Origin: Chiloscyllium plagiosum | Taxonomy: Eukaryota | Direction of reading: 5' to 3' | Assembly (NCBI RefSeq): GCF_004010195.1 | Contig: NC_057753.1 | Coordinates: forward strand, 2,129,243-2,193,242 | DNA length: 64,000 nt | Shown here: positions 1-64,000 of the stretch, piece by piece | Numbering within the stretch: position 1 is the first letter of the stretch | Layout of the letters: every line of letters begins with the position of its first letter | Made by a program: the position numbers and the translations under genes | The notes under the pieces: model-generated | Told to the model about the DNA's origin: nothing | The model's input: the letters and a program-made list of their open reading frames with translations, nothing else | The model's database searches: none

Positions 1-329
1 TATAATGCACCTCAAACTCCACCTAGACAAATTCAATAAAATAAATTGGTGTGTTTTCATATTGGTGCAGTCACTCTGATCATGATACTTCAATTAAAAA
101 CAAAACAGATTACGTGCAGCTGAATCAATCGACGACAAATTATTCAATATGTTCAACTTTCAACACGATGTTAATAATATGCTCACTTGGTAAATGGCCC
201 ATACTTAACTATGCTTGCAGACTTTTTTCTCTGACCTTCGAGGTGTTCCATGCAAGCATGCACTATTACATTCTATTTCAGTTTGTTTATTCTTGCCAGA
301 AAATGCCTTCATTTATTGGTCCATGTTTC

Positions 330-1560
330 AAGAATGCATCAGCCATTACGCTTTCTCGTCCTGCTCCACGTATAATTTTCAAAATTAATGGGTGTAAAGC
401 TCCATCTGAACAGTATGGAATTGTTGTCCTTAACTTTCTCCAAAAAAAAACTTTAATGGATTATGATCAGTATATATGATTGTCACAGGTACATTACAGG
501 CAACATAAATGTTGAAATGTTTTAACGCCAACACCAGGCTCAAAGTCTCCTTCTCAATTATTGAATATTTCTATTGATGAATGTTCAGTTTCCTAGAGAA
601 ATGACCGTTAGGTCTTTCTATCTTCTCGTCGTCCTCTTGTAAGAGTAGAATACCAAACCCACATCACTCGCATCTATAAAAATCTTGATTGGTTTTGCAT
701 ATTAGACGTGGCTAATACGAGGGCAGTGGTTAACATAACTTTCTGTCTGTTAAATGCTTTCTTGCAGTCCACCATCCACTGAAATTGCTTGCATTTATTT
801 AGTAATTCAGTGAGTGGAGCAGCCGCCTTAATAATTCGGTACGAATTTCTGATGAAATCCAGTCAATCTCAACAGCTGTGGTACTGCTCCCTCTGTCGAA
901 GATGTGGGGAACTCGCCATAAACGTTTGTTTTCACATTTCATGGGCCATCTGTCCATATCTGATAACATGACCCGGAATGTGACTTTGGCTTTGGCGAAT
1001 TCAGTTTTAGCCAAGTGTATCATCAGATTGCCTCAGGAAGTCGATTAAATAGTTATGATAAATGCAGCAAATATTCCTTCCATGTGTGACTAAAAATCAT
1101 CAGGTCATGGACGCACACCATACAACCGGGTAATCCAGAAATGACTTTATTGGTTAGTCTCTGAAATGTGGTTGGCGCATTTTTCGTACCAAATGGCATG
1201 ACTTTAAACTAATACAGTCCATTAAAGTCCGTTACAAAAGCCGAAACTATCTTTGCGGTTTTGCATGAAGATAGCTACAAATATCCTCTGAGTAAGTCCA
1301 ACATAGAAATATACGTTGCTTGTCCCACCTTCACCCCACGTCTTCGAAACGTGGAATTGGATACGAATCAGACATTAAAACTGCATTATTTTTATGATAA
1401 ATAACATTAACATTGAGTACCGTCTGGTTTCGGCACCATTACTGTGGATAAACTCCAGTCACTGCTACTCACTTTTGTTGTGTGATCTTGCAGAACGCCT
1501 TCAATCTCTTGTCGAACCTGTGCTAACTTCAGAGGTTTAAGTCTATAAAGATTTGCTTAC
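330..1560 (-). mobile_element. Degenerate Ty3/Gypsy (Gmr1-like) pol fragment: RT + RNase H
   Basis: The minus strand reads YRLKPLKLAQVRQEIE..SDWS..VMVPKPDGT, HLAKTEFAKAKVTF, then IDASDVG..LLQEDDEKIERP..FSRKLN..KYSIIEKETL..YTDHNPLKF..MADAF, with frameshifts. It is the same family as 35633-39000. Confidence 0.85.
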
Positions 1561-1561
1561 A

Positions 1562-3808
1562 AATGGAGAATGTGAAGATAAAACCCAATTCCACGGTGCT
1601 GTGCTTGAACAAGGGGGACTACAACAGAATGAGGGAGCCCTTGGCTAGAGTAGACTGGAAACAAAGATTTTATGGTGAGACTATTGACGAGCCGTGGAGG
1701 ACTTACAAATATGTTTTTCAAATGGCTCAGCAAACGTATATTCCAGTGAAAAGGAAGGACTGCAAGAAAAGAGGTAATCTGTCATCAGTACCGAAAGAAA
1801 TAAGGGAGGCTAACAAATTGAAAGAGAAGGCATACAAAATTGCCAAAAACAACTTAAAACTAGAAGATTGGGAAAACTTTAAAGGTTAACAGAAAGCCAC
1901 AACAAGAGCTATAAAGAAAAGTAAGATAGAGCATAAAACAAAACTAACACAGAATAAAGAGGCACATAGCAAACGTTTCTATATGTACATAAAACGAAAA
2001 AGATTGACTAAAGTAAACGTTGGTCCTTTATAGGATGTGAAGAAGAATTTAGTTATTGGATATGATTAAATCACCGAGGCATTGAACAGGATTTTTTTTA
2101 TATATAGAGGACTTCACAGTGAATGACACTAATAACATGCCAGCAATTGACAAAGAGACGAAGGTAGATGAGGACCTGGAAACAATCATTTTAACAGAAT
2201 AGGTAGTTAGGCAGCTAATGGAGCTAAGGATTGATAAGTCTCCTGGTACTGATGGAATGAGTGCATCACAGGGTACTGAAAGAGATGGGGAAAGAAATTG
2301 TAGGTACACTGGCAGTAATTTCCCAAAATTTGCTGGATTCTTAGGCAGTCCCAGCAAATTGGAAAACAGCAAATGTCACGCTACTGTTTAAAAAGAGAGG
2401 TAGACAAAAGATGGGGAATTATAGATCAGTTAGCTTAACCTCTGTAGTGGGGGAGATGCTTGATTTAATTATCAAAGAAGAAATAACAAGACATCTCGAT
2501 AGAAATTGCTCGGTTGAGCAGACACAGTATGGTTTTATGAAGGGTAGATCATGCTTGACAAATCGTTTGGAACTCTATGAAGACATTACAAGCAAGGTGG
2601 TCCGTGGGGAATCAGTAGATGTGGTGCACCTAAATTTCCAAAAGGCCTTCTACAAGCTGCCACACAAGAGGCTACTGCATAAGATAAGTATGCATGGCGT
2701 TAAGTGTAACGTTTTAACATGGATTGAAGATTGGTTGACTAACGGGAATCAAAGAGTGGGGAATAAATGATTGCTATTCTGGTTGGCAATCAGTGACTAG
2801 TGGTGTGTCTCAGGGATCAGTGTTGGGACCGCAATTGTTTATAATTTATATAGATAATTTGGAATTGAAGTGTCAAAGATTGCCGATGACGCTAAGATGA
2901 GTGGCAGAGAAATGTGTCCAGAGGACTGTGAAACTTTCCAGAGGAATATAGATACAGTGAGCCCGTGGGCAAAGGTCTAGCAGATGGATTACAATGTAAA
3001 TGAATGAGAAGTTAAAACTTTTGGTAGGTGTAATGATGAAAATGACTATTACTTGAATGGTAAAAAAAAATTGCAGCATGCTGCTATGCAGAGAGACTTG
3101 CGTGTCATTGTGCATGAATTACAAGGTCTGCAGCTACAACAACTAATTAAGAAAGCAAATGGTATTTTGTCCTTCATTGCTAAAAGGGTTGAGGTTAAAA
3201 GTAGAGACATTATGTTGCAGCTGTATAAGGTACTGGTGAGGCCACACCGCTGGTACTGTGTGCAGTTTTGATCTCCCAACTTGAGAAAGGATGTACTGGC
3301 ACTGGAGGGGGTGCAGAGGAGGTTCACTAAGTGAATTCTGGAGTTAAAGGGGTTGATTTATGTGAAGTGACTGAGTAGATGGAATTATATGCATTTGAAC
3401 TCAGAAGATTGAGAGGAGGTCTTATAGAAACACATAGAATTTTGAAGATCGTAAATAAAATAGAAGCAGAGAGGATGTTTACACTGGCAGGTAAAGCTGG
3501 GACAAGAGGCCATAGCCTCAAGATTAGAGGGAGCAGATTTAGAATGAATTGAGAAGGAACTTCGTCACCCAGAGGGTTGCTGATCTGTGGGATGCTTTGT
3601 CCAATGAAGTAGTTGAAGTTCGTTCAGTAAACGTTTTTAAAGCTCGATACTTTTTGAACAATAAAGGAATCAACGAATACGGTGAGAGCGTGGGTAAGTG
3701 GATCTGAGACCACAAAAAGATCAACCGTGATCTTGTTGAATGGTGTTGCTGGCTCGAAGGGCCTGATGGCTTACTGCTGCTCCTAGTTCTTGTGTTCCTA
3801 TGTTCTTA
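1562..3808 (+). mobile_element. 5'-truncated CR1 LINE (ORF2 linker, RT, 3' tail)
   Basis: NYRSVSLTSVVGEML..QYGFMKGRSCLTN..DVVHLNFQKAF, GVSQGSVLGP-like DNA and IMLQLYKVLVRPH..YCVQF are present. It ends in a short repeated tail (gttcttgtgttcctatgttctt). Confidence 0.9.
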
Positions 3809-3872
3809 AGCTTTCGGGTCAGGTAACACTCCTGAGGCTTCATGGCATTTTTTTTCGAAAGGGAATATGAGG

Positions 3873-4531
3873 CCCTCTTGAACTGTCCTACCAATCCATC
3901 TTCCTTTCCATCTTTCCACTCCACACTCGTCTCCAGCCTATCACCTTCACCCCCACCTTCCCTTTTGCACCTGTATAATGTTATGCAGAATTAACGATTA
4001 AATATTACTCTCCAAAAGATAACTGAATGCTTTTATTATATTGAATTACTGTCACAAGTTGCCATAGGTTACGCTAGCACTGACAGAACATAAGCATAAA
4101 GCTAATGTGAAATCAACACTTGTATCCTTTCAGATAAACCGGCCAAAACTGATCTAATTCATTCTCAGCCGATCTATGTCCAACGAGCAAGAAAATGATG
4201 CATGGAAAGATAATTTTAAGAAATATAACTACATCAATAATAAGCTGCATGACATGTTATTCTCCTCGAAGCACTCAGCTTCATCAAAAGTCCAAACGCT
4301 AACCCCCTGACGCCTGGAGGAAGAACGTCTCATCTTCTGCATTGTAACCCTCCAACCACACGGAATCAATGTGGATTTCACTAGTTTCCTCATTTACTCT
4401 CCCCCACCTTATTACAGATCCAGTCTTCCAACATGGCACCACCCTCTTGAACTGTCCTACCAATCCATCTTCCTTTCCATCTTTCCACTCCACACTCGTC
4501 TCCAGCCTATCACCTTCACCTCCACCTTCCC
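3873..4531 (+). repeat. 90-bp direct repeat (3873-3962 and 4442-4531), 1 mismatch
   Basis: ccctcttgaactgtcctacc...ccaccttccc is present twice. Confidence 0.9.
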
Positions 4532-4700
4532 ATCATTTTCCCAGCTACCTTCCCTCCAGCTCCATTCCCTCCTATTTATCTATCAGTACCCTTCGATCAC
4601 AAGCCTCTTTCCTGATGAAGGATTTATGCTCGAAACTTTGATTCTCTTGCACCTCAGATGCTGCATGAGTGGCTGTGCTTTTCCAGCACCAGACCTCTCG
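4290..4700 (+). mobile_element. Penelope-like element 3' end (GIY-YIG C-terminus, pyrimidine-rich tail, pLTR)
   Basis: It encodes RLEEERLIFCIVTLQPHGINVDFTSF. The pLTR motif cctgatgaagg...cgaaac...gatgctgc...gctgtgcttttccagcacc lies at 4611-4690. Confidence 0.75.
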
Positions 4701-5719
4701 ACTCTGTTCGCCCAAATCTGAAAAGCAGAAGTTAAATTTCAATACTGAACAAAATAAAACTTTAATGCTAACTGCAATGGCACCAAAGCCAATTTGCAAC
4801 TGAACGTGGAACTAATTAAGAATAGAAAGCTTTGCATTTTATAAAATTGATGTCCTAATGTATTTTACTGCCGATTAAACTATTCTGAGATATGGCTTGT
4901 TGACCAATGTAAGAAACAGCATAAAGAAAAAAAAAGGAAATTGGGATGAGGATGCATTTTTCAGAGGCTGTTGTCATATCATAATAGGATTAGAGAAATT
5001 TGCAACATGGAATGATACCTTCTTCAGTTCTTTGAAAGATTCATGGCATTTAATCACAATCATGACCTGTTCACAATTTTTCTCTCAAAGACAGTGGAAT
5101 AAGTTGAAGTAGCTGGAAACTTTCTCTAATGTCAACTGAGGTGTTAAAAGCAACTGCTAAAATAGAGATCTAGGTTTTCTCTCAAAATTGGTTTCAAATT
5201 TCTTCATATTTCTTGATAAAATTTGATTCTGCTTTGCAGTACATTAACAATTCAGAAATGTCGAATTTCTCTGTGAAATCTGTGTTATTTTGCAACATTT
5301 AAAGTGACTTTTTTCAGTTAACAGTCAATTTACGACTTCTGCGATTGAAGGACCATCAATCACTTGTTGAACACATGACATCCAAATGGTTCTACAAATG
5401 TTCGATTGAAAATTAACCTGTTTCTGTCCAAAAAAGGCTACTGGATCTGTCTCCGTACGCTAGGTGTCTAAGACTATTGTCTAAAAGCATTTGCCGTGTC
5501 TGCTAAACTAATCTATGTTGTTGTGAGATATTTTGTTCTCCTCCAATTTCGTGAACAGGATTACATTTAATTTTGGAAATTGGTGAGGGTACTGGTGCCT
5601 CAGAGGAATGCAGACACAGCCAATGTTCTGGTACCACAAACGGCTTGGCTGGAGAAGCTGGGAGAAAGAAATGAAGAGCAACAGTGATAAGGGATTCTTT
5701 GGTAAATAACGCTCGCCTC

Positions 5720-6645
5720 CATCAACCTTCACTCTCTTGATCTGGACTGCCCCACTCCAGGGAAAAGGCCTTGCCTGCTTACCGTATCCACAACCTTCAT
5801 GATTTTTAAAAGCCCTGTAACGTTAAACCTCATCCTCTGATCCTCCAGATCGATTAGCCCCAACCTATTCAGCAAACCCTCCAAACCTGGCAACATTCTT
5901 GAAAATCTTTTCGGAATCCTTTCAAGTTTCACAACATACTTCTGACAGGAGAGATACCAGAATTGCATACAATATTCCAAACATGGCCTAACCAATGCCC
6001 TGTAGCGCTGCAAAATGAACTCCCAACTCCTCGCCAAGGAAGAAAAGCATACTAAACGCCTTCTTCACTATCGTTTCTACCTGAGTTTACACTTTTAAGG
6101 AACTACGAACCTGCACTCCAACATATCCTTTTTCAGCAACGCTCCCCAGGATGTTGCCATTAGGTGTACAAGTCCTGCCCTCATTTGCCTTTCCAAAACG
6201 CAGCATCTCGCATTTATCTAAATTAAACTCCATGTGCCACTCGTCAGCCTATTGGCTTCTTCACTGTCCATTACATATCATTTTATTTGTCATCTGGAAA
6301 CTTATTAACTATAACTCCTGTGTTCACATCCAAATCATTTATATAACTGAGTGGACCCAACAATGATCCTTGTGGCAAACCATTGGTCACAGGCCTCCAG
6401 TCTCCAGCACCACCCCATCACCACCCTCTCTTTCCTGCCTTCAAGTCAGCTTTGCATCCAAATGGCTAGTTCTCTCCTTATTCCATGTGATCTAACATTG
6501 ATAACCAGTATACCATATCTTGTCTTGTCGAACGCCACACTCAAGCTCACATCAATCAAGTTAGTGAGACTACCCCCTCACAAAGTAATGTTCACAGTCC
6601 CTAATCAATCCTTGCCTATCCAAATACATGTAAGTCCTGTCTCTA
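5720..6645 (-). mobile_element. CR1 LINE ORF2 3' fragment, internally deleted
   Basis: ILQRYRALVRPCLEYCMQFW...VVKLERIPKRFSRMLPGLEG (ORF 5729..6037). Confidence 0.85.
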
Positions 6646-6664
6646 CACTGAGAACATTATGAAC

Positions 6665-8105
6665 GTCATCGTCTATTAGCCAAGAGGGGCAAGGGAGGAG
6701 CGAAGGAACGCTGGAAAGGTGAGTCTAACTGTTTAAATGATTTACTTCCGGTGCCGGGGCCTCCATTTGCTGAGAGGTGAGAGGGAGGAGTGAATGACTG
6801 CTGGGAAGTTTTTAAGTGTGTGAGATCTAAACCCGAGACCCAACACCATAGAGTCTCCCTCCCACCCATCTCCTCTAACCTTACTAAGATTTTGTAAACT
6901 CGGTAAGTTTTCAGGTTTCTCTTTTTTCTTCTTCTCTTCCTTTGTTTAGTTCTGTGCGGGCTTTCAGAGTAGCGGGATATAGATGTCAGGGCAATTGCAT
7001 GTTCCTCCTGCAGAATGTGGCAGGTGAGAGACACTTCACATGTCTCTGCAGGAAGTGCACCCACCTCCAGCTCCTAGAAATCCGAGTTACAGATCTGGAG
7101 CTGGAGCTGGAAAGTGACTACAGAGAGTTAGGTTGGAAGCTGAAGAGTAGGACGAGTAGAGTAGTGATCTCAGGTTTGCTATCGGTGCCACGAGATAGTG
7201 AGATGAGGAACAGTCAACGATTGCAACTTAACACGTGGCTGCGAGGCTGGTGCAGGAGGGACGGCTTTAGATACCTAGACCATTGGGATACATTCTGGGG
7301 AAAGTGGGGTCTGTACATGAAGGACTTTTGCACCTGAACTGGAGGGGCACAAATGTCCTGAATGGGACATTTGCTCGTGTGATTCGGGACGGTTTAAACT
7401 AGTTTCGCTGGGGTGGGAATCGGAGCCACATGTCTGAGAGGGGGTCAGTTGCAGACGGGGCAGTGAAAGTATATACTGAATCTATCAGGAAGGTTTCTCA
7501 TGCGATGAAACAAAGGGATCGGTTGAGGTGTGTCTTCTTTAATGCAAGGGGTGTCCAAAATAAGATTGATGAACTTAGAGCATGGATCACTACTTGGGGC
7601 TATGATGTTGTGGCCATATCGGAGACGTGGTTTTCCCAGGGGCAGGAATGGTTGCTTGATGTTCCAGGTTTTCGAACGTTTAAAAATAACAGGGAGGGTG
7701 GAAAAAGAGGAGGGGGTGTAACATTGCTAATCAGAGAGTGCATCACAGCTACAGAAATGAAGGTTGCTGAGGACGGTGTGCCTACTGAGTCAGTATAGGT
7801 GGAAGTTCAAAACAGCAAGGGAACAGGCACCTCATTAGAGGTTTTCTACAGACCACCTGAAAGCAGTAGGGAGATTGAAGATCTCATAGGCGGGCAGATT
7901 CTGGACAAATGCAAAAGTAGCAGGGTTGTTGTTATGGGTGATTTCAACTTTCCCAATGTCGACTGGAACCTCCTACGTGAAGATGGTTTGGATGGAGCTG
8001 TATTTGTCAGGTGTATTCAGGAGGGTTTCCTTACTCAGAATGTTGACAGACCGACAAGGGAAGAGACCGTTTTGGATTTGGTGCTCGGTAACGAGCCAGG
8101 ACATG
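6665..8105 (+). mobile_element. CR1 LINE 5' portion (5' UTR, deleted ORF1 with Zn-finger/esterase pieces, APE endonuclease)
   Basis: ORF1: CRKCTHLQLLEIRV..RVVISGLLSVP..QLNTWLRGWCRRDGFRYLDHWDTFWG. APE: FFNARGVQNKIDEL..DVVAISETW..GGGV..YRPP..VVMGDFNFP..LDLVL. Confidence 0.88.
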
Positions 8106-8609
8106 TTGTTTTGAAAGAACAGTTGTTATTAATCAGGACGGATGTGTGATCATGTTACACCATAACAATATAAATCTATTCCAACTCCACACACATTCAG
8201 CAAGATATCAAGAATGCTTTAGAAAGCTTTTCTCTCCCTTGTACATTCGCACTAATTTTATAATTTTTTCATTGTCGGTCCTTACATCCCACTTATAAAT
8301 CTTTCACTTCTACATTTTTAGCTCTTTGGCTTTGATACGAATGTGAACTCTTTAATTCAAAAATTCTGGCAAAGAATCTGTACATCTTCTAATTTCAGTC
8401 AATAAGCAATTCCGGTTTGTTCTGATAATGAAAACAAAAGAAAGTTTTGTGAATATCTAATGTCATAATTCATTTCTTTTGAACTGTGAAAATTACCGTG
8501 CTAATTGCAAAATCAATGGAATAAACTTATGTTCGACAAGCATTTGAACAGTCATTAGATATCATTCAAATGTTTGCTAATGTTTACCAGAAGGCCAATG
8601 TTAAATGTT

Positions 8610-9050
8610 CATAGAATCCCAACAGAATGAAAACAGGCCGTTCCACTCATTGTGCCCACACGGACCATCCAAAGAGCATCGCATCCAGACCCACCACCTA
8701 TCCAGTAAACCTACTTATAACGCGGAGAAATTGAGGTCTGCAGATGCTGGAGATCAGAGCTGAAAATGTGTTGCTGGAAAAGCGCAGAGGGTCAGGCAGC
8801 ATCCAGGGAAGAGGAGAATCGACGTTTCGGGCATAAGCCCTTCTTCAGGAATCGTGGCACATCTATGGGCAATTTACAGTGACTTATCCATTTGCCCTGA
8901 ACAGTTCTGGATTGTAAGAGGATACTGGAGCTCCCGAAAGAAACCCACGCAGATGTAGGGAGAATGTACAAATTCCACACAGAGTGACGGAGGATGGAAT
9001 CTAATGCAGGTCCCTAGAGCTATGAGGCACTAAGCCACTGTGCCGGCCAG
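8610..9050 (-). mobile_element. Old HE1-like (V-SINE) copy interrupted by a PLE fragment
   Basis: gaaacccacgcagatgtagggagaatgtacaaattccacaca matches the young copy at 32946-33257. Confidence 0.75.
8722..8853 (-). mobile_element. Penelope-like pLTR fragment with minimal hammerhead motif (8816-8853)
   Basis: The reverse complement reads gattc CTGAAGA a gggc ttat gccc GAAA c GTC gattc, followed by gatgctgcctgacc..ccagcatctgcagacc. Confidence 0.75.
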
Positions 9051-9159
9051 GTGTGAAAAATCTGAAACAGTTGACGACTCAGACACATTTACTATTATCC
9101 TCTAAGTCATTAAAGACTTAACAATGGTCTAGGTTTTTCAATACATTGCATCATTTGTA

Positions 9160-9345
9160 TGACCTGTTGATCTGTTACTATACATTCTGTGCCCTATGAT
9201 CCTGCCTCACCAGTTACCTGATGAAGGAGCAGCGCAACACAAGCTTGTACTTCCACTTCAACCTGTTGGACTATAACCTGGTGTTGTGTGATTTTTTAAC
9301 TTTGTCCACACCAGTCGAACACCAGTACGTCCATGTCATGACTGT
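9160..9345 (+). mobile_element. Penelope-like (Neptune-type) pLTR relic
   Basis: cctgatgaaggagcagcg...cctgttggactataacctggtgttgtgtgattttttaactttgt. Homologous remnants occur at about 25165-25265 and 39105-39180. Confidence 0.7.
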
Positions 9346-10395
9346 TATCTTCGTCAGGTATTCAATAGACATATGCCTTCCCCTGTTTAAATAATTTTAA
9401 AAAACCGGAGAAGACGTTAGTGTTGGTACATCCCGTTGGTTTCAAGCCCTGTGAAAGATTCTGCATTATTGTGAGGAGTCACTTGTGGTGCCAGTTAGTT
9501 CAGAGCGGCTGGATATTACCGATATATCTGTTTGTGTTCTTGTTGGCAATAACTCTGTTGTATAATTTGCAACAAAACATTATAATTGCATTTCTGTACC
9601 TAATAGACCACAGGCCCTTAGAAATATTGGGAAGAACTTTGTTGTCTCGTGTAAGAGGTCGACTCTCGTAAGTGTGGTTGATGATATTTGTGTTTTAGAT
9701 ATATACGATCTTCAGGAATCATCCCCATAAATCTGTCTACAAGTTAAATCTGAGTTCCTCTATGAATTGCCTTTATCTTTTGCCTTGTGAGTGTTTATTC
9801 CGGCAATGCAGGTGACCTCTAATTCCTGAACCAACCAAGGAGTGACACATTAGCCATATTTTCACGACAGCGTGAGAGAAAATGCATTCTTGTTACTTGA
9901 AGGAGGAGGAATGTGTGCATTATTGTAGAGAAAAAGACAGATATTGCCTGAGGGTCTATCAATCATGGTAGTCTGGGAATTCTCAGCTAAGGGAAGGTAG
10001 AGCACCATTCGAAACTTTTGCAGAAAAGACTGTATCATAATCAAACTAGTTCATTGTAGGGAAAGAAAGTGGAAAAGTGAAGTACTAATTTCTCTTCAAT
10101 TTTGCTGTCGGATCTCTGCGAACTTGCAGTGGAGGTTGATTAATAAAGTAGTCACAGAAATGGGAATGCAAATTTTAGGAAGGAAAGTGAACTTTGCAGC
10201 ATCAAATTATGGAAGTGCCAGGGATAACATTGAAGTCAAATGTACATTTTATTTTGCTGAATTCTGCATGAATGCAGCAGCCATCAATTTTTATATTGAA
10301 AAATGTCCTGGAAAAGAGTGGGTAGGTGTGGCCTGAAGGCAATTGAGAAGGGAGATTCCCAAATATCCCATTTAAAAAAAAATATTCTAATAAAA

Positions 10396-10490
10396 TATAA
10401 ACACCAACTCAGCAGCAGCTGCAAAAATGCAGTGCAGCAATTACGCTAATTGATATGTAATCTCAAATTAACTAATCATCTCCCACGAGC
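10396..10490 (+). promoter_or_regulatory. Candidate proximal promoter of GPCR copy A: TAAACA, E-box CAGCTG, CTAATTG, composite CTAATCATCTCCCACGAG
   Basis: The motifs are conserved with 40225-40320 at identical distance from the ATG. Function is inferred. Confidence 0.5.
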
Positions 10491-10559
10491 CTTGACATGA
10501 ATCATATTAGTGATCATTTCTCAGTGATTTGCAGAATGGGGCCAGAGTTTACATGAAAT

Positions 10560-10629
10560 ATGCACGGAGTACCACAAGGCCTGGTGTTCGCCATTTATTA
10601 TCCTGTCATCGGAGCTATTGGGGTTCCAG
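10560..10629 (+). CDS. GPR139/GPR142-like class A GPCR copy A, coding exon 1 (MHGVPQGLVFAIYYPVIGAIGVP, phase 1)
   Basis: ATG is at 10560 and the donor CAG|GTAAAG at 10629/10630. It splices in frame to 12812 to give GVPANL (TM1). The exon is conserved at 25894 and 40391. Confidence 0.88.
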
Positions 10630-10989
10630 GTAAAGTGCAGCAGTTAGTTTTAGTCTTCGAGGATATTTCATAAGCTGCAGTAACTGTATTGTTTTACCTG
10701 ATACCATTTCCCTACGTAGCTTGTACAATTTAACGCTTTATTTGTTCATTTTCTTTCGTTGTATGATAGGTTCCCATTGGCTGTCAGTATACGTTCACTT
10801 TTAGGTTTGCATTTTCAAATTTATTTTTGAGTACATCGTCAAATTGTATTTACATCATTTGCATATTTTTTCGATGTTCCTTATTGAATTAATCCCGCTC
10901 AGCTCTCATCTGCATAAGCATCGATAACTCATCATCATTTTAACTTTTTGCAAAGCTCAATGGCAGTTGCCATTTCATATTTTTCGATA

Positions 10990-12330
10990 TATAACATAGA
11001 ACACAGACTATGGAACAGTACAGCACAGTACAATCACTTTGGCCCTTGATGTTATGCCGTGGTTTTATCATACCCCAAGTCAAGCAAGCTACATACCCTT
11101 TATTTTGCTATCCTCCATGTGCCTATCCAAGATACGCTTAAATGTTCCTAATGTATCCGAATTTACAAACATTGCGGGCAGTGCGTTCCACGTACCTACC
11201 ACTCTCTTTATACAAAACTGACCTCTGACATCGCCCCTAAACCTTCCTTCAATCATTTTAAAAGGATTCCCCCTTACGATAGCCATTTCTACCATGGGAA
11301 AAAAATTATCTGATTATTCACTCCATCTACGCCTTTCATCATCTTGTTCACCTCGACCAAATTATCTGTCATTCTTCGTTGCTCAATTGAGAAAAACCTT
11401 CGATCCCTCAAACTTTCTTTAAATGACAACCACTCCAAACCAGGAAGCATCCAGTAAATCTCAACAATAAAGCTTCCACATCTTTCCTGTATCGAGCCGA
11501 CCAGAACTGAATACAATGTTCCAAGTGTGGTCTAATCGGGACTATCTGGAGCTGAAGTTTGGCCTAGCGGCTCTTAAACTCAACCCCCTGCGAATAAAAG
11601 CCAACACACTGTGTGCCTTTTTGACAACACTATGAACTTTATGGGCGGCACAGTGCCAGAGACTTGGGTTCAATTACCGCCTCAGGCGACTGACTGTGTG
11701 GAGTTTGCACATTCTCCCCGTGTCTGCGTGTGTTTCCTCCCACAGTCCAAAAACGTGCAGGTTAGGTGAATTGACCATGCTAAATTGTCCGTAGTGTTAG
11801 GTGAAGGGGTAAATGTAGGAGAATGGGTCTGCGTGGGTTGCGCTTTGGCAGGTCGGTATGGACTTGTTGGACTGAAGGGCCTGTTTCCAAACTGTAAATA
11901 ATCTAATCTAACTTGGGTAGCAACTTTGAAGGATCTATGGACATGGACACTGTTCCTCCACACTGCCAATCCGACTTGCCAAAATGAATCACTGTACAGC
12001 TTGAACGCCATCCACCACTTCCTAGTTCAATTCTGCGTCCTGCCAAAACAGTCCTCCACATTATTCATTACTCCACCAACCTTTGTGTTAATGGCACATC
12101 ACTAACCCATCCTTGCACTTTCTCAACCAAGTCATTCATAACAATGATAAAGAGCAGAGTTTCCAGAACAGATCCCTGTGGAACACTGTTGGTCAATGAG
12201 CTCGAGGCTACTTTCCTATTAAAGCAGCCAATGCTGTATGCAGGCAGATAAATTTCCCTGTTTCCCATGTTTCCTTACTTCCTGAATTAGCCTACCATGG
12301 AGAACCTTCTAAAAGGCCACTGTGCTACCC
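10990..12330 (-). mobile_element. CR1 LINE 3' part in intron of copy A
   Basis: The minus strand reads SVPQGSVLETLLFII..NDL and RVVGTWNALP..FKRILDRHM. It is the same insertion as 41111-42030 (same downstream junction gttcccagaaatt). Confidence 0.85.
11643..11909 (+). mobile_element. HE1-type SINE nested in the intronic CR1
   Basis: gggcggcaca..gggttcaatt..tcaggcgactgactgtgtggagtttgcacattctcccc...gggcctgtttcc..taatctaatct. It is flanked by aactt and absent from the paralogous CR1 in unit 3. Confidence 0.9.
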
Positions 12331-12811
12331 TTTGAAGTAAAAGTTCCCAGATGTTCCCAGAAATTCAGCATCACGGGGAACCTCTTTTTTAATCCATAAT
12401 GTACATAGATAACAGAATAAGAGTTGTGTAATCACATCACGTTACTTGCATTGTTTTGTCAATGTGCTCCAACTGTGTGTTTTTAACCCCTCTTGCCAGT
12501 TGAATATGACGATGTTGGCTTCAACAATTTATTGTTTTACTTTTGATTTTTTTTTAAGCATACATTCTTACAGCAAAGTACTGCCTAAATTCTGGTATAG
12601 ATGACATAATTAGATATCATAAAATTATTTCCATATCCTCATGGATTATATTAAGTTCAGCTTTATGCTTGAAGTGCATCAATTTCACAATGACTGAAAC
12701 ATATTGTTTTCCGTGTTGGGGAGGGGCAATAGGAATAAAATGTGCAATTTGAACGTTTTCATTCCTTGCTTATCAGTCATTTGATATGCCTTGAAATGCA
12801 TTTTTTTACAG

Positions 12812-13716
12812 CTAACTTGACAGTGATTGTAATACTGTATCGAAGAAGATGTGGTCTGTCTGGATGCATCACGCATTATCTATTGTCCATGGCCGTAAGT
12901 GATCTCCTTGTCATGGTCACGACTGTGATATTAAGTCGAGTTGCTGGAATTTATTTCCCTTTCAGTTATTTGTCGCTCACACCGGTCTGCAGTCTACGTG
13001 CAGCCTTAATCTATGCAGCCATCGACAGTTCTACCTGGTTAACAGTTGCTTTCACGTTAGATAGATTTGTGGCCATTTCTTGTCAGCAGCTGAAAATAAA
13101 ATACTGTACTGAGAGGACGGCGGCACGAGTTATAGGAATTATCTCAGTTCTGAGCTGCGTAAAAAGTTCGTTTATGTATTTTATAACCGAGCCAAGGTAT
13201 ATAATTAACAATGTACCCTGGTTTTGCAATATAAAGTTAACATTTTATACATCACCCGCATGGATTACATATGATTGGATTCGCTCAATGTTAACTCCTT
13301 GCATTCCATTCATCTTAACTCTACTGCTCAATGCTCTGACTGTCAGACACATTCTAGCAGCCAATAGAGCCCGCAGGAGACTCCTTACGCAGAAAATTAG
13401 AGAAGATCAAAAGGACAGAGAGGTGGAAAAACGGAAGAAGTCCATGATTTTACTTTTTGCTATCTCGGGTAGTTTCATTCTGTCATATTGTTTATTTTTT
13501 ACAACGGTGCTTTATTTTCGCATTGCAAATCTTACCTACTTTTCAAGTTCCAATCAATCAGCCTTTATCCTCGAGCAAAGTGGATACATGATTCAAATAA
13601 TTAGTTCGTGTATCAATCCGTTTATTTATGCTGGGACCCAAAGGAAATTCAGAGAGGAGTTAAGAAATGGGGTCAATTATCCATTCCAAGTAATTATTAA
13701 ATTATTTAATTCCTGA
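12812..13716 (+). CDS. GPR139/GPR142-like class A GPCR copy A, coding exon 2 (324 aa with exon 1)
   Basis: The acceptor tttttttacag ends at 12811. The uninterrupted ORF contains YLLSMAVSDLL (TM2), PVC, WLTVAFTLDRFVAISCQ (TM3), YCTERTA, PWFC, NALTVRHIL and SCINPFIY..KFREEL (TM7/helix 8). Confidence 0.93.
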
Positions 13717-14000
13717 AAATGAGAACACTTAATATGGATTGTCTGCTATATTCTCACATGAATTCTACAGTACAGCATCTAATTTCTTTTTCTACTTGAT
13801 TGATAACGAAACATTGTTAACATTTTTTTTTCTTAACCAAGACATGATTAACTAGCATGAAAAATACATAACTTTACGCGTCTTTTTGCACTTAGATAAT
13901 TTGCTACAACCGAACTTACAGTTCTACGACAAATTCAGAACCTGGAAACATTATCTGATTAGTCACGCAGAAAACATTTTTTTCGCATTAATTCATATGT

Positions 14001-16281
14001 AAGCATGGAAAGTGATTGAGTTGCCAGTGGGGGAAGCACTTTGGGGCCAGCGACCACAATCCTATTAGTTTTAAAATAGTGATGAAGAAGGATAGACCAG
14101 ATCTCAAACTTGAATTTCTAAATTGGAGGAAGGCCAATTTTGACGTTATTCGGCAAGAACCTTCAAAAGCTGACTGGGGGCAGATGTTTGCAGGTAAATG
14201 GACAGGTGGAAAATGGGAAGCTTTCAGAAATGAGATAACGAGAGTCCAGAGAAAGTATATTCCTAATAGGATGGAAGGAAAGGCTGGTAGGTGTAGGGAA
14301 TGCTGAATGACTAAAGAAATTCAGTCTTTAGTTAAGAAAATGAAGGAAGCACATGTCAGATATAGACAGGATAGATCGAGTGAACCCTGAGAAGAGTATA
14401 AAGGCAGTAGGAGTGCACTTAAGAGAGAAATCAGGAGGGCAAAAAGGGGGCATGAGATAGCTTTGACAAATGGAGCTCAAGATAATTCAAAGGGTTTTTA
14501 CAAAAAGGATAACTAGGAAGAGAATAGGGTCCTCATTGATCAACATGGTGTCCTTTGTGTGGAGCCGCAGGAGATGGGGAAGATACTAAACGAGCATTTT
14601 GCATCAGCATTTGCTGTGGAATAGGACATGATATAGAATGTAGGGAAATAGATGGTGATATCTTGTAAAATGTCCAGATTACAGAGGAGCAAGTGTTCGA
14701 TGTCTTGAAACGTATGAAAGTGGATAAATCCCCGGACTTGATCAGGTGTAGCCTAGAACTCTGTGGGAAGCTAGGGAGGGGATTGCTCGGCATCTTGGTG
14801 CGCTATTTGTATTATCAATAGTTACAGGGGAAGAGCCAGAAGACTGAAGGTTGGCTAACGTAGTGCCACTGTTTAAGAAGGGTGGTAAGGACAAGCCAGG
14901 GAACTATAGGCCAGTGAGCCTGACGTCGGTGGTGGACAAGTTGTTGGAGAGAATCCTGAGGGACAGCATGTACATGTACTTGGAAAAGCAATGACTGATT
15001 AGGGAGCGTCAACATGACTTTGTGCTTGGGAAATCATGTTTTCCAAACTCGACTGAGCTTTTTGAAGAAGTAACAAAGAGCATTGATGAGGGCAGAGTGG
15101 TAGATACAATCTATATGGACTTCACTAAGACGTTCGACAAGGTTCCCCATAAGAGACTGGTTAGCAAGGTTAGATTTCACGGAATACAGGGAGAACTAGC
15201 CATTTGGATACGGAACGGGGTCAAAGGTAGAAGACAGAAGTGGTGGAAGGTTCTTTGTCAGATTGGAGGCCTGTGACATGTGGAGTGTCACAAGGATCGG
15301 TGCTGGGTCCACAACTTTTCCACATTTATATAATTGATTTGGATGTGAGCATAAGAGGGAAAATCAGTAAGTTTTCCGATGACACCAAAATTGGATGTAT
15401 AGTGGACAGCGAAGAAGGCTGCCTCAGTCTACAATGGGATCTTGATCAGATGGGCTAATGGGCTGAGGAGTGGCAGATGAAGTCTAATTTAGATAAATGT
15501 GAAGTGCTACATTTTGGGAAAGCAAACTTAGCAGGACTTATACATTTAATGGTAAGGTCCTAGGGAATGCTGCTGAACAAAGAGACCTTGGAGTGTAGCT
15601 TCGTAGCTCATTTAAAGTGGTGTCTGAGGTAGATAGGTTAGTGAAGAAGGCGTTTGGTATGCTTTCCTTTATTAGTCAGAGTATTGAGTGCAGGAGTCGG
15701 GAGGTCATGTTGTGGCTGTACAGGACATTGGTTAGGCCACTGTTAGAATATTGTGTGCAATTCTGGTCTCCTCCCTATCGGAAAGATGTTGTGAAACTTG
15801 AAAGAGTTCAGAAAGGATTTCCAAGGATGTTGCCAGGGTTGGAGGATTTGAGCTATAGAGAGAGGTTGAATAGGCTAGGTCTGTTTTCCCTGGAGTGTCA
15901 GAGGCTGAGAAATGACCTTATTTAGGTTTATAAAATCATGAGGGGCATAGATAGGAGAAATAGACAAGGTCTTTTTCCCTGGGGTGGATAAGTCCAGAAC
16001 TAGAGACCATAGATTTTGGGTAAGAAGTGAAAGATGTAAAATGTACCTAATGAACAACGTTTTCACGCAGAGGGTTGTCTGTGCAAGGAATCAGCACCAA
16101 GAGAAAGTGGTGGAGACATTTAAAAGGCATCTCGATGGGTATATGAATAGGAAGGGTTTGGAGGGATGTGGGCTGGGCGCTGGCAGGTGGGACTAAATTG
16201 ATTTGGGATATCTGGTCAGCATGGACAAGTTGGACAGAAGAGTTTGATTCCCTGCTGTACATCTCTCTGACTCGATGACTC
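14001..16281 (+). mobile_element. 5'-truncated CR1 LINE specific to unit 1
   Basis: SDHNPISF..., IYMDFTKTFDKVPH, GVSQGSVLGP, KFSDDTK and YRTLVRPLLEYCVQFWSP are present, with a ctatgact-like tail. It is flanked by TATGT. The empty site is at about 43725-43735. Confidence 0.92.
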
Positions 16282-17699
16282 TATGTTTGGAAGGTGACTA
16301 GCCAGGTCAGCATTAATCACCATGTTTCATTTATTTTCTCTGTCGAGTGTCCTAGCTTCATTCAAGTTATGTCGGAAACCTTCCATTGTCCCACTTGAGG
16401 CCAAATCCTTGGAATGTTGTCAACTTTTGTTACCTATTTGTTCTTGTTCATGACCTTCACTTGTCGGGAGTGATTAATGTGCAATCATTTCTTCCGACTT
16501 CATGGTTGGAGCTCATTCTGTGCTGGTGCGCAAAAAGCACTATGTTTTGTGTTATCCCTTGCTTCTCTTCGTCTATCCATTAGTCCCTGAACTTTTCAAG
16601 GCAGCGGATCAATCTCACTGTTAATGATCACTCTCCCTGCCTCTAAAACTCACAGTTGTTCATTCATAACCACAAGGGTGGGCACGTATGACACGCTGCC
16701 TGAAATTGCTTTTCTTTATCTTGCATTATGAAGTATATTGTCCTGTGAGCACAGAGGTTGTATCATTGTAAAACCAGCAATGACTCGTCGAATGTTAACA
16801 CGGTGACAGCTTACAAGTCCATCATGATGTCTCCGGTATGATTCCTGCATGCAAGCATTGAGGACTGGCTGCATCGGTGTCATGATGGCCTTACCAGTTT
16901 TTAGCATAAATAGACTCCCACTCTACTGACAGTAAATCGAATGCATAGGAGCACCCTTTTCATTTTAAAATCACAGTTAAATTTGTCAGCTTAATATTGC
17001 TGTGTGCAGTTATTTTCTCTGTTGCTTCACACCATTATTCCTTTTTCATCATTTCTGTGGTGGCAGTGCAATGCATACAGTGCATCCTGGGCTTTAATTT
17101 GAGGGAAGAGTATGGTGGTGATGAAAAGAAATATACATTTCTCAAGCAAAAATACCTTAAAGTTGCATTTTAAAAAAGAACATACGTTTTGGCAGATGAA
17201 TAGCAGCTTCAGGCCGAAGGCAGAAGAATCAAAATGTGTTTACAATTGAATGCAATATACTTTAAGTTCAACAGACTTAGGAATCTTTCTTATGTCATAG
17301 TTGAATATAATTTCACGGTTTCGGAAGTTAACTTACATTGATGTCAACGTTGTTTCTACAATAAAACCTTCGAAGGTATTGCAAAAATGTTGATTACTGG
17401 TGAACCTTCTCTTGGAAATTATGATTTGACACCATTGCAGGAAGAATGTATAATTACCTCTACACAATAAAAAAATGCAACCAATTATGGTGTGAACTGA
17501 CTTTTTCCTTAAGCAAGAATGGAAATCTGTCAAAGGCTAAATTGGTATTAATTTTTCCTGTTCTACGTTCAAGTGGTGTGCAAGCGTGGCTACTTTGAAA
17601 ACAGTCACTACTTGAAGGCAATTGGGAATCCAAGTAACGTCTGCAATTATACTCAATTATAATTGGTCGTGTAAAAGGCATAATAATTGAAAATGTGCT

Positions 17700-18700
17700 T
17701 GTTCCATTCAACTACTGACTTTCTTAAAGTATTAGTTCATTCATGGGCACAAGTGCTAAATTTCAGAGGTGAGGTGAGAATGACTGCCCTTGACATCAAG
17801 CCACATTTGACTGAATATCGATCCGGTAGCCCTGGCTCAATCAGGATCTTTGGGCTTTGGGGCGGGAGTGGGGTGGCATTTCTGCGCTAGTTGGAGTCAG
17901 AGCTGGTACAAAGAGATTTGGTTTTGTTGATTGGTAGTTATTCATCTCGACTCCATGGCATCACTGTCGGAGTTCCTCACCAAAGGAATCAATTTTAATG
18001 CTGCCATCAGTGATCTTCACTCCATAACAAGGTAATTAAGTGGGCAAGTTCACTGACCATTTCACAATACTATGCAACATTCACAATTCCTCAGACGGTG
18101 AAACAGTCCATATCCAAATGCAGCAAAGCCTGAAAAACCTTTGTGTTTGAGCAGCCAAGAGGCAAATCGCGATTGTGTTACACAAATATCCAGCTCCAAT
18201 AGAGAATCTAAAAGTCACATTCAATTGCAGTGCAATCACTGAATCACCCATTAACAACATCTTGGCGTTACCTTTGATTAATTATCAAACATTTCAATAT
18301 TGCATCTTCAAGTGTCGGTCAGAGGTTAAAAAAAGAACTGAAGCACCTAAGTCACCTTATTTGATGCCAAATCCTGTGCACTACTTACAACGTGCAAGTC
18401 AAGCGTGTAATGGTATACTCCCCACTTTTCTGGGTATATGCTGCTCCACTAGTACTCAAGAAGCTTAATACCATCCAGGAGAAAGACGCCTGCTTGATTG
18501 CCATGACATCCACGCCTTTCTTTACCGATGGCCTGTAACAGAAGTGGGAGCAGTACTGCAGAACACACCAAAGTGATTTGCACAGTACCTCCCAAAGCCA
18601 TAGACCTCCACAATCTAGAAGGACAAGGTTGTCAGATACATTAGAACACCACGAGCTGCAAGCCAAAGCTTGGAACCTCCTCCCTCACAGCAATAAATGT
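17700..18700 (+). mobile_element. Ancient LINE RT relic (CR1/L2 clade)
   Basis: GEVRMTALDIK. The paralog at about 45620-46560 reads RLTALDIKATF..INDLPSII..ITDYSTMF. Confidence 0.6.
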
Positions 18701-19989
18701 TGGCCGAGCAAATGATGTCCACATCTGATGAATGGATATTTGAAAAACAAATATGGATTAATCATTCACTCATCAGACATTTGGTTTTGTGGAATTTTAC
18801 TTTGGACTTTGTACAAAGCAATATTGCAAAAACGAAACAACAGTGATCCCATTGTTGACACCGTGTGAATTGGTCATACAACAGTAGACATGGGCTTGGT
18901 TTACCGGGTAGCATTTAGTGAATATTCCTATTTGCTCCTGTGAAGCTACGGGCGAGACGATTTCTTGAACTGTGGCACATCATTTGATGTAAATACATCC
19001 ACAATGCTTGTCAGGCATGATATTTATCTGTTTTCAGACCAGATTTAGATTCAGATGAGAATCAGTTAAGTACCAGACATTTGAATCTAATGCAATATTT
19101 CTATCTCCAAAAGAATTGTTGACTGTGTTTTTTTTTGGCAAGGTTCATCGCTGACTAAATTAAAAAAAATATGTTATCAGTTGCCAGATTTTTTCAGGAA
19201 CTACTGGCATTTAGATTTAGAAGAAAAGAATATAAATTCATGACAGGTGCTGTTTCAATGCAGTGAACTTTACAATTCCCTATCTTTTTCTAAATCTGCT
19301 GTCTGTTAATAAAGCAACAAAAACAACTCCTGTCAAAAAACTTACTTTTACAAAACATTCGATTGTTTTGTTGACATAAACTTGAGTATGTGGACACATA
19401 AACGTGAGTAGATTTGTGCTCCTACAATACAGTCATAGAGTCATCCCACAAAGAAGAGACGCTTCAGCGTTTTGACTGATTTACATACACTAATGTCACT
19501 TTCTAATATTTGGAGGACTGTCAGCGACCAACCACCCGGCTCATCCCCAATCTAGAGATGACCGCGTGGCTTGGGCAATCATACACTTCATAGAGAGAAA
19601 TATAGAAAATAGCAGCCCTTCCAGCATTCTGCACTGTTTTACATACTCATGGTGGATCATCCAACTCAGTACCCTGTCGCCACTTTCCCTGCATAGCCTG
19701 TCCCTCAGGGAACTACGTCGAACTCCCTCTTGAAGTGTTCACTTTTGACCTGAAATATTTTCTGTGATAGAGGATCACAGATATTCACCCCATTCTCGTG
19801 GGCAAGAACTTTCCACTTCGTCTCATTCCTAATTGACCTATGCCATATCCTAACACTACAACAACTGTTTCTGGGCTCCTCCACTATAACGAACATCCTT
19901 ACTGTGTTTACCTTGCGGAACTTTATGGATTGCTATGATATCTTCGCCCCATGCCCCTTTCTGCTGAACTCCAGTTATACTGAACAACT

Positions 19990-20295
19990 ATAGAATACCT
20001 ACAATGCGGGAAGAGGTCATCCAATCCGTTGAGCCCACACCCAACCTCTTAAATGCACTCCACCCGCACCATTTCCCAGTAACCCCGCATTCAGCACAGC
20101 TAATCTACGTAGCCTGTACATCACGAGGTGCTACAGATAATGTAGCATTGCTAATCCACCTAACCCGCACATCTTTGGACACAGGGAGAACTTGCAACTT
20201 CCACACAGTGAGTCTGCCAAGGCTGGAACTGAATCTGGTTCGCTGGCGCTGTGAGGTAGCATTGCTAACCACTGAGCCACTGCGTGAGCCTCATC
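19990..20295 (-). mobile_element. Old HE1-like SINE (paralogs about 27510-27790 and 47835-48135)
   Basis: ctggcgctgtgaggtagcattgctaaccactgagccac head and atagaatacctacaatgcgg tail. Confidence 0.75.
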
Positions 20296-20299
20296 TCAA

Positions 20300-23200
20300 C
20301 AGTTGTCAGGTCTGCTATCCTAGTATTAAATACTGAAATTTTGTTTCACTCCCTCAGTGGGTACAAACTTTACCTGAGACAAGGAGACCAAGACTTCACA
20401 GAATACTTCATGTGTGCTCTCGTCAAGACTGCTATAATGGACGGCAGAGCATTTCTGCTCTTGTACTCGAATCTGCTTTCTATAGAGGCCAAAATATCAT
20501 TTGCCTTCTTCATTGCCTGCTGCACCTGCATGCGTATTTCCTGTGACTGTCGTACAAAAGACACTGAGGTCTTGTTGACCCCAACCCCGTTGTCATCTCG
20601 GCAAAAGTAGGTGAGATCACATGACATCAGGGTGAACAGGCAAGATGCAAACAGAACTGGGTTAGTCATAAAGGACGGAAGTTAGCGGTGGAAGGATGGT
20701 TTTCAAAATGGAGGATTGTGACTAAGGGAATCGGTGCTGGAACCTCTGGTGTTATAATCGACATGAATGGTTTGCAGGAAAACGTAGCTGACGTAATTAG
20801 AAACATTACGGACCAATCAAAGAATTGTAGAGTTGTGACATTTGGGACCATTGCCTGAGGATACGATGTGGAGATGCCAGTATTGGACTAGGGTGGACGA
20901 AGTCAGAAGTCACACGACACCAGATTATAGTCCAACTGATTTATTTGAAATCACAAAGTTTTAGAGCATGATACCTTCATCAACCAGTGTCCTCTCATGT
21001 CATGTAACTTCTGACAATGCGAGAGGATACAGCAGGATGTAGAACAGTTTGAGACACGGCTATCAAAATGGCAGATGCAGTTTAATCCCGACAAAAGGGA
21101 GGTGATGCATTTTGGAAGGTCAAGTACATGCGGAAATTTTACAGCGAATGACAGAACCTTTAGGAGTATTGATGTGCAGAGTGATCTGGGTATGCAGGTC
21201 CACAGATCATTGAAGGTGGAAGACAGGGTAGTAAAAAAGATCTATGATATACTTACCATAATTGGAAGGAGAAATTGAGTATCAGTACAGCTAAGTTATG
21301 TTGTAGCTTTACAGAACGTTAATCAGTCCACCCTTGTAGTAATGTGTACAGATCCAGTCACCAGCGTACCTGAAGGATGTGGTTGCTTTCGAAATGGCAC
21401 GGAAAAGGCTTCCCAGGATGTTGACTGGTATGGGGGATTTTAGCAATGGAGAGGCTGAGTTTGCTTTCACTGGAACACAGAAAATTGAGGGGCGACCTGA
21501 TAGATTGCTACAAGATTATGGATGGCATGAATAAAATGGAAAGTTAGGGCGTAACTTTGGGAACACTGATTTAAGGTACAGAGTGGGGAGAGGGGGTTTG
21601 AGGAGGGAGCTTAAAAGAAATGTGCGAGAGTCGTTTTTCCCTCGAAGTGTGGTGAGCGCCTGAAACTTGCGAAAGGAGGTGAGTGCCAAAGTAAGTGATG
21701 GAAGAAGGCACAATAGCAACATGCATGAAATAGCTTATCACACACACGAATAGCATCCTAATAGAGGGATATGGATCCTGCAAATGAAGACATTTTTAGT
21801 TCAGCGGAGCAGAATATGTTGGCGCAGAGTTGGAGGGTAAAGGGGCTGTTCCTTTGCTCTCTTGTGCTTTTTTCTCTGCATCTATTGACCTTCAGGTCAT
21901 TAGGTGCCTTCCTCTTTTTGCTACCAACGTAGTTAATCTCACTATTATACACAGTTTAATCCATCTGTCATGTTTTTCTCCACTCACTCAATTTGTCTAA
22001 ATCACACTGATGAATTTGTATAGACTACCCACACCTCACCCTCCCACGCAGCTTTGTCTCGTCTGCAAACTTGCTTTCTTAGCCAATTAGCTTTTATATA
22101 TTGTGAGCAGCTTGGAGCCAAGCATTGATCTCTTTGATACCCAATAGTTGGTGTCTGAAATTCAAGAAAACAGTTATTTCTAGAATTTTAAGGGGCAAAG
22201 TGACCATGCGCATTGGAACTGCAGGGGATGGGCAATGTACTCAGAGAATACTTTCGCAATGTTTAATATTGCGAAAGACATGAAGACGTGGGAATTGGGG
22301 ATTTAATGGTCATATCTTGGGGGCAGTCCATATCACAGAAGAGGAGGTGTTGGATATATTAGAATAATAAAAATGGATAAGTCTCCTGTTCCTGACCAGA
22401 TATATCCAAGAAAAATGCAAGAGACTGAAGAAGAAATTGCGGTGTCCCTGGCTTTTGCATCTTTGTTCGCCAGTGAGGTCCTGGAAGATTGGCTAGGAGC
22501 CAATGTTGTGCCCTTATTCAAGAAGGGATGCAAAAAAAAACCCTGCTAACTATAGATCAGGAAGACTAACATCTGTTGCAGGTAAGTTATTTGAGAAATT
22601 CTGAGATAAGATATACAAACATTTGAGTACCGGGTTTAATTGGTAATAGCATAGTTTCGTGGGATATCATAGCCACATATTTGTGAGAGTTATTTGATGA
22701 AGTGAACAGAAAAGCTCGTGAGAGCAGGGCAGTGTGTGCAGTTTATATGGATTTCAGTCAGGCCTTTGATAAGGTTCTACGTGATAGGCTGCTCTGGAAG
22801 GTAAGAACGCTTGGAAACAGGGGAAGCTGGCAAATTGAATACACAACTAGTTTGATAGTAGGAAGCAGAGGGCAATAGTAGACAGATGCTTGTGGGCCTG
22901 GAGGCCTGTGACTAATATAGTGCCTCAGGGGTCGGTGCTAGTGCCATTGCTTTCATTTCTATATGAATGATTGAAGTGAGAATTTACAAGGCATGATTAG
23001 TAACTTTGCAGACGACAATAGAGTAAGAGGTATCGTGGACAAAGAGGAAGGTTATCATTGCAGCAGGACCTTGATCAGCTGATATGTTGTGCTGAGAAAT
23101 GGCAAATGGATTTGAATATGGGTAAATGCGAGGACGTGCATTTTAGAAAGTCAAATCAAGATAGAAGTTTCATGGAGAAGGGTAGTGCTCCAGGAGTGCA

Positions 23201-24480
23201 GTGGAACACAGCGACCTTGGCGTTCAGGTACATGCTTTCCAGGCAGTGGAGACCCAGATAGACAGGGCATTGAAGAAGACTCGTGATGTACTGCCTCATT
23301 AGTCAGAGCATTGGCTGAGAATTTGATATGGCATGTTGCCTTTGTACAGGATATTGGCGAGTATTGTGTTCAGTTTTGGTCACCTTGCAACAAGAAGGAT
23401 GTTACGGAACTGGAAAGAGTACACACGAAATTTAGAATGATGTTGGCAGGACTCAACGTTCTGAGCCATAGGGAGAGGTTGGACGAGCCAGGATTTTTTC
23501 ATCAGAGCGTAGGAGACTGAGGGGGCATCTTATAGAAGTGTATACGATCATGAGAGACATGGATATGATGAACGCACTCAGTCTTTTCCCACGGTAGGTG
23601 AATCGAGACCGAAAGGGCATCAGTTTAACGTTAGAGGGGAACGAAGAAAAGGGAACCTGAGGGGCAACTCTTTTGCACAGAGTGTGGTACGCATATGGAA
23701 TGAGCTGCCAGAGAAAGTGATTTAGGCAATTACATTAACAACATTTAAAAGGCATTTCAACAAATGCATCGATAGAAAAGGTATAGATGGATATGGGTCA
23801 AGTGCTGGGAAATGGGTTAGCATGGATGGATAATTTGGTTGGCATGGACCAGTTTGGGCCAAAGAATCCGTTTTCGTGCTGTAGGATTCTATGACACTAT
23901 GACTTTGTCTCCTGTCTCCCAAACAGTGCTCTGTCTATGTCCAATTCATCTTAGTTGTGCATTTTAATGTCTTATGTGGAGCCTTGATTAAAGTGTTACG
24001 AAGGTTCAAGTAAATGACGTTCACTGCCTGTTGCACATCAGCTTTACCAGTGATATCCCTGAAAGATTCCAATAGATTTTCCAAGCATTATTTAGCTAAT
24101 CCAAGCTGATAGTCCTTGATGCTGCCATTGTTTATATATATATATATGTAAAAACACACACACACACAATGGCTTCGACCGTTTTCACTACTACTAATGC
24201 CAGCCAACACGTCTAGGATTTCCGGTTTTTCTCTACCTTTTATATATAACATCCTTTATTTTCACATGGGGGATTAGAAAAGTTATATTACAACTCATAT
24301 GAACGGTTTCAGAATTTACAGCATCTTGAAATTTAACCACATATACAGAAAATATTTCCAGAGTCACTTCTGTAAATTGACTGGGCTTTGGATTACTTGG
24401 TCCTCTGAAAGTATTGGCATTTTACTCCATTAATTTTCCAAATACCATCTCTCTACTCGTAATGATTTTCTTCAGTTCCT
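20300..24480. mobile_element. Nested mosaic of old CR1 fragments in both orientations
   Basis: Plus-strand pieces (about 20600-21870 and 22180-23900; MQFNPDKREVMHFG, AEKWQMDLN, YCVQFWSP) are nested in a minus-strand CR1 (ESRFEYKSRN). Confidence 0.8.
20865..21015 (-). mobile_element. PLE pLTR fragment nested in CR1 (paralogs about 28365-28515 and 48703-48855)
   Basis: gtggagatgccagtattggac..gtcacacgacaccagattatagtccaac. It is flanked by a duplicated tcagaggat in unit 3. Confidence 0.7.
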
Positions 24481-24504
24481 CTATCAGTACATCGTCTGTA
24501 TGAG

Positions 24505-24715
24505 TGTCAGCTCAACTCAGTTGACTGAAGGATTGGTTTGCACAGCACTATGATGCCAATAAATTGAGTTCAACTTCCATTGCCAGGTGAGATTACTGTG
24601 AAGAGCTCTCCTCAACCTCTTCCCAAGCCTGAGGTAGTATGCATCTAGGCTAAGCCATCCCTCTCTCTAACGAGAAAACAGCCCCATGGTCTGGTAAGGC
24701 TCTGGTGACACAACA
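24505..24715 (+). mobile_element. Probable old tRNA-derived SINE (paralogs about 32007-32210 and 56260-56470)
   Basis: The paralogs have an A-box-like tagctcagttgg, then a degenerate B box and an acaaca tail. Confidence 0.45.
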
Positions 24716-25893
24716 CCCTGTGCTTGACAATATTATTTGTGGGATCCTCAAAAAGACTGAACTGAAATATGTTGAAATATATGAAATACCTACCCATTCT
24801 CCTATCTTTGTTCCCGATGATAATCCACTGTTTCTGACATGAAAGGATGTGTGTTTGCCTTCACAAATATTTCCCCCTCTTTACATACCTACAGGCACTT
24901 TTGCAAATAATCTGTATGTGACATGAACATAAATTTACATACTTCTACTCCAGACAGAAACTCACGTAGATGCAGTGAGAATGTGCAAACTGCACAGAGA
25001 TTGTTTGATGATGGAATGAATACAGGCCCCTAGCGCTGTGAGGCACGAAGGCGCTGTTCTGGAGAAGAATAAAAAAAACCTGAAACGATTGACAACTCAG
25101 ACACTGTTACTATTATCTCCTAAGTGATGAAAGAGTTAACAGCAATCTAGATTACTTCAATAATCCGAAAGTTTGCACTTCCAAATCAATCTGTTGGACT
25201 ATATCCTATTGTTGTGGGTTTTTTTTAACTTTGTCCAGCCTAGTCCAACACCTCTACACCATGACCACTATCTTTTAAAAGGATTCAATAACGATATACG
25301 TTTTTTGATAATATTTACATTTCAGTTAGAAACGACCTTTCAGAATCATCCCGGTAAGCCTGTCTACCAGTTATGTTTAAGTTCCTCCATGAACTGTCAT
25401 TTTATTTTGCCTTGTGAGCGTTTATTCAAACGACGTCAGTGAACTCTAATTTCTGAACCAACTAAGGAGTAACGACATTTAAGCTACAATTTCAGAACAG
25501 CGTGGAGAAAATGTATTCTTGTCATTTGAAGGGGAAGGGATGTGCGCATTATTGTGGAGAAAAAGAGACATATCACCTTAGCCTCTATCAAGCATGGTGG
25601 TCAAGGAATTCTCAGCTAATGGAAAGCAGAGCGCCATTCGAAACATTTGCAGAAAAGGCTGCATAATAATCAGAATAGTTAATTAGTAGGGAAATAAAAT
25701 GAGGAAGTGAAATTCCAAATGCAATTTAATGTTGCTGGCGGATTTCGGTCACCTTGCAGTGGAGATTCATTAATAACCTAGTCACAGAAATGGGAAGCCA
25801 CATTTAAGGAAGGAAAGTTAACATTTCAAAATAACAAAAAATTATCACAATTTTTTAGTGATCTGCAGAACGTGGCTGAAGTTCCCATGAACT

Positions 25894-27430
25894 GCGCATG
25901 GGGTACCACAGGGTCTGGTGCTCGTGATGTATTATCCTGTCGTCGGAGCTATTGGGGTTCCAGGTAAAATGCTTCAGTTAGTTCGTTTCCGTGAGGTGCT
26001 ATGAAGTTGAAAACGTGCAGTGTAACTTCAAGAGAGGATGAAAGCTGTCTTGCACTGAGAATTTGCAAGAACCTGTCATGTGACTAACTGACAGTCTCAG
26101 AATTTACTGGACAATTAAAAATATGCAACATTTGACTGTTTTTACAACAGTTCGAATTTAACCAATCAATTTATATTATGTCCCGAGATACTAAAATACA
26201 ATTGAATTGGAATTTGATACATTTCGTCAATATTGCTTCAATCAGATGATCCGATGTTTGTGGTAAGAAGAAATCAACATTTTAAGAAACAGAGACAGCA
26301 ACCAACTGCCATTGTCAGAGTGATTGCCAGAAAAAAAACACTCTATATTTCATATGTTTAATATGTATTGTCATTGCAGCAAAAGATGGAAGACAACTCG
26401 GTGAGATCTGCAGCAAAAAAGGGGATTGACACGGAAGACGACAGCCGTTGTGTGGGGGTTTTGAAGATTACTTTGATGTAATCTTAATAGGAACATTTAT
26501 TGGATCAGTATCTTGTTAAAGCATTGGAGACAGATAACAAACCTTTCAGAGAAAGAAGTCTTAGAGTTGTAAAAAACTGTTGATTAATGTTTATTTTTCG
26601 AGCTAAAAAATATATTTTTCCCTTTAAATAGTGGAACTTGGGGAGTTCTATGTCATTCATATTTTAACAGATAATGAGGGGAGGTGAGCTTTTCTGTATG
26701 TTTGGTTTAATGAGCAGAATGGTTCACCACCGTTTTGTAACTGAAGATGTTTAATTAGCAGCAGTAATTATATTGTTTTACCTGGTACCACTTCCATATA
26801 TGGCTCGTAAAATATTACGGTTTATTTCTTTATTTTCTTTTGTAGAATGATAGGTTCGCACTGACTGTTAGTATACATTCACTTTTAGGTTTGTATTTGC
26901 AAAGATATTCATCATTATATCGTCAAACTTTATTTACATAATTTGCATATTTGTTCTGAGTTTATTATTTAATTAATCCCCTTGCATCTCTCAGTTCTCA
27001 GCCATTTCTGTGTCCAGACAGCCAAATTTTCCTCAATCGCATACTTACTTACTTCCCAAATGATCCTAACATGCGGAAACTTAACACATTCGAGCGGCCA
27101 ATCGTACCCGCAGAAAACTAGAGAAGATCAAAATGACAGAGAAGTGGAAAAACGTCGAAAGTCTATGATTTTACTTTTTGCTATCTTGGGTAGTTTCATC
27201 CTGTCATATTGTTTATTTTTCACAACGGTGCGTCATTTTATGCTTTGCAAATCCTACCTACTTTTCAAGCTCCAATCAATCAGCCTACATTCTCGAACAA
27301 AGTGGATACATGATACAGAAAATGAATCAATCTGTTTATTTATGCTGCGACCCAAAGGAAATTCGGAGAGGAGTTAAGAAATTGGGTCACATTTCCATTG
27401 CAAAGAATTGTTAAGGTATTTAAATCTTTA
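25894..27430 (+). pseudogene. GPR139-like pseudogene B
   Basis: The exon 1 homolog 25894-25963 has GCG in place of ATG (HGVPQGLVLVMYYPVVGAIGVP|gt). Only the 3' third of exon 2 remains (about 27084-27430; REDQNDREVEKRRKSMILLFAILGSFILSYCLFFTTV), with frameshifts. Confidence 0.9.
25990..26741 (+). mobile_element. Probable solo LTR in intron of pseudogene B
   Basis: This approximately 750-bp insertion is absent from intron A. It begins (t)gtgagg and ends cgttttgtaac. The same insertion starts at 40487 in unit 3. Confidence 0.6.
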
Positions 27431-27509
27431 AAATGTGGACATTTAATGTGGATTGTATGCTATATTCTTGAATGAATTCTCCACTTAATATGGTCCCAAC
27501 TGAAACACT

Positions 27510-30500
27510 GTAGAATCCCTACAGTGCAGAAAGAGGCCATTCAACACACCGAGAGGACACAGACCCCATGAAGTGTAACGCACCCACACCATATCCCAGT
27601 AACCCTGTATTTAGCAAAACTAATCTACCTAACCTGCGCATCTCTAGATATTGCAGACAATTAGCGTTACCAATCCACCTAACCTGCAACATGGTTGGAG
27701 AAAGGGCGACCGCATAACTTTTACACGGACAGAATCTGAGTCCCTGGCGCTGTGAGGTAGCAGTGCTAACCACTGAGCCACTGCACGAGCCTCATCTCTA
27801 CATGTGTCAGTCCTGCCACTCCAAAACTCACTACCAAACCTTTGTTTCACTCCCTCCATCGGCAGAAACCTTTCCTCAGACGACGAGACTAAGACTGCAC
27901 ACAATAATCTAGGTGTGCTCTCATCAAGACCCTTTACAATTGCGGGCAAGACATTTCTGCTCTTGCACTCGAATCTGTCCGCTATACAGGCCATATCATT
28001 TGACTTCATCACTGCATGCTGTATCTGGATGGTTATTATCTGCGACTGTCGTACAACGGACACCCAGATCTTGTCGACCAATCTCCATTCTAATCCAGGT
28101 AAGAAAGGTGAAGTCACATGGTATCGGGGTGAACTCACAACGTATGCAGAGAAGTGGATTAGTCAGAGGAGACAGAAGGAATCGTTGAAAGGATGCTTTT
28201 CAGAATGGAGAGTTGCGACTACTGGTGTTCCTCAAGGTTCAGTGCTGTTAGTCGTGGTCTACATTAGTGACTTGGAGGAAAACGTAGCTGGTTTAATTAA
28301 TAACATCGCAGATCATTCAAAGATTGGTGTAATTCTGGATATTGAGGAAGACTGTCAGAGGATGTGATGTGGAGATGCCAGTATTGGAGTGGGGTCAGAA
28401 GTCACGTCACAATACACCAGATTATAGTTCAACTGTTTTATATGAAATCACAAGCTTTTGGAGCGCAGGTCATTCATCAGCCACTGTAACCTCTTGTCAT
28501 GTGCCTTCTGACTTTGTCATAGGATCGAGCAGGATGTAGATTAGATGGAGGCATTGACATCAAAATGGCAGATGAAGGTTAATCCCGACCAATGTGAGAT
28601 TATGCATTTTGGAAGATCACGTACGTGTGAAAATTTAATAGTGAATGACAGAATGTTTAAGAGTATTGGTATGCAGAGCGATCTGGGTATGCAAGTCCAC
28701 AGATCATTGAAGATGGCAGCACAAGTAGACGATGGAGAGAAAAAAAAGCTGATGGCATGATTACCTTCATTGGAAGTGGCAATTGAGTGTCAGGATAGAC
28801 AATTATGTTCCAGCTTTACAGAAGTTAAATTAGGCCACAATTACAATATTGCGCAGATTTACCTGTAGGATGTGGATTCTTACAAAAGGGGTACAGAAGA
28901 GGTTGACCAGAATGTTGACAGTTGGGGGATGTTAGCAATGAAGAAAGATTGGATAGGCGGAGTTTGTTTTCATTGGGACACAGGGGGTTGAGGGGCTATC
29001 TGATAGATGTTTACAAGATGGTGAATGGCATGGATACAGTGGAAAGTATGAGACTTTTTGTCAGGATGGAGAGTTCAAGTCCTGGGAACACTGTTAAGAT
29101 TCAGGGTGGTGGCGGGGATGGTTTAGAAGAAACGTGTGAAACTCGTTCTTCACGCAAAGCGTGTTGTGTGTCTCGAACCTGCCAAAAGAGGTGAGTGCGA
29201 AAGGAGCTGGATGTCGCAGGCACAATGGCAGCATTCAAGAAAGACCTGGACGATCACATGAATAGGAAAGGAATAGAGGGGTATGGGTCCCATAAGTGAA
29301 AACACTTTTAGTTCAAAAGGACAAAATACCTTGGAGCAGACCTGGAAGGCCGAAGAGGGTGGTCCTGTGATGTATTGTTGTATTTTCTTTGTATCTATAG
29401 ACCGTGAGAAAATAATATGCCTTCCTATTATTGCTACCAACGTAGATAACCTCACCTTTATCCACGGTATACATCATCTGTCATGCTTTTGTCCACTCCC
29501 TCAACTTCTTCAAATCAAAATGATGCATTTGTACATGCTCCCCAAACGTCAACCTCCCATCCAGCTTTGTGTCGTCTGCAAACTTGGAGTGAATATATTT
29601 AGTCCCCTCATTGAAATTGTTCTTACGTACCGTGACCAGTTTGGATCCAAACATTAATCTCTGCGAGATGCAATAGTTACTGTCTACAATTCAGGAAATG
29701 CCTTACTTCTAGATTTTCAAGAGATAAAGTGGACATGCACGTGCAACAGGAGATGGGCAAAGTCTTAAAAGAACTCTTCTTCTCTGTGTTTAGCATGGAG
29801 AAAGACATGAAGACTTGGGGCCTTGAGAAAGTTAGTGGTCATATCTTGGGAACAGTCCATATCACAGCAGAGGAGCTCTTGTACATATTAGAACAATGAC
29901 GGTGAATAAATCTCTTGGTCATGACTATATATATCCAAGAATACTGCAAGAGACTAGAGAAAATATTACAGGGGCCCTCGCTGATATTTTTGCATCATTG
30001 CTAACCACAGGTGAGGTCCCAGAAGATTGGATGGTAGCGAAAGTTGTGCACTAATTCAAGAAGTGCTGCAAAGACAAATCTGCCACCTATAGACCAGGAA
30101 GCCTAATATCTGTAGTAGGTAAGTTGTTTGAGAAGCTTCTGAGGGATCAGATATACAAGCATTGGAAACAAAGGGTTTAATTCAGAATAGTCAGCATAGT
30201 TGTGAGAGATTATGCCTCACAAGTTTGTTAGAGTTCTTTGATGAATTGACCGGAAATCTTCAAGAGGTCAGTGCAGTGTATGTAGTCTATATGGTTTTCA
30301 GTAAGGCCTTTGATAAGGTTCCACATGATAGGCTGATCTGAAAGGTTAGATCACATGGAATCCAGAGGGTAATATGGAAGGATGCTTGTCGGACTGGAGG
30401 CCTGTGACTCGTGGAGTGCCTCAGGGGTTCTAACCGGGTCCATTACTGTCCGTTATCTGTATGAATGATTTGGATGAGAATTTACAAGGGATGATTACAG

Positions 30501-32000
30501 ACGACACTAAAATAAGAGATATCGTGGACAGTGAGGAAGGTCATCATTACAAAGGTTCCTTGATTAGCTTCTGAAGTGGGCTTAGAAATGGCTAATGGAT
30601 TTTAGTATAGATAAGTAGGAGGTCTTTCATTCTGGAAAGTCAAATCAAAATAGGAGCTTCATAGTGGAGGGTAGTATGGAACGTTAAGGAATGTACTGGA
30701 ACAGAGGAACCTTGAACATCCAGGTGCAGGGTTCTCTGATTGTGGAATCACAGATGGACAGGGCAGTGAAGAAGGCTTTTGGCACACTAGCCCTCATCAG
30801 TTGTGGTATTGAATGAAAAGTTTGAAGGTATGTTGCAGTTGTACAGGATGTTCGCGAGGCCGCACTTAGAGTCTTGTGTACAGTTTTGGTCATTTTATTA
30901 CGAGAAGGTTGTTATTCAACTGGAAATAAGGCAGAATAAATCTACAAGGATTTTTTCCAGGACACAACGATTTGAGCTATAGGAAGAGGTTGGACAAGCT
31001 AGATCTTCTTTCTCCAGAGTGTAGTAAACTACGGGGGCATCTTACAGAAGAGTAAAGGATCATAAGAGGTATGCACAGTGTGAATGCATTCAGTCTTTTC
31101 CAAGGGTTGAGGGATCGAGGACTAGAGTGCATCAGTTTTAGGTTACAGGAGAAAGAATAAAAGGAAACCTGAAAATCCACTTTTTTGCACGAGGGTGATA
31201 CGCACGTTGAGTGGGTTGCCATTGGAAGTGGTTTAGGCAGTTTTATCAACAACATTTAAAAGCCATTTGGACAAATACATGGATAAGAAAGATTTAAATG
31301 GATATGTACCAAGTGCAGGGAAATGTGTTAGCGTGGATGGGCATTTTGGTCTGCATGGACCTGTTTTGGCTATCGGACTGTCTCCTTCCCGTAGGAATGT
31401 ATAAATCCATAACTGTTTCCCAACCAGTTTTCTATCCATGTCAGTACACCATCCATTTTCCATTCTCCTCAGTTGTGCATTCTCATGTCTTGATGAAAGT
31501 GTTTTGAGGGGTCAAGTATATTATATTCATTGACTCTCCCACATCAACTTTACCAGTGACATTCTTGAAAGATCCAATAGCTTTTTCAAGCATTATTTAG
31601 TAAATCCATGCTGACTCTCCTTGATCCTGTCATTGTTTTACAAGAGATCTACTTTTTAAAATATGTTTGATGGACTGTAGCATTTTCCCTACACCTACTG
31701 TCAGGCTAACAGGTTTATGATTTCGATTTTCTTTGTACCTTTTATATAGAATATACTTTATTTTCAAAAGGATGGATTAGATTAGCAATCTTGCAATCCA
31801 TAGGAAATGTTTCAGAATTTACAAAATCTTGAAAGTTGTCCACAAATGCAGAGACTATTTCCAGAGTCACTCTCTTAAATTGACTGGGATTTAGATTATC
31901 TGGCCCTAGGGATTTATTGGCATTTTATTTCATCAATTTCCAAACACTATCTCCAGACTATTAATGATTTTCTTCAGTTCTTCTATCAGTGCATCCTGTG
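27510..32000. mobile_element. SINE + CR1 + PLE mosaic, paralogous to 19990-24480
   Basis: It has the same fragments in the same order, e.g. WRVATTGVPQGSVL and KWQMKVNPDQCEIMHFG. Confidence 0.8.
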
Positions 32001-32945
32001 TATAGGTGTCGGCTTAGCTCAGTTGGCTGAATGGTTACATCATGATACCAACAATTGAGTTGAATTTCCATTAGCAGCTGAAATTACCATGACAGAATCT
32101 CCTTCTCAACCTCTCCGCGAGCCTGAGGTAATACTGCACTCAGGTTAAGTCATCTCCCTCTCTAATGGGAAAAACAGCCCTATGGTTGGTAAAGCAAGGT
32201 GACACAACAACATCCTGTGCTTAACAGTATTATTTGTGCCATCCCTTAAGAAGACAGAACTGATATGTGGACTTACCCGTTCTTCCATCTCTTTGTTCCC
32301 GATTATAATCCCCGTTTCTGACATTAAAGGATCTACATTTACCTTCATCAATCTTTGTTCCTCTCTTTACATACCTCCACAACGTTTTGCAAACAATCTT
32401 AATGTTACCTGAAAATCTTCTTACGTCCTTTTACTCACATTCCATCAATCCTTTTTCCCTTCTTAACTGAAATCTATACTGCTCTCAATCCTTAGGTCTG
32501 CTACATTTTTTGGCCAGCATGTTTCTAAATGGACAGGGACAATTTAGACCAATGGGATTAAGTGGCTCTCCTTGCTCAGAAGTTTCACAAGTCAAGTGAA
32601 AATCTCTATACCTCCATTGCCAGATTCGTGTTACTCATTTTTACATAAACCCAACACCATCTTCAGCCTCACATAGCTGCACTCCAGTGCACAGTAGGAC
32701 AGAGTGCATGGCATCAAGAGATGAGTAATCTCGACCTTAACACAAGAGGCCCTCTACATAAGCAGAAAGAGAAAACTCCAGTCGATATACTTCAAGGAAG
32801 AATCTTGGCCCTTTCCAGTCATAATGTAGAGGTGGCTGGGTCAAGAATCTCAACTCTGCTTGCCTCCCATTAACCCTTGGAAGTTGAAAACATGGAGTAT
32901 CAATTTCCTATCTGCCAAGAAGTGCCTTGGCGTATTAGTACATGT

Positions 32946-33257
32946 AGATGATTAGATTAGATTACTTACAATGTGGAAACAGGCCCTTCGGCCCAACAAG
33001 TCCACACCGACCCGCCGAAGCGCACCCACCCAGACCCATTCCCCTACACCTAACACTACAGGCAATTTAGCGTGGCCAATTCACCTAACCTGCACATTTT
33101 TGGACTGTGGGAGGAAACCGGAGCACCCGGAGGAAACCCACGCAGACACGGGGAGAATGTGCAAACTCCACACAGTCAATCGCCTGAGGCGGGAATTGAA
33201 CCTGGGTCTCTGGCGCTGTGAGGCAACAGTGCTAACCACTGTGCCACCGTGCCGCCC
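32946..33257 (-). mobile_element. Young full-length HE1-type SINE (tRNA-derived head, V-domain, CR1-like tail)
   Basis: The reverse complement starts gggcggcacggtggcacagtggttagcactg (A box), has ggttcaattcccgcc (B box) and ends gtaatctaatctaatc. It is absent at the paralogous site (about 57215). Confidence 0.93.
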
Positions 33258-34758
33258 ACTTGGGAGCATTCCAGAGTGGTCCAACCCTTTGCATTAGAGC
33301 ATGGTCCCACGATTCGAGCTGTAGAACAAGGAAGTCGATTTTAAGGACAGGTGTGAGGGTTGAAAGAATCCTACTGAGAATACTGTGGTAGCTGGGGTGA
33401 AGAACGCCAGTTTAGCAATTTTGTTTTGTGTGGATATGCTGCACTGTAACGGTTATGTATCTGCTTTTGTGTCTTTGTGTTGGCACATGCAACAGGATAT
33501 CCTACCTACAGAAATAACTTCACTGATTGAGGATTGCATTTTGAGACTCTGAGATCAGCAACAGGGAGGGGGGGGGGGGGGCAATACATCATCTTTGCTG
33601 TTTGTACTGATTCCGCATTTGGCACTCGTGGATGAAATTTCCTGACGTTTGGACTCCTCTGATGACAAAGTGCAGTTCCAGTAGTGGTTGTGCCATGCGT
33701 GTTGACACACACAAACAGACAGGTTTACCGCTGTAGGCTGGCATGGGATAAACCAGCCTATACGCATATGTTTTATCCCTTTCAGGGGATTATGTCGTTT
33801 GCTATTGTCCTTTAAAAGATCTGCACAAGTTGTTTACAAGAACGGATCGGCTCTTTAGCCTACCTACCTGGAGCGTGGCTGTTGTGCATTTTCGATTTCT
33901 CCCTTGATGGAAGATGAACGTAACACTCCTCCTCCTACTTGTTTCAATCTGCATGTGTGGTTGAGAACCCAAATATCACCATTCTATTCCCAGTAGCCCA
34001 TTCTGTCAACTTCATCCGATTTACAATTTTTCACGTCTCCACGCAACCAGTCTGCATTACCCTACAACTGTCACGTCTTCCCACCCAGACACAGGTGTAT
34101 GAAGTGAATGCGTCTCGTTGTCATTTACATTCTGCTTCTTTAAGCTAGGGTGTTATTGATCGCTGATGTCACTCCTCCCCTCATTACATCATTTCCCACT
34201 TATCACAGTCCATTCAGAGTAATTGACGAATTGAATCTACCAGTTAGGTAGGTTAAATATTGAGCCTTCAGGATTTTGAGACTGCGTGGAAGGTTTGGTT
34301 AGATGGGCGCATGAATATTAATGAGGTGTTGACAAGGCATTGACCAATATTAGACCGCATCATTGGGTATCTCTCTGTGGACAAGCAAGGCATGCAACTT
34401 GTGAAAGCAGGAAGAATAGATCTAGATGATCTCCAGGTTGATATGACCTTTTCACACCTGCCATTCGGTTCTGCCGTGCATCTTGTCATTGCCCAAGTTA
34501 TTCAAAGTCCAATAGAAGACTCGGCCCGCTCAACTGGAAAGAGACAGTGTAACAAAGAAGAAAAAGGTCTTGGAGACATTGGACAACGGACAGAGATATG
34601 GAGAGACCGAAAGACTGAGAAATAGTCAGGCATTGTGAAATAGCGAGTAGAGCGAGGGTAGAAAACGCAGCCAATGAAGATGGCCCGCCACCACTGTTGC
34701 AGCCATCAGCTCATCTAAGAACAGGCAAGTGAAGAATTGCTATCAGACTTGTTGAAAT

Positions 34759-35394
34759 TGTGACGACGCTTTGCCTTTAAGATATGTGTTTCTGCGGCAG
34801 AGGGGTGTTTGAACATTGATGTGAAAATATCTCCTTAAGACAGGCAGTTCTCCCTGGCGTGGTTTTAAGATAAGAAACAACATGAACGGGTAGCGTCAGG
34901 CTCACAGAGATCATAAAAGGACTTCAGCTTTGCTTTCAGTTCGTTGGTAGTCTTGCTGGCTGCTGGAGCTAAAAGCTTGATTTCTTTGCTGCTAAAGTAA
35001 TGTATTAGACAGAGAAATTTACTTAAAAATTGAAAAAGGCAGATTTTTTGGCGATTTTTTCTACTGGACTGGAAAGAGACATCACGCGAGAAGAGTATAC
35101 GTATTGCTGACCTGCCGTTGCCAAAGGTGTATCTATGGGATACTGTCAATATTGAAACAGTTGAGGGTCAATCGCTAAATAATACATTGTATTGTTAAGT
35201 GTCTGTGGAGAGTCAAGTTATGCCAATTCTTTTTCATACTGAATTTTAAATGTGTTGTGACAACAAAGTATATTTTCATTAAAGCTTGGTAGTGGATCAA
35301 TCGAAACAAAGCTGGGCCACAGAGCCTTTTAAAAAGTATAGACGTTAGGGTCTAGGCTATCTTTATAATATACTTTCGGATCTGGTCCATAATA
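34759..35394 (+). mobile_element. Probable solo LTR
   Basis: It starts TGTGAC, ends tctggtccataata and is about 636 bp. Its terminal 50 bp resemble the end of the LTR at 35633-36268. Confidence 0.55.
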
Positions 35395-35632
35395 AATTGT
35401 TCCGGCACAAAGAGATTGTCAGTAAACAAGGATCAGAAGTTTAGTTTCTAAGTTGGTTTTAAAACATCTTTTCGTATTCTGTTACGTGGTTAATTTATTG
35501 ATCCTTTGTCATTGCATCATTTAACAATTCACATAGCGAAATATGGATTAATCCAACGTCAAAAATGCAGACTCTACATACATCAACTTTGATAATGTTC
35601 TTTATAATGATTGAATTACTTTTTCCTAGTAC

Positions 35633-38600
35633 TGATAAGGACGAGGCCAGACCATTCAAAACATTCTTGAGCAGGCAATCCAGACCATGACTTTTCAACT
35701 TGTTTCAGTAAGTGCACAGTGAGAATTACCCAGAGTAAGTTGGTGAGGTTGACTACTAGATTTCAAAACAGTCAGAAATTTATTCGCAAAATTACACAAT
35801 GAAATACAAACAACAAAGAAGCTCTACAGAACTCAATCTATCCAAACTAAACTTAATTATGCTGTTCTGAACATAGTCAACCGTCCCAATAAGCAAACCC
35901 CCTTTGCAAACAGTTTAAAAATGGAATAGACACATTCAGACTGAAGTTAGGAGGGCAGAAAGAGAGACCGTTTTTGCATCCTGTTCACACATAGCTGAAC
36001 TCCTAACTAGTGCTGGACTGAACTGTCCAGCTACAGAGATGACTACTCCCTTTTCATTGTACAGGTCACTTTTAAAACATGACCACTTTGGTCTGAGGTC
36101 CCTGTTTACCTATAAACCAAAAGGCTTCTCAATACACTTTAATCTCTATACCAAGCCATTCTAAATGGAACCAGGAGTGTTTGATGACGCCTCTGAAAAG
36201 AAAACCAAGCACACAATTGCCTTGAGAAAAGGATCAGCTTTTAGAAAAAAGGGACCAGCTTTGTGACCCCACCCGCCACCCTTTAAAAAGAATTATCAAT
36301 ACCAAAAGATGGCTTCACTTTTAAAACCTTTCAAAAACAAACTGTTTAGTAGTCTAAGCCATACATATGTACTATACTATGTATACACATAAAAACGTGC
36401 ACAACTGCATGCGAATTCAAGCCGTGGCACACATGCCACCCAACGCCTCGTCGCTCTTTCGAGTCTCGATAACGCATCAGCAATCACGTTTTTGCGAACT
36501 GCCACCTGCACAATTGCCAAATGGAATGGCTACAAGAACAAGCTCCATTTAAAAGCCTGGCATTTTTGTCCTGACTTTTTTCCACAAATGTCAATGGATT
36601 ATGATCAGTGAATACGATTTTCTCAGGTGCATTGCTACTGAAATGTTGCAATGCCAAACTAAGTTTGAAATCTGTTTCTCCATGGTTGAATATTTCTGGT
36701 GATATATGTTCACCATCTTGGAAAAGTACTCAATGGGCCTTTCTATTCCCGTGTCATCCTCCTGCAGGAGCACCACACAGCCAACCACATCACTGGCATG
36801 GATAGTTACCTTGAAAGGCTTCGTGTAATCCGGTGTGGCTAATACTGGGGCAGTGGTCAACACAGTTTTTCGGTTGTCAAGTTTCCACTGAAACTTCTTG
36901 CTCTTTTTAAACAGTGGGTGGAGCAGCCACACTGCTAAAGTTCAGCACAAACGTTCGGTAACAACCCATTGAATCCCATGAAACATATTACAGATTTTAT
37001 TCGTCGATGGTGTGGGAAATAGCCCAATTATTTTCGCTTTTGCATCCGGGGGGCCATTTGTCCATGTCCAATAACATGGCCCAGTAGGTGACTTGGGCTT
37101 TGACAAATTCACTTTTAGGTAGGTTTACCACCACGCCTGCCTTCCTTAGTCCATTGAACAAGTCAGATAAATGCTGTAAATGTCCCTTCCGTGCGTGGCT
37201 AAAAATCACCAGATCATCAATATACACCACACCATTGGGTAATCTGGCATTGACCTTACTAATCAGTTTCTGAAATGTGGCTGGTGCGTTTTTCATACCT
37301 TTGAACTGAGACAGTCCCTTTGTCGTTATGAAAGCCGAAATTGCATTTGCTCTCTCTGGCAGAGATACTTGTCAGTAACCTCTGAGCACGTCCAATTTAG
37401 AGATGCAAGTTGTTTGTCCCACGTTTTCGTCACTGTCCTCCAACTATGGAATCGGATATGCATCAATCTTTGTGACGGCTTTGATTTTGCGATCGTCCAA
37501 GCATGACCATTGGGTGACATCTGGCTTTGGAACCATGACAATGGGTGAGCTCCAGTCACTGCAACTCATTTAGATTATGCCATTTTTGAGCGTGCACTCT
37601 ATCTCCTTCTGAACCTGTGCCAACTTGAGAGGGTTATGCTGATACGGATGTTGCTTAATTGGAATAGCACCTTCTAACTCTATATCATGCATAAATAGGT
37701 TGCTACTTTCCTGTTTATTTCTGCGTAGCTCCCGATGTGATATTAATAACTCTTTCAGGTCATTTCGATTTTCTTGTGAAAGATAACTCAATAAATTATC
37801 CCAATTTTTGATAACTTTCTCATTGTCCAATTTGATTTGAGGATTGTCCAACTAGAATCCTCTGAGTGTGGTTCTTCTTTTTGTACTGTAATCATCTTGC
37901 TTTTGAAGACTCACGTGCGACTGTAAGTAACACCAATACCTTATCCCCAATTGCAAAACTGAGAATTTGTGATTTCTCATTCGCTTCCTTTTTCACTGCA
38001 TGCTGTGATACTTTTAAATTCTGTCTGGTCAACTCTCCGGCTCTATTTAATCATTCTCTAAAATTTGATCAAATAGGTAGTTTCAGAATTCTGACTCACT
38101 AACTTCTCCTTAATCAATTTTAACGACCCTCTTTCATCATGCCAAGAATTTATTCAAGTGTCCTGAATTTGGTCGATTCCTTTGGTGCATCTCTGATCGC
38201 AAGAAGTACAAATGGAACTCCCTCATCCCAATAAGCTATATAATCCTGACCAGAAGCCCTCAACATGATCTTCAGTGTTTAATGCCATCTCCCGAGCGCT
38301 CCCTGCGATTCTGGATGGTACACAGTAGATTTGAAATGCTTTATTCCCAAGTTATCCATAACCTTCTTGAATAGTTTGGATGGAAAGATTGATCCTCGGT
38401 CTGACTGGATCTCCATTGGTAGTCTGTATCCAGTAAAAAAAAAGTAATTTTTCTCCAAACTTATTAGCTGTGGTGTTGCATATTTGGAATTCCTCTGTAA
38501 ATCTAGTTGATACATCCATCATTGTAATAAATGTTTATTCCCACTTATGTTTGAGGCAGGGGGCCTACACAGTCAATCAAGACTCTTGTGAAAGGTTTCT

Positions 38601-39000
38601 CAAATACTGGAATAGGTGTTAAAGTTGCAGGTTTTATTACTACCTGTGGTTTTCCAATTAGCTGACATATGTGACACATCTAGAAAATTTAACTACATCC
38701 TTGTATAGTCCAGGCCAGTAAAAATATACTTGTATTTTAGCCTGTGATTTCCTCACCCCAGAATGATCTCCAAGTGGTAGCTCATGCGCCCCTCGCAGCA
38801 CCTCCTTTCTATACCCAACCAGCATATCAATTTGATGAATCCCTGCACATTTCTCATCAATTTGAATGTGTGGGGGACTCTATTTCCTCATTAAGGCATC
38901 ATTTGTTCAGTAATAACACACAGGGATGCATTCACTCTCCTCTTCTGTACATGCCTTTTGAGACAACTGTTTTAAGTTCTCATCTTTTGGCTGTGCCTCA
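35633..39000 (-). mobile_element. Gmr1-like Ty3/Gypsy LTR retrotransposon relic: integrase-RT-RNase H, PPT, 3' LTR (35633-36268)
   Basis: Minus-strand order is HELPLGDHSG..YFYWPGL..IDCVGPLP..IQSDRGS..YHPESQGAL (IN), PIKQHPY..NAPATFQ..YIDDLVIFS (RT), TAPVLATPDYTKPF..VIADALSR (RH). A purine tract aaagggtggcgggtgg and the LTR with AATAAA follow. Confidence 0.88.
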
Positions 39001-40224
39001 ATAACCAGAACAGAGCAAAAGATACTTGCAGGTTTACCGAGTTGCTCCTGTCCTGTCCCACATATCTGGTCAAATAAAGTCTCGGATAAAGCTATTTCAG
39101 TTTTCTTATTACAACCTGATGTTGTGGATTTTTAACTTTGTCCACCCCAGTCCAGCACTAGCACCGGCATACCCTGACTGTTATCTTTTGCAAGGAATTC
39201 AATACGCACATATTGTTTCCTGTTTAAAGAAGTTAATAACACGGGGGAAGACTTTAGTATCGGTACATTCGATTGGTTTGAAGACCTATGAACGATTCTG
39301 CTTTCGTGTGATGAGTTACTTGCGGTGCCAGTAGGTCAGAGTGGTTGCATATTACTGCTACATTTGCGTTGGAGCTTGTTGGGCATTAACTCTGATTTAT
39401 GATGTGTAATGATATGTTGTAATTGCATGTCTCTATCAAGTAGACCATAGTCCCTCAGAAATATTAGGAATTATTTTGTTGTCTCATGCCCGAGGTGAAC
39501 TCTAGAACGTGTAGTTGATAATATTTGTGTTTCAGATCGAAACGACCTTTTGGAATTATCCCCATAGATCTGTTTACCAGTTATGTCTGAGTTGCTCGAC
39601 GAACTGTCTTTATTTTTGCTTTGTGAGTGTTTATTCGAATGATGTCGGTGAACTCGAATTATTCATCCAACCAAGGAATATCAACATTAGCCACATTTTC
39701 ACAACGTCATGGAGAAAATGCATTCCTGTTATTTGAAGGAGAAGGGATGTGCACATTATTGTGGAGAAAAGGGCAGATATTACCTGGACCTCTATCAAGC
39801 GTGGTAATCGAGGAGTTCTCAACTAATGGAAAGTAGAGGGCCATTCGAAATTTTGCAGAGAAGGCTGCATCATAATCAGAATAGTTCATTTATCGGGAAA
39901 GAAAATGGGATAGTGAAATTCTAAATGCAATTCAATGTTGCTGTCTGATCTCGATCACCTTGCAGTGGAGATTGACTCATAACCTAGTCACAGAAATGGG
40001 AAGGCAAATTTAAGGAAGGAAAGTTAACATTGCACAATAACATGATACACGTCCCATGGAAAGCATTGGAATCAAATGTATATTTTTTTGGCTGAACTCT
40101 GCATGAGTTCAGCACCCGTGAACAGTACATTGATAAATCTGCTGGAAAATAGCTGATGTATGTGGCCTGAGTGCAATTGAGAAGGGTAATTTCCAAATAT
40201 CCAATTATAAAAAGTTTCTAATAA

Positions 40225-40320
40225 AACGTAAACACCAACCAGGCAGCAGCTGCAAAAAGGTGGTGTTGAAATTACGCTAATTGATGCTGAATTTCAAACC
40301 AACTAATTATCTCCCATGAG
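40225..40320 (+). promoter_or_regulatory. Candidate proximal promoter of GPCR copy C: GTAAACA, CAGCTG, CTAATTG, composite CTAATTATCTCCCATGAG
   Basis: It is conserved with 10396-10490. Function is inferred. Confidence 0.5.
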
Positions 40321-40390
40321 CCTCGGCATGAAGCTTATTAGTGACCATTTCTTAGTGATCTGCAGAAAGTGGCCGGACCTTCCTTGAAAT

Positions 40391-40460
40391 ATGCATGGGG
40401 TACCACAAGGTCTGGTGTTCGCCATTTATTATCCTGTTATCGGAGCTGTTGGGGTTCCAG
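40391..40460 (+). CDS. GPR139/GPR142-like GPCR copy C, coding exon 1 (MHGVPQGLVFAIYYPVIGAVGVP, phase 1)
   Basis: ATG is at 40391 and the donor CAG|GTAAAG at 40460/40461. It is in frame with 42487. Confidence 0.88.
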
Positions 40461-40486
40461 GTAAAGTACTTCAGTTATTTCGTTTC

Positions 40487-42030
40487 TGTGAGGTGTTATG
40501 AATTTGAAAATGTGCAGTGTACCTTCAAGAGAGAGTGAAAACTGTCTTGCACTGACAGTTTGCAAGAACCTGTCATGTGATTTACTGGCAGTCTCAGAAT
40601 TTACTGGACTACTTAAAATACGTAACATTTGGCTATTTTCACAACAGTTCGAATTTAACCAATCAGTTTAAATTATGTCCCGGGATACTAAAAACCAATC
40701 GAGTTTGAAAATATTGATATTGTCAACCTCGAACCAATGAGGGGTTCTGATATTTGGGGTAAAAAAGAAGCCGGCATTTTGAGAGCCAGAGAGAGTGAAC
40801 AACTGCCATCGTCAGAGTGACAACCAGCAAAAATGCCCTCTATCAAAGATACCTTTTTCAAATGCAATATCTTTGCAGCAAAAGACCGAAGATGACTCAG
40901 TGAGATCTGCAGCTGAAAGAGGACTGACACCAAAGACGACAGCTGCTCGGTGATTTTGCAAATTAAGTTGATGTAATTTTAATAGCTACTTTTATTGGAT
41001 CAGTATCTTGTTATTGAGTTGGAGGCAGAAAAAAGAGGCTTAGAGCTGTAAAATATTGTTGTTTAATGTTTACTCTTAGAGTTAAAGGATACAATTGATA
41101 TTTCTTTCTTTGTGATAGCCATTTCTCCCCTGGGGAAAAACCCCTGATATTCATTCTCTCTATGCCTCTCATCATCTTATACACCTCTAACAAGTCACCG
41201 CTCATCCTTCCTCGTTCGATTGAGGAAAGCTTTAGCTCCCTCAACCTCTCTTCACAAGATGTGCCCTCCAGTCCAGGCAGCATCCTGGTAAATTTCCTTG
41301 GCATCCTCTCTAAAGTGTCTGTATATTTCGTATAATCAGGCGAGCAGAACTGAAGACAATATTCCAAGTTTGTTTTAGCCAGGTTTCTATAGAGTTGCAG
41401 CATAACTTTGCAGCTCTTAAACTCAATCCCCCTGCAAGGAAAGCCCACACACCAAACGCCTTCTTAACAACCCAATCAACTTTGATGGCAATTTTGAGGA
41501 ATCTGTGGACCTGGGCATGAAAACGCCTATTTTTCTCCACTCTGCAAAGTTCACTGCCTTTTGCTCTGTCTTCTGTATTCAAATTCGGTCTTCCAAAATG
41601 AATCACTTCACAGTTTTCCAAGTTGAACTCCATCTGCCACTTCTCAGCCCATGTTCTGCATCCTATCGGTATCCCGTTGCAACCTACAACAGCCGTCCAG
41701 ACTATCTACAACTCCACCGAGCTTCGTGTTATCGACAACCGTAATAACTTAGGCTTTCTGATCCAAAATATTTATGAAAATCACAAAGAAAGAGGTCCCA
41801 GAACAGATCCAGGGGGACGACCACTGGTCACCGTGCTCGAGGCTCAACACGTTCTATTTACTACCATTTTCTGTCTTCCACCGGGCCAGACAATTCTGTA
41901 TCAAGAAAGCAAAACTTGCCTGTATCCCATGTTTCCTTACTTTTAGAATGAGTCTACCATACGGAAACCAAACAAACGCCTTGCTAAAATTCATATACAC
42001 TGCATCCACTGTTCTATCTTCTGAAGTATT
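40487..42030. mobile_element. Intron of copy C: truncated LTR-like insertion (40487 to about 41110) fused to minus-strand CR1 (about 41111-42030)
   Basis: The first part matches 25990-26620 and the second part matches 11277-12330. It reads GIEFKSCKVMLQLYRNL..RKFTRMLPGLE. Confidence 0.8.
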
Positions 42031-42486
42031 GTTTACACAAGTTCCCAGAAATTAATCTGCACGGGAAAACTATTGTGTAAATTCAAAATATATAAACATA
42101 TCAAAGTAAGGGCTGTGGCGTCTCATTATGTGAATTATTATTTTTTCATCCATGTGCACTATCTTTTTTTTACCTCTCTTGCCTATTCAAGGTTATGGTA
42201 TTGGCATCAACAATCTTCTTGTTGTCTATTTGTATCTTTTTAACTTTGCATTCTTACATCACAGTCCTACCTTAATTTTGGCACAAATGACATCTTGAAA
42301 TGTAGTAACCTTATTTCCCTGCCCTAATGGATTACATTAAGTCCAGCTTTACGTTTGAAGTGTATCAATTTCACAATGAGTACATCATAGTGTTGAGAGA
42401 GGCACAATAGCAATCTAATGAGCAAATTTCTCATTTCATTCTTTCCTTTGCAATCATTTAGTATGTCTCTACATACATTTTTACAG

Positions 42487-43391
42487 CTAACTTGACAGTG
42501 ATTGTGATACTGTATCGAAGAAGATGTGGTCTGTCAGGATGCGTCACATATTATCTATTGTCCATGGCCGTGAGTGATCTCCTAGTCATCGTCGTGACTG
42601 TAATGTTAAGTCGAGTTGCTGGAATTTACTTCCCTTTCAGTTATTTCTCCCTCACACCGGTTTGCAGTCTACGTGCAGCTTTAATCTATGCAGCCATCGA
42701 CAGTTCTACCTGGTTAACAGTTGCTTTCACCTTCGACAGATTTGTGGCCATTTCTTGTCAGCAGCTGAAAATAAAATACTGTACTGAGAGGACAGCAGCA
42801 CGAGTTATAGGAATTATCTCTGTTCTGAGTTGCGTAAAAAGTTCATTTATGTATTTTATAACCGAGCCAAGGTATATAATTAACAATGTACCCTGGTTTT
42901 GCAACACAAAGTTAACATTTTATACATCACCCGCATGGATCATATATGATTTGATTCGGTCTATTTTAACTCCTTGCATTCCATTCATCCTAACTCTACT
43001 GCTCAATGCTTTGACTGTCAGACACATTCTAGCAGCCAATAGAGCCCGCAGGAGACTCCTTACGCAGAAAACGAGAGAAGATAGAAAGGACAGGGAGAAC
43101 GATAAACGGAAAAAGTCCATGATTTTACTTTTTGCTATCTCGGGTAGTTTCATTCTGTCATATTGTTTATTTTTTACGACGGTGCTTTATTTTCGCATTG
43201 CAAGTCTTACCTACTTTTCTAATTCCAATCAATCAGCCTTTATTCTCGAGCAAAGTGGATACATGATTCAGATAATTAGTTCGTGCATCAATCCGTTTAT
43301 TTATGCTGGGACCCAAAGGAAATTCAGAGATGAGTTAAGAAATGGGGTCAAATATCCATTCCAAGTAATTATTAACTTATTTAAAATTTGA
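42487..43391 (+). CDS. GPR139/GPR142-like GPCR copy C, coding exon 2 (324 aa with exon 1)
   Basis: The acceptor tttttacag ends at 42486. The ORF is intact, with AFTFDRFVAIS and SCINPFIY, and is about 93% identical to copy A by manual count. Confidence 0.93.
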
Positions 43392-44846
43392 CAATGGTAA
43401 CATTTGATATGGCTTGTCTGCTGTATTCTCACATGAATTCTAGAGTATAGTATCTAATTCATTTTTCTTCTTTGTTAATTGCAAAACATTGTTAACAGGG
43501 TGAACTCTATTTTTTGTTCTTACCCAAGGCATGGATTAACTAATATAAAAGAAATATGACTTTACCCCTATTTGTGTAATCTGATAAATTGCTCCAAGGT
43601 GACTTTCTGTCCTGTGACCTTGCCACTAATCCTGGGCGCCCGACAATCTAGGTCATTGAAGACCAGTTCAGAACCTGGAAGCATTACCTGATTAGTCATG
43701 CAGAAACGGTTTTTTCGTTTTAATTAATATGATTAGAAGGTGACTGGTCAGGCCAGCATTAATTACATTTGTCGTCTCTGTCGAGTGTGCTGGCTTAATT
43801 TTATTCTTAGGTGAAATCCTCTATTGCTCCACTTTTAGAACAATCCCTTTAGAATTTGGCAAGGTTAATTACCTAGTTGCTCTTGTTTGTGCCCTGCACG
43901 AGTCTGGACTGATTAGTGTGTAATGAGTTCTTTCGACTTCTTAGTTGGAGCGCATTGTTTGCTGGGGTACACAGAAGCACTATGTTTTGTTTTGCCCAGT
44001 GCTTCTCTTCACCAATGCATTGGTCCCTGACTTTTTCAGGGCAGCGAATCAATTTCACTATTAATCAAAGCTACCTCTGATTCTAAAAATCTCAGTCCTT
44101 TATTCATAAGCACATGGATGGGCACATATGACACCCTGCTTGCATTTGCTCTTCTTTATCTTGTTTTATGAAGTATATTGTTCTGTGAGCGCAGTGGTTC
44201 CATCATTACACAACTATCAACGATACGTCGAATGTGTACGACATTGACAGCTTAGAAGTCCATTATGATGTCTCAGGTCTGGTTCCTGCATGCAATCATT
44301 GAGGACTGGCTGAGTGCTGTCATGCTGGCTTTACCAGCTTTTAGCATAGAGAGACTCCCACTCACCTGACTGCAAATCTTATGCATAGGGAACACCCTTT
44401 TCACTTCTAAAACACATTTAAGTTTGTCAGCTTAATATTGCAGTGTACATTTATTTTCTTCACGTTATTGTTCCTTTTTCAGCACTGCAGTGTCTGCAGC
44501 ACAATGCTTCATGCTGCACCATGGGCTTTAATTTTAAGGTAGACTGTGGTAGTGAGAAAGAGAATTATACATTTCTCAGACAGAAATACTTGAAGAGTTG
44601 CATTCCATTTTTTTTTAAAAATGAGTTTTGGCAGATGAATGGTAGCTTCAGGCCGAATGCAGAAGACTCACAACGTGCTTACAATTAAACGTGAAATTAT
44701 TTAAGGTCAGCATTCTTGGGAATCTTTCCTATTTCATAATTGAACATAAATTGATCGTTTCTGAAATTAACTGACATTCATGTCAATGTTGCTACTACAA
44801 TAAAATCTACCAAGCTACTGCAATAATGTTGATTATCGTTGAACCT

Positions 44847-45290
44847 ACAAAAACTGCATACATTCATGTAGAACTCTGAGCTCCAAAACTGCACGAATTT
44901 ATGTAAAACTCTGTTATCTCACTTTTTAGATTAGAATCAATCTAAACATCAGGTCATAGATAGAGAACACACGGGGCTAACACCTTCAACATATTGTCTA
45001 GCTATCACCATTGTTAACAGCTAACCCGAGAATGCAACTTAAAAAAAAGGTTTTGTGATTTACACATGAAAGAAGTGAAACTATCACTGTATTTTAACAG
45101 ATGAAAGGCTTAACAGACAATCAAGTTTTTCGATGTATAATTTCAGTTACATCATACTGCAAATTTTTGCTATAAATTCTGAGTTACGATCGAGCCCTCC
45201 ACTATCACCTGATGAAGGAGCGTCGCTCCGAAAGCTAGTGTGCTTCCAATTAAACCTGTTGGACTATAACCTGGTGTTGTGTGATTTTTA
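44847..45290 (+). mobile_element. Neptune-type PLE tail/pLTR insertion, unit 3-specific
   Basis: It is reverse-complement homologous to 52329-52740. The empty site is at about 17400-17415. Confidence 0.8.
45206..45240 (+). ncRNA. Minimal type I hammerhead ribozyme motif
   Basis: cac CTGATGA a ggagc gtc gctcc GAAA gc TA gtg has the intact core, a 5-bp stem II, a 3-bp stem I and a palindromic AGCT stem III. Confidence 0.7.
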
Positions 45291-47834
45291 ACCCTGGAAA
45301 TTGTGAGTTTACACTATTGGTAAAATAATGTATAATTATCTCTAGTCAAAAAAAATGCAACGACTTGTGATGTGAACAGACTTTTGCCTTAAGCAAGAAT
45401 GGAAAATTGTCAAAGGATAAAGAAATAGTCAAATTTCCTGCTCTATGTTTATGTGTTTTACAAGTGTGGGTATTTTGAATACACGAACAGCCACTGCTTG
45501 TAGGCAACTGGGAATCCAAGAAATGTCTGAAATTATACTACAACGTAATTGATCGTGTTACATGCATAATCATTGAAGATGTGCTTGTTCCACTCAACTA
45601 CTGACTTTCTTACAATATTAGTCTATTGATGGACGCAAGTTCTAAATTTCAGAGGTGAAGTGAGGCTGACTGCCCTTGACATCAAGGCCACATTTTACTG
45701 TACGCAAAAACCAGTAGCTCTGGAACAACTAGAATCTTTGGGTATTGGGGCGGGAGAGGGATGGTATCTCTGCGCCAGCTGGAGTCAAACCTGGTACAAA
45801 GCAATTTGGTTGTGTTGTTTAGAGGTCTTTCATCTTGACTCCAAGACATCACTGCAGATGTTCCTCATCAAAGGAATCAATTTTTACTGTGTCATCAATG
45901 ATCTTCCTTCCATAATAATGTTAAGAGTGGGGAAGATCACTGACTATTCGACAATGTTCAGCACCATTTACAATTCTTCAGATGTTGAAGCAAATCATGT
46001 CCAAATGCAGCAAGGCCTCGAAAACATTTAGGTTTGAGCAGCCAAGAGGCTAATCGCGTTTGTGATGCACAAGCAATGTCCAGCTCCCAGCGAGAATCTA
46101 CACATCATATTCAACAGCAGTGCCATTGCTGAGTCACCCATTACCAACATCCTGCCGTTACTATCGATTAGTTATCAAACATTTCAATATTGTCGCTTCA
46201 AGAATATGTGAGCGGTTAAAAAACATCTGTCGCAATTAATCAACTCACTTCTTGCCAAATTCTGTTCACCATCTCCAACGAACGAGTCAAGCCACTTGTG
46301 ATGCTTCAAAAACACTCAAGAAACTTGATACCATCCAGGACAGATGCCTGCTTGGTTGCCATGACAGGCACACCTTCAATTAGTGATGGTCAGTCGCAGC
46401 TTTTTGAACCACAGAAATTCACCAAAGTTCCTTGCACAGTACCTCCCAAACCCATAGGCCTCCACAATCTAGAAGGACAAGGATGTCAGATACATTAGTA
46501 CGCCACGAACTGCAAGTCAAATTCCTGGTACCTCCTCTCTCACAGCAATAAATGTTGGCCGAGCAAATGGTGTCCAAATCGGTTGACTGGATATTTTTTA
46601 AAAATCTGGATTCATCATTCACTCAACAGATCTTTGCTTTTGTGGAATTTTTCTTTGCAGTTTGTACAAAACAATATTGCAAAACTGGAACAATAGTGAG
46701 CCCAGTGTTGGCACCGTGTGAATTGTTCATGTAATCAGTGGATATGGGCTTGGTTTACCTGGCAGCATTAATTGCATGTTCCTGTTTGCCCCTGTGGAGG
46801 TACTGGCGAGACAGTTTCTTGAACTATGGCATTTCATTTGTTGTAGATACATTCATCATGCTTGTCAGGCATGATTCCTAACCTGGTTTCAGATCAGATT
46901 TCAAATTCTGATGAAGATCAGTTAAGTACCTGACATTTGAATCTAAAACAATTTAATTCCAAAAAAAATACTAACTGGTTTTTCGGCAAGGTTCATCTCT
47001 CATTGAATTAGAAATTACATTATACGTTTGCCAGGTTTTTCAGGAACTACTGACATTTAGATCTGCAAGAAAAGAATATGAGTTCATGCCAGGGGCTGTT
47101 TCAATGCAGTGACCTTCACACTTCCCTGATTTTCTAAACCTGCTCTCTGTGAATAAAGCAACAAAACGCATCTCCTTACAAAAACCTTACTTTTACTAGT
47201 CATTTGATTGGTTTGTAAACATAAACTTAAGTAGGTTTATGCTCCCCCAGTACAGTCATAGGTTCAGCCAAAGAAGAGGCGCTTCAACTGACTTAGTTAC
47301 TGACTTACATACACTAATGCCACTTTCTCGCATTTGGAGGACTGTCAGCGACCAAGCATCTGGCTCACTCCCAATCTGGAGATCACCATGTCGTTTGGGC
47401 AATCAGACACTTCATAGAGAAAAATCGAAAATAGAAGTGCTTCCGGCCTTCTCCACTGATTTCTAAAGTCATAGTTGATCATCCAACTCAATACCCTGTC
47501 CCCACTTTACCTTCATACCCCTTGATTTCCTTTACCTCTAAGAATTATACCTTAAATCTTTCTTGAAGTGTTCACTTCTGACCTGAGCCATTTTCTATGG
47601 TAGAGGATTCCAAAGATTTACCCCATTCTCTCGCGCAAGAATCATCTCCTGCATCTCATTCCTAATTGACCTATGCCTTATACTTATACTGCAACAACTG
47701 TTTCTGGGCTTCTCCGTCATGAGGAACGTCAGTACTGTATTTATGTTCTGGAATGTGATAGGTTGCTACGATCTCTTCACCCCATGCCCCTTTCTGCTGA
47801 ACTTCAGTTAGTATGGTCCCAACTGAAAAATTAT

Positions 47835-50800
47835 ACAATCTCTACAGTGCAGAAGAGGCCATTCAACCCATCGAGCCCATACGGACCCTCTCAAGTGCAC
47901 CACACTCACACTATATCCCAGTAACCCCCTATATAGCACAGCTAACCTACCTAGCCTGTGCATTGCTAGACACAACAGACAATTTAACATTGGCGATCCA
48001 CTTAACCTGCACATCATTTAACACAGGGAGAACGTGCAACCTTCCCACAGACTGTCCTTTAAGGCTGGAACTGAATCTGGTTCTCTGGCGCTGTGAGGTA
48101 GCAGCGCTAACCACTGAACCACTGCGTGTGCCTCATCTCTATATGTGTCAGTACTGCATCCCAGAAATCACTACTAAACTTTTGCTTCACTCACTCCATA
48201 GGCAGAAACCTTTCCTCAGACGAGGAGACCAAGACTGCACACAATAGTACAGCTGTGCTTTCATCAAGACTCTGTATAATTGTGGGCAAGACATTTCTGC
48301 TCTTGCACTCGAATCTGTCCGCTATAGAGGCCAAAATATCATTTGGATTTTTCACCGTCCGCTGCACCTGCATGTTTTTTACCTGTGACTGTCGTACAAA
48401 GAACACCCAGATCTTGTTGACCCTATCTCCATTCTTATCTAGGTAAGAAAGGGGAAGTCGCATGGTATCAGGATGAACTGGCAAGATACATGGAGAATTG
48501 GATTAGTCATGAGAGACAGTGGGTAGCGGTGGAAGGATGCTTTTCAGAATAGATGGTTGTGATTACTGGTGCTCCACAGAGATCAGTGCTGAGACCTCTG
48601 TTAGTTGTGGTCTATATGAATGGTTTGGAGGAAAACGTAGCTGGTCTAATTAGTAACATTGAGGATCATTCACATTCTGGTAGAGGAGGATTATCAGAGG
48701 ATGTGATGTGGACATGCCAGTATTGGAATGGGGTGGACCAAGTCAGAATTCAAATGAAGCCACATTATAGTCCAACTGGTTTATTTGAAATCACAAGCTT
48801 TTGGAGCGCTACTCCTTCAGCCACTGTAACCTCGTGTCATGTGAATTCTGACTTTGTCAGAGGATACAGCAGGATGTACATCACTTGGTGGCATGGACAT
48901 CAAGATGGCAAGTGGAGTTTAATCCCAACAAATGTGAAGCGATGCATTTTGTAAGGTCAAGTACATGTGGAAATTTTACAGTGAATGACAGGATCTTCAG
49001 GAGTATTGTTGTGCAGAGAGATTTGTGTATACAAATCCACAGTTCATTGAAGGCGGCAGTGCAAGTAGACAAGGGAGAAAAAAGGCCGATGGCATGCTTG
49101 CCTTCATTGGAATGAGCAATTGCATATCAGAATAGATAAGTTATGCTGCAGCTGTACAGAATTTTAATAAGGCCACACTTGCATATTGTGTACAGTTCCA
49201 TTCACCACACTACCTGCAAGATGTGGATGCTTTCGAGAGAGTACAGAAAATGTTTACTAGAAGTTTCGACTGGTTTTTGGGATGTTAGCAATGAAGAAAG
49301 ATTGGATAGGCTGAGTTTTTTTTCACTGGAACACCGGAGGTTGATGGGCGACCTGATGGAAGTTTACAAGATTGTGAATCGCATGGATACAGCGGAAAGA
49401 ACGAGGCTTTTTGTAGTGTGGAGGGATCAATTATTGGGGACACTGATTCAAGGGACAGAGTAGGGTGGAGGAGGTGTGCCTAAAATAAACCTGCAAGAGT
49501 AATTTTTCACACAAAGCATGGTGAGTGCCTGGAACCTGCCAAAGGAGGTTAGTGCCAAAATAAGTGGTGGAAGCAGGCACAATAGCAAAATTCAAGACAC
49601 CTGGACGGACTTAAAAATAGGAACTGAATAGAGGAATATGGATCCTGTAAGGGAAGACGGTTTTAGTTCAGGAGGGTAAAATGGGTTGGCGCAGGCTTGG
49701 CACTCGAAGGGGCTGCTCCTGTGCTGTATTGTTCTTTTCTCTTTGCATCTATTGACCTTCAGCTAATAAGATGCCATCCTATTTTGCTCCCAACGTAGCT
49801 AACCTCACTTTTATCCATGGAATGCTTCATTGTTCATGCTTTTGTCCACTCGCCCAACTTGTTCACATCACACTGTCACATTTGTATATACTCTCCACAC
49901 TTCATCCTCCAACCCAACTTTTGTGTCAACTGCAAACTTTGAATGATTATGTTTAGTTGCCACATTTAATGCATTTTACATACTTTGAGCAACTTGGATG
50001 CAAGTATTGATCTCTGCAATACCGAAAAGTTAGTGTCTGCGATTTAGGAAAATGCTTATTTAGAGTCATAGAGATGTACAGCATGGAAACAGACCTTTTG
50101 GTCCAAACGGTCCATGCCGACCAGACATCCCAACCCAATCTATGTCTTCAAAGATTAATTCTTCTCTGTGTTTAACATGGCGAAAGAAATGAAGACTTGG
50201 AAAGTTGGGCATGTTAATGGTCATATCTTGGGGACAGTCCATATTAAAGGAGAGGTTGGATGTATTAGAGCAATGAAGTGGAATAAACCTCCTGCTCCTG
50301 AGCAGACGTAACCATGAACACTGCAAGACACTAGAGAAGGAATTGCGGGAGCCCTTGCTGATATTTTTGCATAATTGGTAGCCACAGGTGAGTTCCTGCA
50401 AGACTGGTGGGTAGTGAATGTTGTGCCCTTATTCAAGAAGGGCTGCAAAGAAAAACATGGGCTCTATTGACCAGTACGCTTAGCATCCGTGATATGGAAA
50501 GTTTTGGAGAAGATTCTGAGAGATAAGATATACAGTATTTGCAAACATAGTTTTAAATTAGTAATAGCTAGCATGGTTTTGTGGGAGCTTATGGCTCACA
50601 AATTTGTTAGAGCTATTTGATGACCAGGAAAGGTCATCAGGGAAGGGTGGTAGGCGTCATCTATATGGATTTCAGTTAGGCCTTTGGTACGGTTCCATAT
50701 GATTGGCTGCTCTGGAAGGTTAGATCGCATGGAATCCAGGTAAAGGTGTCAAATTGAATACACAATTACCTTGATAGTGGGAAACAGAGGGTAATAGTAG

Positions 50801-52308
50801 AAGGATGTTTGTCAGACTGGAGGGCTATGACTAGTGGCGTGCCTCAGCAGTCGCTGCTGGGTCCATTGCTTTTTGTTATCTATATCAATGATTTGGATGA
50901 AAATTTATACAGCATTATTACTAAGTTTGTAGACAATATTAACATAAGTGGATAGTGAGGAAGGTTATCATTGCAGCGGGACCTTCAGCAGCTGGAGATG
51001 TGGGCTGAGAAATGGCAAATGGAGTTTAATATAGATAAGTGTGAGGGCTTGCATTTTGGAAAGTCAAATCAAGAAATGAGTTTTATGGTGAAGAGTAGGG
51101 CGTTAAGGAGTGTAGTGGAACAGAGGGACATTGGAGTTCAGATGCATTATTCCCTGATAGTGGAGTCAAAGATAGACAGGGCAGTGAAGAAGCCTTTTGG
51201 CACACTGACCCTTATCAGTCAGGGCATTGAGTGAGAAATTGGGAAGTTACGTTGCAGTTATACAGGATTATGTTGAGGCTGCACTTGGAATATTGTGCTC
51301 GGTTTTGGTCATCTTGGTCCAGGAAGGATATAATTCAACTGGAAAGAGTGCAGAAGAAATTTACAAGGATATTGTTAGGGCTCAGTGATCTGAGCTATAA
51401 GGTGAGGCTGAGATTGGACAAGTGAGGATTTTATTTCTTCAGAGAGTCAGAGACAGAAGAGGGATCGTATAAAGGTGTATAAGATCATGAGAGGCATGGA
51501 TAGTGTGAATGCACTCACTCTTTTTCCTAAGGTTGGTGAATCGAGGATAAGAGGGCATTGGTTCAAGGCTAGAGGGGAAATAATAAAAGGGTACCACAGG
51601 GACAAATGTTTTGCATAGAGGGTGATAAGCATATGGAATGAGCATTCAGCAGAAGTGATTGAGATGGATACATTAACAACACTTAAAACACATTTTGACA
51701 AATACATGGGTAGAAATGTTTAGAAGGATATGGGCCGAGTACACAGAAATGGGTTCGCGTGCATGGGCATTTTGGTCGGCATGGACCAGTTTGGGTCAAA
51801 GAGCCTGTGTCATGCTGTAGGACTGTATGTCTCTATGAAATAGTTTTGTGTCTCCAACCAGTTTTCTATTCTTGTCAATAGACCATCCGAGTCCCATTCA
51901 CCTTAGTTGTGCATTCTAATGTCATATATGGGACCTTGATCAAAGTGTTCCGAAGGTTCAAGTAAATTTTAATCACTGGCTCTCCCACATTAACTTTACC
52001 AGTGACATCCTTGAACAATTCCAACAAGTTTTCCAAGCATTATTTAGTAAATCCATGCTGACTCTCCATGATGCTGTAATTGTTTTACAAGAAGTTTACT
52101 TTCCTTTATTTTCAAATGGAAGAATTAGATTAGCAATCCTGTAATCCATAGAAATGGTTACAGAATTTACAGAATCATGCAAGTTGAGCACAAATACTGA
52201 AACTAATTCTTGAGTCACTCCCTTAAATTAACATGGATTTAAGCTGTCTGATCCTCCGAATTTATTGGCATTTTATTCCATCAATTTTCCAAATCCCATC
52301 TCAATACT
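47835..52308. mobile_element. SINE + CR1 + PLE mosaic, paralogous to 19990-24480
   Basis: It has the same fragments and order, e.g. WAEKWQMEFNIDKC and LEYCARFWS. An extra short CR1 3' tail lies at about 50063-50142. Confidence 0.8.
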
Positions 52309-52328
52309 AATCATGATTTTCTTCAGTT

Positions 52329-55300
52329 AAAAATCACACAACACCAGGTTATAGTCCAACAGATTTAATTGGAAGTGCCAGCTTTCGGAGCGCTGCTCCT
52401 TCATTAGGTGTCTGCGGATTACACAATTGCAAAACACAGAATTTATAGCCAAAGTTTACACTGTGGTGTAACTGAAATTATACATTGAAAAATACATTGA
52501 TTATTTGTTAAGTCTCTCATCTGTTAGAATGACCATGATAGTTTCACTTCTTTCCTATGTAAATCTCAAAACTTTTTTTTAAAGTTACAATCTCAGGTTA
52601 ACTGTAACAATTGGTGTCAGTCCAGATAAGATGTTGAAGATGTTAGCCCCCAGTGTTCTGTTGTCTATGCCATAATGTTTAGACTGATTCTAATCTAAAA
52701 ATGAGTTAATAGAGTCTTACATGGATTCATGCACTTTTTGAGAAAAGTACAATGTAACTCTGCAAGTATAAATTCACCACACAAACCAATATGTGTATGT
52801 GAGCATGTGGGTTTATGTGGGTTTGTGTGTGTGTGTGTGTATGTGGTGCAGGGGATTGTAAGCGTCTGTGAGAAAGAGTGTATATGTGTGCGTGAGTGTA
52901 AAGGGGTCTAAGGCTGTGAGAGCGGGCATGTGTGAGTGTGGGAGTGTGTGAGTCTGTAGGAGAATCTGTGTGTGCGTGTGTTCATGTGTCTGTGGTGGGG
53001 GATTGTAAGCGTCTGTGAGAAAGAGTGTATATGTGTGCGTGAGTGTAAAGGGGTCTAAGGCTGTGAGAGCGGGCATGTGTGAGTGTGGGAGGTGTATGTG
53101 TGTGTATGTAGTGTCTGCGTGTGAGCATAGTGCAATGGTGGTCACCTGTAATGTGACATGAACCCAAGGTCCCGGTTGAGACCCTCCCCATAGGTAGCGA
53201 ACTTACTATCGGCCTCTGCTCAGCCACTTTTCCGCCTTGGAGGATGGTCATCCGAAGGTCCGAGGTCGAATGTCCTGGACCGCTGAAGGGTTCTTCAACT
53301 GGGAGGGAACACTGATGTCTGTTGATTGTTGTGTGATGCCCATTCATCCATCGCCACAGCCTCTGCTCGGTTTCCCCAATGTACCATGCCTCAGGGAATC
53401 CTTTCCTGCAGCGTATGAGATAGACAACGTTGGCTGAGTCGCATGAGTACCTGCCACATACATGGTGGAGATGTCCCGATGCGTAATGGTGGTATCCATG
53501 TCCACACTCTGATACGTCTTGCAGGGCCTACCGTGACAGGGTTGCATGGAGTTGTCCTGAGAGCTAGGCAGTTTGCTACAAACAATGATCTGTTTGAGCT
53601 TTGGTGGTTGTTTAAAGGCAAGCAGTGGAGGTGTGGAGAAGGTCTTGGCGAGGTCCTCATCCTCATTAGTAATATGTTACAGGTCACGAAGAACATGTTG
53701 TCATTTTTCAGCTCCTGAGAAGTGTTGGACAACGAAGGGTACCCTGTCAGTTGCAGCACGTGTCTGTTTCCTGAGGAGGTCATTCTGGTTCCTTGCTGTG
53801 GCATGTCAGAACTGGCGGTCGATGAGTTGAGCATCATACCCCGTTCTTATGATGGCATCCCTGAGTATTTCCAGGTGCCCATCACGTTCCTCCTCATCTA
53901 ACAGATCCAGTGTGCATGCAGGGCTTGTCCATAGTGGATGGCTGTTTTAATATGCTATGGGTTGAAGCTGGAGTAGTGTAGCATTGTGAGGTTGTCTGTG
54001 GGTTTGTGGTAGAGTTGGTGCTGAGGTATCCATCCTTGATGGAGCCGCATGTGTCCAAGAATGAGACAGATAGTAGACAGTAATCCATGGTGAGTTTGAT
54101 AGTGGGATGAAACTTGTTGATATCACTGTGTAGTTTTATCAGTGACACCTCGCCATGGGTCCAGAGGAAGAAAATTCATCAATGTACCTGGTGTATAATG
54201 TTAGTGGGAGGTCCTGCGTAGAGAAGAAGTCTTGTTAGAACCTGTGCATGGAGTTGTTGGCATATTGAGGTGCAAATTTGGCCGCCATGGCTGTTCCATG
54301 TGTCTGGATGAAGAATTGGTTGTCAAAGGTGAAGACATTGTGATCGAGGATAAAGTGGATAAGTTGTTGGACAGTGCTCAAAGATTGGCAGTTATTGGTG
54401 TTGAGTACAAAGGCTATTGCCATGATGCCGTCATTGTGGGAGATGCTGGAGATGCTGAAACGTCCATTGTGACGAGGAATGTTCCTGGTTTGATTAGACC
54501 GTGGGTGCTGAGTTTCTGTAAGAAATCCATAGTGTCGGGACAGAAGCTGGGGATCCGCTGTACAATAAGTTTCAAGATGCCTTCAACATAGCCAGAAAGA
54601 TTCTCACACAGGGTCCCATTGCCTGCTACGATGGGACGTTCTGGTGTATTGGCTTTGTGTATCTTTGGAAGGCAGGAGAAGTCGCCCACGTGAGAAGTAC
54701 GTGGGATGAGGGCGTGTAGGGAACACTGGAGGACTGGATCCAAAGTCCTGAGCAATGTGTTTAGTTCAAGGGCGTGTTCTTTGGTCGGATCAGCTGGTCG
54801 TTGCCTGTAGTGTTCCTGGTTGTTCAGTTTTCGGTACACTTCCTTGCAGTTGTCTGTTCTATTCTGAATGACGATGGCTCCTTTATCTGCTGGTTTGATG
54901 ACTATGTTGTGATCGGTTTCGACAGCATGGATGGCGCTGCGTTGTGACTGGGTGATGGTTTGCCCTACCTTGTGGGTATGGCTGTTGAACCTGCCATTTA
55001 TATATTTCCTGACGGTTTGTGCATACATGTCAAGCCCAGGGCAACGGCCCTCCGGTGCGGTCCAAGTTGACTCCTTCTTTGGTCGCTCCTCTACAGATCC
55101 CTGTGATGACTGTTCCGGTTCTTCAGTGGACTTGTTGGGATCACTGCTGGCACCTTGAAAGAATTCCTGGAGTCTCATTCGTCTGATGAACTCCTCCATG
55201 TCTAATGCAAGAAACAAAAGATCCACTTTGGTGGTGGGGCAGAAATTGAGACCCCTGCTCAGGACTTCGATCTCTTCCGGTCAAAGGGTATGGTCTGATT

Positions 55301-56213
55301 AATTGACAAACGACTTCCCCGCAGTGATAATGTTATCCAATGTGGTGCCAGGGTGGGCTTCGCTACTACTGGTGAGAATGCCAAGTTTTTCCATTTTGTT
55401 GTTCTTGGTGTGCATGCACGTGATGTAGTTTTGTTGCCTTGTCTGCTTGGCAATGTCACGTAATTGTACTGCTGTATCCTGAGCGCAGGATGAGAGTGTG
55501 GACTCCATCTGAATTTCAAGGCTGTGGTTCCTGCCATAGAGTTGGTGCATGAGATGATTGAGGAGTTTGCGAGAGGTGCAGTGTCAAAGTTTCTCTACGT
55601 AGTCTGTGTTGTAGGTCGACTTGAGCGGGTTCGTGATCCTTATTCCTTTTGGGATCTTTCCTGCTTGCCTGCATTTCTGTAGAAACTTGATATCTGTGTC
55701 GATATGTGTGATCTTCTTGGAGATCCTCTCCACTTTAAGCCGACAGTTAGTGGTGTTGATGGCAGTCATGATTTGGAGATGCCGGTGGTGGACTGGGGTG
55801 TATAAAGCTAAAAGTCACACAACACCAGGTTATAGTCCAACAGGTTTAATTGGAAACACGAACTTTCGGAGTGCTGCTCCTTCATCAGACGGTTGTGGAG
55901 TACACAATTGTAAGACAGAACTTATAGCAAAATTTTACTGTGTGCTGTCACTGAAATTTTACATTGAAAAATACCTTGACTTGTTTGTTAAGTCTTTCAT
56001 CTGTTCAAATACCGTGATAGTTTCATTTCTTTCAGTTACATCACACTGTAAACTTTTGCTATAAATTCTGTGTCTTACAATTGTGTACTCCACAACTACC
56101 TGATGAAGGAGTGGCGATCCAAAAACTAGTGCTTCCAATTAAACCTGTTAGACTATAACCTGGTGTTGTGTAATTTTAACTTTGTACACCCCAGTCCAAA
56201 ATCAGCATTTCCA
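52329..56213 (-). mobile_element. Near full-length degenerate Penelope-like element (Neptune-type): N-terminal domain, RT, GIY-YIG, pLTRs, inverted upstream pLTR
   Basis: The minus-strand ORF starts at 55769 (MTAINTTNCRLKVERISKKI) and includes DMEEFIRRMRLQEFF, IVIKPADKG, LPKIHK..RPIV, LVTMDV, QTHGTAMAAKFAPQYAN, FHPTIKLT..SFLDT. pLTRs lie at both ends and a 20-bp direct repeat flanks it. Confidence 0.9.
52851..53091. repeat. Two identical 94-bp copies (52851-52944, 52998-53091) in the TG-rich PLE tail
   Basis: ggggattgtaagcgtctgtgagaaagag...gtgtgggag is repeated with period 147. Confidence 0.9.
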
Positions 56214-57808
56214 AATCATGATTTTCTTCAGTTCCTCTATCAGTGTATACTGTGTCCGAGTGTGAGTTTAGCTCAGTTGGCTGAATGCGTTTCACAGTAG
56301 TATGATACCAAATATTCAGTTCAATTTCCATTCCCAGCTTAGATTACTATGAACGATTCTTCTTTTCAACCTCTCCCCTAGCCTAAGGTAATGTGGCCCT
56401 CAGGTTAATTCATCTCTCTTTCTAATGCGAAAACAGCCCTGTGGTCTGGTACGGTTCTGTTGACACAACAACATCCTGTGCATCAGTGTATTATTTGTGC
56501 CATCCTTTTAAAGGTCAGATTGAAATATGTACTTACCCATTCAGCCATATCTTTGTTCCCGATTGCAAATCTCCTGTTTCTGACATGTGTCTTCAACAAT
56601 CTTATTCTCCCTCTTTACTGATCTGTAGAATCTTTTGCAATCTGTAAGTTACTTGAAAATATACCTTTACTCCAATTCCATCAATCCATTTCTCCTACTT
56701 TGCTGATATCTATATTGCTGCCAAAGCTTAGGTCTACTACATTTTTTGGTTAGTTTTTCTTGAAATGGACAGGGACAATTTAGACCAATCGGATAAAATG
56801 GCACATCTTGCTCAGAGGTGGTGTTCGTACACGAGTCACGAGGCAACCTATATAGTTTTGTTGACATATTGGTGATACTCATTGGGACATATGCCCAACT
56901 CCCTCAAGGACTGCTAGAAAGCCTTGCATAGCTGCACTCCAACGCACACTAGGACAGAATTCATGGCATCAAAAGGTGAATGATCTCGGCCTTAACACAG
57001 GAGGCCGTCTTCACAAGGAGAAAGATAAAACAACAGTAGATATTTTTCCAGGTTAGGAACCCGCTCATCCATCTTGGTCATTTCTAATCAGACTCTTGAG
57101 GTCACTTGTCCATCTGTCACAACTCTGGTTGCCTCCCATCAACTCTTCGAAGTTCCAAACAAAGAGTATCAATTCCATCTCTGTCAAGAACAGTCTTGCT
57201 GCATTTGTTCATCCAGGTGCAATCACCCAGCGTGGTCCAAATCTCTGCATGATCCCACTACAGTTGCATAACAAGCGAGTATACTTAAAGGTGTGTGAGT
57301 GAGGGATGAAGGAATCCTATTGAGAACACTTTCGTGGCAGGAGTGAAGAAGGCTACGTTGATATTTTGTTCTTTTATGGATATGCTGTTGACTGTAATGT
57401 ATTGGTGTGTTTGAGTCAGCAAACTTGTGTCAAAACATCTTACGTCCATGTATGCTGTCTATAAATACCGTAACAGAGGAAGTAAAATTGGCAACAAAGA
57501 AGAAATAAAACAAACAGCTCACTTTCTCTTGTTGTTGTCAAATTAGAAGTTTCCAGTGTCAATAAAGATGATCAAATATATTCAAAAGAACAATAGTAAG
57601 CGGTACAAATAAGAAGTAATTCAATCATTGTATTTAAAATGATTAAAGTTGGTGAATGTACAGTCTGCATTCTTGACATTAGATTAGTCTGTCCTTCTCC
57701 ATGTGAATTGTTAAATGATGCAGTGGCAAAGGATTCATAAATTTGAATGCTGAAAAATATTTTAAAACCGTTGTTGTGGTTCTGTTCGCCGAACTGGGAA
57801 TTTCTGGT

Positions 57809-57848
57809 GCAGACGTTTCGTCCCCTGTCTAGGTGATGTCCTCAGTGC
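57809..57848 (-). ncRNA. Minimal hammerhead motif in PLE pLTR (stem II weakened)
   Basis: Reverse complement: gca CTGAGGA catcacctagacaggggac GAAA c GTC tgc. Confidence 0.55.
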
Positions 57849-58752
57849 TTGGGAGCCTCCTATGAAGCGATTCTGTGATGTTTCCTCCGGCATTTATAGT
57901 GGTTTGTCTCTGCCGCTTCCGGTTGTCAGTTTCAGCTGTCCGTTGCAGTGGCCGGTACATTGGGTCCAGGTCGATGTGCTTATTGATTGAATCTGTGGAT
58001 GAGTGCCATAGCTCCAAGAATTCCCTGGCAGTACTCTGTTTGGCTTGTCCTATAATAGTAGTGTTGTCCCAGTCGAACTCATGTTGCTTGTCATCTGCGT
58101 GTGTGGCTACTTAGGATAGCTGGTCGTGTTGTTTTGTGGCGAGTTGGTGTTCATGGATGCGGATTGTTAGCTGTCTTCCTGTTTGTCCTATGTAGTGTTT
58201 TGTGCAGTCCTTGCATGGGAATTTGTACACTACATTGGTTTTGCTCACGCTGTGTATTGGGTCCTTCGTTCTGGTGAGTTGTTGTCTGAGAGTGGCTGTT
58301 GGTTTGTGTGCTGTTATGAGTCCTCGTGGTCGCAGTAGTCTGGCTGTCAGTTCGGAAATTCTCTTGTATGGTAGTGTGGCTAGTCCTTTGGGTTGCGGCA
58401 TGTCTTCGTTCTGTTGTCTTTCCCTTAGGCATCTGTTGATGAAGTTGCGTGGTATCCATTTTTGGTGAATACATTGCATAGGTGTTCTTCTTCCTCTTTT
58501 TTGCAGTTCTGGTGTACTGCAGTGTGTTGACTGGGACAACACTACTATTATAGGACAAGCCAAACAGAGAACAGCCAGGGAATTCTTAGAGGTTTGGCAC
58601 TCATCCACAGAATCAATCAATAAGCACATCGACCTGGACCCAATATACCGATCACTGCAGCGGACAGCTAGAACTGACAACCGGAAGCGGCAGACAAACT
58701 ACTATAAATGCCGGAGGAAAGATCACAGAAGCGTTTCACAGGAGGCTCCCAA

Positions 58753-58792
58753 GCACTGAGGATGCCACCTAGACAGGGGACGAAACGTCTGC
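58753..58792 (+). ncRNA. Minimal hammerhead motif in PLE pLTR
   Basis: gca CTGAGGA tgccacctagacaggggac GAAA c GTC tgc. Confidence 0.6.
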
Positions 58793-59652
58793 AACACAAA
58801 TTCCCAGCTCGGCGAACAGAACCACAACAACGAGCACCCGAGCTACAAATCTTCTCACAAACTTTGAACACCTACGGGCGAGAGACGCTAAGACAAGCCA
58901 GGAAATGGGAATCCTGTGCCAACCGCCTAAGCGCCACATATGAACAACTCCGGTTCCTGCACGAATGCCGAAATAATCGAATCCTTCCACCATGTGTCAG
59001 ATACAGACCACCAGTCAACAACCCACAAGCCAGAGACACAGCCAGACAGAACGGATTCAGGATGATCTAGGTAATGGTTACAGACGCTCACAACAGACTT
59101 CACAAATACAGACAAGAAATTGTGCGCCAAAAATCGTCAATTTGAAAAATCACCAATCAGGAATGGACCCGGACCATAGAACAGGCTGTCACCATAGGAC
59201 AGAACAGGACAACACACCGCAAAAAAAAACGGCGCTAAAAGAAAAAAAATGGCCAAACTAACACACAACAGTGTACAAAATCCCATGCAAGGACTGCACA
59301 AAACACTACATAGGACAAACAGGAAGACAGCTAACGATCCGCATCCATGAACACCAACTAGCCATGAAACGACACGACCAGCTATCCTTAGCAGCCACGC
59401 ACACAGATGACAAGTAACATGAGTTCGACTGGGACAACACTACTATTATAGGACAAGCCAAACAGAGAACAGCCAGGGCATTCTTAGAGGCATGGAACTC
59501 ATCCACAGATTCAATCAATAAGCACATCGACCTGGACCCAATATACCGACCACTGCAACGGACAGCTGGAACTGACAACCGGAAGCGGCAGAGACAAACC
59601 ACTCGAAATGCCGGAGGAAACATCAAAGAAGCGCTTCACAGGAGGCACCCAA

Positions 59653-59692
59653 GCACTGAGGATGTCACCCAGACAGGGGACGAAACGTCTGC
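59653..59692 (+). ncRNA. Minimal hammerhead motif in PLE pLTR
   Basis: gca CTGAGGA t gtc accc agac aggg gac GAAA c GTC tgc has stem I gca/tgc and a GUC cleavage triplet. Confidence 0.68.
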
Positions 59693-60496
59693 AACACAAA
59701 TTCCCAGTTCGGCGAACAGAACCACAACAACGGATTTGAAATATTTTTCAGCATTCAAATTTATGAATCCTTTGCCACTGCATCATTTAACAATTCACGT
59801 GGAGAAATACAGACTAATCTAATGTCAAGAATGCAGACTGTACATTCACCAACTGTAATAATTTTAAATATAATGATTGAATTACTTCTTATTTGTACCG
59901 CTTACTATTGTTCTTTTGAATATATTTGATCATCTTTATTGACACTGGAAACTTCTAATTTGACAACAGCAAGAGAAAGTGAGCTGTTTGTTGTATTTAT
60001 TCCTTGCTGCCAATTTTACTTCCTCTGTTACGGTATTTATAGACAGCATATATAGACGTAAGATGTTTTGCAGTGACCATCTTGGGTGGAAAATACGCTT
60101 TCCCGTTTTACAGCCACAACATCCAAAAATGAGTACAGAACTATTACGGTTCCTTCATTAAACTGAGTCGTAGCCTTGCATTAATGATCAGACCTCGAGC
60201 TTTCAATTAATTCAAAAGAACTAAAATCTGGGGCTAGTTCGTCTTTATCCAGAAGGAGACAGCTCCAGCATGAGGACTAAGAATTACTTGACAGCATTTG
60301 TAATATTTCGATGTGAATAAATTTAAGTTTGCTTTATAAACTATGAAATTTAACAGATTACTAATGATCTCAAAACGAATGATTACAGATTTTTACTTGA
60401 AGGCCATGCGTGACTCCATGGGAAGCCTGAAAAAAAGCAACATGATGTAGAAGTAACATTTTACTTAACGGCACTCATCAACACTGTATTTCACAA

Positions 60497-61277
60497 TCAT
60501 GTTGAGTAGATGCAATATACTCTTAACTCCTCTCTGCACTTACTCAGAGTTCCTGCATAAATAAACGGGTCAATGCATGAACATAAAAATTGAAGTCTCT
60601 ACGCATTTTCTTTCAGAATGAACATCGAGTCACTGAATACGGAACTTGATAAATAAATGATATTTGTAACGTGGAAGTAGACAATGGTTATAAAATATAA
60701 CACATACAATACAACGAAGTTTCTCAAGGTAGCAAAAGTAGAAAACAATGGAAGTGCTCTCTTTCTCCATCTCTGGGTTATTCTTTGCTACAGTAAACTG
60801 GGAATGGCTTGCAAGCTCTATTGGCCACAAGAATGTGTCGAACAGTAAGACTGGTGACTTGTAAAATATTGATTTTATGACGCTGAGCCAGAGAAGATTG
60901 TCAATTATGTAGAAAGGTTCAAACAGAAAATACAAGAAGTTATTCCTTTGATAGCACGGTACATAAAATATCCCTATGATCCACAGAACTATTTTGTCAG
61001 TGCTGTATTTTGTTTTGAGCTTCTGGCAACAAATGGATCAAAGTTGAAAGCGGCAGCTAACAAAGCAAAGCCGTCTATGGATGCACATATAAAGGCAGCA
61101 CAGATACTGCTTTTTGGTACACTGGACAGGAAAATAAATATGAAATAAATCTCAGCAATCCGGTTAAATGTTAAAGCTGTGAGAATGACCAAGAAATCCG
61201 GCACTGCCATGGACACAAGGTAGGCAATGACACATCTGGAGTGACCACATCTTCCTCGAGATCAATTTTAAAGTTTG
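60497..61277 (-). pseudogene. Divergent GPR139-like pseudogene D (exon 2)
   Basis: The acceptor tgttttcacag is followed by (A)NF..RGRCGHSRCVIAYLVSMAVPDFLVILTALTFNRIAEIYF..AFNFDPFVA, YFLFEPFYIIDNLLW, PEMEKE and QFLCSCIDPFIYAGTLSKCREELR. It has stops, frameshifts and deletions. Confidence 0.85.
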
Positions 61278-61346
61278 CTGTGAAAACAAATGGCAGTGAG
61301 AGTAAGGAGGATTAGGTACGTGTACCTTTTTGCTTCCATGCGTGCG

Positions 61347-61413
61347 AGATAGACAGATAGATGGACAGACAGACAGACAGATAGATAAGATAGATCGATA
61401 GATAGATCGATAG
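61347..61413 (+). repeat. (GATA/GACA)n microsatellite
   Basis: Seen directly. Confidence 0.9.
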
Positions 61414-62411
61414 ATTCTGTTCGCCGAGTTGGAAGTTTTTGTTGCAAACGTTTCGTCCCCTGTCAAGGTGACATCCTCAGTGCTTGGGAGCCTCCTGTGA
61501 AGCGCTTCTGTGGTGTTTCCTCCGGCATTTATAGTGGCCTGTCCCTGCCGCTTCCGGTTGTCAGTTTCAGCTGTCCACTGTAGTGGCCGGTATATTGGGT
61601 CCAAGTCTATGTGTTTGTTGATGGAGTTTGTGGATGAGCGCCATGCTTCTAGGAATTCCCTGGCTGTTCTTTGTTTCACTTGCCCTATAATGGTAGTGTT
61701 GTACCAGTCAAATTCATGTTGCTTGTCGTCTACATGTGTGGCTACTAGGGATAGCTGGTCATGTCGTTTCGTGGCTAGTTGGTGTTCATGGATGCGGATC
61801 GTTAGCTGTCTTCCTGTTTGTCCTACATAGTGTTTTGTGCAGTCCTTGCATGGGATTTGGTACACTACATTACTTTTGCTTATGCTGGGTATCGGGTCCT
61901 TCAGCCACACTCAGACAACAACTCATCAGAACGAAGGACCCGATACCCAGCATGAGCAAAACCAATGTAGTGTACAAAATTGGCAGTCATGTCTTCACCC
62001 TCTTCAACTGTGGCGTAATCACTTCATTCAACCTCCTTATCAAAGACTCCTGAGCTAAAGCCTCACTCTTCAATCCACAGGAACTTCCTTGGACCCTCTT
62101 TTTGGGGCAGGTCTGTGGATTTTTAATTTAGGTTAGAGGAGAAGGGAGGAAGGGAGGCCCTACTTTGTAGGACCTGGGGTCGAGAACACACCCACTCAAA
62201 TAACAATCACTCACCTTCTCGACCGGCTTTGCGCTCCGACTTCACTTCCGCCCAGCACCTGCCGTTCTCTGCTGCGAAAAAAAAAGGAGGCTCCCAGGCA
62301 CTGAGGCTGTCACCTTGACAGGGGACGAAACGTTTGCAACAAAAACTTCCAGCTGGGCGAACAGAACCACAGCAACAAGCACCCGAGCTACAAACCTTCT
62401 CACAAACTTTG
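61414..62411. mobile_element. Second Penelope/Poseidon-type PLE hairpin with an enclosed CR1-like 5' fragment (about 61983-62285, minus)
   Basis: The minus strand reads SNVVYQIPCKDCTKHYVGQTGRQL..AREFLEAW. Hammerhead motifs lie at 61444-61483 (-) and 62298-62337 (+). The enclosed piece resembles the CR1 5' UTR at 6665-6890. Confidence 0.8.
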
Positions 62412-62412
62412 A

Positions 62413-62450
62413 AGATAGATAGATAGATAGATTAGATAGATTAGATAGAT

Positions 62451-62493
<43 letters not shown>
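62413..62493 (+). repeat. (GATA)n microsatellite
   Basis: Seen directly. Confidence 0.95.
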
Positions 62494-62494
<1 letters not shown>

Positions 62495-63502
62495 GGGGTG
62501 GAAGGGACAGAGACGAACAGAATGATTGCATAAAATAAACTCATTTGGCTCCCTGAGGAAAAAAAATCAAACCCTTTTACAAGAGCTGAGTAAATTTTAC
62601 AGCCTTGGGCATCATCTGGAGTTGAAAACTTTTGTTTTAGCTCTGGAACTTGCATGCATGTTTTCAAACATCACTGAGGTGAATAAATGAAGGTGGTAAA
62701 TGACTAAGCCAACGATTATGAATGAGGAATCTAACAAGAACATTGAGCATATCCTCCGAGATAAAAAAAGTCACGCCGTAGTCTGATAAATTATTGTGCA
62801 TTTCTTTGTTGGAAAATGGAATCAAAGCATTTTCAATTTGAGAGGAGATGTAACAACTACTTTTTTTTCTCTCATGTTGTAGATACTCTGTCAACACGAA
62901 AACTACCAAAGATCTGACTCAGTAAAAAAAAAAGAGATTCGGATGTCTCAGTCAAAGAAATTAACTTCCCACCACCTGCGATCTAAAACTTCCTCAGCAC
63001 TTTCTGCATTGTCAGCATTAGCAGTGACCATACGCTGAATACTGAAATCATGTGGAATATAGACACTGTATGACTGCACACAGTGTGTTGAAATTAACAA
63101 AGGAAATAAATTGTTATTCAGTAAGACAGTATTGGTGTATTACAGAAAAACGACACATCTTGTCAAAGCATTTTCTATTTCAGTCATGTGGATAGATAAA
63201 TGAAATTAGCAAAAAAAGGGAAAATGTCATTTATATTGGATGAGAAGAGACTGCTGAGTGGTTAGAGATCGACTGTGATTTGAGAGGGGTATACATATTC
63301 TATACATACACATAAAGAAACATATATTAATGCATAAAGCCCTGTACTTTGCTGTAAAAATGAACATGTACACATCACGTGTTTCTGCACAAGTCAGGTG
63401 ACTGCCATTCTCTGATTCATTACTCAGAAATAGCCTTGAGCAAGCAGTCAACAAGCATTGTTGAACATTTAACAATGCTTGGCCGCTATATGTCAGAATT
63501 AC

Positions 63503-63518
63503 CTGGTACATCTTCCAT
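63503..63518 (-). pseudogene. Possible remnant of exon 1 of pseudogene D
   Basis: The minus strand reads atg gaa gat gta cca g|gtaatt, which resembles the family's VP+G|GTAA phase-1 donor. It is 2.2 kb from the exon 2 acceptor. Confidence 0.3.
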
Positions 63519-63810
63519 GCAAGTTTTCTATTGTGACACTATGTAGGTTTAAGCGGTGTATGTTGTCCCTTTTTTTATGAAGAGAGTTTGAGACACAAGT
63601 ACTGAGCAGTACATTCCAAGCTAATAAAATAAACAGCTTGTGACACCTTGGGTTTTTCTGTTAGTTGAAATAATAGAAGCAGCAAATATTGCGAATAATC
63701 TCAGTTTTAGCTGTTAGCAGTTGCTGGTGTTTCTCTCCCAAAAGAGAGAGCGAGAGAGAGAGAGAGAGCTGTTATCCTTGGATGTGGTTCAGTAAACATC
63801 AGCTCAAGAA

Positions 63811-64000
63811 TTGTCCAGGCAGATAGTCGTACGGCATGGAATCAGACCCTTCAGTAAAACTCAACCAGATATCCCAATCTGATCAAGTCCCACTTGCCAG
63901 TTCTGGCCCACATTCCACAAAGCCCTTCCTTTCATATACCATCCTGATGCCTTTTAAATGTTGCATTTGCACTCTTCTACATCACTTCCTCTAACAGCTC
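63811..64000 (-). mobile_element. CR1 LINE 3' end, running off the window
   Basis: The reverse complement matches the CR1 3' terminus seen at 16100-16280 (acatttaaaaggcat...ggcaagtgggac...gggatatctgg). Confidence 0.75.

Follow-up and report, generated by a model that had tools for sequence, protein, structure and literature searches.

Each of the two intact receptor genes in the window (the whole 64-kb stretch of shark DNA analysed here) is preceded by a homeodomain core lying directly beside an O/E (EBF) site, and this composite exceeds chance. In both genes its last base lies 71 positions ahead of the ATG, counted to the A at 10560 and 40391, with 70 bases between, as the initial annotation had claimed and as the letters confirm. 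The accompanying statement that both genes are intact GPCRs likewise stood, as they are two-exon class A genes of 324 aa each, with a dN/dS of 0.23. The composite is a real and unusual motif, for which the argument from two copies is weaker than first claimed, whereas those from its register and from one cross-species trace are stronger. The reading that we put forward, with confidence just short of even, is that Lhx2 and Ebf would drive expression of these genes in olfactory neurons, and that their family is a candidate fifth chemoreceptor repertoire of sharks.

Sharks combine large olfactory organs with few known receptor genes, only ~10-50 olfactory receptor genes (PMC10116579), and this mismatch is a standing puzzle. 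If the proposal is true, hundreds of divergent GPCRs carrying the label 'probable GPR139', with an olfactory-enhancer motif close to the start codon, would overturn the shark olfactory receptor count, and the Lhx2/Ebf composite would be present in a lineage thought to be without ciliated olfactory neurons. The upstream DNA of the salamander relatives, together with their expression, would reveal the ancestral state.

Table 1. Features of the window referred to in the text, in window coordinates.
Feature	Position	Strand	Remarks
Homeodomain + O/E (EBF) composite, gene A	10472..10489	+	TAAT-N4-TCCC-N2-GAG; CTAATCATCTCCCACGAG
Homeodomain + O/E (EBF) composite, gene B	40303..40320	+	TAAT-N4-TCCC-N2-GAG; CTAATTATCTCCCATGAG
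16-mer with second TAATTG homeodomain-type site, gene A	10439..10454	+	A/B identity at chance level
Same TAATTG-holding 16-mer, gene B	40270..40285	+	
GCAGCAGCTGC holding CAGCTG E-box, gene A	10412..10422	+	CAGCTG at 40247 in gene B; not significant
TAAACA, gene A	10399..10404	+	Seen in A/B alignment
Upstream DNA co-duplicated with gene A	9270..10559	+	77% identical to ~39110-40390; neutral yardstick
Gene A coding exon 1	10560..10629	+	70 bp; ends at GT donor within TM1; database members of the family share this N-terminus
Gene A coding exon 2	12812..13716	+	905 bp; 7tm_1; rest of receptor and stop
Gene B coding exon 1	40391..40460	+	70 bp
Gene B coding exon 2	42487..43391	+	905 bp
Pseudogene C	25305..27483	+	Exon 2 truncated and frameshifted; ATG lost
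Pseudogene D exon 2	60521..61277	-	~40-49% aa identity; several frameshifts

The receptor genes and their family

Both predicted proteins match Pfam 7tm_1, with an additional weak match to Srx (E up to 0.001), and the predicted structure is a seven-helix model (pLDDT 86.7). A fold search returned the generic class A fold only, with GPR139 at rank 35 and not singled out; by sequence, GPR139 is the best match among solved structures (E 1.7e-23 with the family profile). The coding sequence is interrupted within TM1 by an intron of 2182 bp in gene A and 2026 bp in gene B. This intron, together with the failure of the olfactory-receptor Pfam model to match either protein and the absence, from gene A and from all 75 relatives compared, of four OR signature motifs, rules out odorant receptor (OR) identity. 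To judge from sequence, the genes are GPR139-like, not ORs. The four key ligand residues of GPR139 (PMC5430874) were compared by alignment at the Trp/Phe pocket positions F3x33, H5x43, W6x48 and N7x38, and none is identical in gene A (F109/Y91, H187/R181, W241/Y249 and N271/Y282); a His stands at the aligned TM5 pocket position in 29 of 75 relatives.

A database protein search with the exon-2 protein yielded 879 relatives from 2537 candidates. The 120 of these that were listed are all shark-named, 70 from Heterodontus francisci, at 52-71% identity, and most of them bear the database name 'probable G-protein coupled receptor 139'; skate is among the named deeper members of the family. In a midpoint-rooted tree of 51 rows, which contained no verified GPR139, the window genes nest in a clade of shark proteins whose grouping with two salamander proteins has 100/100 support, with coelacanth, teleost, lamprey and amphioxus orphans outside this shark and salamander clade. 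These orphan relatives, including those of salamanders, are possibly the clades called GPR210 in PMC6504862, the available part of which describes orphan clades near GPR139/142 and makes no mention of sharks. The salamander relatives of the shark expansion comprise P0220, P0271, P0273 and P0274, in a cluster of 5 members.

Several traits of the family, namely its many copies, its tandem genes and pseudogenes, its short N-terminus (~10 residues before TM1) and its variable predicted pocket, suggest a chemoreceptor-like character. Among 75 full-length relatives, the 29 predicted pocket positions have an entropy of 1.17 against 0.70 at 156 other TM positions (p=2e-4), and they are only marginally more variable than 29 neighbour positions of the same span (p=0.06); as these relatives are the top matches to gene A, the diversity of the family is understated. 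One subfamily (P0142, P0158, P0192, P0234, P0243, P0246 and P0247) has long N-termini with repeated WNVT-type words, in contrast to the very short one of the window genes. A metagenome scan for exon 1 returned zero loci, and one for the receptor protein gave 194 pattern matches, none of them confirmed. Of the 23 rows listed in a search of sequencing runs, 4 contained the stretch, all four from a single study and none an RNA run, a result that carries no weight as to expression. No description of the shark receptor expansion or its regulation was found by title and abstract start in a literature search largely confined to non-subscription journals, and the sole mention of GPR139 in the available part of PMC12294341 is a reference. 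This very large shark receptor family is apparently undescribed.

The composite element and chance

The strict composite, TAATNNNNTCCCNNGRG, has two matches in 64 kb against a shuffle mean of 0.05, a number that 0 of 100 shuffles reached, and both matches lie before the two intact ATGs and nowhere else. The loose pattern, TAATNNNNYYCCNNGRR, occurs in the same two places only, with 0.45 expected. The bare O/E site is not enriched in the window (10 against 8.5 expected), nor is GCAGCTGC convincingly so (2 against 0.52; 9 of 100 shuffles). Since the composites of A and B represent one ancestral event, their rarity is counted once, and on that footing the chance per 300-bp upstream stretch is ~2e-4 (strict) to 2e-3 (loose). 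In a small and non-independent sample, the composite stands before both of the intact receptor genes of the window and before neither of the two broken ones. A looser near-match at 9002 was rejected for its different spacing, and a TATAAA at 10397 was rejected as gene B is without it. TTCTAATAAAA is identical before genes A and B (10387-10395 and the matching place in B), and we take it to resemble a posterior-Hox/Cdx site or a poly(A) signal.

The two parts stand in the same register as in the Sfaktiria probe, TAATTGATCTCCAAGGAA, a mouse composite whose function has been tested (PMC5608512, supplement 7). Counting from the T of TAAT, the centre of the EBF site falls on positions 13-14 in the probe and in both window genes, a comparison with one reference sequence; counted by eye, gene B and the probe agree at 9/18 bases and at 15/18 purine/pyrimidine positions. 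In the same paper, competition was impaired when 2 bp were inserted (PMC5608512).

Conservation between the duplicated copies

Upstream homology between A and B extends over ~1.3 kb at 77% identity (78% ungapped), and this DNA has diverged more than the synonymous sites (0.26 against 0.17). Retention of the motifs between the two copies above background was not confirmed. In 10396..10490, 75 of 95 columns are identical, against 77% over the 1.3-kb flank; and the composite keeps 16 of its 18 bases (P=0.22). Over the upstream homology, identical runs of at least 16 bases number 5, against a permutation mean of 4.7. The 16-mer, GCAGCAGCTGC and TAAACA, the last of which we take to be a forkhead-type core, are present in both copies as had been placed, but all three were dropped as evidence because they are conserved no better than the flanks; long identical runs at permutation expectation deprive the 16-mer of any weight as a sign of constraint. 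The further observation that intervening bases differ where motifs are kept describes the stretch itself correctly, with 49 of 51 motif columns identical against 26 of 44 intervening ones (within-stretch permutation p=0.016), but in 59% of permutations a stretch as patchy as this one appears at some place along the 1.3 kb.

That A and B are one event, with motif conservation at background, is an objection to the olfactory reading. The same background identity is what neutral inheritance would give, by which one ancestral chance match was copied with the gene and kept because the duplicates are young, and the pattern was moreover picked after the fact from many possible ones. The distant paralogs described below bear on this explanation from both sides.

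As for the broken genes, pseudogene C (25305-25983) lost its motif block in one deletion of ~295 bp, equivalent to A 10210-10505, which took every motif. No composite lies upstream of pseudogene D within the window; its upstream alignment was set aside, as the quality was too poor. Tentatively, a putative decayed exon 1 of pseudogene D lies at 62657-62659 on the minus strand (MHASSRA, then a stop), and two AGAT microsatellites (61347-61415 and 62413-62494) flank a retroelement fragment within the span taken to be its intron. No 26-bp satellite array was found in the window.

Traces in distant paralogs

As a proxy for the upstream DNA of paralogs, we turned to gene models that extend at their N-terminal end into the DNA ahead of the gene, which gives peptide-level resolution. 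Among 318 proteins, 116 had the family exon 1, and 11 of these 116 had an N-terminal extension. The extensions of P0094 and P0122 are long and in register with the upstream frames of the window; those of P0098, P0075, P0008 and P0121 were set aside as their register is lost near the ATG, and those of P0007, P0027, P0087, P0096 and P0110 were too short to inform. Protein searches with the P0094 extension yielded no new read-through, nor did 35 additional members of the cluster supply one. An intact composite at the window offset puts a TAA stop in frame, so that read-throughs are biased towards losses and shifts.

P0094, from Heterodontus francisci, has an extension of 44 residues in which LIISLE stands 29 codons before the Met, where the window has LIISHE. 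This agreement of 5/6 residues, against 6/23 in the flank, gives a Fisher p=0.018 before allowing for the three frames tried, and was reached after a one-base shift. The one substitution coincides with the free NN within the EBF site, and no segment shared by the window and P0094 is better kept than the motif codons. In 27 N-terminal regions totalling 1324 residues and read in 5 frames, no other peptide is compatible with the composite. In the register of this read-through the 16-mer does not survive intact. P0122, from Stegostoma, is in register without a shift and has no composite-compatible peptide; it is without TM7 and forms a long branch in the tree, and its gene is probably broken. P0122 counts against the olfactory reading. 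One of the two informative read-throughs is compatible with the composite, and the amino acids (not bases) of P0094 suggest that the composite is conserved in a Heterodontus paralog.

The lack of the motif in P0122 is in keeping with neutral inheritance, but the superior preservation of the motif codons in P0094 is not, and neither is the prior chance of ~2e-4 to 2e-3 for such a register near an ATG; we consider that explanation unlikely. The homeodomain and EBF reading of the initial annotation is favoured by the Sfaktiria register, the rarity in the window and the Heterodontus read-through, but gains nothing from the conservation between A and B.

The EBF site, the E-box and TAAACA all fit within 90 bp in both genes, and E2A, FOXO1 and EBF1 jointly specify B cells (PMC6073616). 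Read as an EBF1 site with an E2A-type E-box and a FOXO-type TAAACA, the stretch could be a B-lineage element, and the receptors would be immune-cell sensors. We find this quite improbable, given that the E-box and TAAACA are not above background and were not seen in the distant paralog read-throughs examined, and that the TAAT at fixed spacing, the part kept in P0094, would go unexplained.

Start site and cell type

Genes A and B and pseudogene C all retain a TGCAG (10530-10534), and this conserved acceptor-like sequence 25 bases before the ATG means that the start site may lie elsewhere. A donor-like GTGAG at 9787 (9787-9792), ~770 bases upstream, is likewise kept in A, B and C, and P0075 and P0008 lose similarity to the window near the acceptor, as if spliced. 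The stretch could thus close an intron of the 5' untranslated region, in which CTAAT would serve as the branch point and 10524 or 10534 as the acceptor, the true promoter being further upstream. It is very improbable, in our view, that this accounts for the motif: the CTAAT adenine lies 49-59 nt from the acceptors, with AG dinucleotides between, the adjacent AG belongs to GAG, a rare acceptor, and TCCC-NN-GAG is left unaccounted for. That introns are usual in mouse OR 5' UTRs (PMC3247239) counts in favour of such an intron, and the element could act as an enhancer within an intron and still have an exon upstream of it. A 5' untranslated exon is possible from the signals at 10520-10534 and 9787-9792.

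According to the olfactory reading, Lhx2 would occupy TAATYA and an Ebf dimer the adjoining site, cooperatively, and this cooperative recruitment would open the region and switch the genes on in olfactory sensory neurons. Through tandem duplication each gene would have its own copy of a motif that in mice belongs to cluster enhancers, and the family would have become a repertoire of chemoreceptors by recruitment of a receptor lineage that was not olfactory. A wider form of the proposal seems to us possible, though on balance doubtful. It holds that the hundreds of GPR139-like genes would constitute a fifth olfactory repertoire of cartilaginous fishes, far more numerous than their ORs and V2Rs, that each gene of the subfamily would have its own Greek-Island-type composite, and that the motif underlying receptor choice in mammals would date to the jawed-vertebrate ancestor and have passed into the service of a receptor lineage unrelated to the first.

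EBF, LIM-homeodomain and proneural factors have wide roles, and the composite may be a real homeodomain/EBF element that serves other neurons or sensory cells, e.g., those of the brain or taste, or solitary chemosensory, lateral-line or electrosensory cells. GPR139, the closest characterised relative, is expressed in the brain (PMC5430874), and Lhx2 and Ebf together occupy thousands of sites away from OR clusters (n=3805, PMC5608512). The shark nose, being without ciliated neurons, points the same way: in the catshark almost every olfactory neuron is of the microvillous type and OR expression went undetected there (PMC10116579), so that the ciliated-neuron programme may be absent. On the other hand, all 39 mouse V1R promoters examined held O/E-like sites (PMC3247230), which means that the programme extends beyond ciliated neurons. 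Olfactory enhancers are also enriched, over co-bound sites across the genome, for exactly this strict side-by-side register (PMC5608512), and a family of hundreds of divergent paralogs looks more like a means of sampling outside chemicals than like a receptor of the brain. A role in such other cells is rather unlikely in our estimation.

Comparison with known systems

The name 'olfactory-receptor-like promoter' was imprecise, because the side-by-side Lhx2/Ebf composite marks mouse olfactory enhancers over OR promoters (PMC5608512, PMC12547500), and the genes are GPR139-like. The composite also occurs in the class I J element (PMC7804114) and in TAAR enhancers (PMC8213717). The shark element resembles the Greek Island composite (PMC5608512) in having a TAAT core directly beside an EBF site in the Sfaktiria register, one probe having been compared; as in Greek Island enhancers, a second TAAT site lies close by, and a clustered multigene GPCR family adjoins. 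Unlike the Greek Islands, the shark composite stands 70 bp before each gene's ATG instead of forming a shared intergenic enhancer, and it belongs to a cartilaginous fish and lies beside non-OR genes.

Compared with the V$NOLF consensus (PMC3247239), both window sites agree in the core and depart at some flanking positions. With the proximal promoters of mouse OR and V1R genes (PMC3247239, PMC3247230), the shark upstream DNA shares O/E and homeodomain sites and the weakly enriched CAGCTG-type E-box class. Those mouse promoters, however, are positioned by start sites that have been mapped, usually ahead of an intron in the 5' UTR, and they mostly lack a juxtaposed composite.

Among receptors, the shark proteins are like GPR139/GPR142, class A receptors for L-Trp and L-Phe, in their best sequence match to solved structures and in the shared database name. 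They differ from this pair in having hundreds of copies and, in gene A, none of the four key ligand residues, and salamander, coelacanth, teleost, lamprey and amphioxus orphans are the nearer relatives. The TAARs and FPRs are recruited chemoreceptors of an unrelated receptor lineage, whereas recruitment of the shark genes is hypothetical; like them, the shark genes form an expanded non-olfactory class A lineage, and in the case of the TAARs the likeness extends to enhancers that hold the composite.

Follow-up and report, generated by a model that had tools for sequence, protein, structure and literature searches.

Two intact genes and two pseudogenes in a 51-kb array from Chiloscyllium plagiosum belong to a large family of GPR139-related receptors in cartilaginous fishes, and the intact genes, A and B, are best read as working members of a chemosensory repertoire (probability roughly 55%), a reading drawn from the sequences of the genes and their relatives. 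The window referred to throughout is the whole stretch of DNA that was analysed, 64,000 nucleotides in length. A literature search found no paper on this shark and ray receptor family, which is apparently undescribed so far. Whatever the tissue in which it is used, the family is a receptor repertoire of major size that has been overlooked, its proteins being concealed by the automatic name 'probable GPR139'.

The receptor genes of the window

A family profile compared with all six frames of the window returned the four members that the earlier note had described, intact A and B and pseudogenes C and D, at the positions and in the condition given there, and no fifth member (table 1). The A and B proteins are each 324 amino acids long without an internal stop, and in both genes the intron is in phase 1 and lies inside TM1, as had been proposed. 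The two-exon structure claimed for every member is shown in full only for A and B; C has lost its splice acceptor, and D retains an in-phase acceptor, but its exon 1 was not found within the window. Approximately six residues precede TM1 in the A and B proteins, which agrees with the near-absent N-terminus reported before, and neither carries an N-terminal glycosylation sequon. The motif WLTVAFTFDRFVAI, also ascribed to the family, is carried by B, whereas in A its second F is replaced by L. The dN/dS ratio of A versus B is 0.21, and the pair is under purifying selection. Decay in C comprises a 1-bp insertion and an 8-bp deletion in the exon-2 remnant together with the loss of TM1–TM5, while D is 62–63% identical to A and contains several indels and a stop. 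The duplicated units are rich in LINE and LTR remnants.

Table 1. Features of the receptor array, in positions of the window.
Feature	Position	Strand	Description
Gene A candidate promoter cluster	10438..10489	+	trio of homeodomain-type hexamers plus an O/E (Ebf)-like site 79 bp ahead of the ATG
Gene A exon 1	10560..10629	+	70 bp, ATG at 10560; short N-terminus and first half of TM1
Gene A intron	10630..12811	+	predicted phase-1 GT-AG, 2182 bp, from sequence and homologue N-termini
Gene A exon 2	12812..13716	+	TM1 to C-terminus, including stop TGA
Unit A 3' flank block	16282..24950	+	common to units B and C, 71–77% identity; part of the duplicated unit
Pseudogene C exon-1 remnant	25894..25963	+	ATG gone; GT donor retained at 25964; promoter cluster deleted
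Pseudogene C exon-2 remnant	27082..27430	+	end of TM5 to C-terminus; two frameshifts
Unit C 3' flank block	27479..32436	+	common to A and B
Gene B candidate promoter cluster	40278..40320	+	homeodomain hexamers and an O/E-like site 79 bp before the ATG
Gene B exon 1	40391..40460	+	70 bp, ATG at 40391
Gene B intron	40461..42486	+	predicted phase-1 GT-AG, 2026 bp
Gene B exon 2	42487..43391	+	TM1 to C-terminus, including stop TGA
Unit B 3' flank block	43728..52328	+	common to A and C
Pseudogene D exon 2	61277 to ~60494	-	more distant paralogue; indels, stop

A and B are class A (rhodopsin-like) GPCRs. The class motifs N1.50, D2.50, D-R-aromatic, P5.50 and NPxxY are present, CWxP reads SYCL, and the intact proteins score 87 and 89.5 bits against Pfam 7tm_1 (cut-off 30.5). 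A fold model of gene B exon 2 (pLDDT 89.6, pTM 0.86) matches class A receptors at Z of approximately 24; an earlier model built from 30 rows was poor (pLDDT 54). Class A receptors were nearly tied in the fold search, and GPR139 was not among the matches listed. Profiles for OR, V1R, V2R, T2R and TAAR were unmatched, since at E up to 0.1 the only hits were to 7tm_1 and, weakly, to Srx, and the names of these five families are likewise absent from the best 120 homologues.

A family expanded in cartilaginous fishes

All of the best 120 homologues are shark proteins, most of them automatically named 'probable GPR139'. By hand count, the genome of the horn shark (Heterodontus) contributes 72 of the matches listed, so that this one genome has no fewer than 72 divergent members of a single subfamily, and 53 of these lie on one 59.5-Mb contig. 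At 50% identity, the homologues with E up to 1e-30 form 104 clusters. The expectation that the family is large and clustered, includes pseudogenes and has expanded in cartilaginous fishes is thereby borne out. Rays and one chimaera also carry members, and all 21 family-nested representatives that were looked up come from sharks, rays or Callorhinchus. Deep subfamilies are common to sharks, rays and chimaera in the tree, and the repertoire dates back at least to the shark–chimaera split. Sequence depth over 42686–42879, summed over contigs, was 2708 and 4030 compared with 14–26 in the unique flank, which hints that similar copies are numerous but gives no copy number. Some members of the same clade bear automatic names (for example capa, sex peptide, GPR15 or vasopressin V2 receptor-like), which were set aside as weak best-match labels; related invertebrate clusters are auto-labelled FMRFamide or sex-peptide receptors.

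By family profile, human GPR139 is the nearest characterized receptor and solved structure. It was the top PDB match of the broad family profile (108.8 bits versus 84.1 for the next) and of a profile restricted to rows of the cartilaginous-fish clade (76.9 versus 62.5 bits), and was tied with TRHR for the narrow subfamily profile (49.6 versus 50.7 bits). For gene B alone, no GPR139 chain was among 36 PDB matches at E up to 0.001, although the library includes such chains. The family resembles GPR139 in the start of TM1 (YYxxL..GxPAN) and the end of TM3, and the GPR139 gene presumably also has two exons with an intron at the same point of TM1. Unlike GPR139 and GPR142, the shark family has many copies per genome: four occur in 51 kb here, and at least 72 clusters come from one genome, at odds with the single-copy state of GPR139.

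GPR139 binds Trp and Phe at a site formed by F109, H187, W241 and N271 (PMC5430874). The corresponding residues of gene B are Y91, R181, Y249 and Y282, so that F3.33, H5.42, W6.48 and N7.39 are replaced by Y, R, Y and Y in the window proteins, where R6.51 is also changed to F and P6.50 to L. Because none of the four site residues is kept, the window genes are judged not to be GPR139 orthologues, and the earlier view of a GPR139-related but non-orthologous family stands. Sensing of Trp or Phe as such by the window copies is unlikely.

In trees built without GPR139 or GPR142 sequences, the cartilaginous-fish radiation has as its sister a single conserved receptor found in amphibians and sturgeon (support 96/91), which retains F3.33, W6.48 and N7.39, three of the four site residues, and is basic at 6.51. 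The description of the family as one of cartilaginous fishes therefore holds for the expansion, but the lineage itself is wider. The next relatives are two conserved bony-fish clades, the P0227 group (of coelacanth, teleost and frog type) and the P0264 group (teleost and bowfin); a further homologue search gave only fish orthologues of P0264 among the 120 matches listed. These groups have approximately one member per species, are 22–29% identical to gene B, and fall outside the amphibian-plus-chondrichthyan clade. They are probably the receptors GPR210A and GPR210B, which a passage of Rinne et al. 2019 (PMC6504862) that names no shark genes treats as orphans of fish and coelacanth close to GPR139 and GPR142.

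Variation at the ligand pocket

At positions that we take to line the pocket, entropy among 67 diverse members is 2.70 bits compared with 2.14 at non-pocket positions of the same depth (p = 0.0014), and among the top 120 it is 1.29 compared with 0.96 bits (p = 0.03), in a test that ignores the relatedness of the sequences. The relation is reversed in 22 amphibian sequences (pocket 0.05 versus 0.41 bits), whose overall divergence is similar (76% versus 71% identity). On the cytoplasmic face, 11 of the 12 positions checked have entropy of up to 0.23 bits. A putative pocket that is hypervariable in cartilaginous fishes and near-invariant in the amphibian receptor is the pattern of a ligand-diversified repertoire. 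Within the window, A and B differ at none of 27 pocket positions.

Upstream motifs and transcription

The promoter motifs cited in the earlier note as a sign of sensory function have fared less well, and they are only suggestive of olfactory-type control. The patterns were picked post hoc, from sites already seen in the sequence; the cluster is common to A and B through descent, and its conservation between them (approximately 80%) equals that of the flank. Homeodomain hexamers occur at chance frequency (167 versus 169). Spacing between homeodomain and Ebf-like sites is 0 or 2 bp in the window, with the best Ebf-like 10-mer 2 bp from the hexamer, compared with 1 bp in the Greek Island Lhx2/Ebf composite, and from TAAT to TCTCC the sites of the window have one base fewer than the Sfaktiria probe. 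A composite pattern with two matches versus none in shuffles was discarded as a test, being itself post hoc, and so was a looser version (4 versus 3.2 in shuffles). A metagenome scan for the flanking DNA of relatives gave 194 pattern matches, none of them confirmed.

Public sequencing runs count neither for nor against expression. No run listed with matches is recorded as RNA. Matches of runs X1 and X4 extend over promoter and intron as well as flank, with no joint of exon 1 to exon 2 among the matches listed, and these runs thus behave as DNA; the single-cell run X5 yielded repeat matches and a trace at 42880–43073 from partial reads, with no clear gene reads in approximately 2% of its reads; and X6 has no matches to the locus. 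GPR139-type names are absent from the supplements of PMC13188829 (8 files) and PMC4362833 (2 files), and from those files seen of PMC8455134 (12 of 24) and PMC5278576 (7 of 10).

Function of the repertoire

The repertoire would have originated from one GPR139-related gene in the jawed-vertebrate ancestor; in amphibians and sturgeon that gene would have remained one conserved receptor. In cartilaginous fishes, tandem duplication of 13–15 kb units would have produced many copies subject to birth-and-death, their cytoplasmic face fixed and their pocket-lining residues varied. Since the face is fixed and the pocket varied, the copies most likely each bind their own small, water-soluble ligand and have one G protein in common for signalling. 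The most likely use would be detection of outside chemicals by sensory cells, either in the nose, with signalling via Go/Gq, PLC and TRPC2, or in chemosensory cells of the skin, gill or mouth. The structure of the genes, the purifying selection on them, the size of the family, its place in the tree and the diversification of its pocket are shown by the analysis, and from there we infer the ligand class, the G protein and the tissue.

A stronger proposal, which we advance tentatively and at odds below even, is that the family is an unrecognized olfactory one, independent of OR, TAAR, V1R and V2R and forming the largest repertoire of the shark and ray nose, with at least 100 GPR139-derived receptors per genome whose choice, governed by homeodomain and O/E factors, would be sparse in microvillous neurons of the TRPC2/Go type. 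Cartilaginous fishes have been described as GPCR-poor (PMC8455134), and their known olfactory repertoire comprises 20–62 genes despite many neurons (PMC10869828), which agrees with the earlier statement that sharks have few canonical ORs; the horn shark proteins of one subfamily, at least 72, exceed that whole repertoire. By our inference from a catshark study (PMC10116579), the cells labelled by its seven probes add up to approximately 13 per mm in a neuron layer that is almost continuous, which leaves a gap between labelled cells and neurons. Against the chemosensory reading, the olfactory neurons of the catshark have been interpreted as microvillous, with V2Rs predominating. A catshark brain and olfactory library has no GPCR in its top 50 genes, V2Rs being absent too (PMC11979771).

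Pocket diversification and clustering are also typical of immune and somatosensory receptor families. A repertoire of immune or barrier tissue, in which leukocytes or epithelium detect peptides and metabolites derived from microbes or damage, in the manner of the mammalian FPR- and MRGPR-type families, would predict the same clustering, turnover and pocket variation, but we consider it unlikely. In mis-joined public gene models, members sit next to genes for TRIM, ITGAX-like integrin, Ig-domain and zinc-finger proteins, and spleen and further sites outside the nose express several OR genes of the catshark; the neighbours, however, amount to five odd gene models among a chosen set and may mirror chromosome position only. 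GPR139-type names are absent from the part seen of one supplement of a shark spleen single-nucleus paper (PMC10529500; 4,750 characters, a weak test). A set of internal nutrient or metabolite sensors in gut, islet or brain, widening the amino-acid sensing of GPR139 and GPR142 to more ligands, is improbable. Its appeal lies in the Trp- and Phe-binding GPR139 being the best solved-structure match of the broad profiles, and in the site residues and basic 6.51 retained by the amphibian sister. Internal sensors are usually few and conserved, and a single subfamily with 72 or more divergent copies in one genome is far beyond such a set; the window proteins, moreover, keep none of the four site residues.

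Rapid turnover would also suit a reproductive recognition set acting in testis, sperm or oviduct, for which the testis enrichment of some catshark V2R and OR genes and the automatic FMRFamide and sex-peptide labels of the invertebrate clusters could be cited; nothing within the window points to such a role, and we regard it as very improbable. Less credible still is an amplification in repeat-rich DNA that was for the most part neutral and left few copies functionally distinct: two dead copies of four, units full of LINE and LTR remnants and the identical pocket of A and B fit it, but the dN/dS of 0.21, the deep subfamilies shared by sharks, rays and chimaera, and variation concentrated in the pocket over a fixed cytoplasmic face argue against it.

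[quoted passage not shown] The mammalian MRGPR and FPR families are likewise clustered, lineage-specific class A expansions with a non-olfactory ancestor and diversified pockets; the shark family has a separate origin, with no such name among its best matches. If olfactory, it would be a new vertebrate family of smell receptors, the shark olfaction paradox would be directly testable with existing RNA-seq, and at least 100 GPR139-derived receptors would explain a keen sense of smell in animals with 20–62 known ones. The conserved sister gene of amphibians and sturgeon is one receptor that could be deorphanized as a proxy for the ancestral ligand.

Gene structure and duplication

A six-frame scan and tblastn located two long GPCR reading frames (genes A and B) and two broken copies (C and D), and a family profile run against all six frames of the 64-kb window yielded no further member, which upholds the count of two intact genes and two pseudogenes in an earlier note. 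Genes A and B each consist of a 70-bp exon 1, a phase-1 GT-AG intron inside TM1 (2182 bp in A, 2026 bp in B) and a 905-bp exon 2, and encode products of 324 aa whose predicted N-terminus matches public homologues and, at six residues, is indeed almost absent as the note had claimed. The two-exon structure that it ascribed to every copy is seen in full only in A and B: the acceptor of C is lost, and exon 1 of D was not found within the window. In pseudogene C the start codon, part of the promoter and TM1-TM5 are gone too, and there are two frameshifts; D, a minus-strand copy, is an older paralogue interrupted by indels and a stop. A and B share 93% DNA identity and are both under purifying selection, since dN/dS is 0.21 (dS 0.18, dN 0.038). 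Units A, B and C have upstream, intron and multi-kb downstream blocks in common, 71-85% identical, a sign of tandem duplication in units of 13-15 kb.

Receptor copies and repeats in the window
Feature	Position	Strand	Remarks
Gene A	ATG 10560; long reading frame 12739-13713	plus	intact
Gene B	ATG 40391; long reading frame 42462-43388	plus	intact
Pseudogene C	25894-25963, 27082-27430		remnants
Pseudogene D	60494-61277	minus	
LINE remnant	41100-41950, 11278-11644		old; shared by introns of A and B
Retroelement-like copies	57431-61980		several, inverted, 87-94% identical; one just upstream of pseudogene D acceptor; no Pfam match; looks Penelope-like by its motifs
Gypsy-type remnants	36594-37371, 325-1559		broken reverse transcriptase/RNase H; two copies, 66% identity
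CR1/L2-type LINE remnants	2345-2767, 7403-8146		endonuclease and reverse transcriptase pieces
MITE-like repeat	55766-56221		456 bp, self-inverted (78%); related copies near 9172-9344, 44881-45292, 52325-52742

Family size and range

With exon 2 of gene B as query, 1789 proteins were matched at E up to 0.001 from 4539 candidates, the tail of this set including non-members. The best 120 of these matches are all from sharks and 52-70% identical to the query; by hand count Heterodontus francisci supplies 72 of them, so that its genome holds at least 72, with 53 on one 59.5-Mb contig and 9, 8 and 2 on three others. Together with the death of two of the four window copies, this clustering agrees with the expansion and pseudogenization proposed earlier. 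At E up to 1e-30, an exhaustive search of 50%-identity representatives recovered 104 proteins, fragments among them. All 21 family-nested representatives looked up come from sharks, skates, rays or Callorhinchus milii, or cluster with these, and the radiation is therefore older than the shark-chimaera split.

The genes are already in public annotation under automatic names. Several public models (P0242, P0200, P0187, P0265, P0170/P0310 and P0026) fuse family members to uromodulin-type D8C, ITGAX-like integrin, sodium channel, Ig/FN3, TRIM or C2H2 zinc-finger sequences, and are probably mis-joined neighbours. The D8C fusion may be a synteny clue, because human GPR139 adjoins GP2/UMOD. No description of the family was found in the literature searched, a body short of most subscription papers; the term 'GPR' is absent from the main text, as available, of PMC11979771 and PMC10620051, and the accessible part of PMC8455134 depicts cartilaginous fishes as having few GPCRs. 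The family behaves like known birth-and-death receptor repertoires, but it descends from another ancestor and belongs to none of them.

Relation to GPR139 and sister lineages

Among solved structures, GPR139 ranks first with a broad family alignment profile (108.8 bits versus 84.1 for the next) and with chondrichthyan-clade rows only (76.9 versus 62.5), while a narrow subfamily profile ties it with TRHR and gene B alone does not retrieve it. 'GPR139-like' is thus apt for a distant group and wrong as orthology, the position already taken in the earlier note.

More distant matches comprise a salamander protein, proteins from coelacanth and teleosts, and further unnamed ones that look invertebrate-like. 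The salamander query returned 25 matches: itself, 19 frog and caecilian proteins (66-74% identical, one per species), one sturgeon protein (46%) and four cartilaginous-fish members, with no amniote or teleost member among them. In a tree of 48 rows picked from about 437 proteins, GPR139 and GPR142 themselves not being included, the amphibian-sturgeon clade (support 100/100) is sister to 31 chondrichthyan-clade rows (93/89; organism named for 28), with a joint branch at 96/91. Beyond sharks, rays and chimaera, the lineage thus has a conserved representative among amphibians and sturgeon. This orphan receptor of salamanders, frogs, caecilians and sturgeon (P0232, P0279-P0298) is apparently single-copy, has a nearly invariant pocket and, although automatically named GPR139, is a separate gene. 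Two bony-fish clades (P0264, P0319-P0437; and P0227, P0239, P0259, P0260), conserved, fish-centred orphans automatically named 'probable GPR139', fall outside this joint group; quick trees agree with the whole arrangement. These two clades are probably the GPR210A/B of PMC6504862, so far as its available text allows.

Ligand pocket

Variability was compared between what we take to be the 27 class A pocket positions and 34 non-pocket positions of the same depth. Entropy is higher in the pocket among 67 diverse members (2.70 versus 2.14 bits, p=0.0014; 42 of the 67 assigned by nesting) and among the top 120 (1.29 versus 0.96 bits, p=0.03), and lower in the pocket among 22 amphibian sequences (0.05 versus 0.41 bits, p=0.0003), at comparable overall identity (76% in the amphibian set, 71% in the top 120). 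Although the test ignores relatedness, this contrast is the one that should separate a receptor for a single ligand from a repertoire with diversified ligands. On the cytoplasmic face, 11 of 12 positions checked have at most 0.23 bits, and A and B differ at none of the 27 pocket positions.

The Trp/Phe site of GPR139, given as F109, H187, W241 and N271 in the available text of PMC5430874, maps via alignments to Y, R, Y and Y in gene B and to F, Q, W and N in all 22 amphibian sequences, where the R244 position is K. The class A CWxP motif is replaced in most of the top 120, which carry Y6.48 and L6.50, whereas diverse members retain W6.48; the activation switch of the window's subfamily is thus altered. 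Structure prediction for exon 2 gave, with good confidence, a seven-helix class A fold that includes an ECL2 hairpin; fold searches with it did not discriminate among class A receptors.

Proposed function

The ligand of each receptor would most likely be small and soluble and sit in a pocket of TM3, TM5, TM6 and TM7, the six-residue N-terminus contributing little, and all family members would signal by way of one shared G protein. We favour chemosensing of the outside world, at a probability of roughly 0.55; placing it in the nose is more tentative, and less likely than not. The size and turnover of the family fit a sensory role, as do the aquatic range that the searches show for the clade as a whole and a gap in shark olfaction. 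The few canonical olfactory receptors expected of sharks are borne out by the portion of PMC10869828 available, which gives 20-62 known genes in cartilaginous fishes, and many neurons. In the catshark, as reported in the accessible text of PMC10116579, the presumed V2R co-receptor labels 5.9 cells per mm and the seven labelled probes that include it sum to about 13, while the olfactory neuron layer is almost continuous; the gap between the two is one that we infer, and the authors read this nose as V2R-dominated. The top 50 genes of a catshark brain and olfactory library contain no GPCR, as far as the available text of PMC11979771 goes, which counts weakly against a sensory reading, but V2Rs are missing too.

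The sequence pattern would be no different for an immune or barrier role, and mis-joined gene models put some members beside TRIM, integrin, Ig and zinc-finger genes; we consider such a role unlikely. Sensing of internal metabolites is improbable, a reproductive role still more so, and neutral amplification the least credible of these.

Promoter motifs

Genes A and B each have homeodomain-type hexamers upstream and, after these, an O/E-like site at 79 bp from the ATG, a stretch that pseudogene C has lost. Because the whole upstream region is about 80% identical between A and B, their motifs count as one observation. The earlier suggestion that they fit a sensory repertoire is weakly backed: they resemble the looser homeodomain and O/E-like clusters of OR enhancers and promoters (PMC7804114, in the text available), but the patterns were chosen post hoc and do not have the 1-bp spacer that the available texts of PMC11643329 and PMC5608512 give for the Greek Island composite. 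As a sign of sensory control, the cluster may serve as a lead only. Within the window the O/E-like pattern has four occurrences, where shuffles give 6.8, and these upstream sites account for two of the four.
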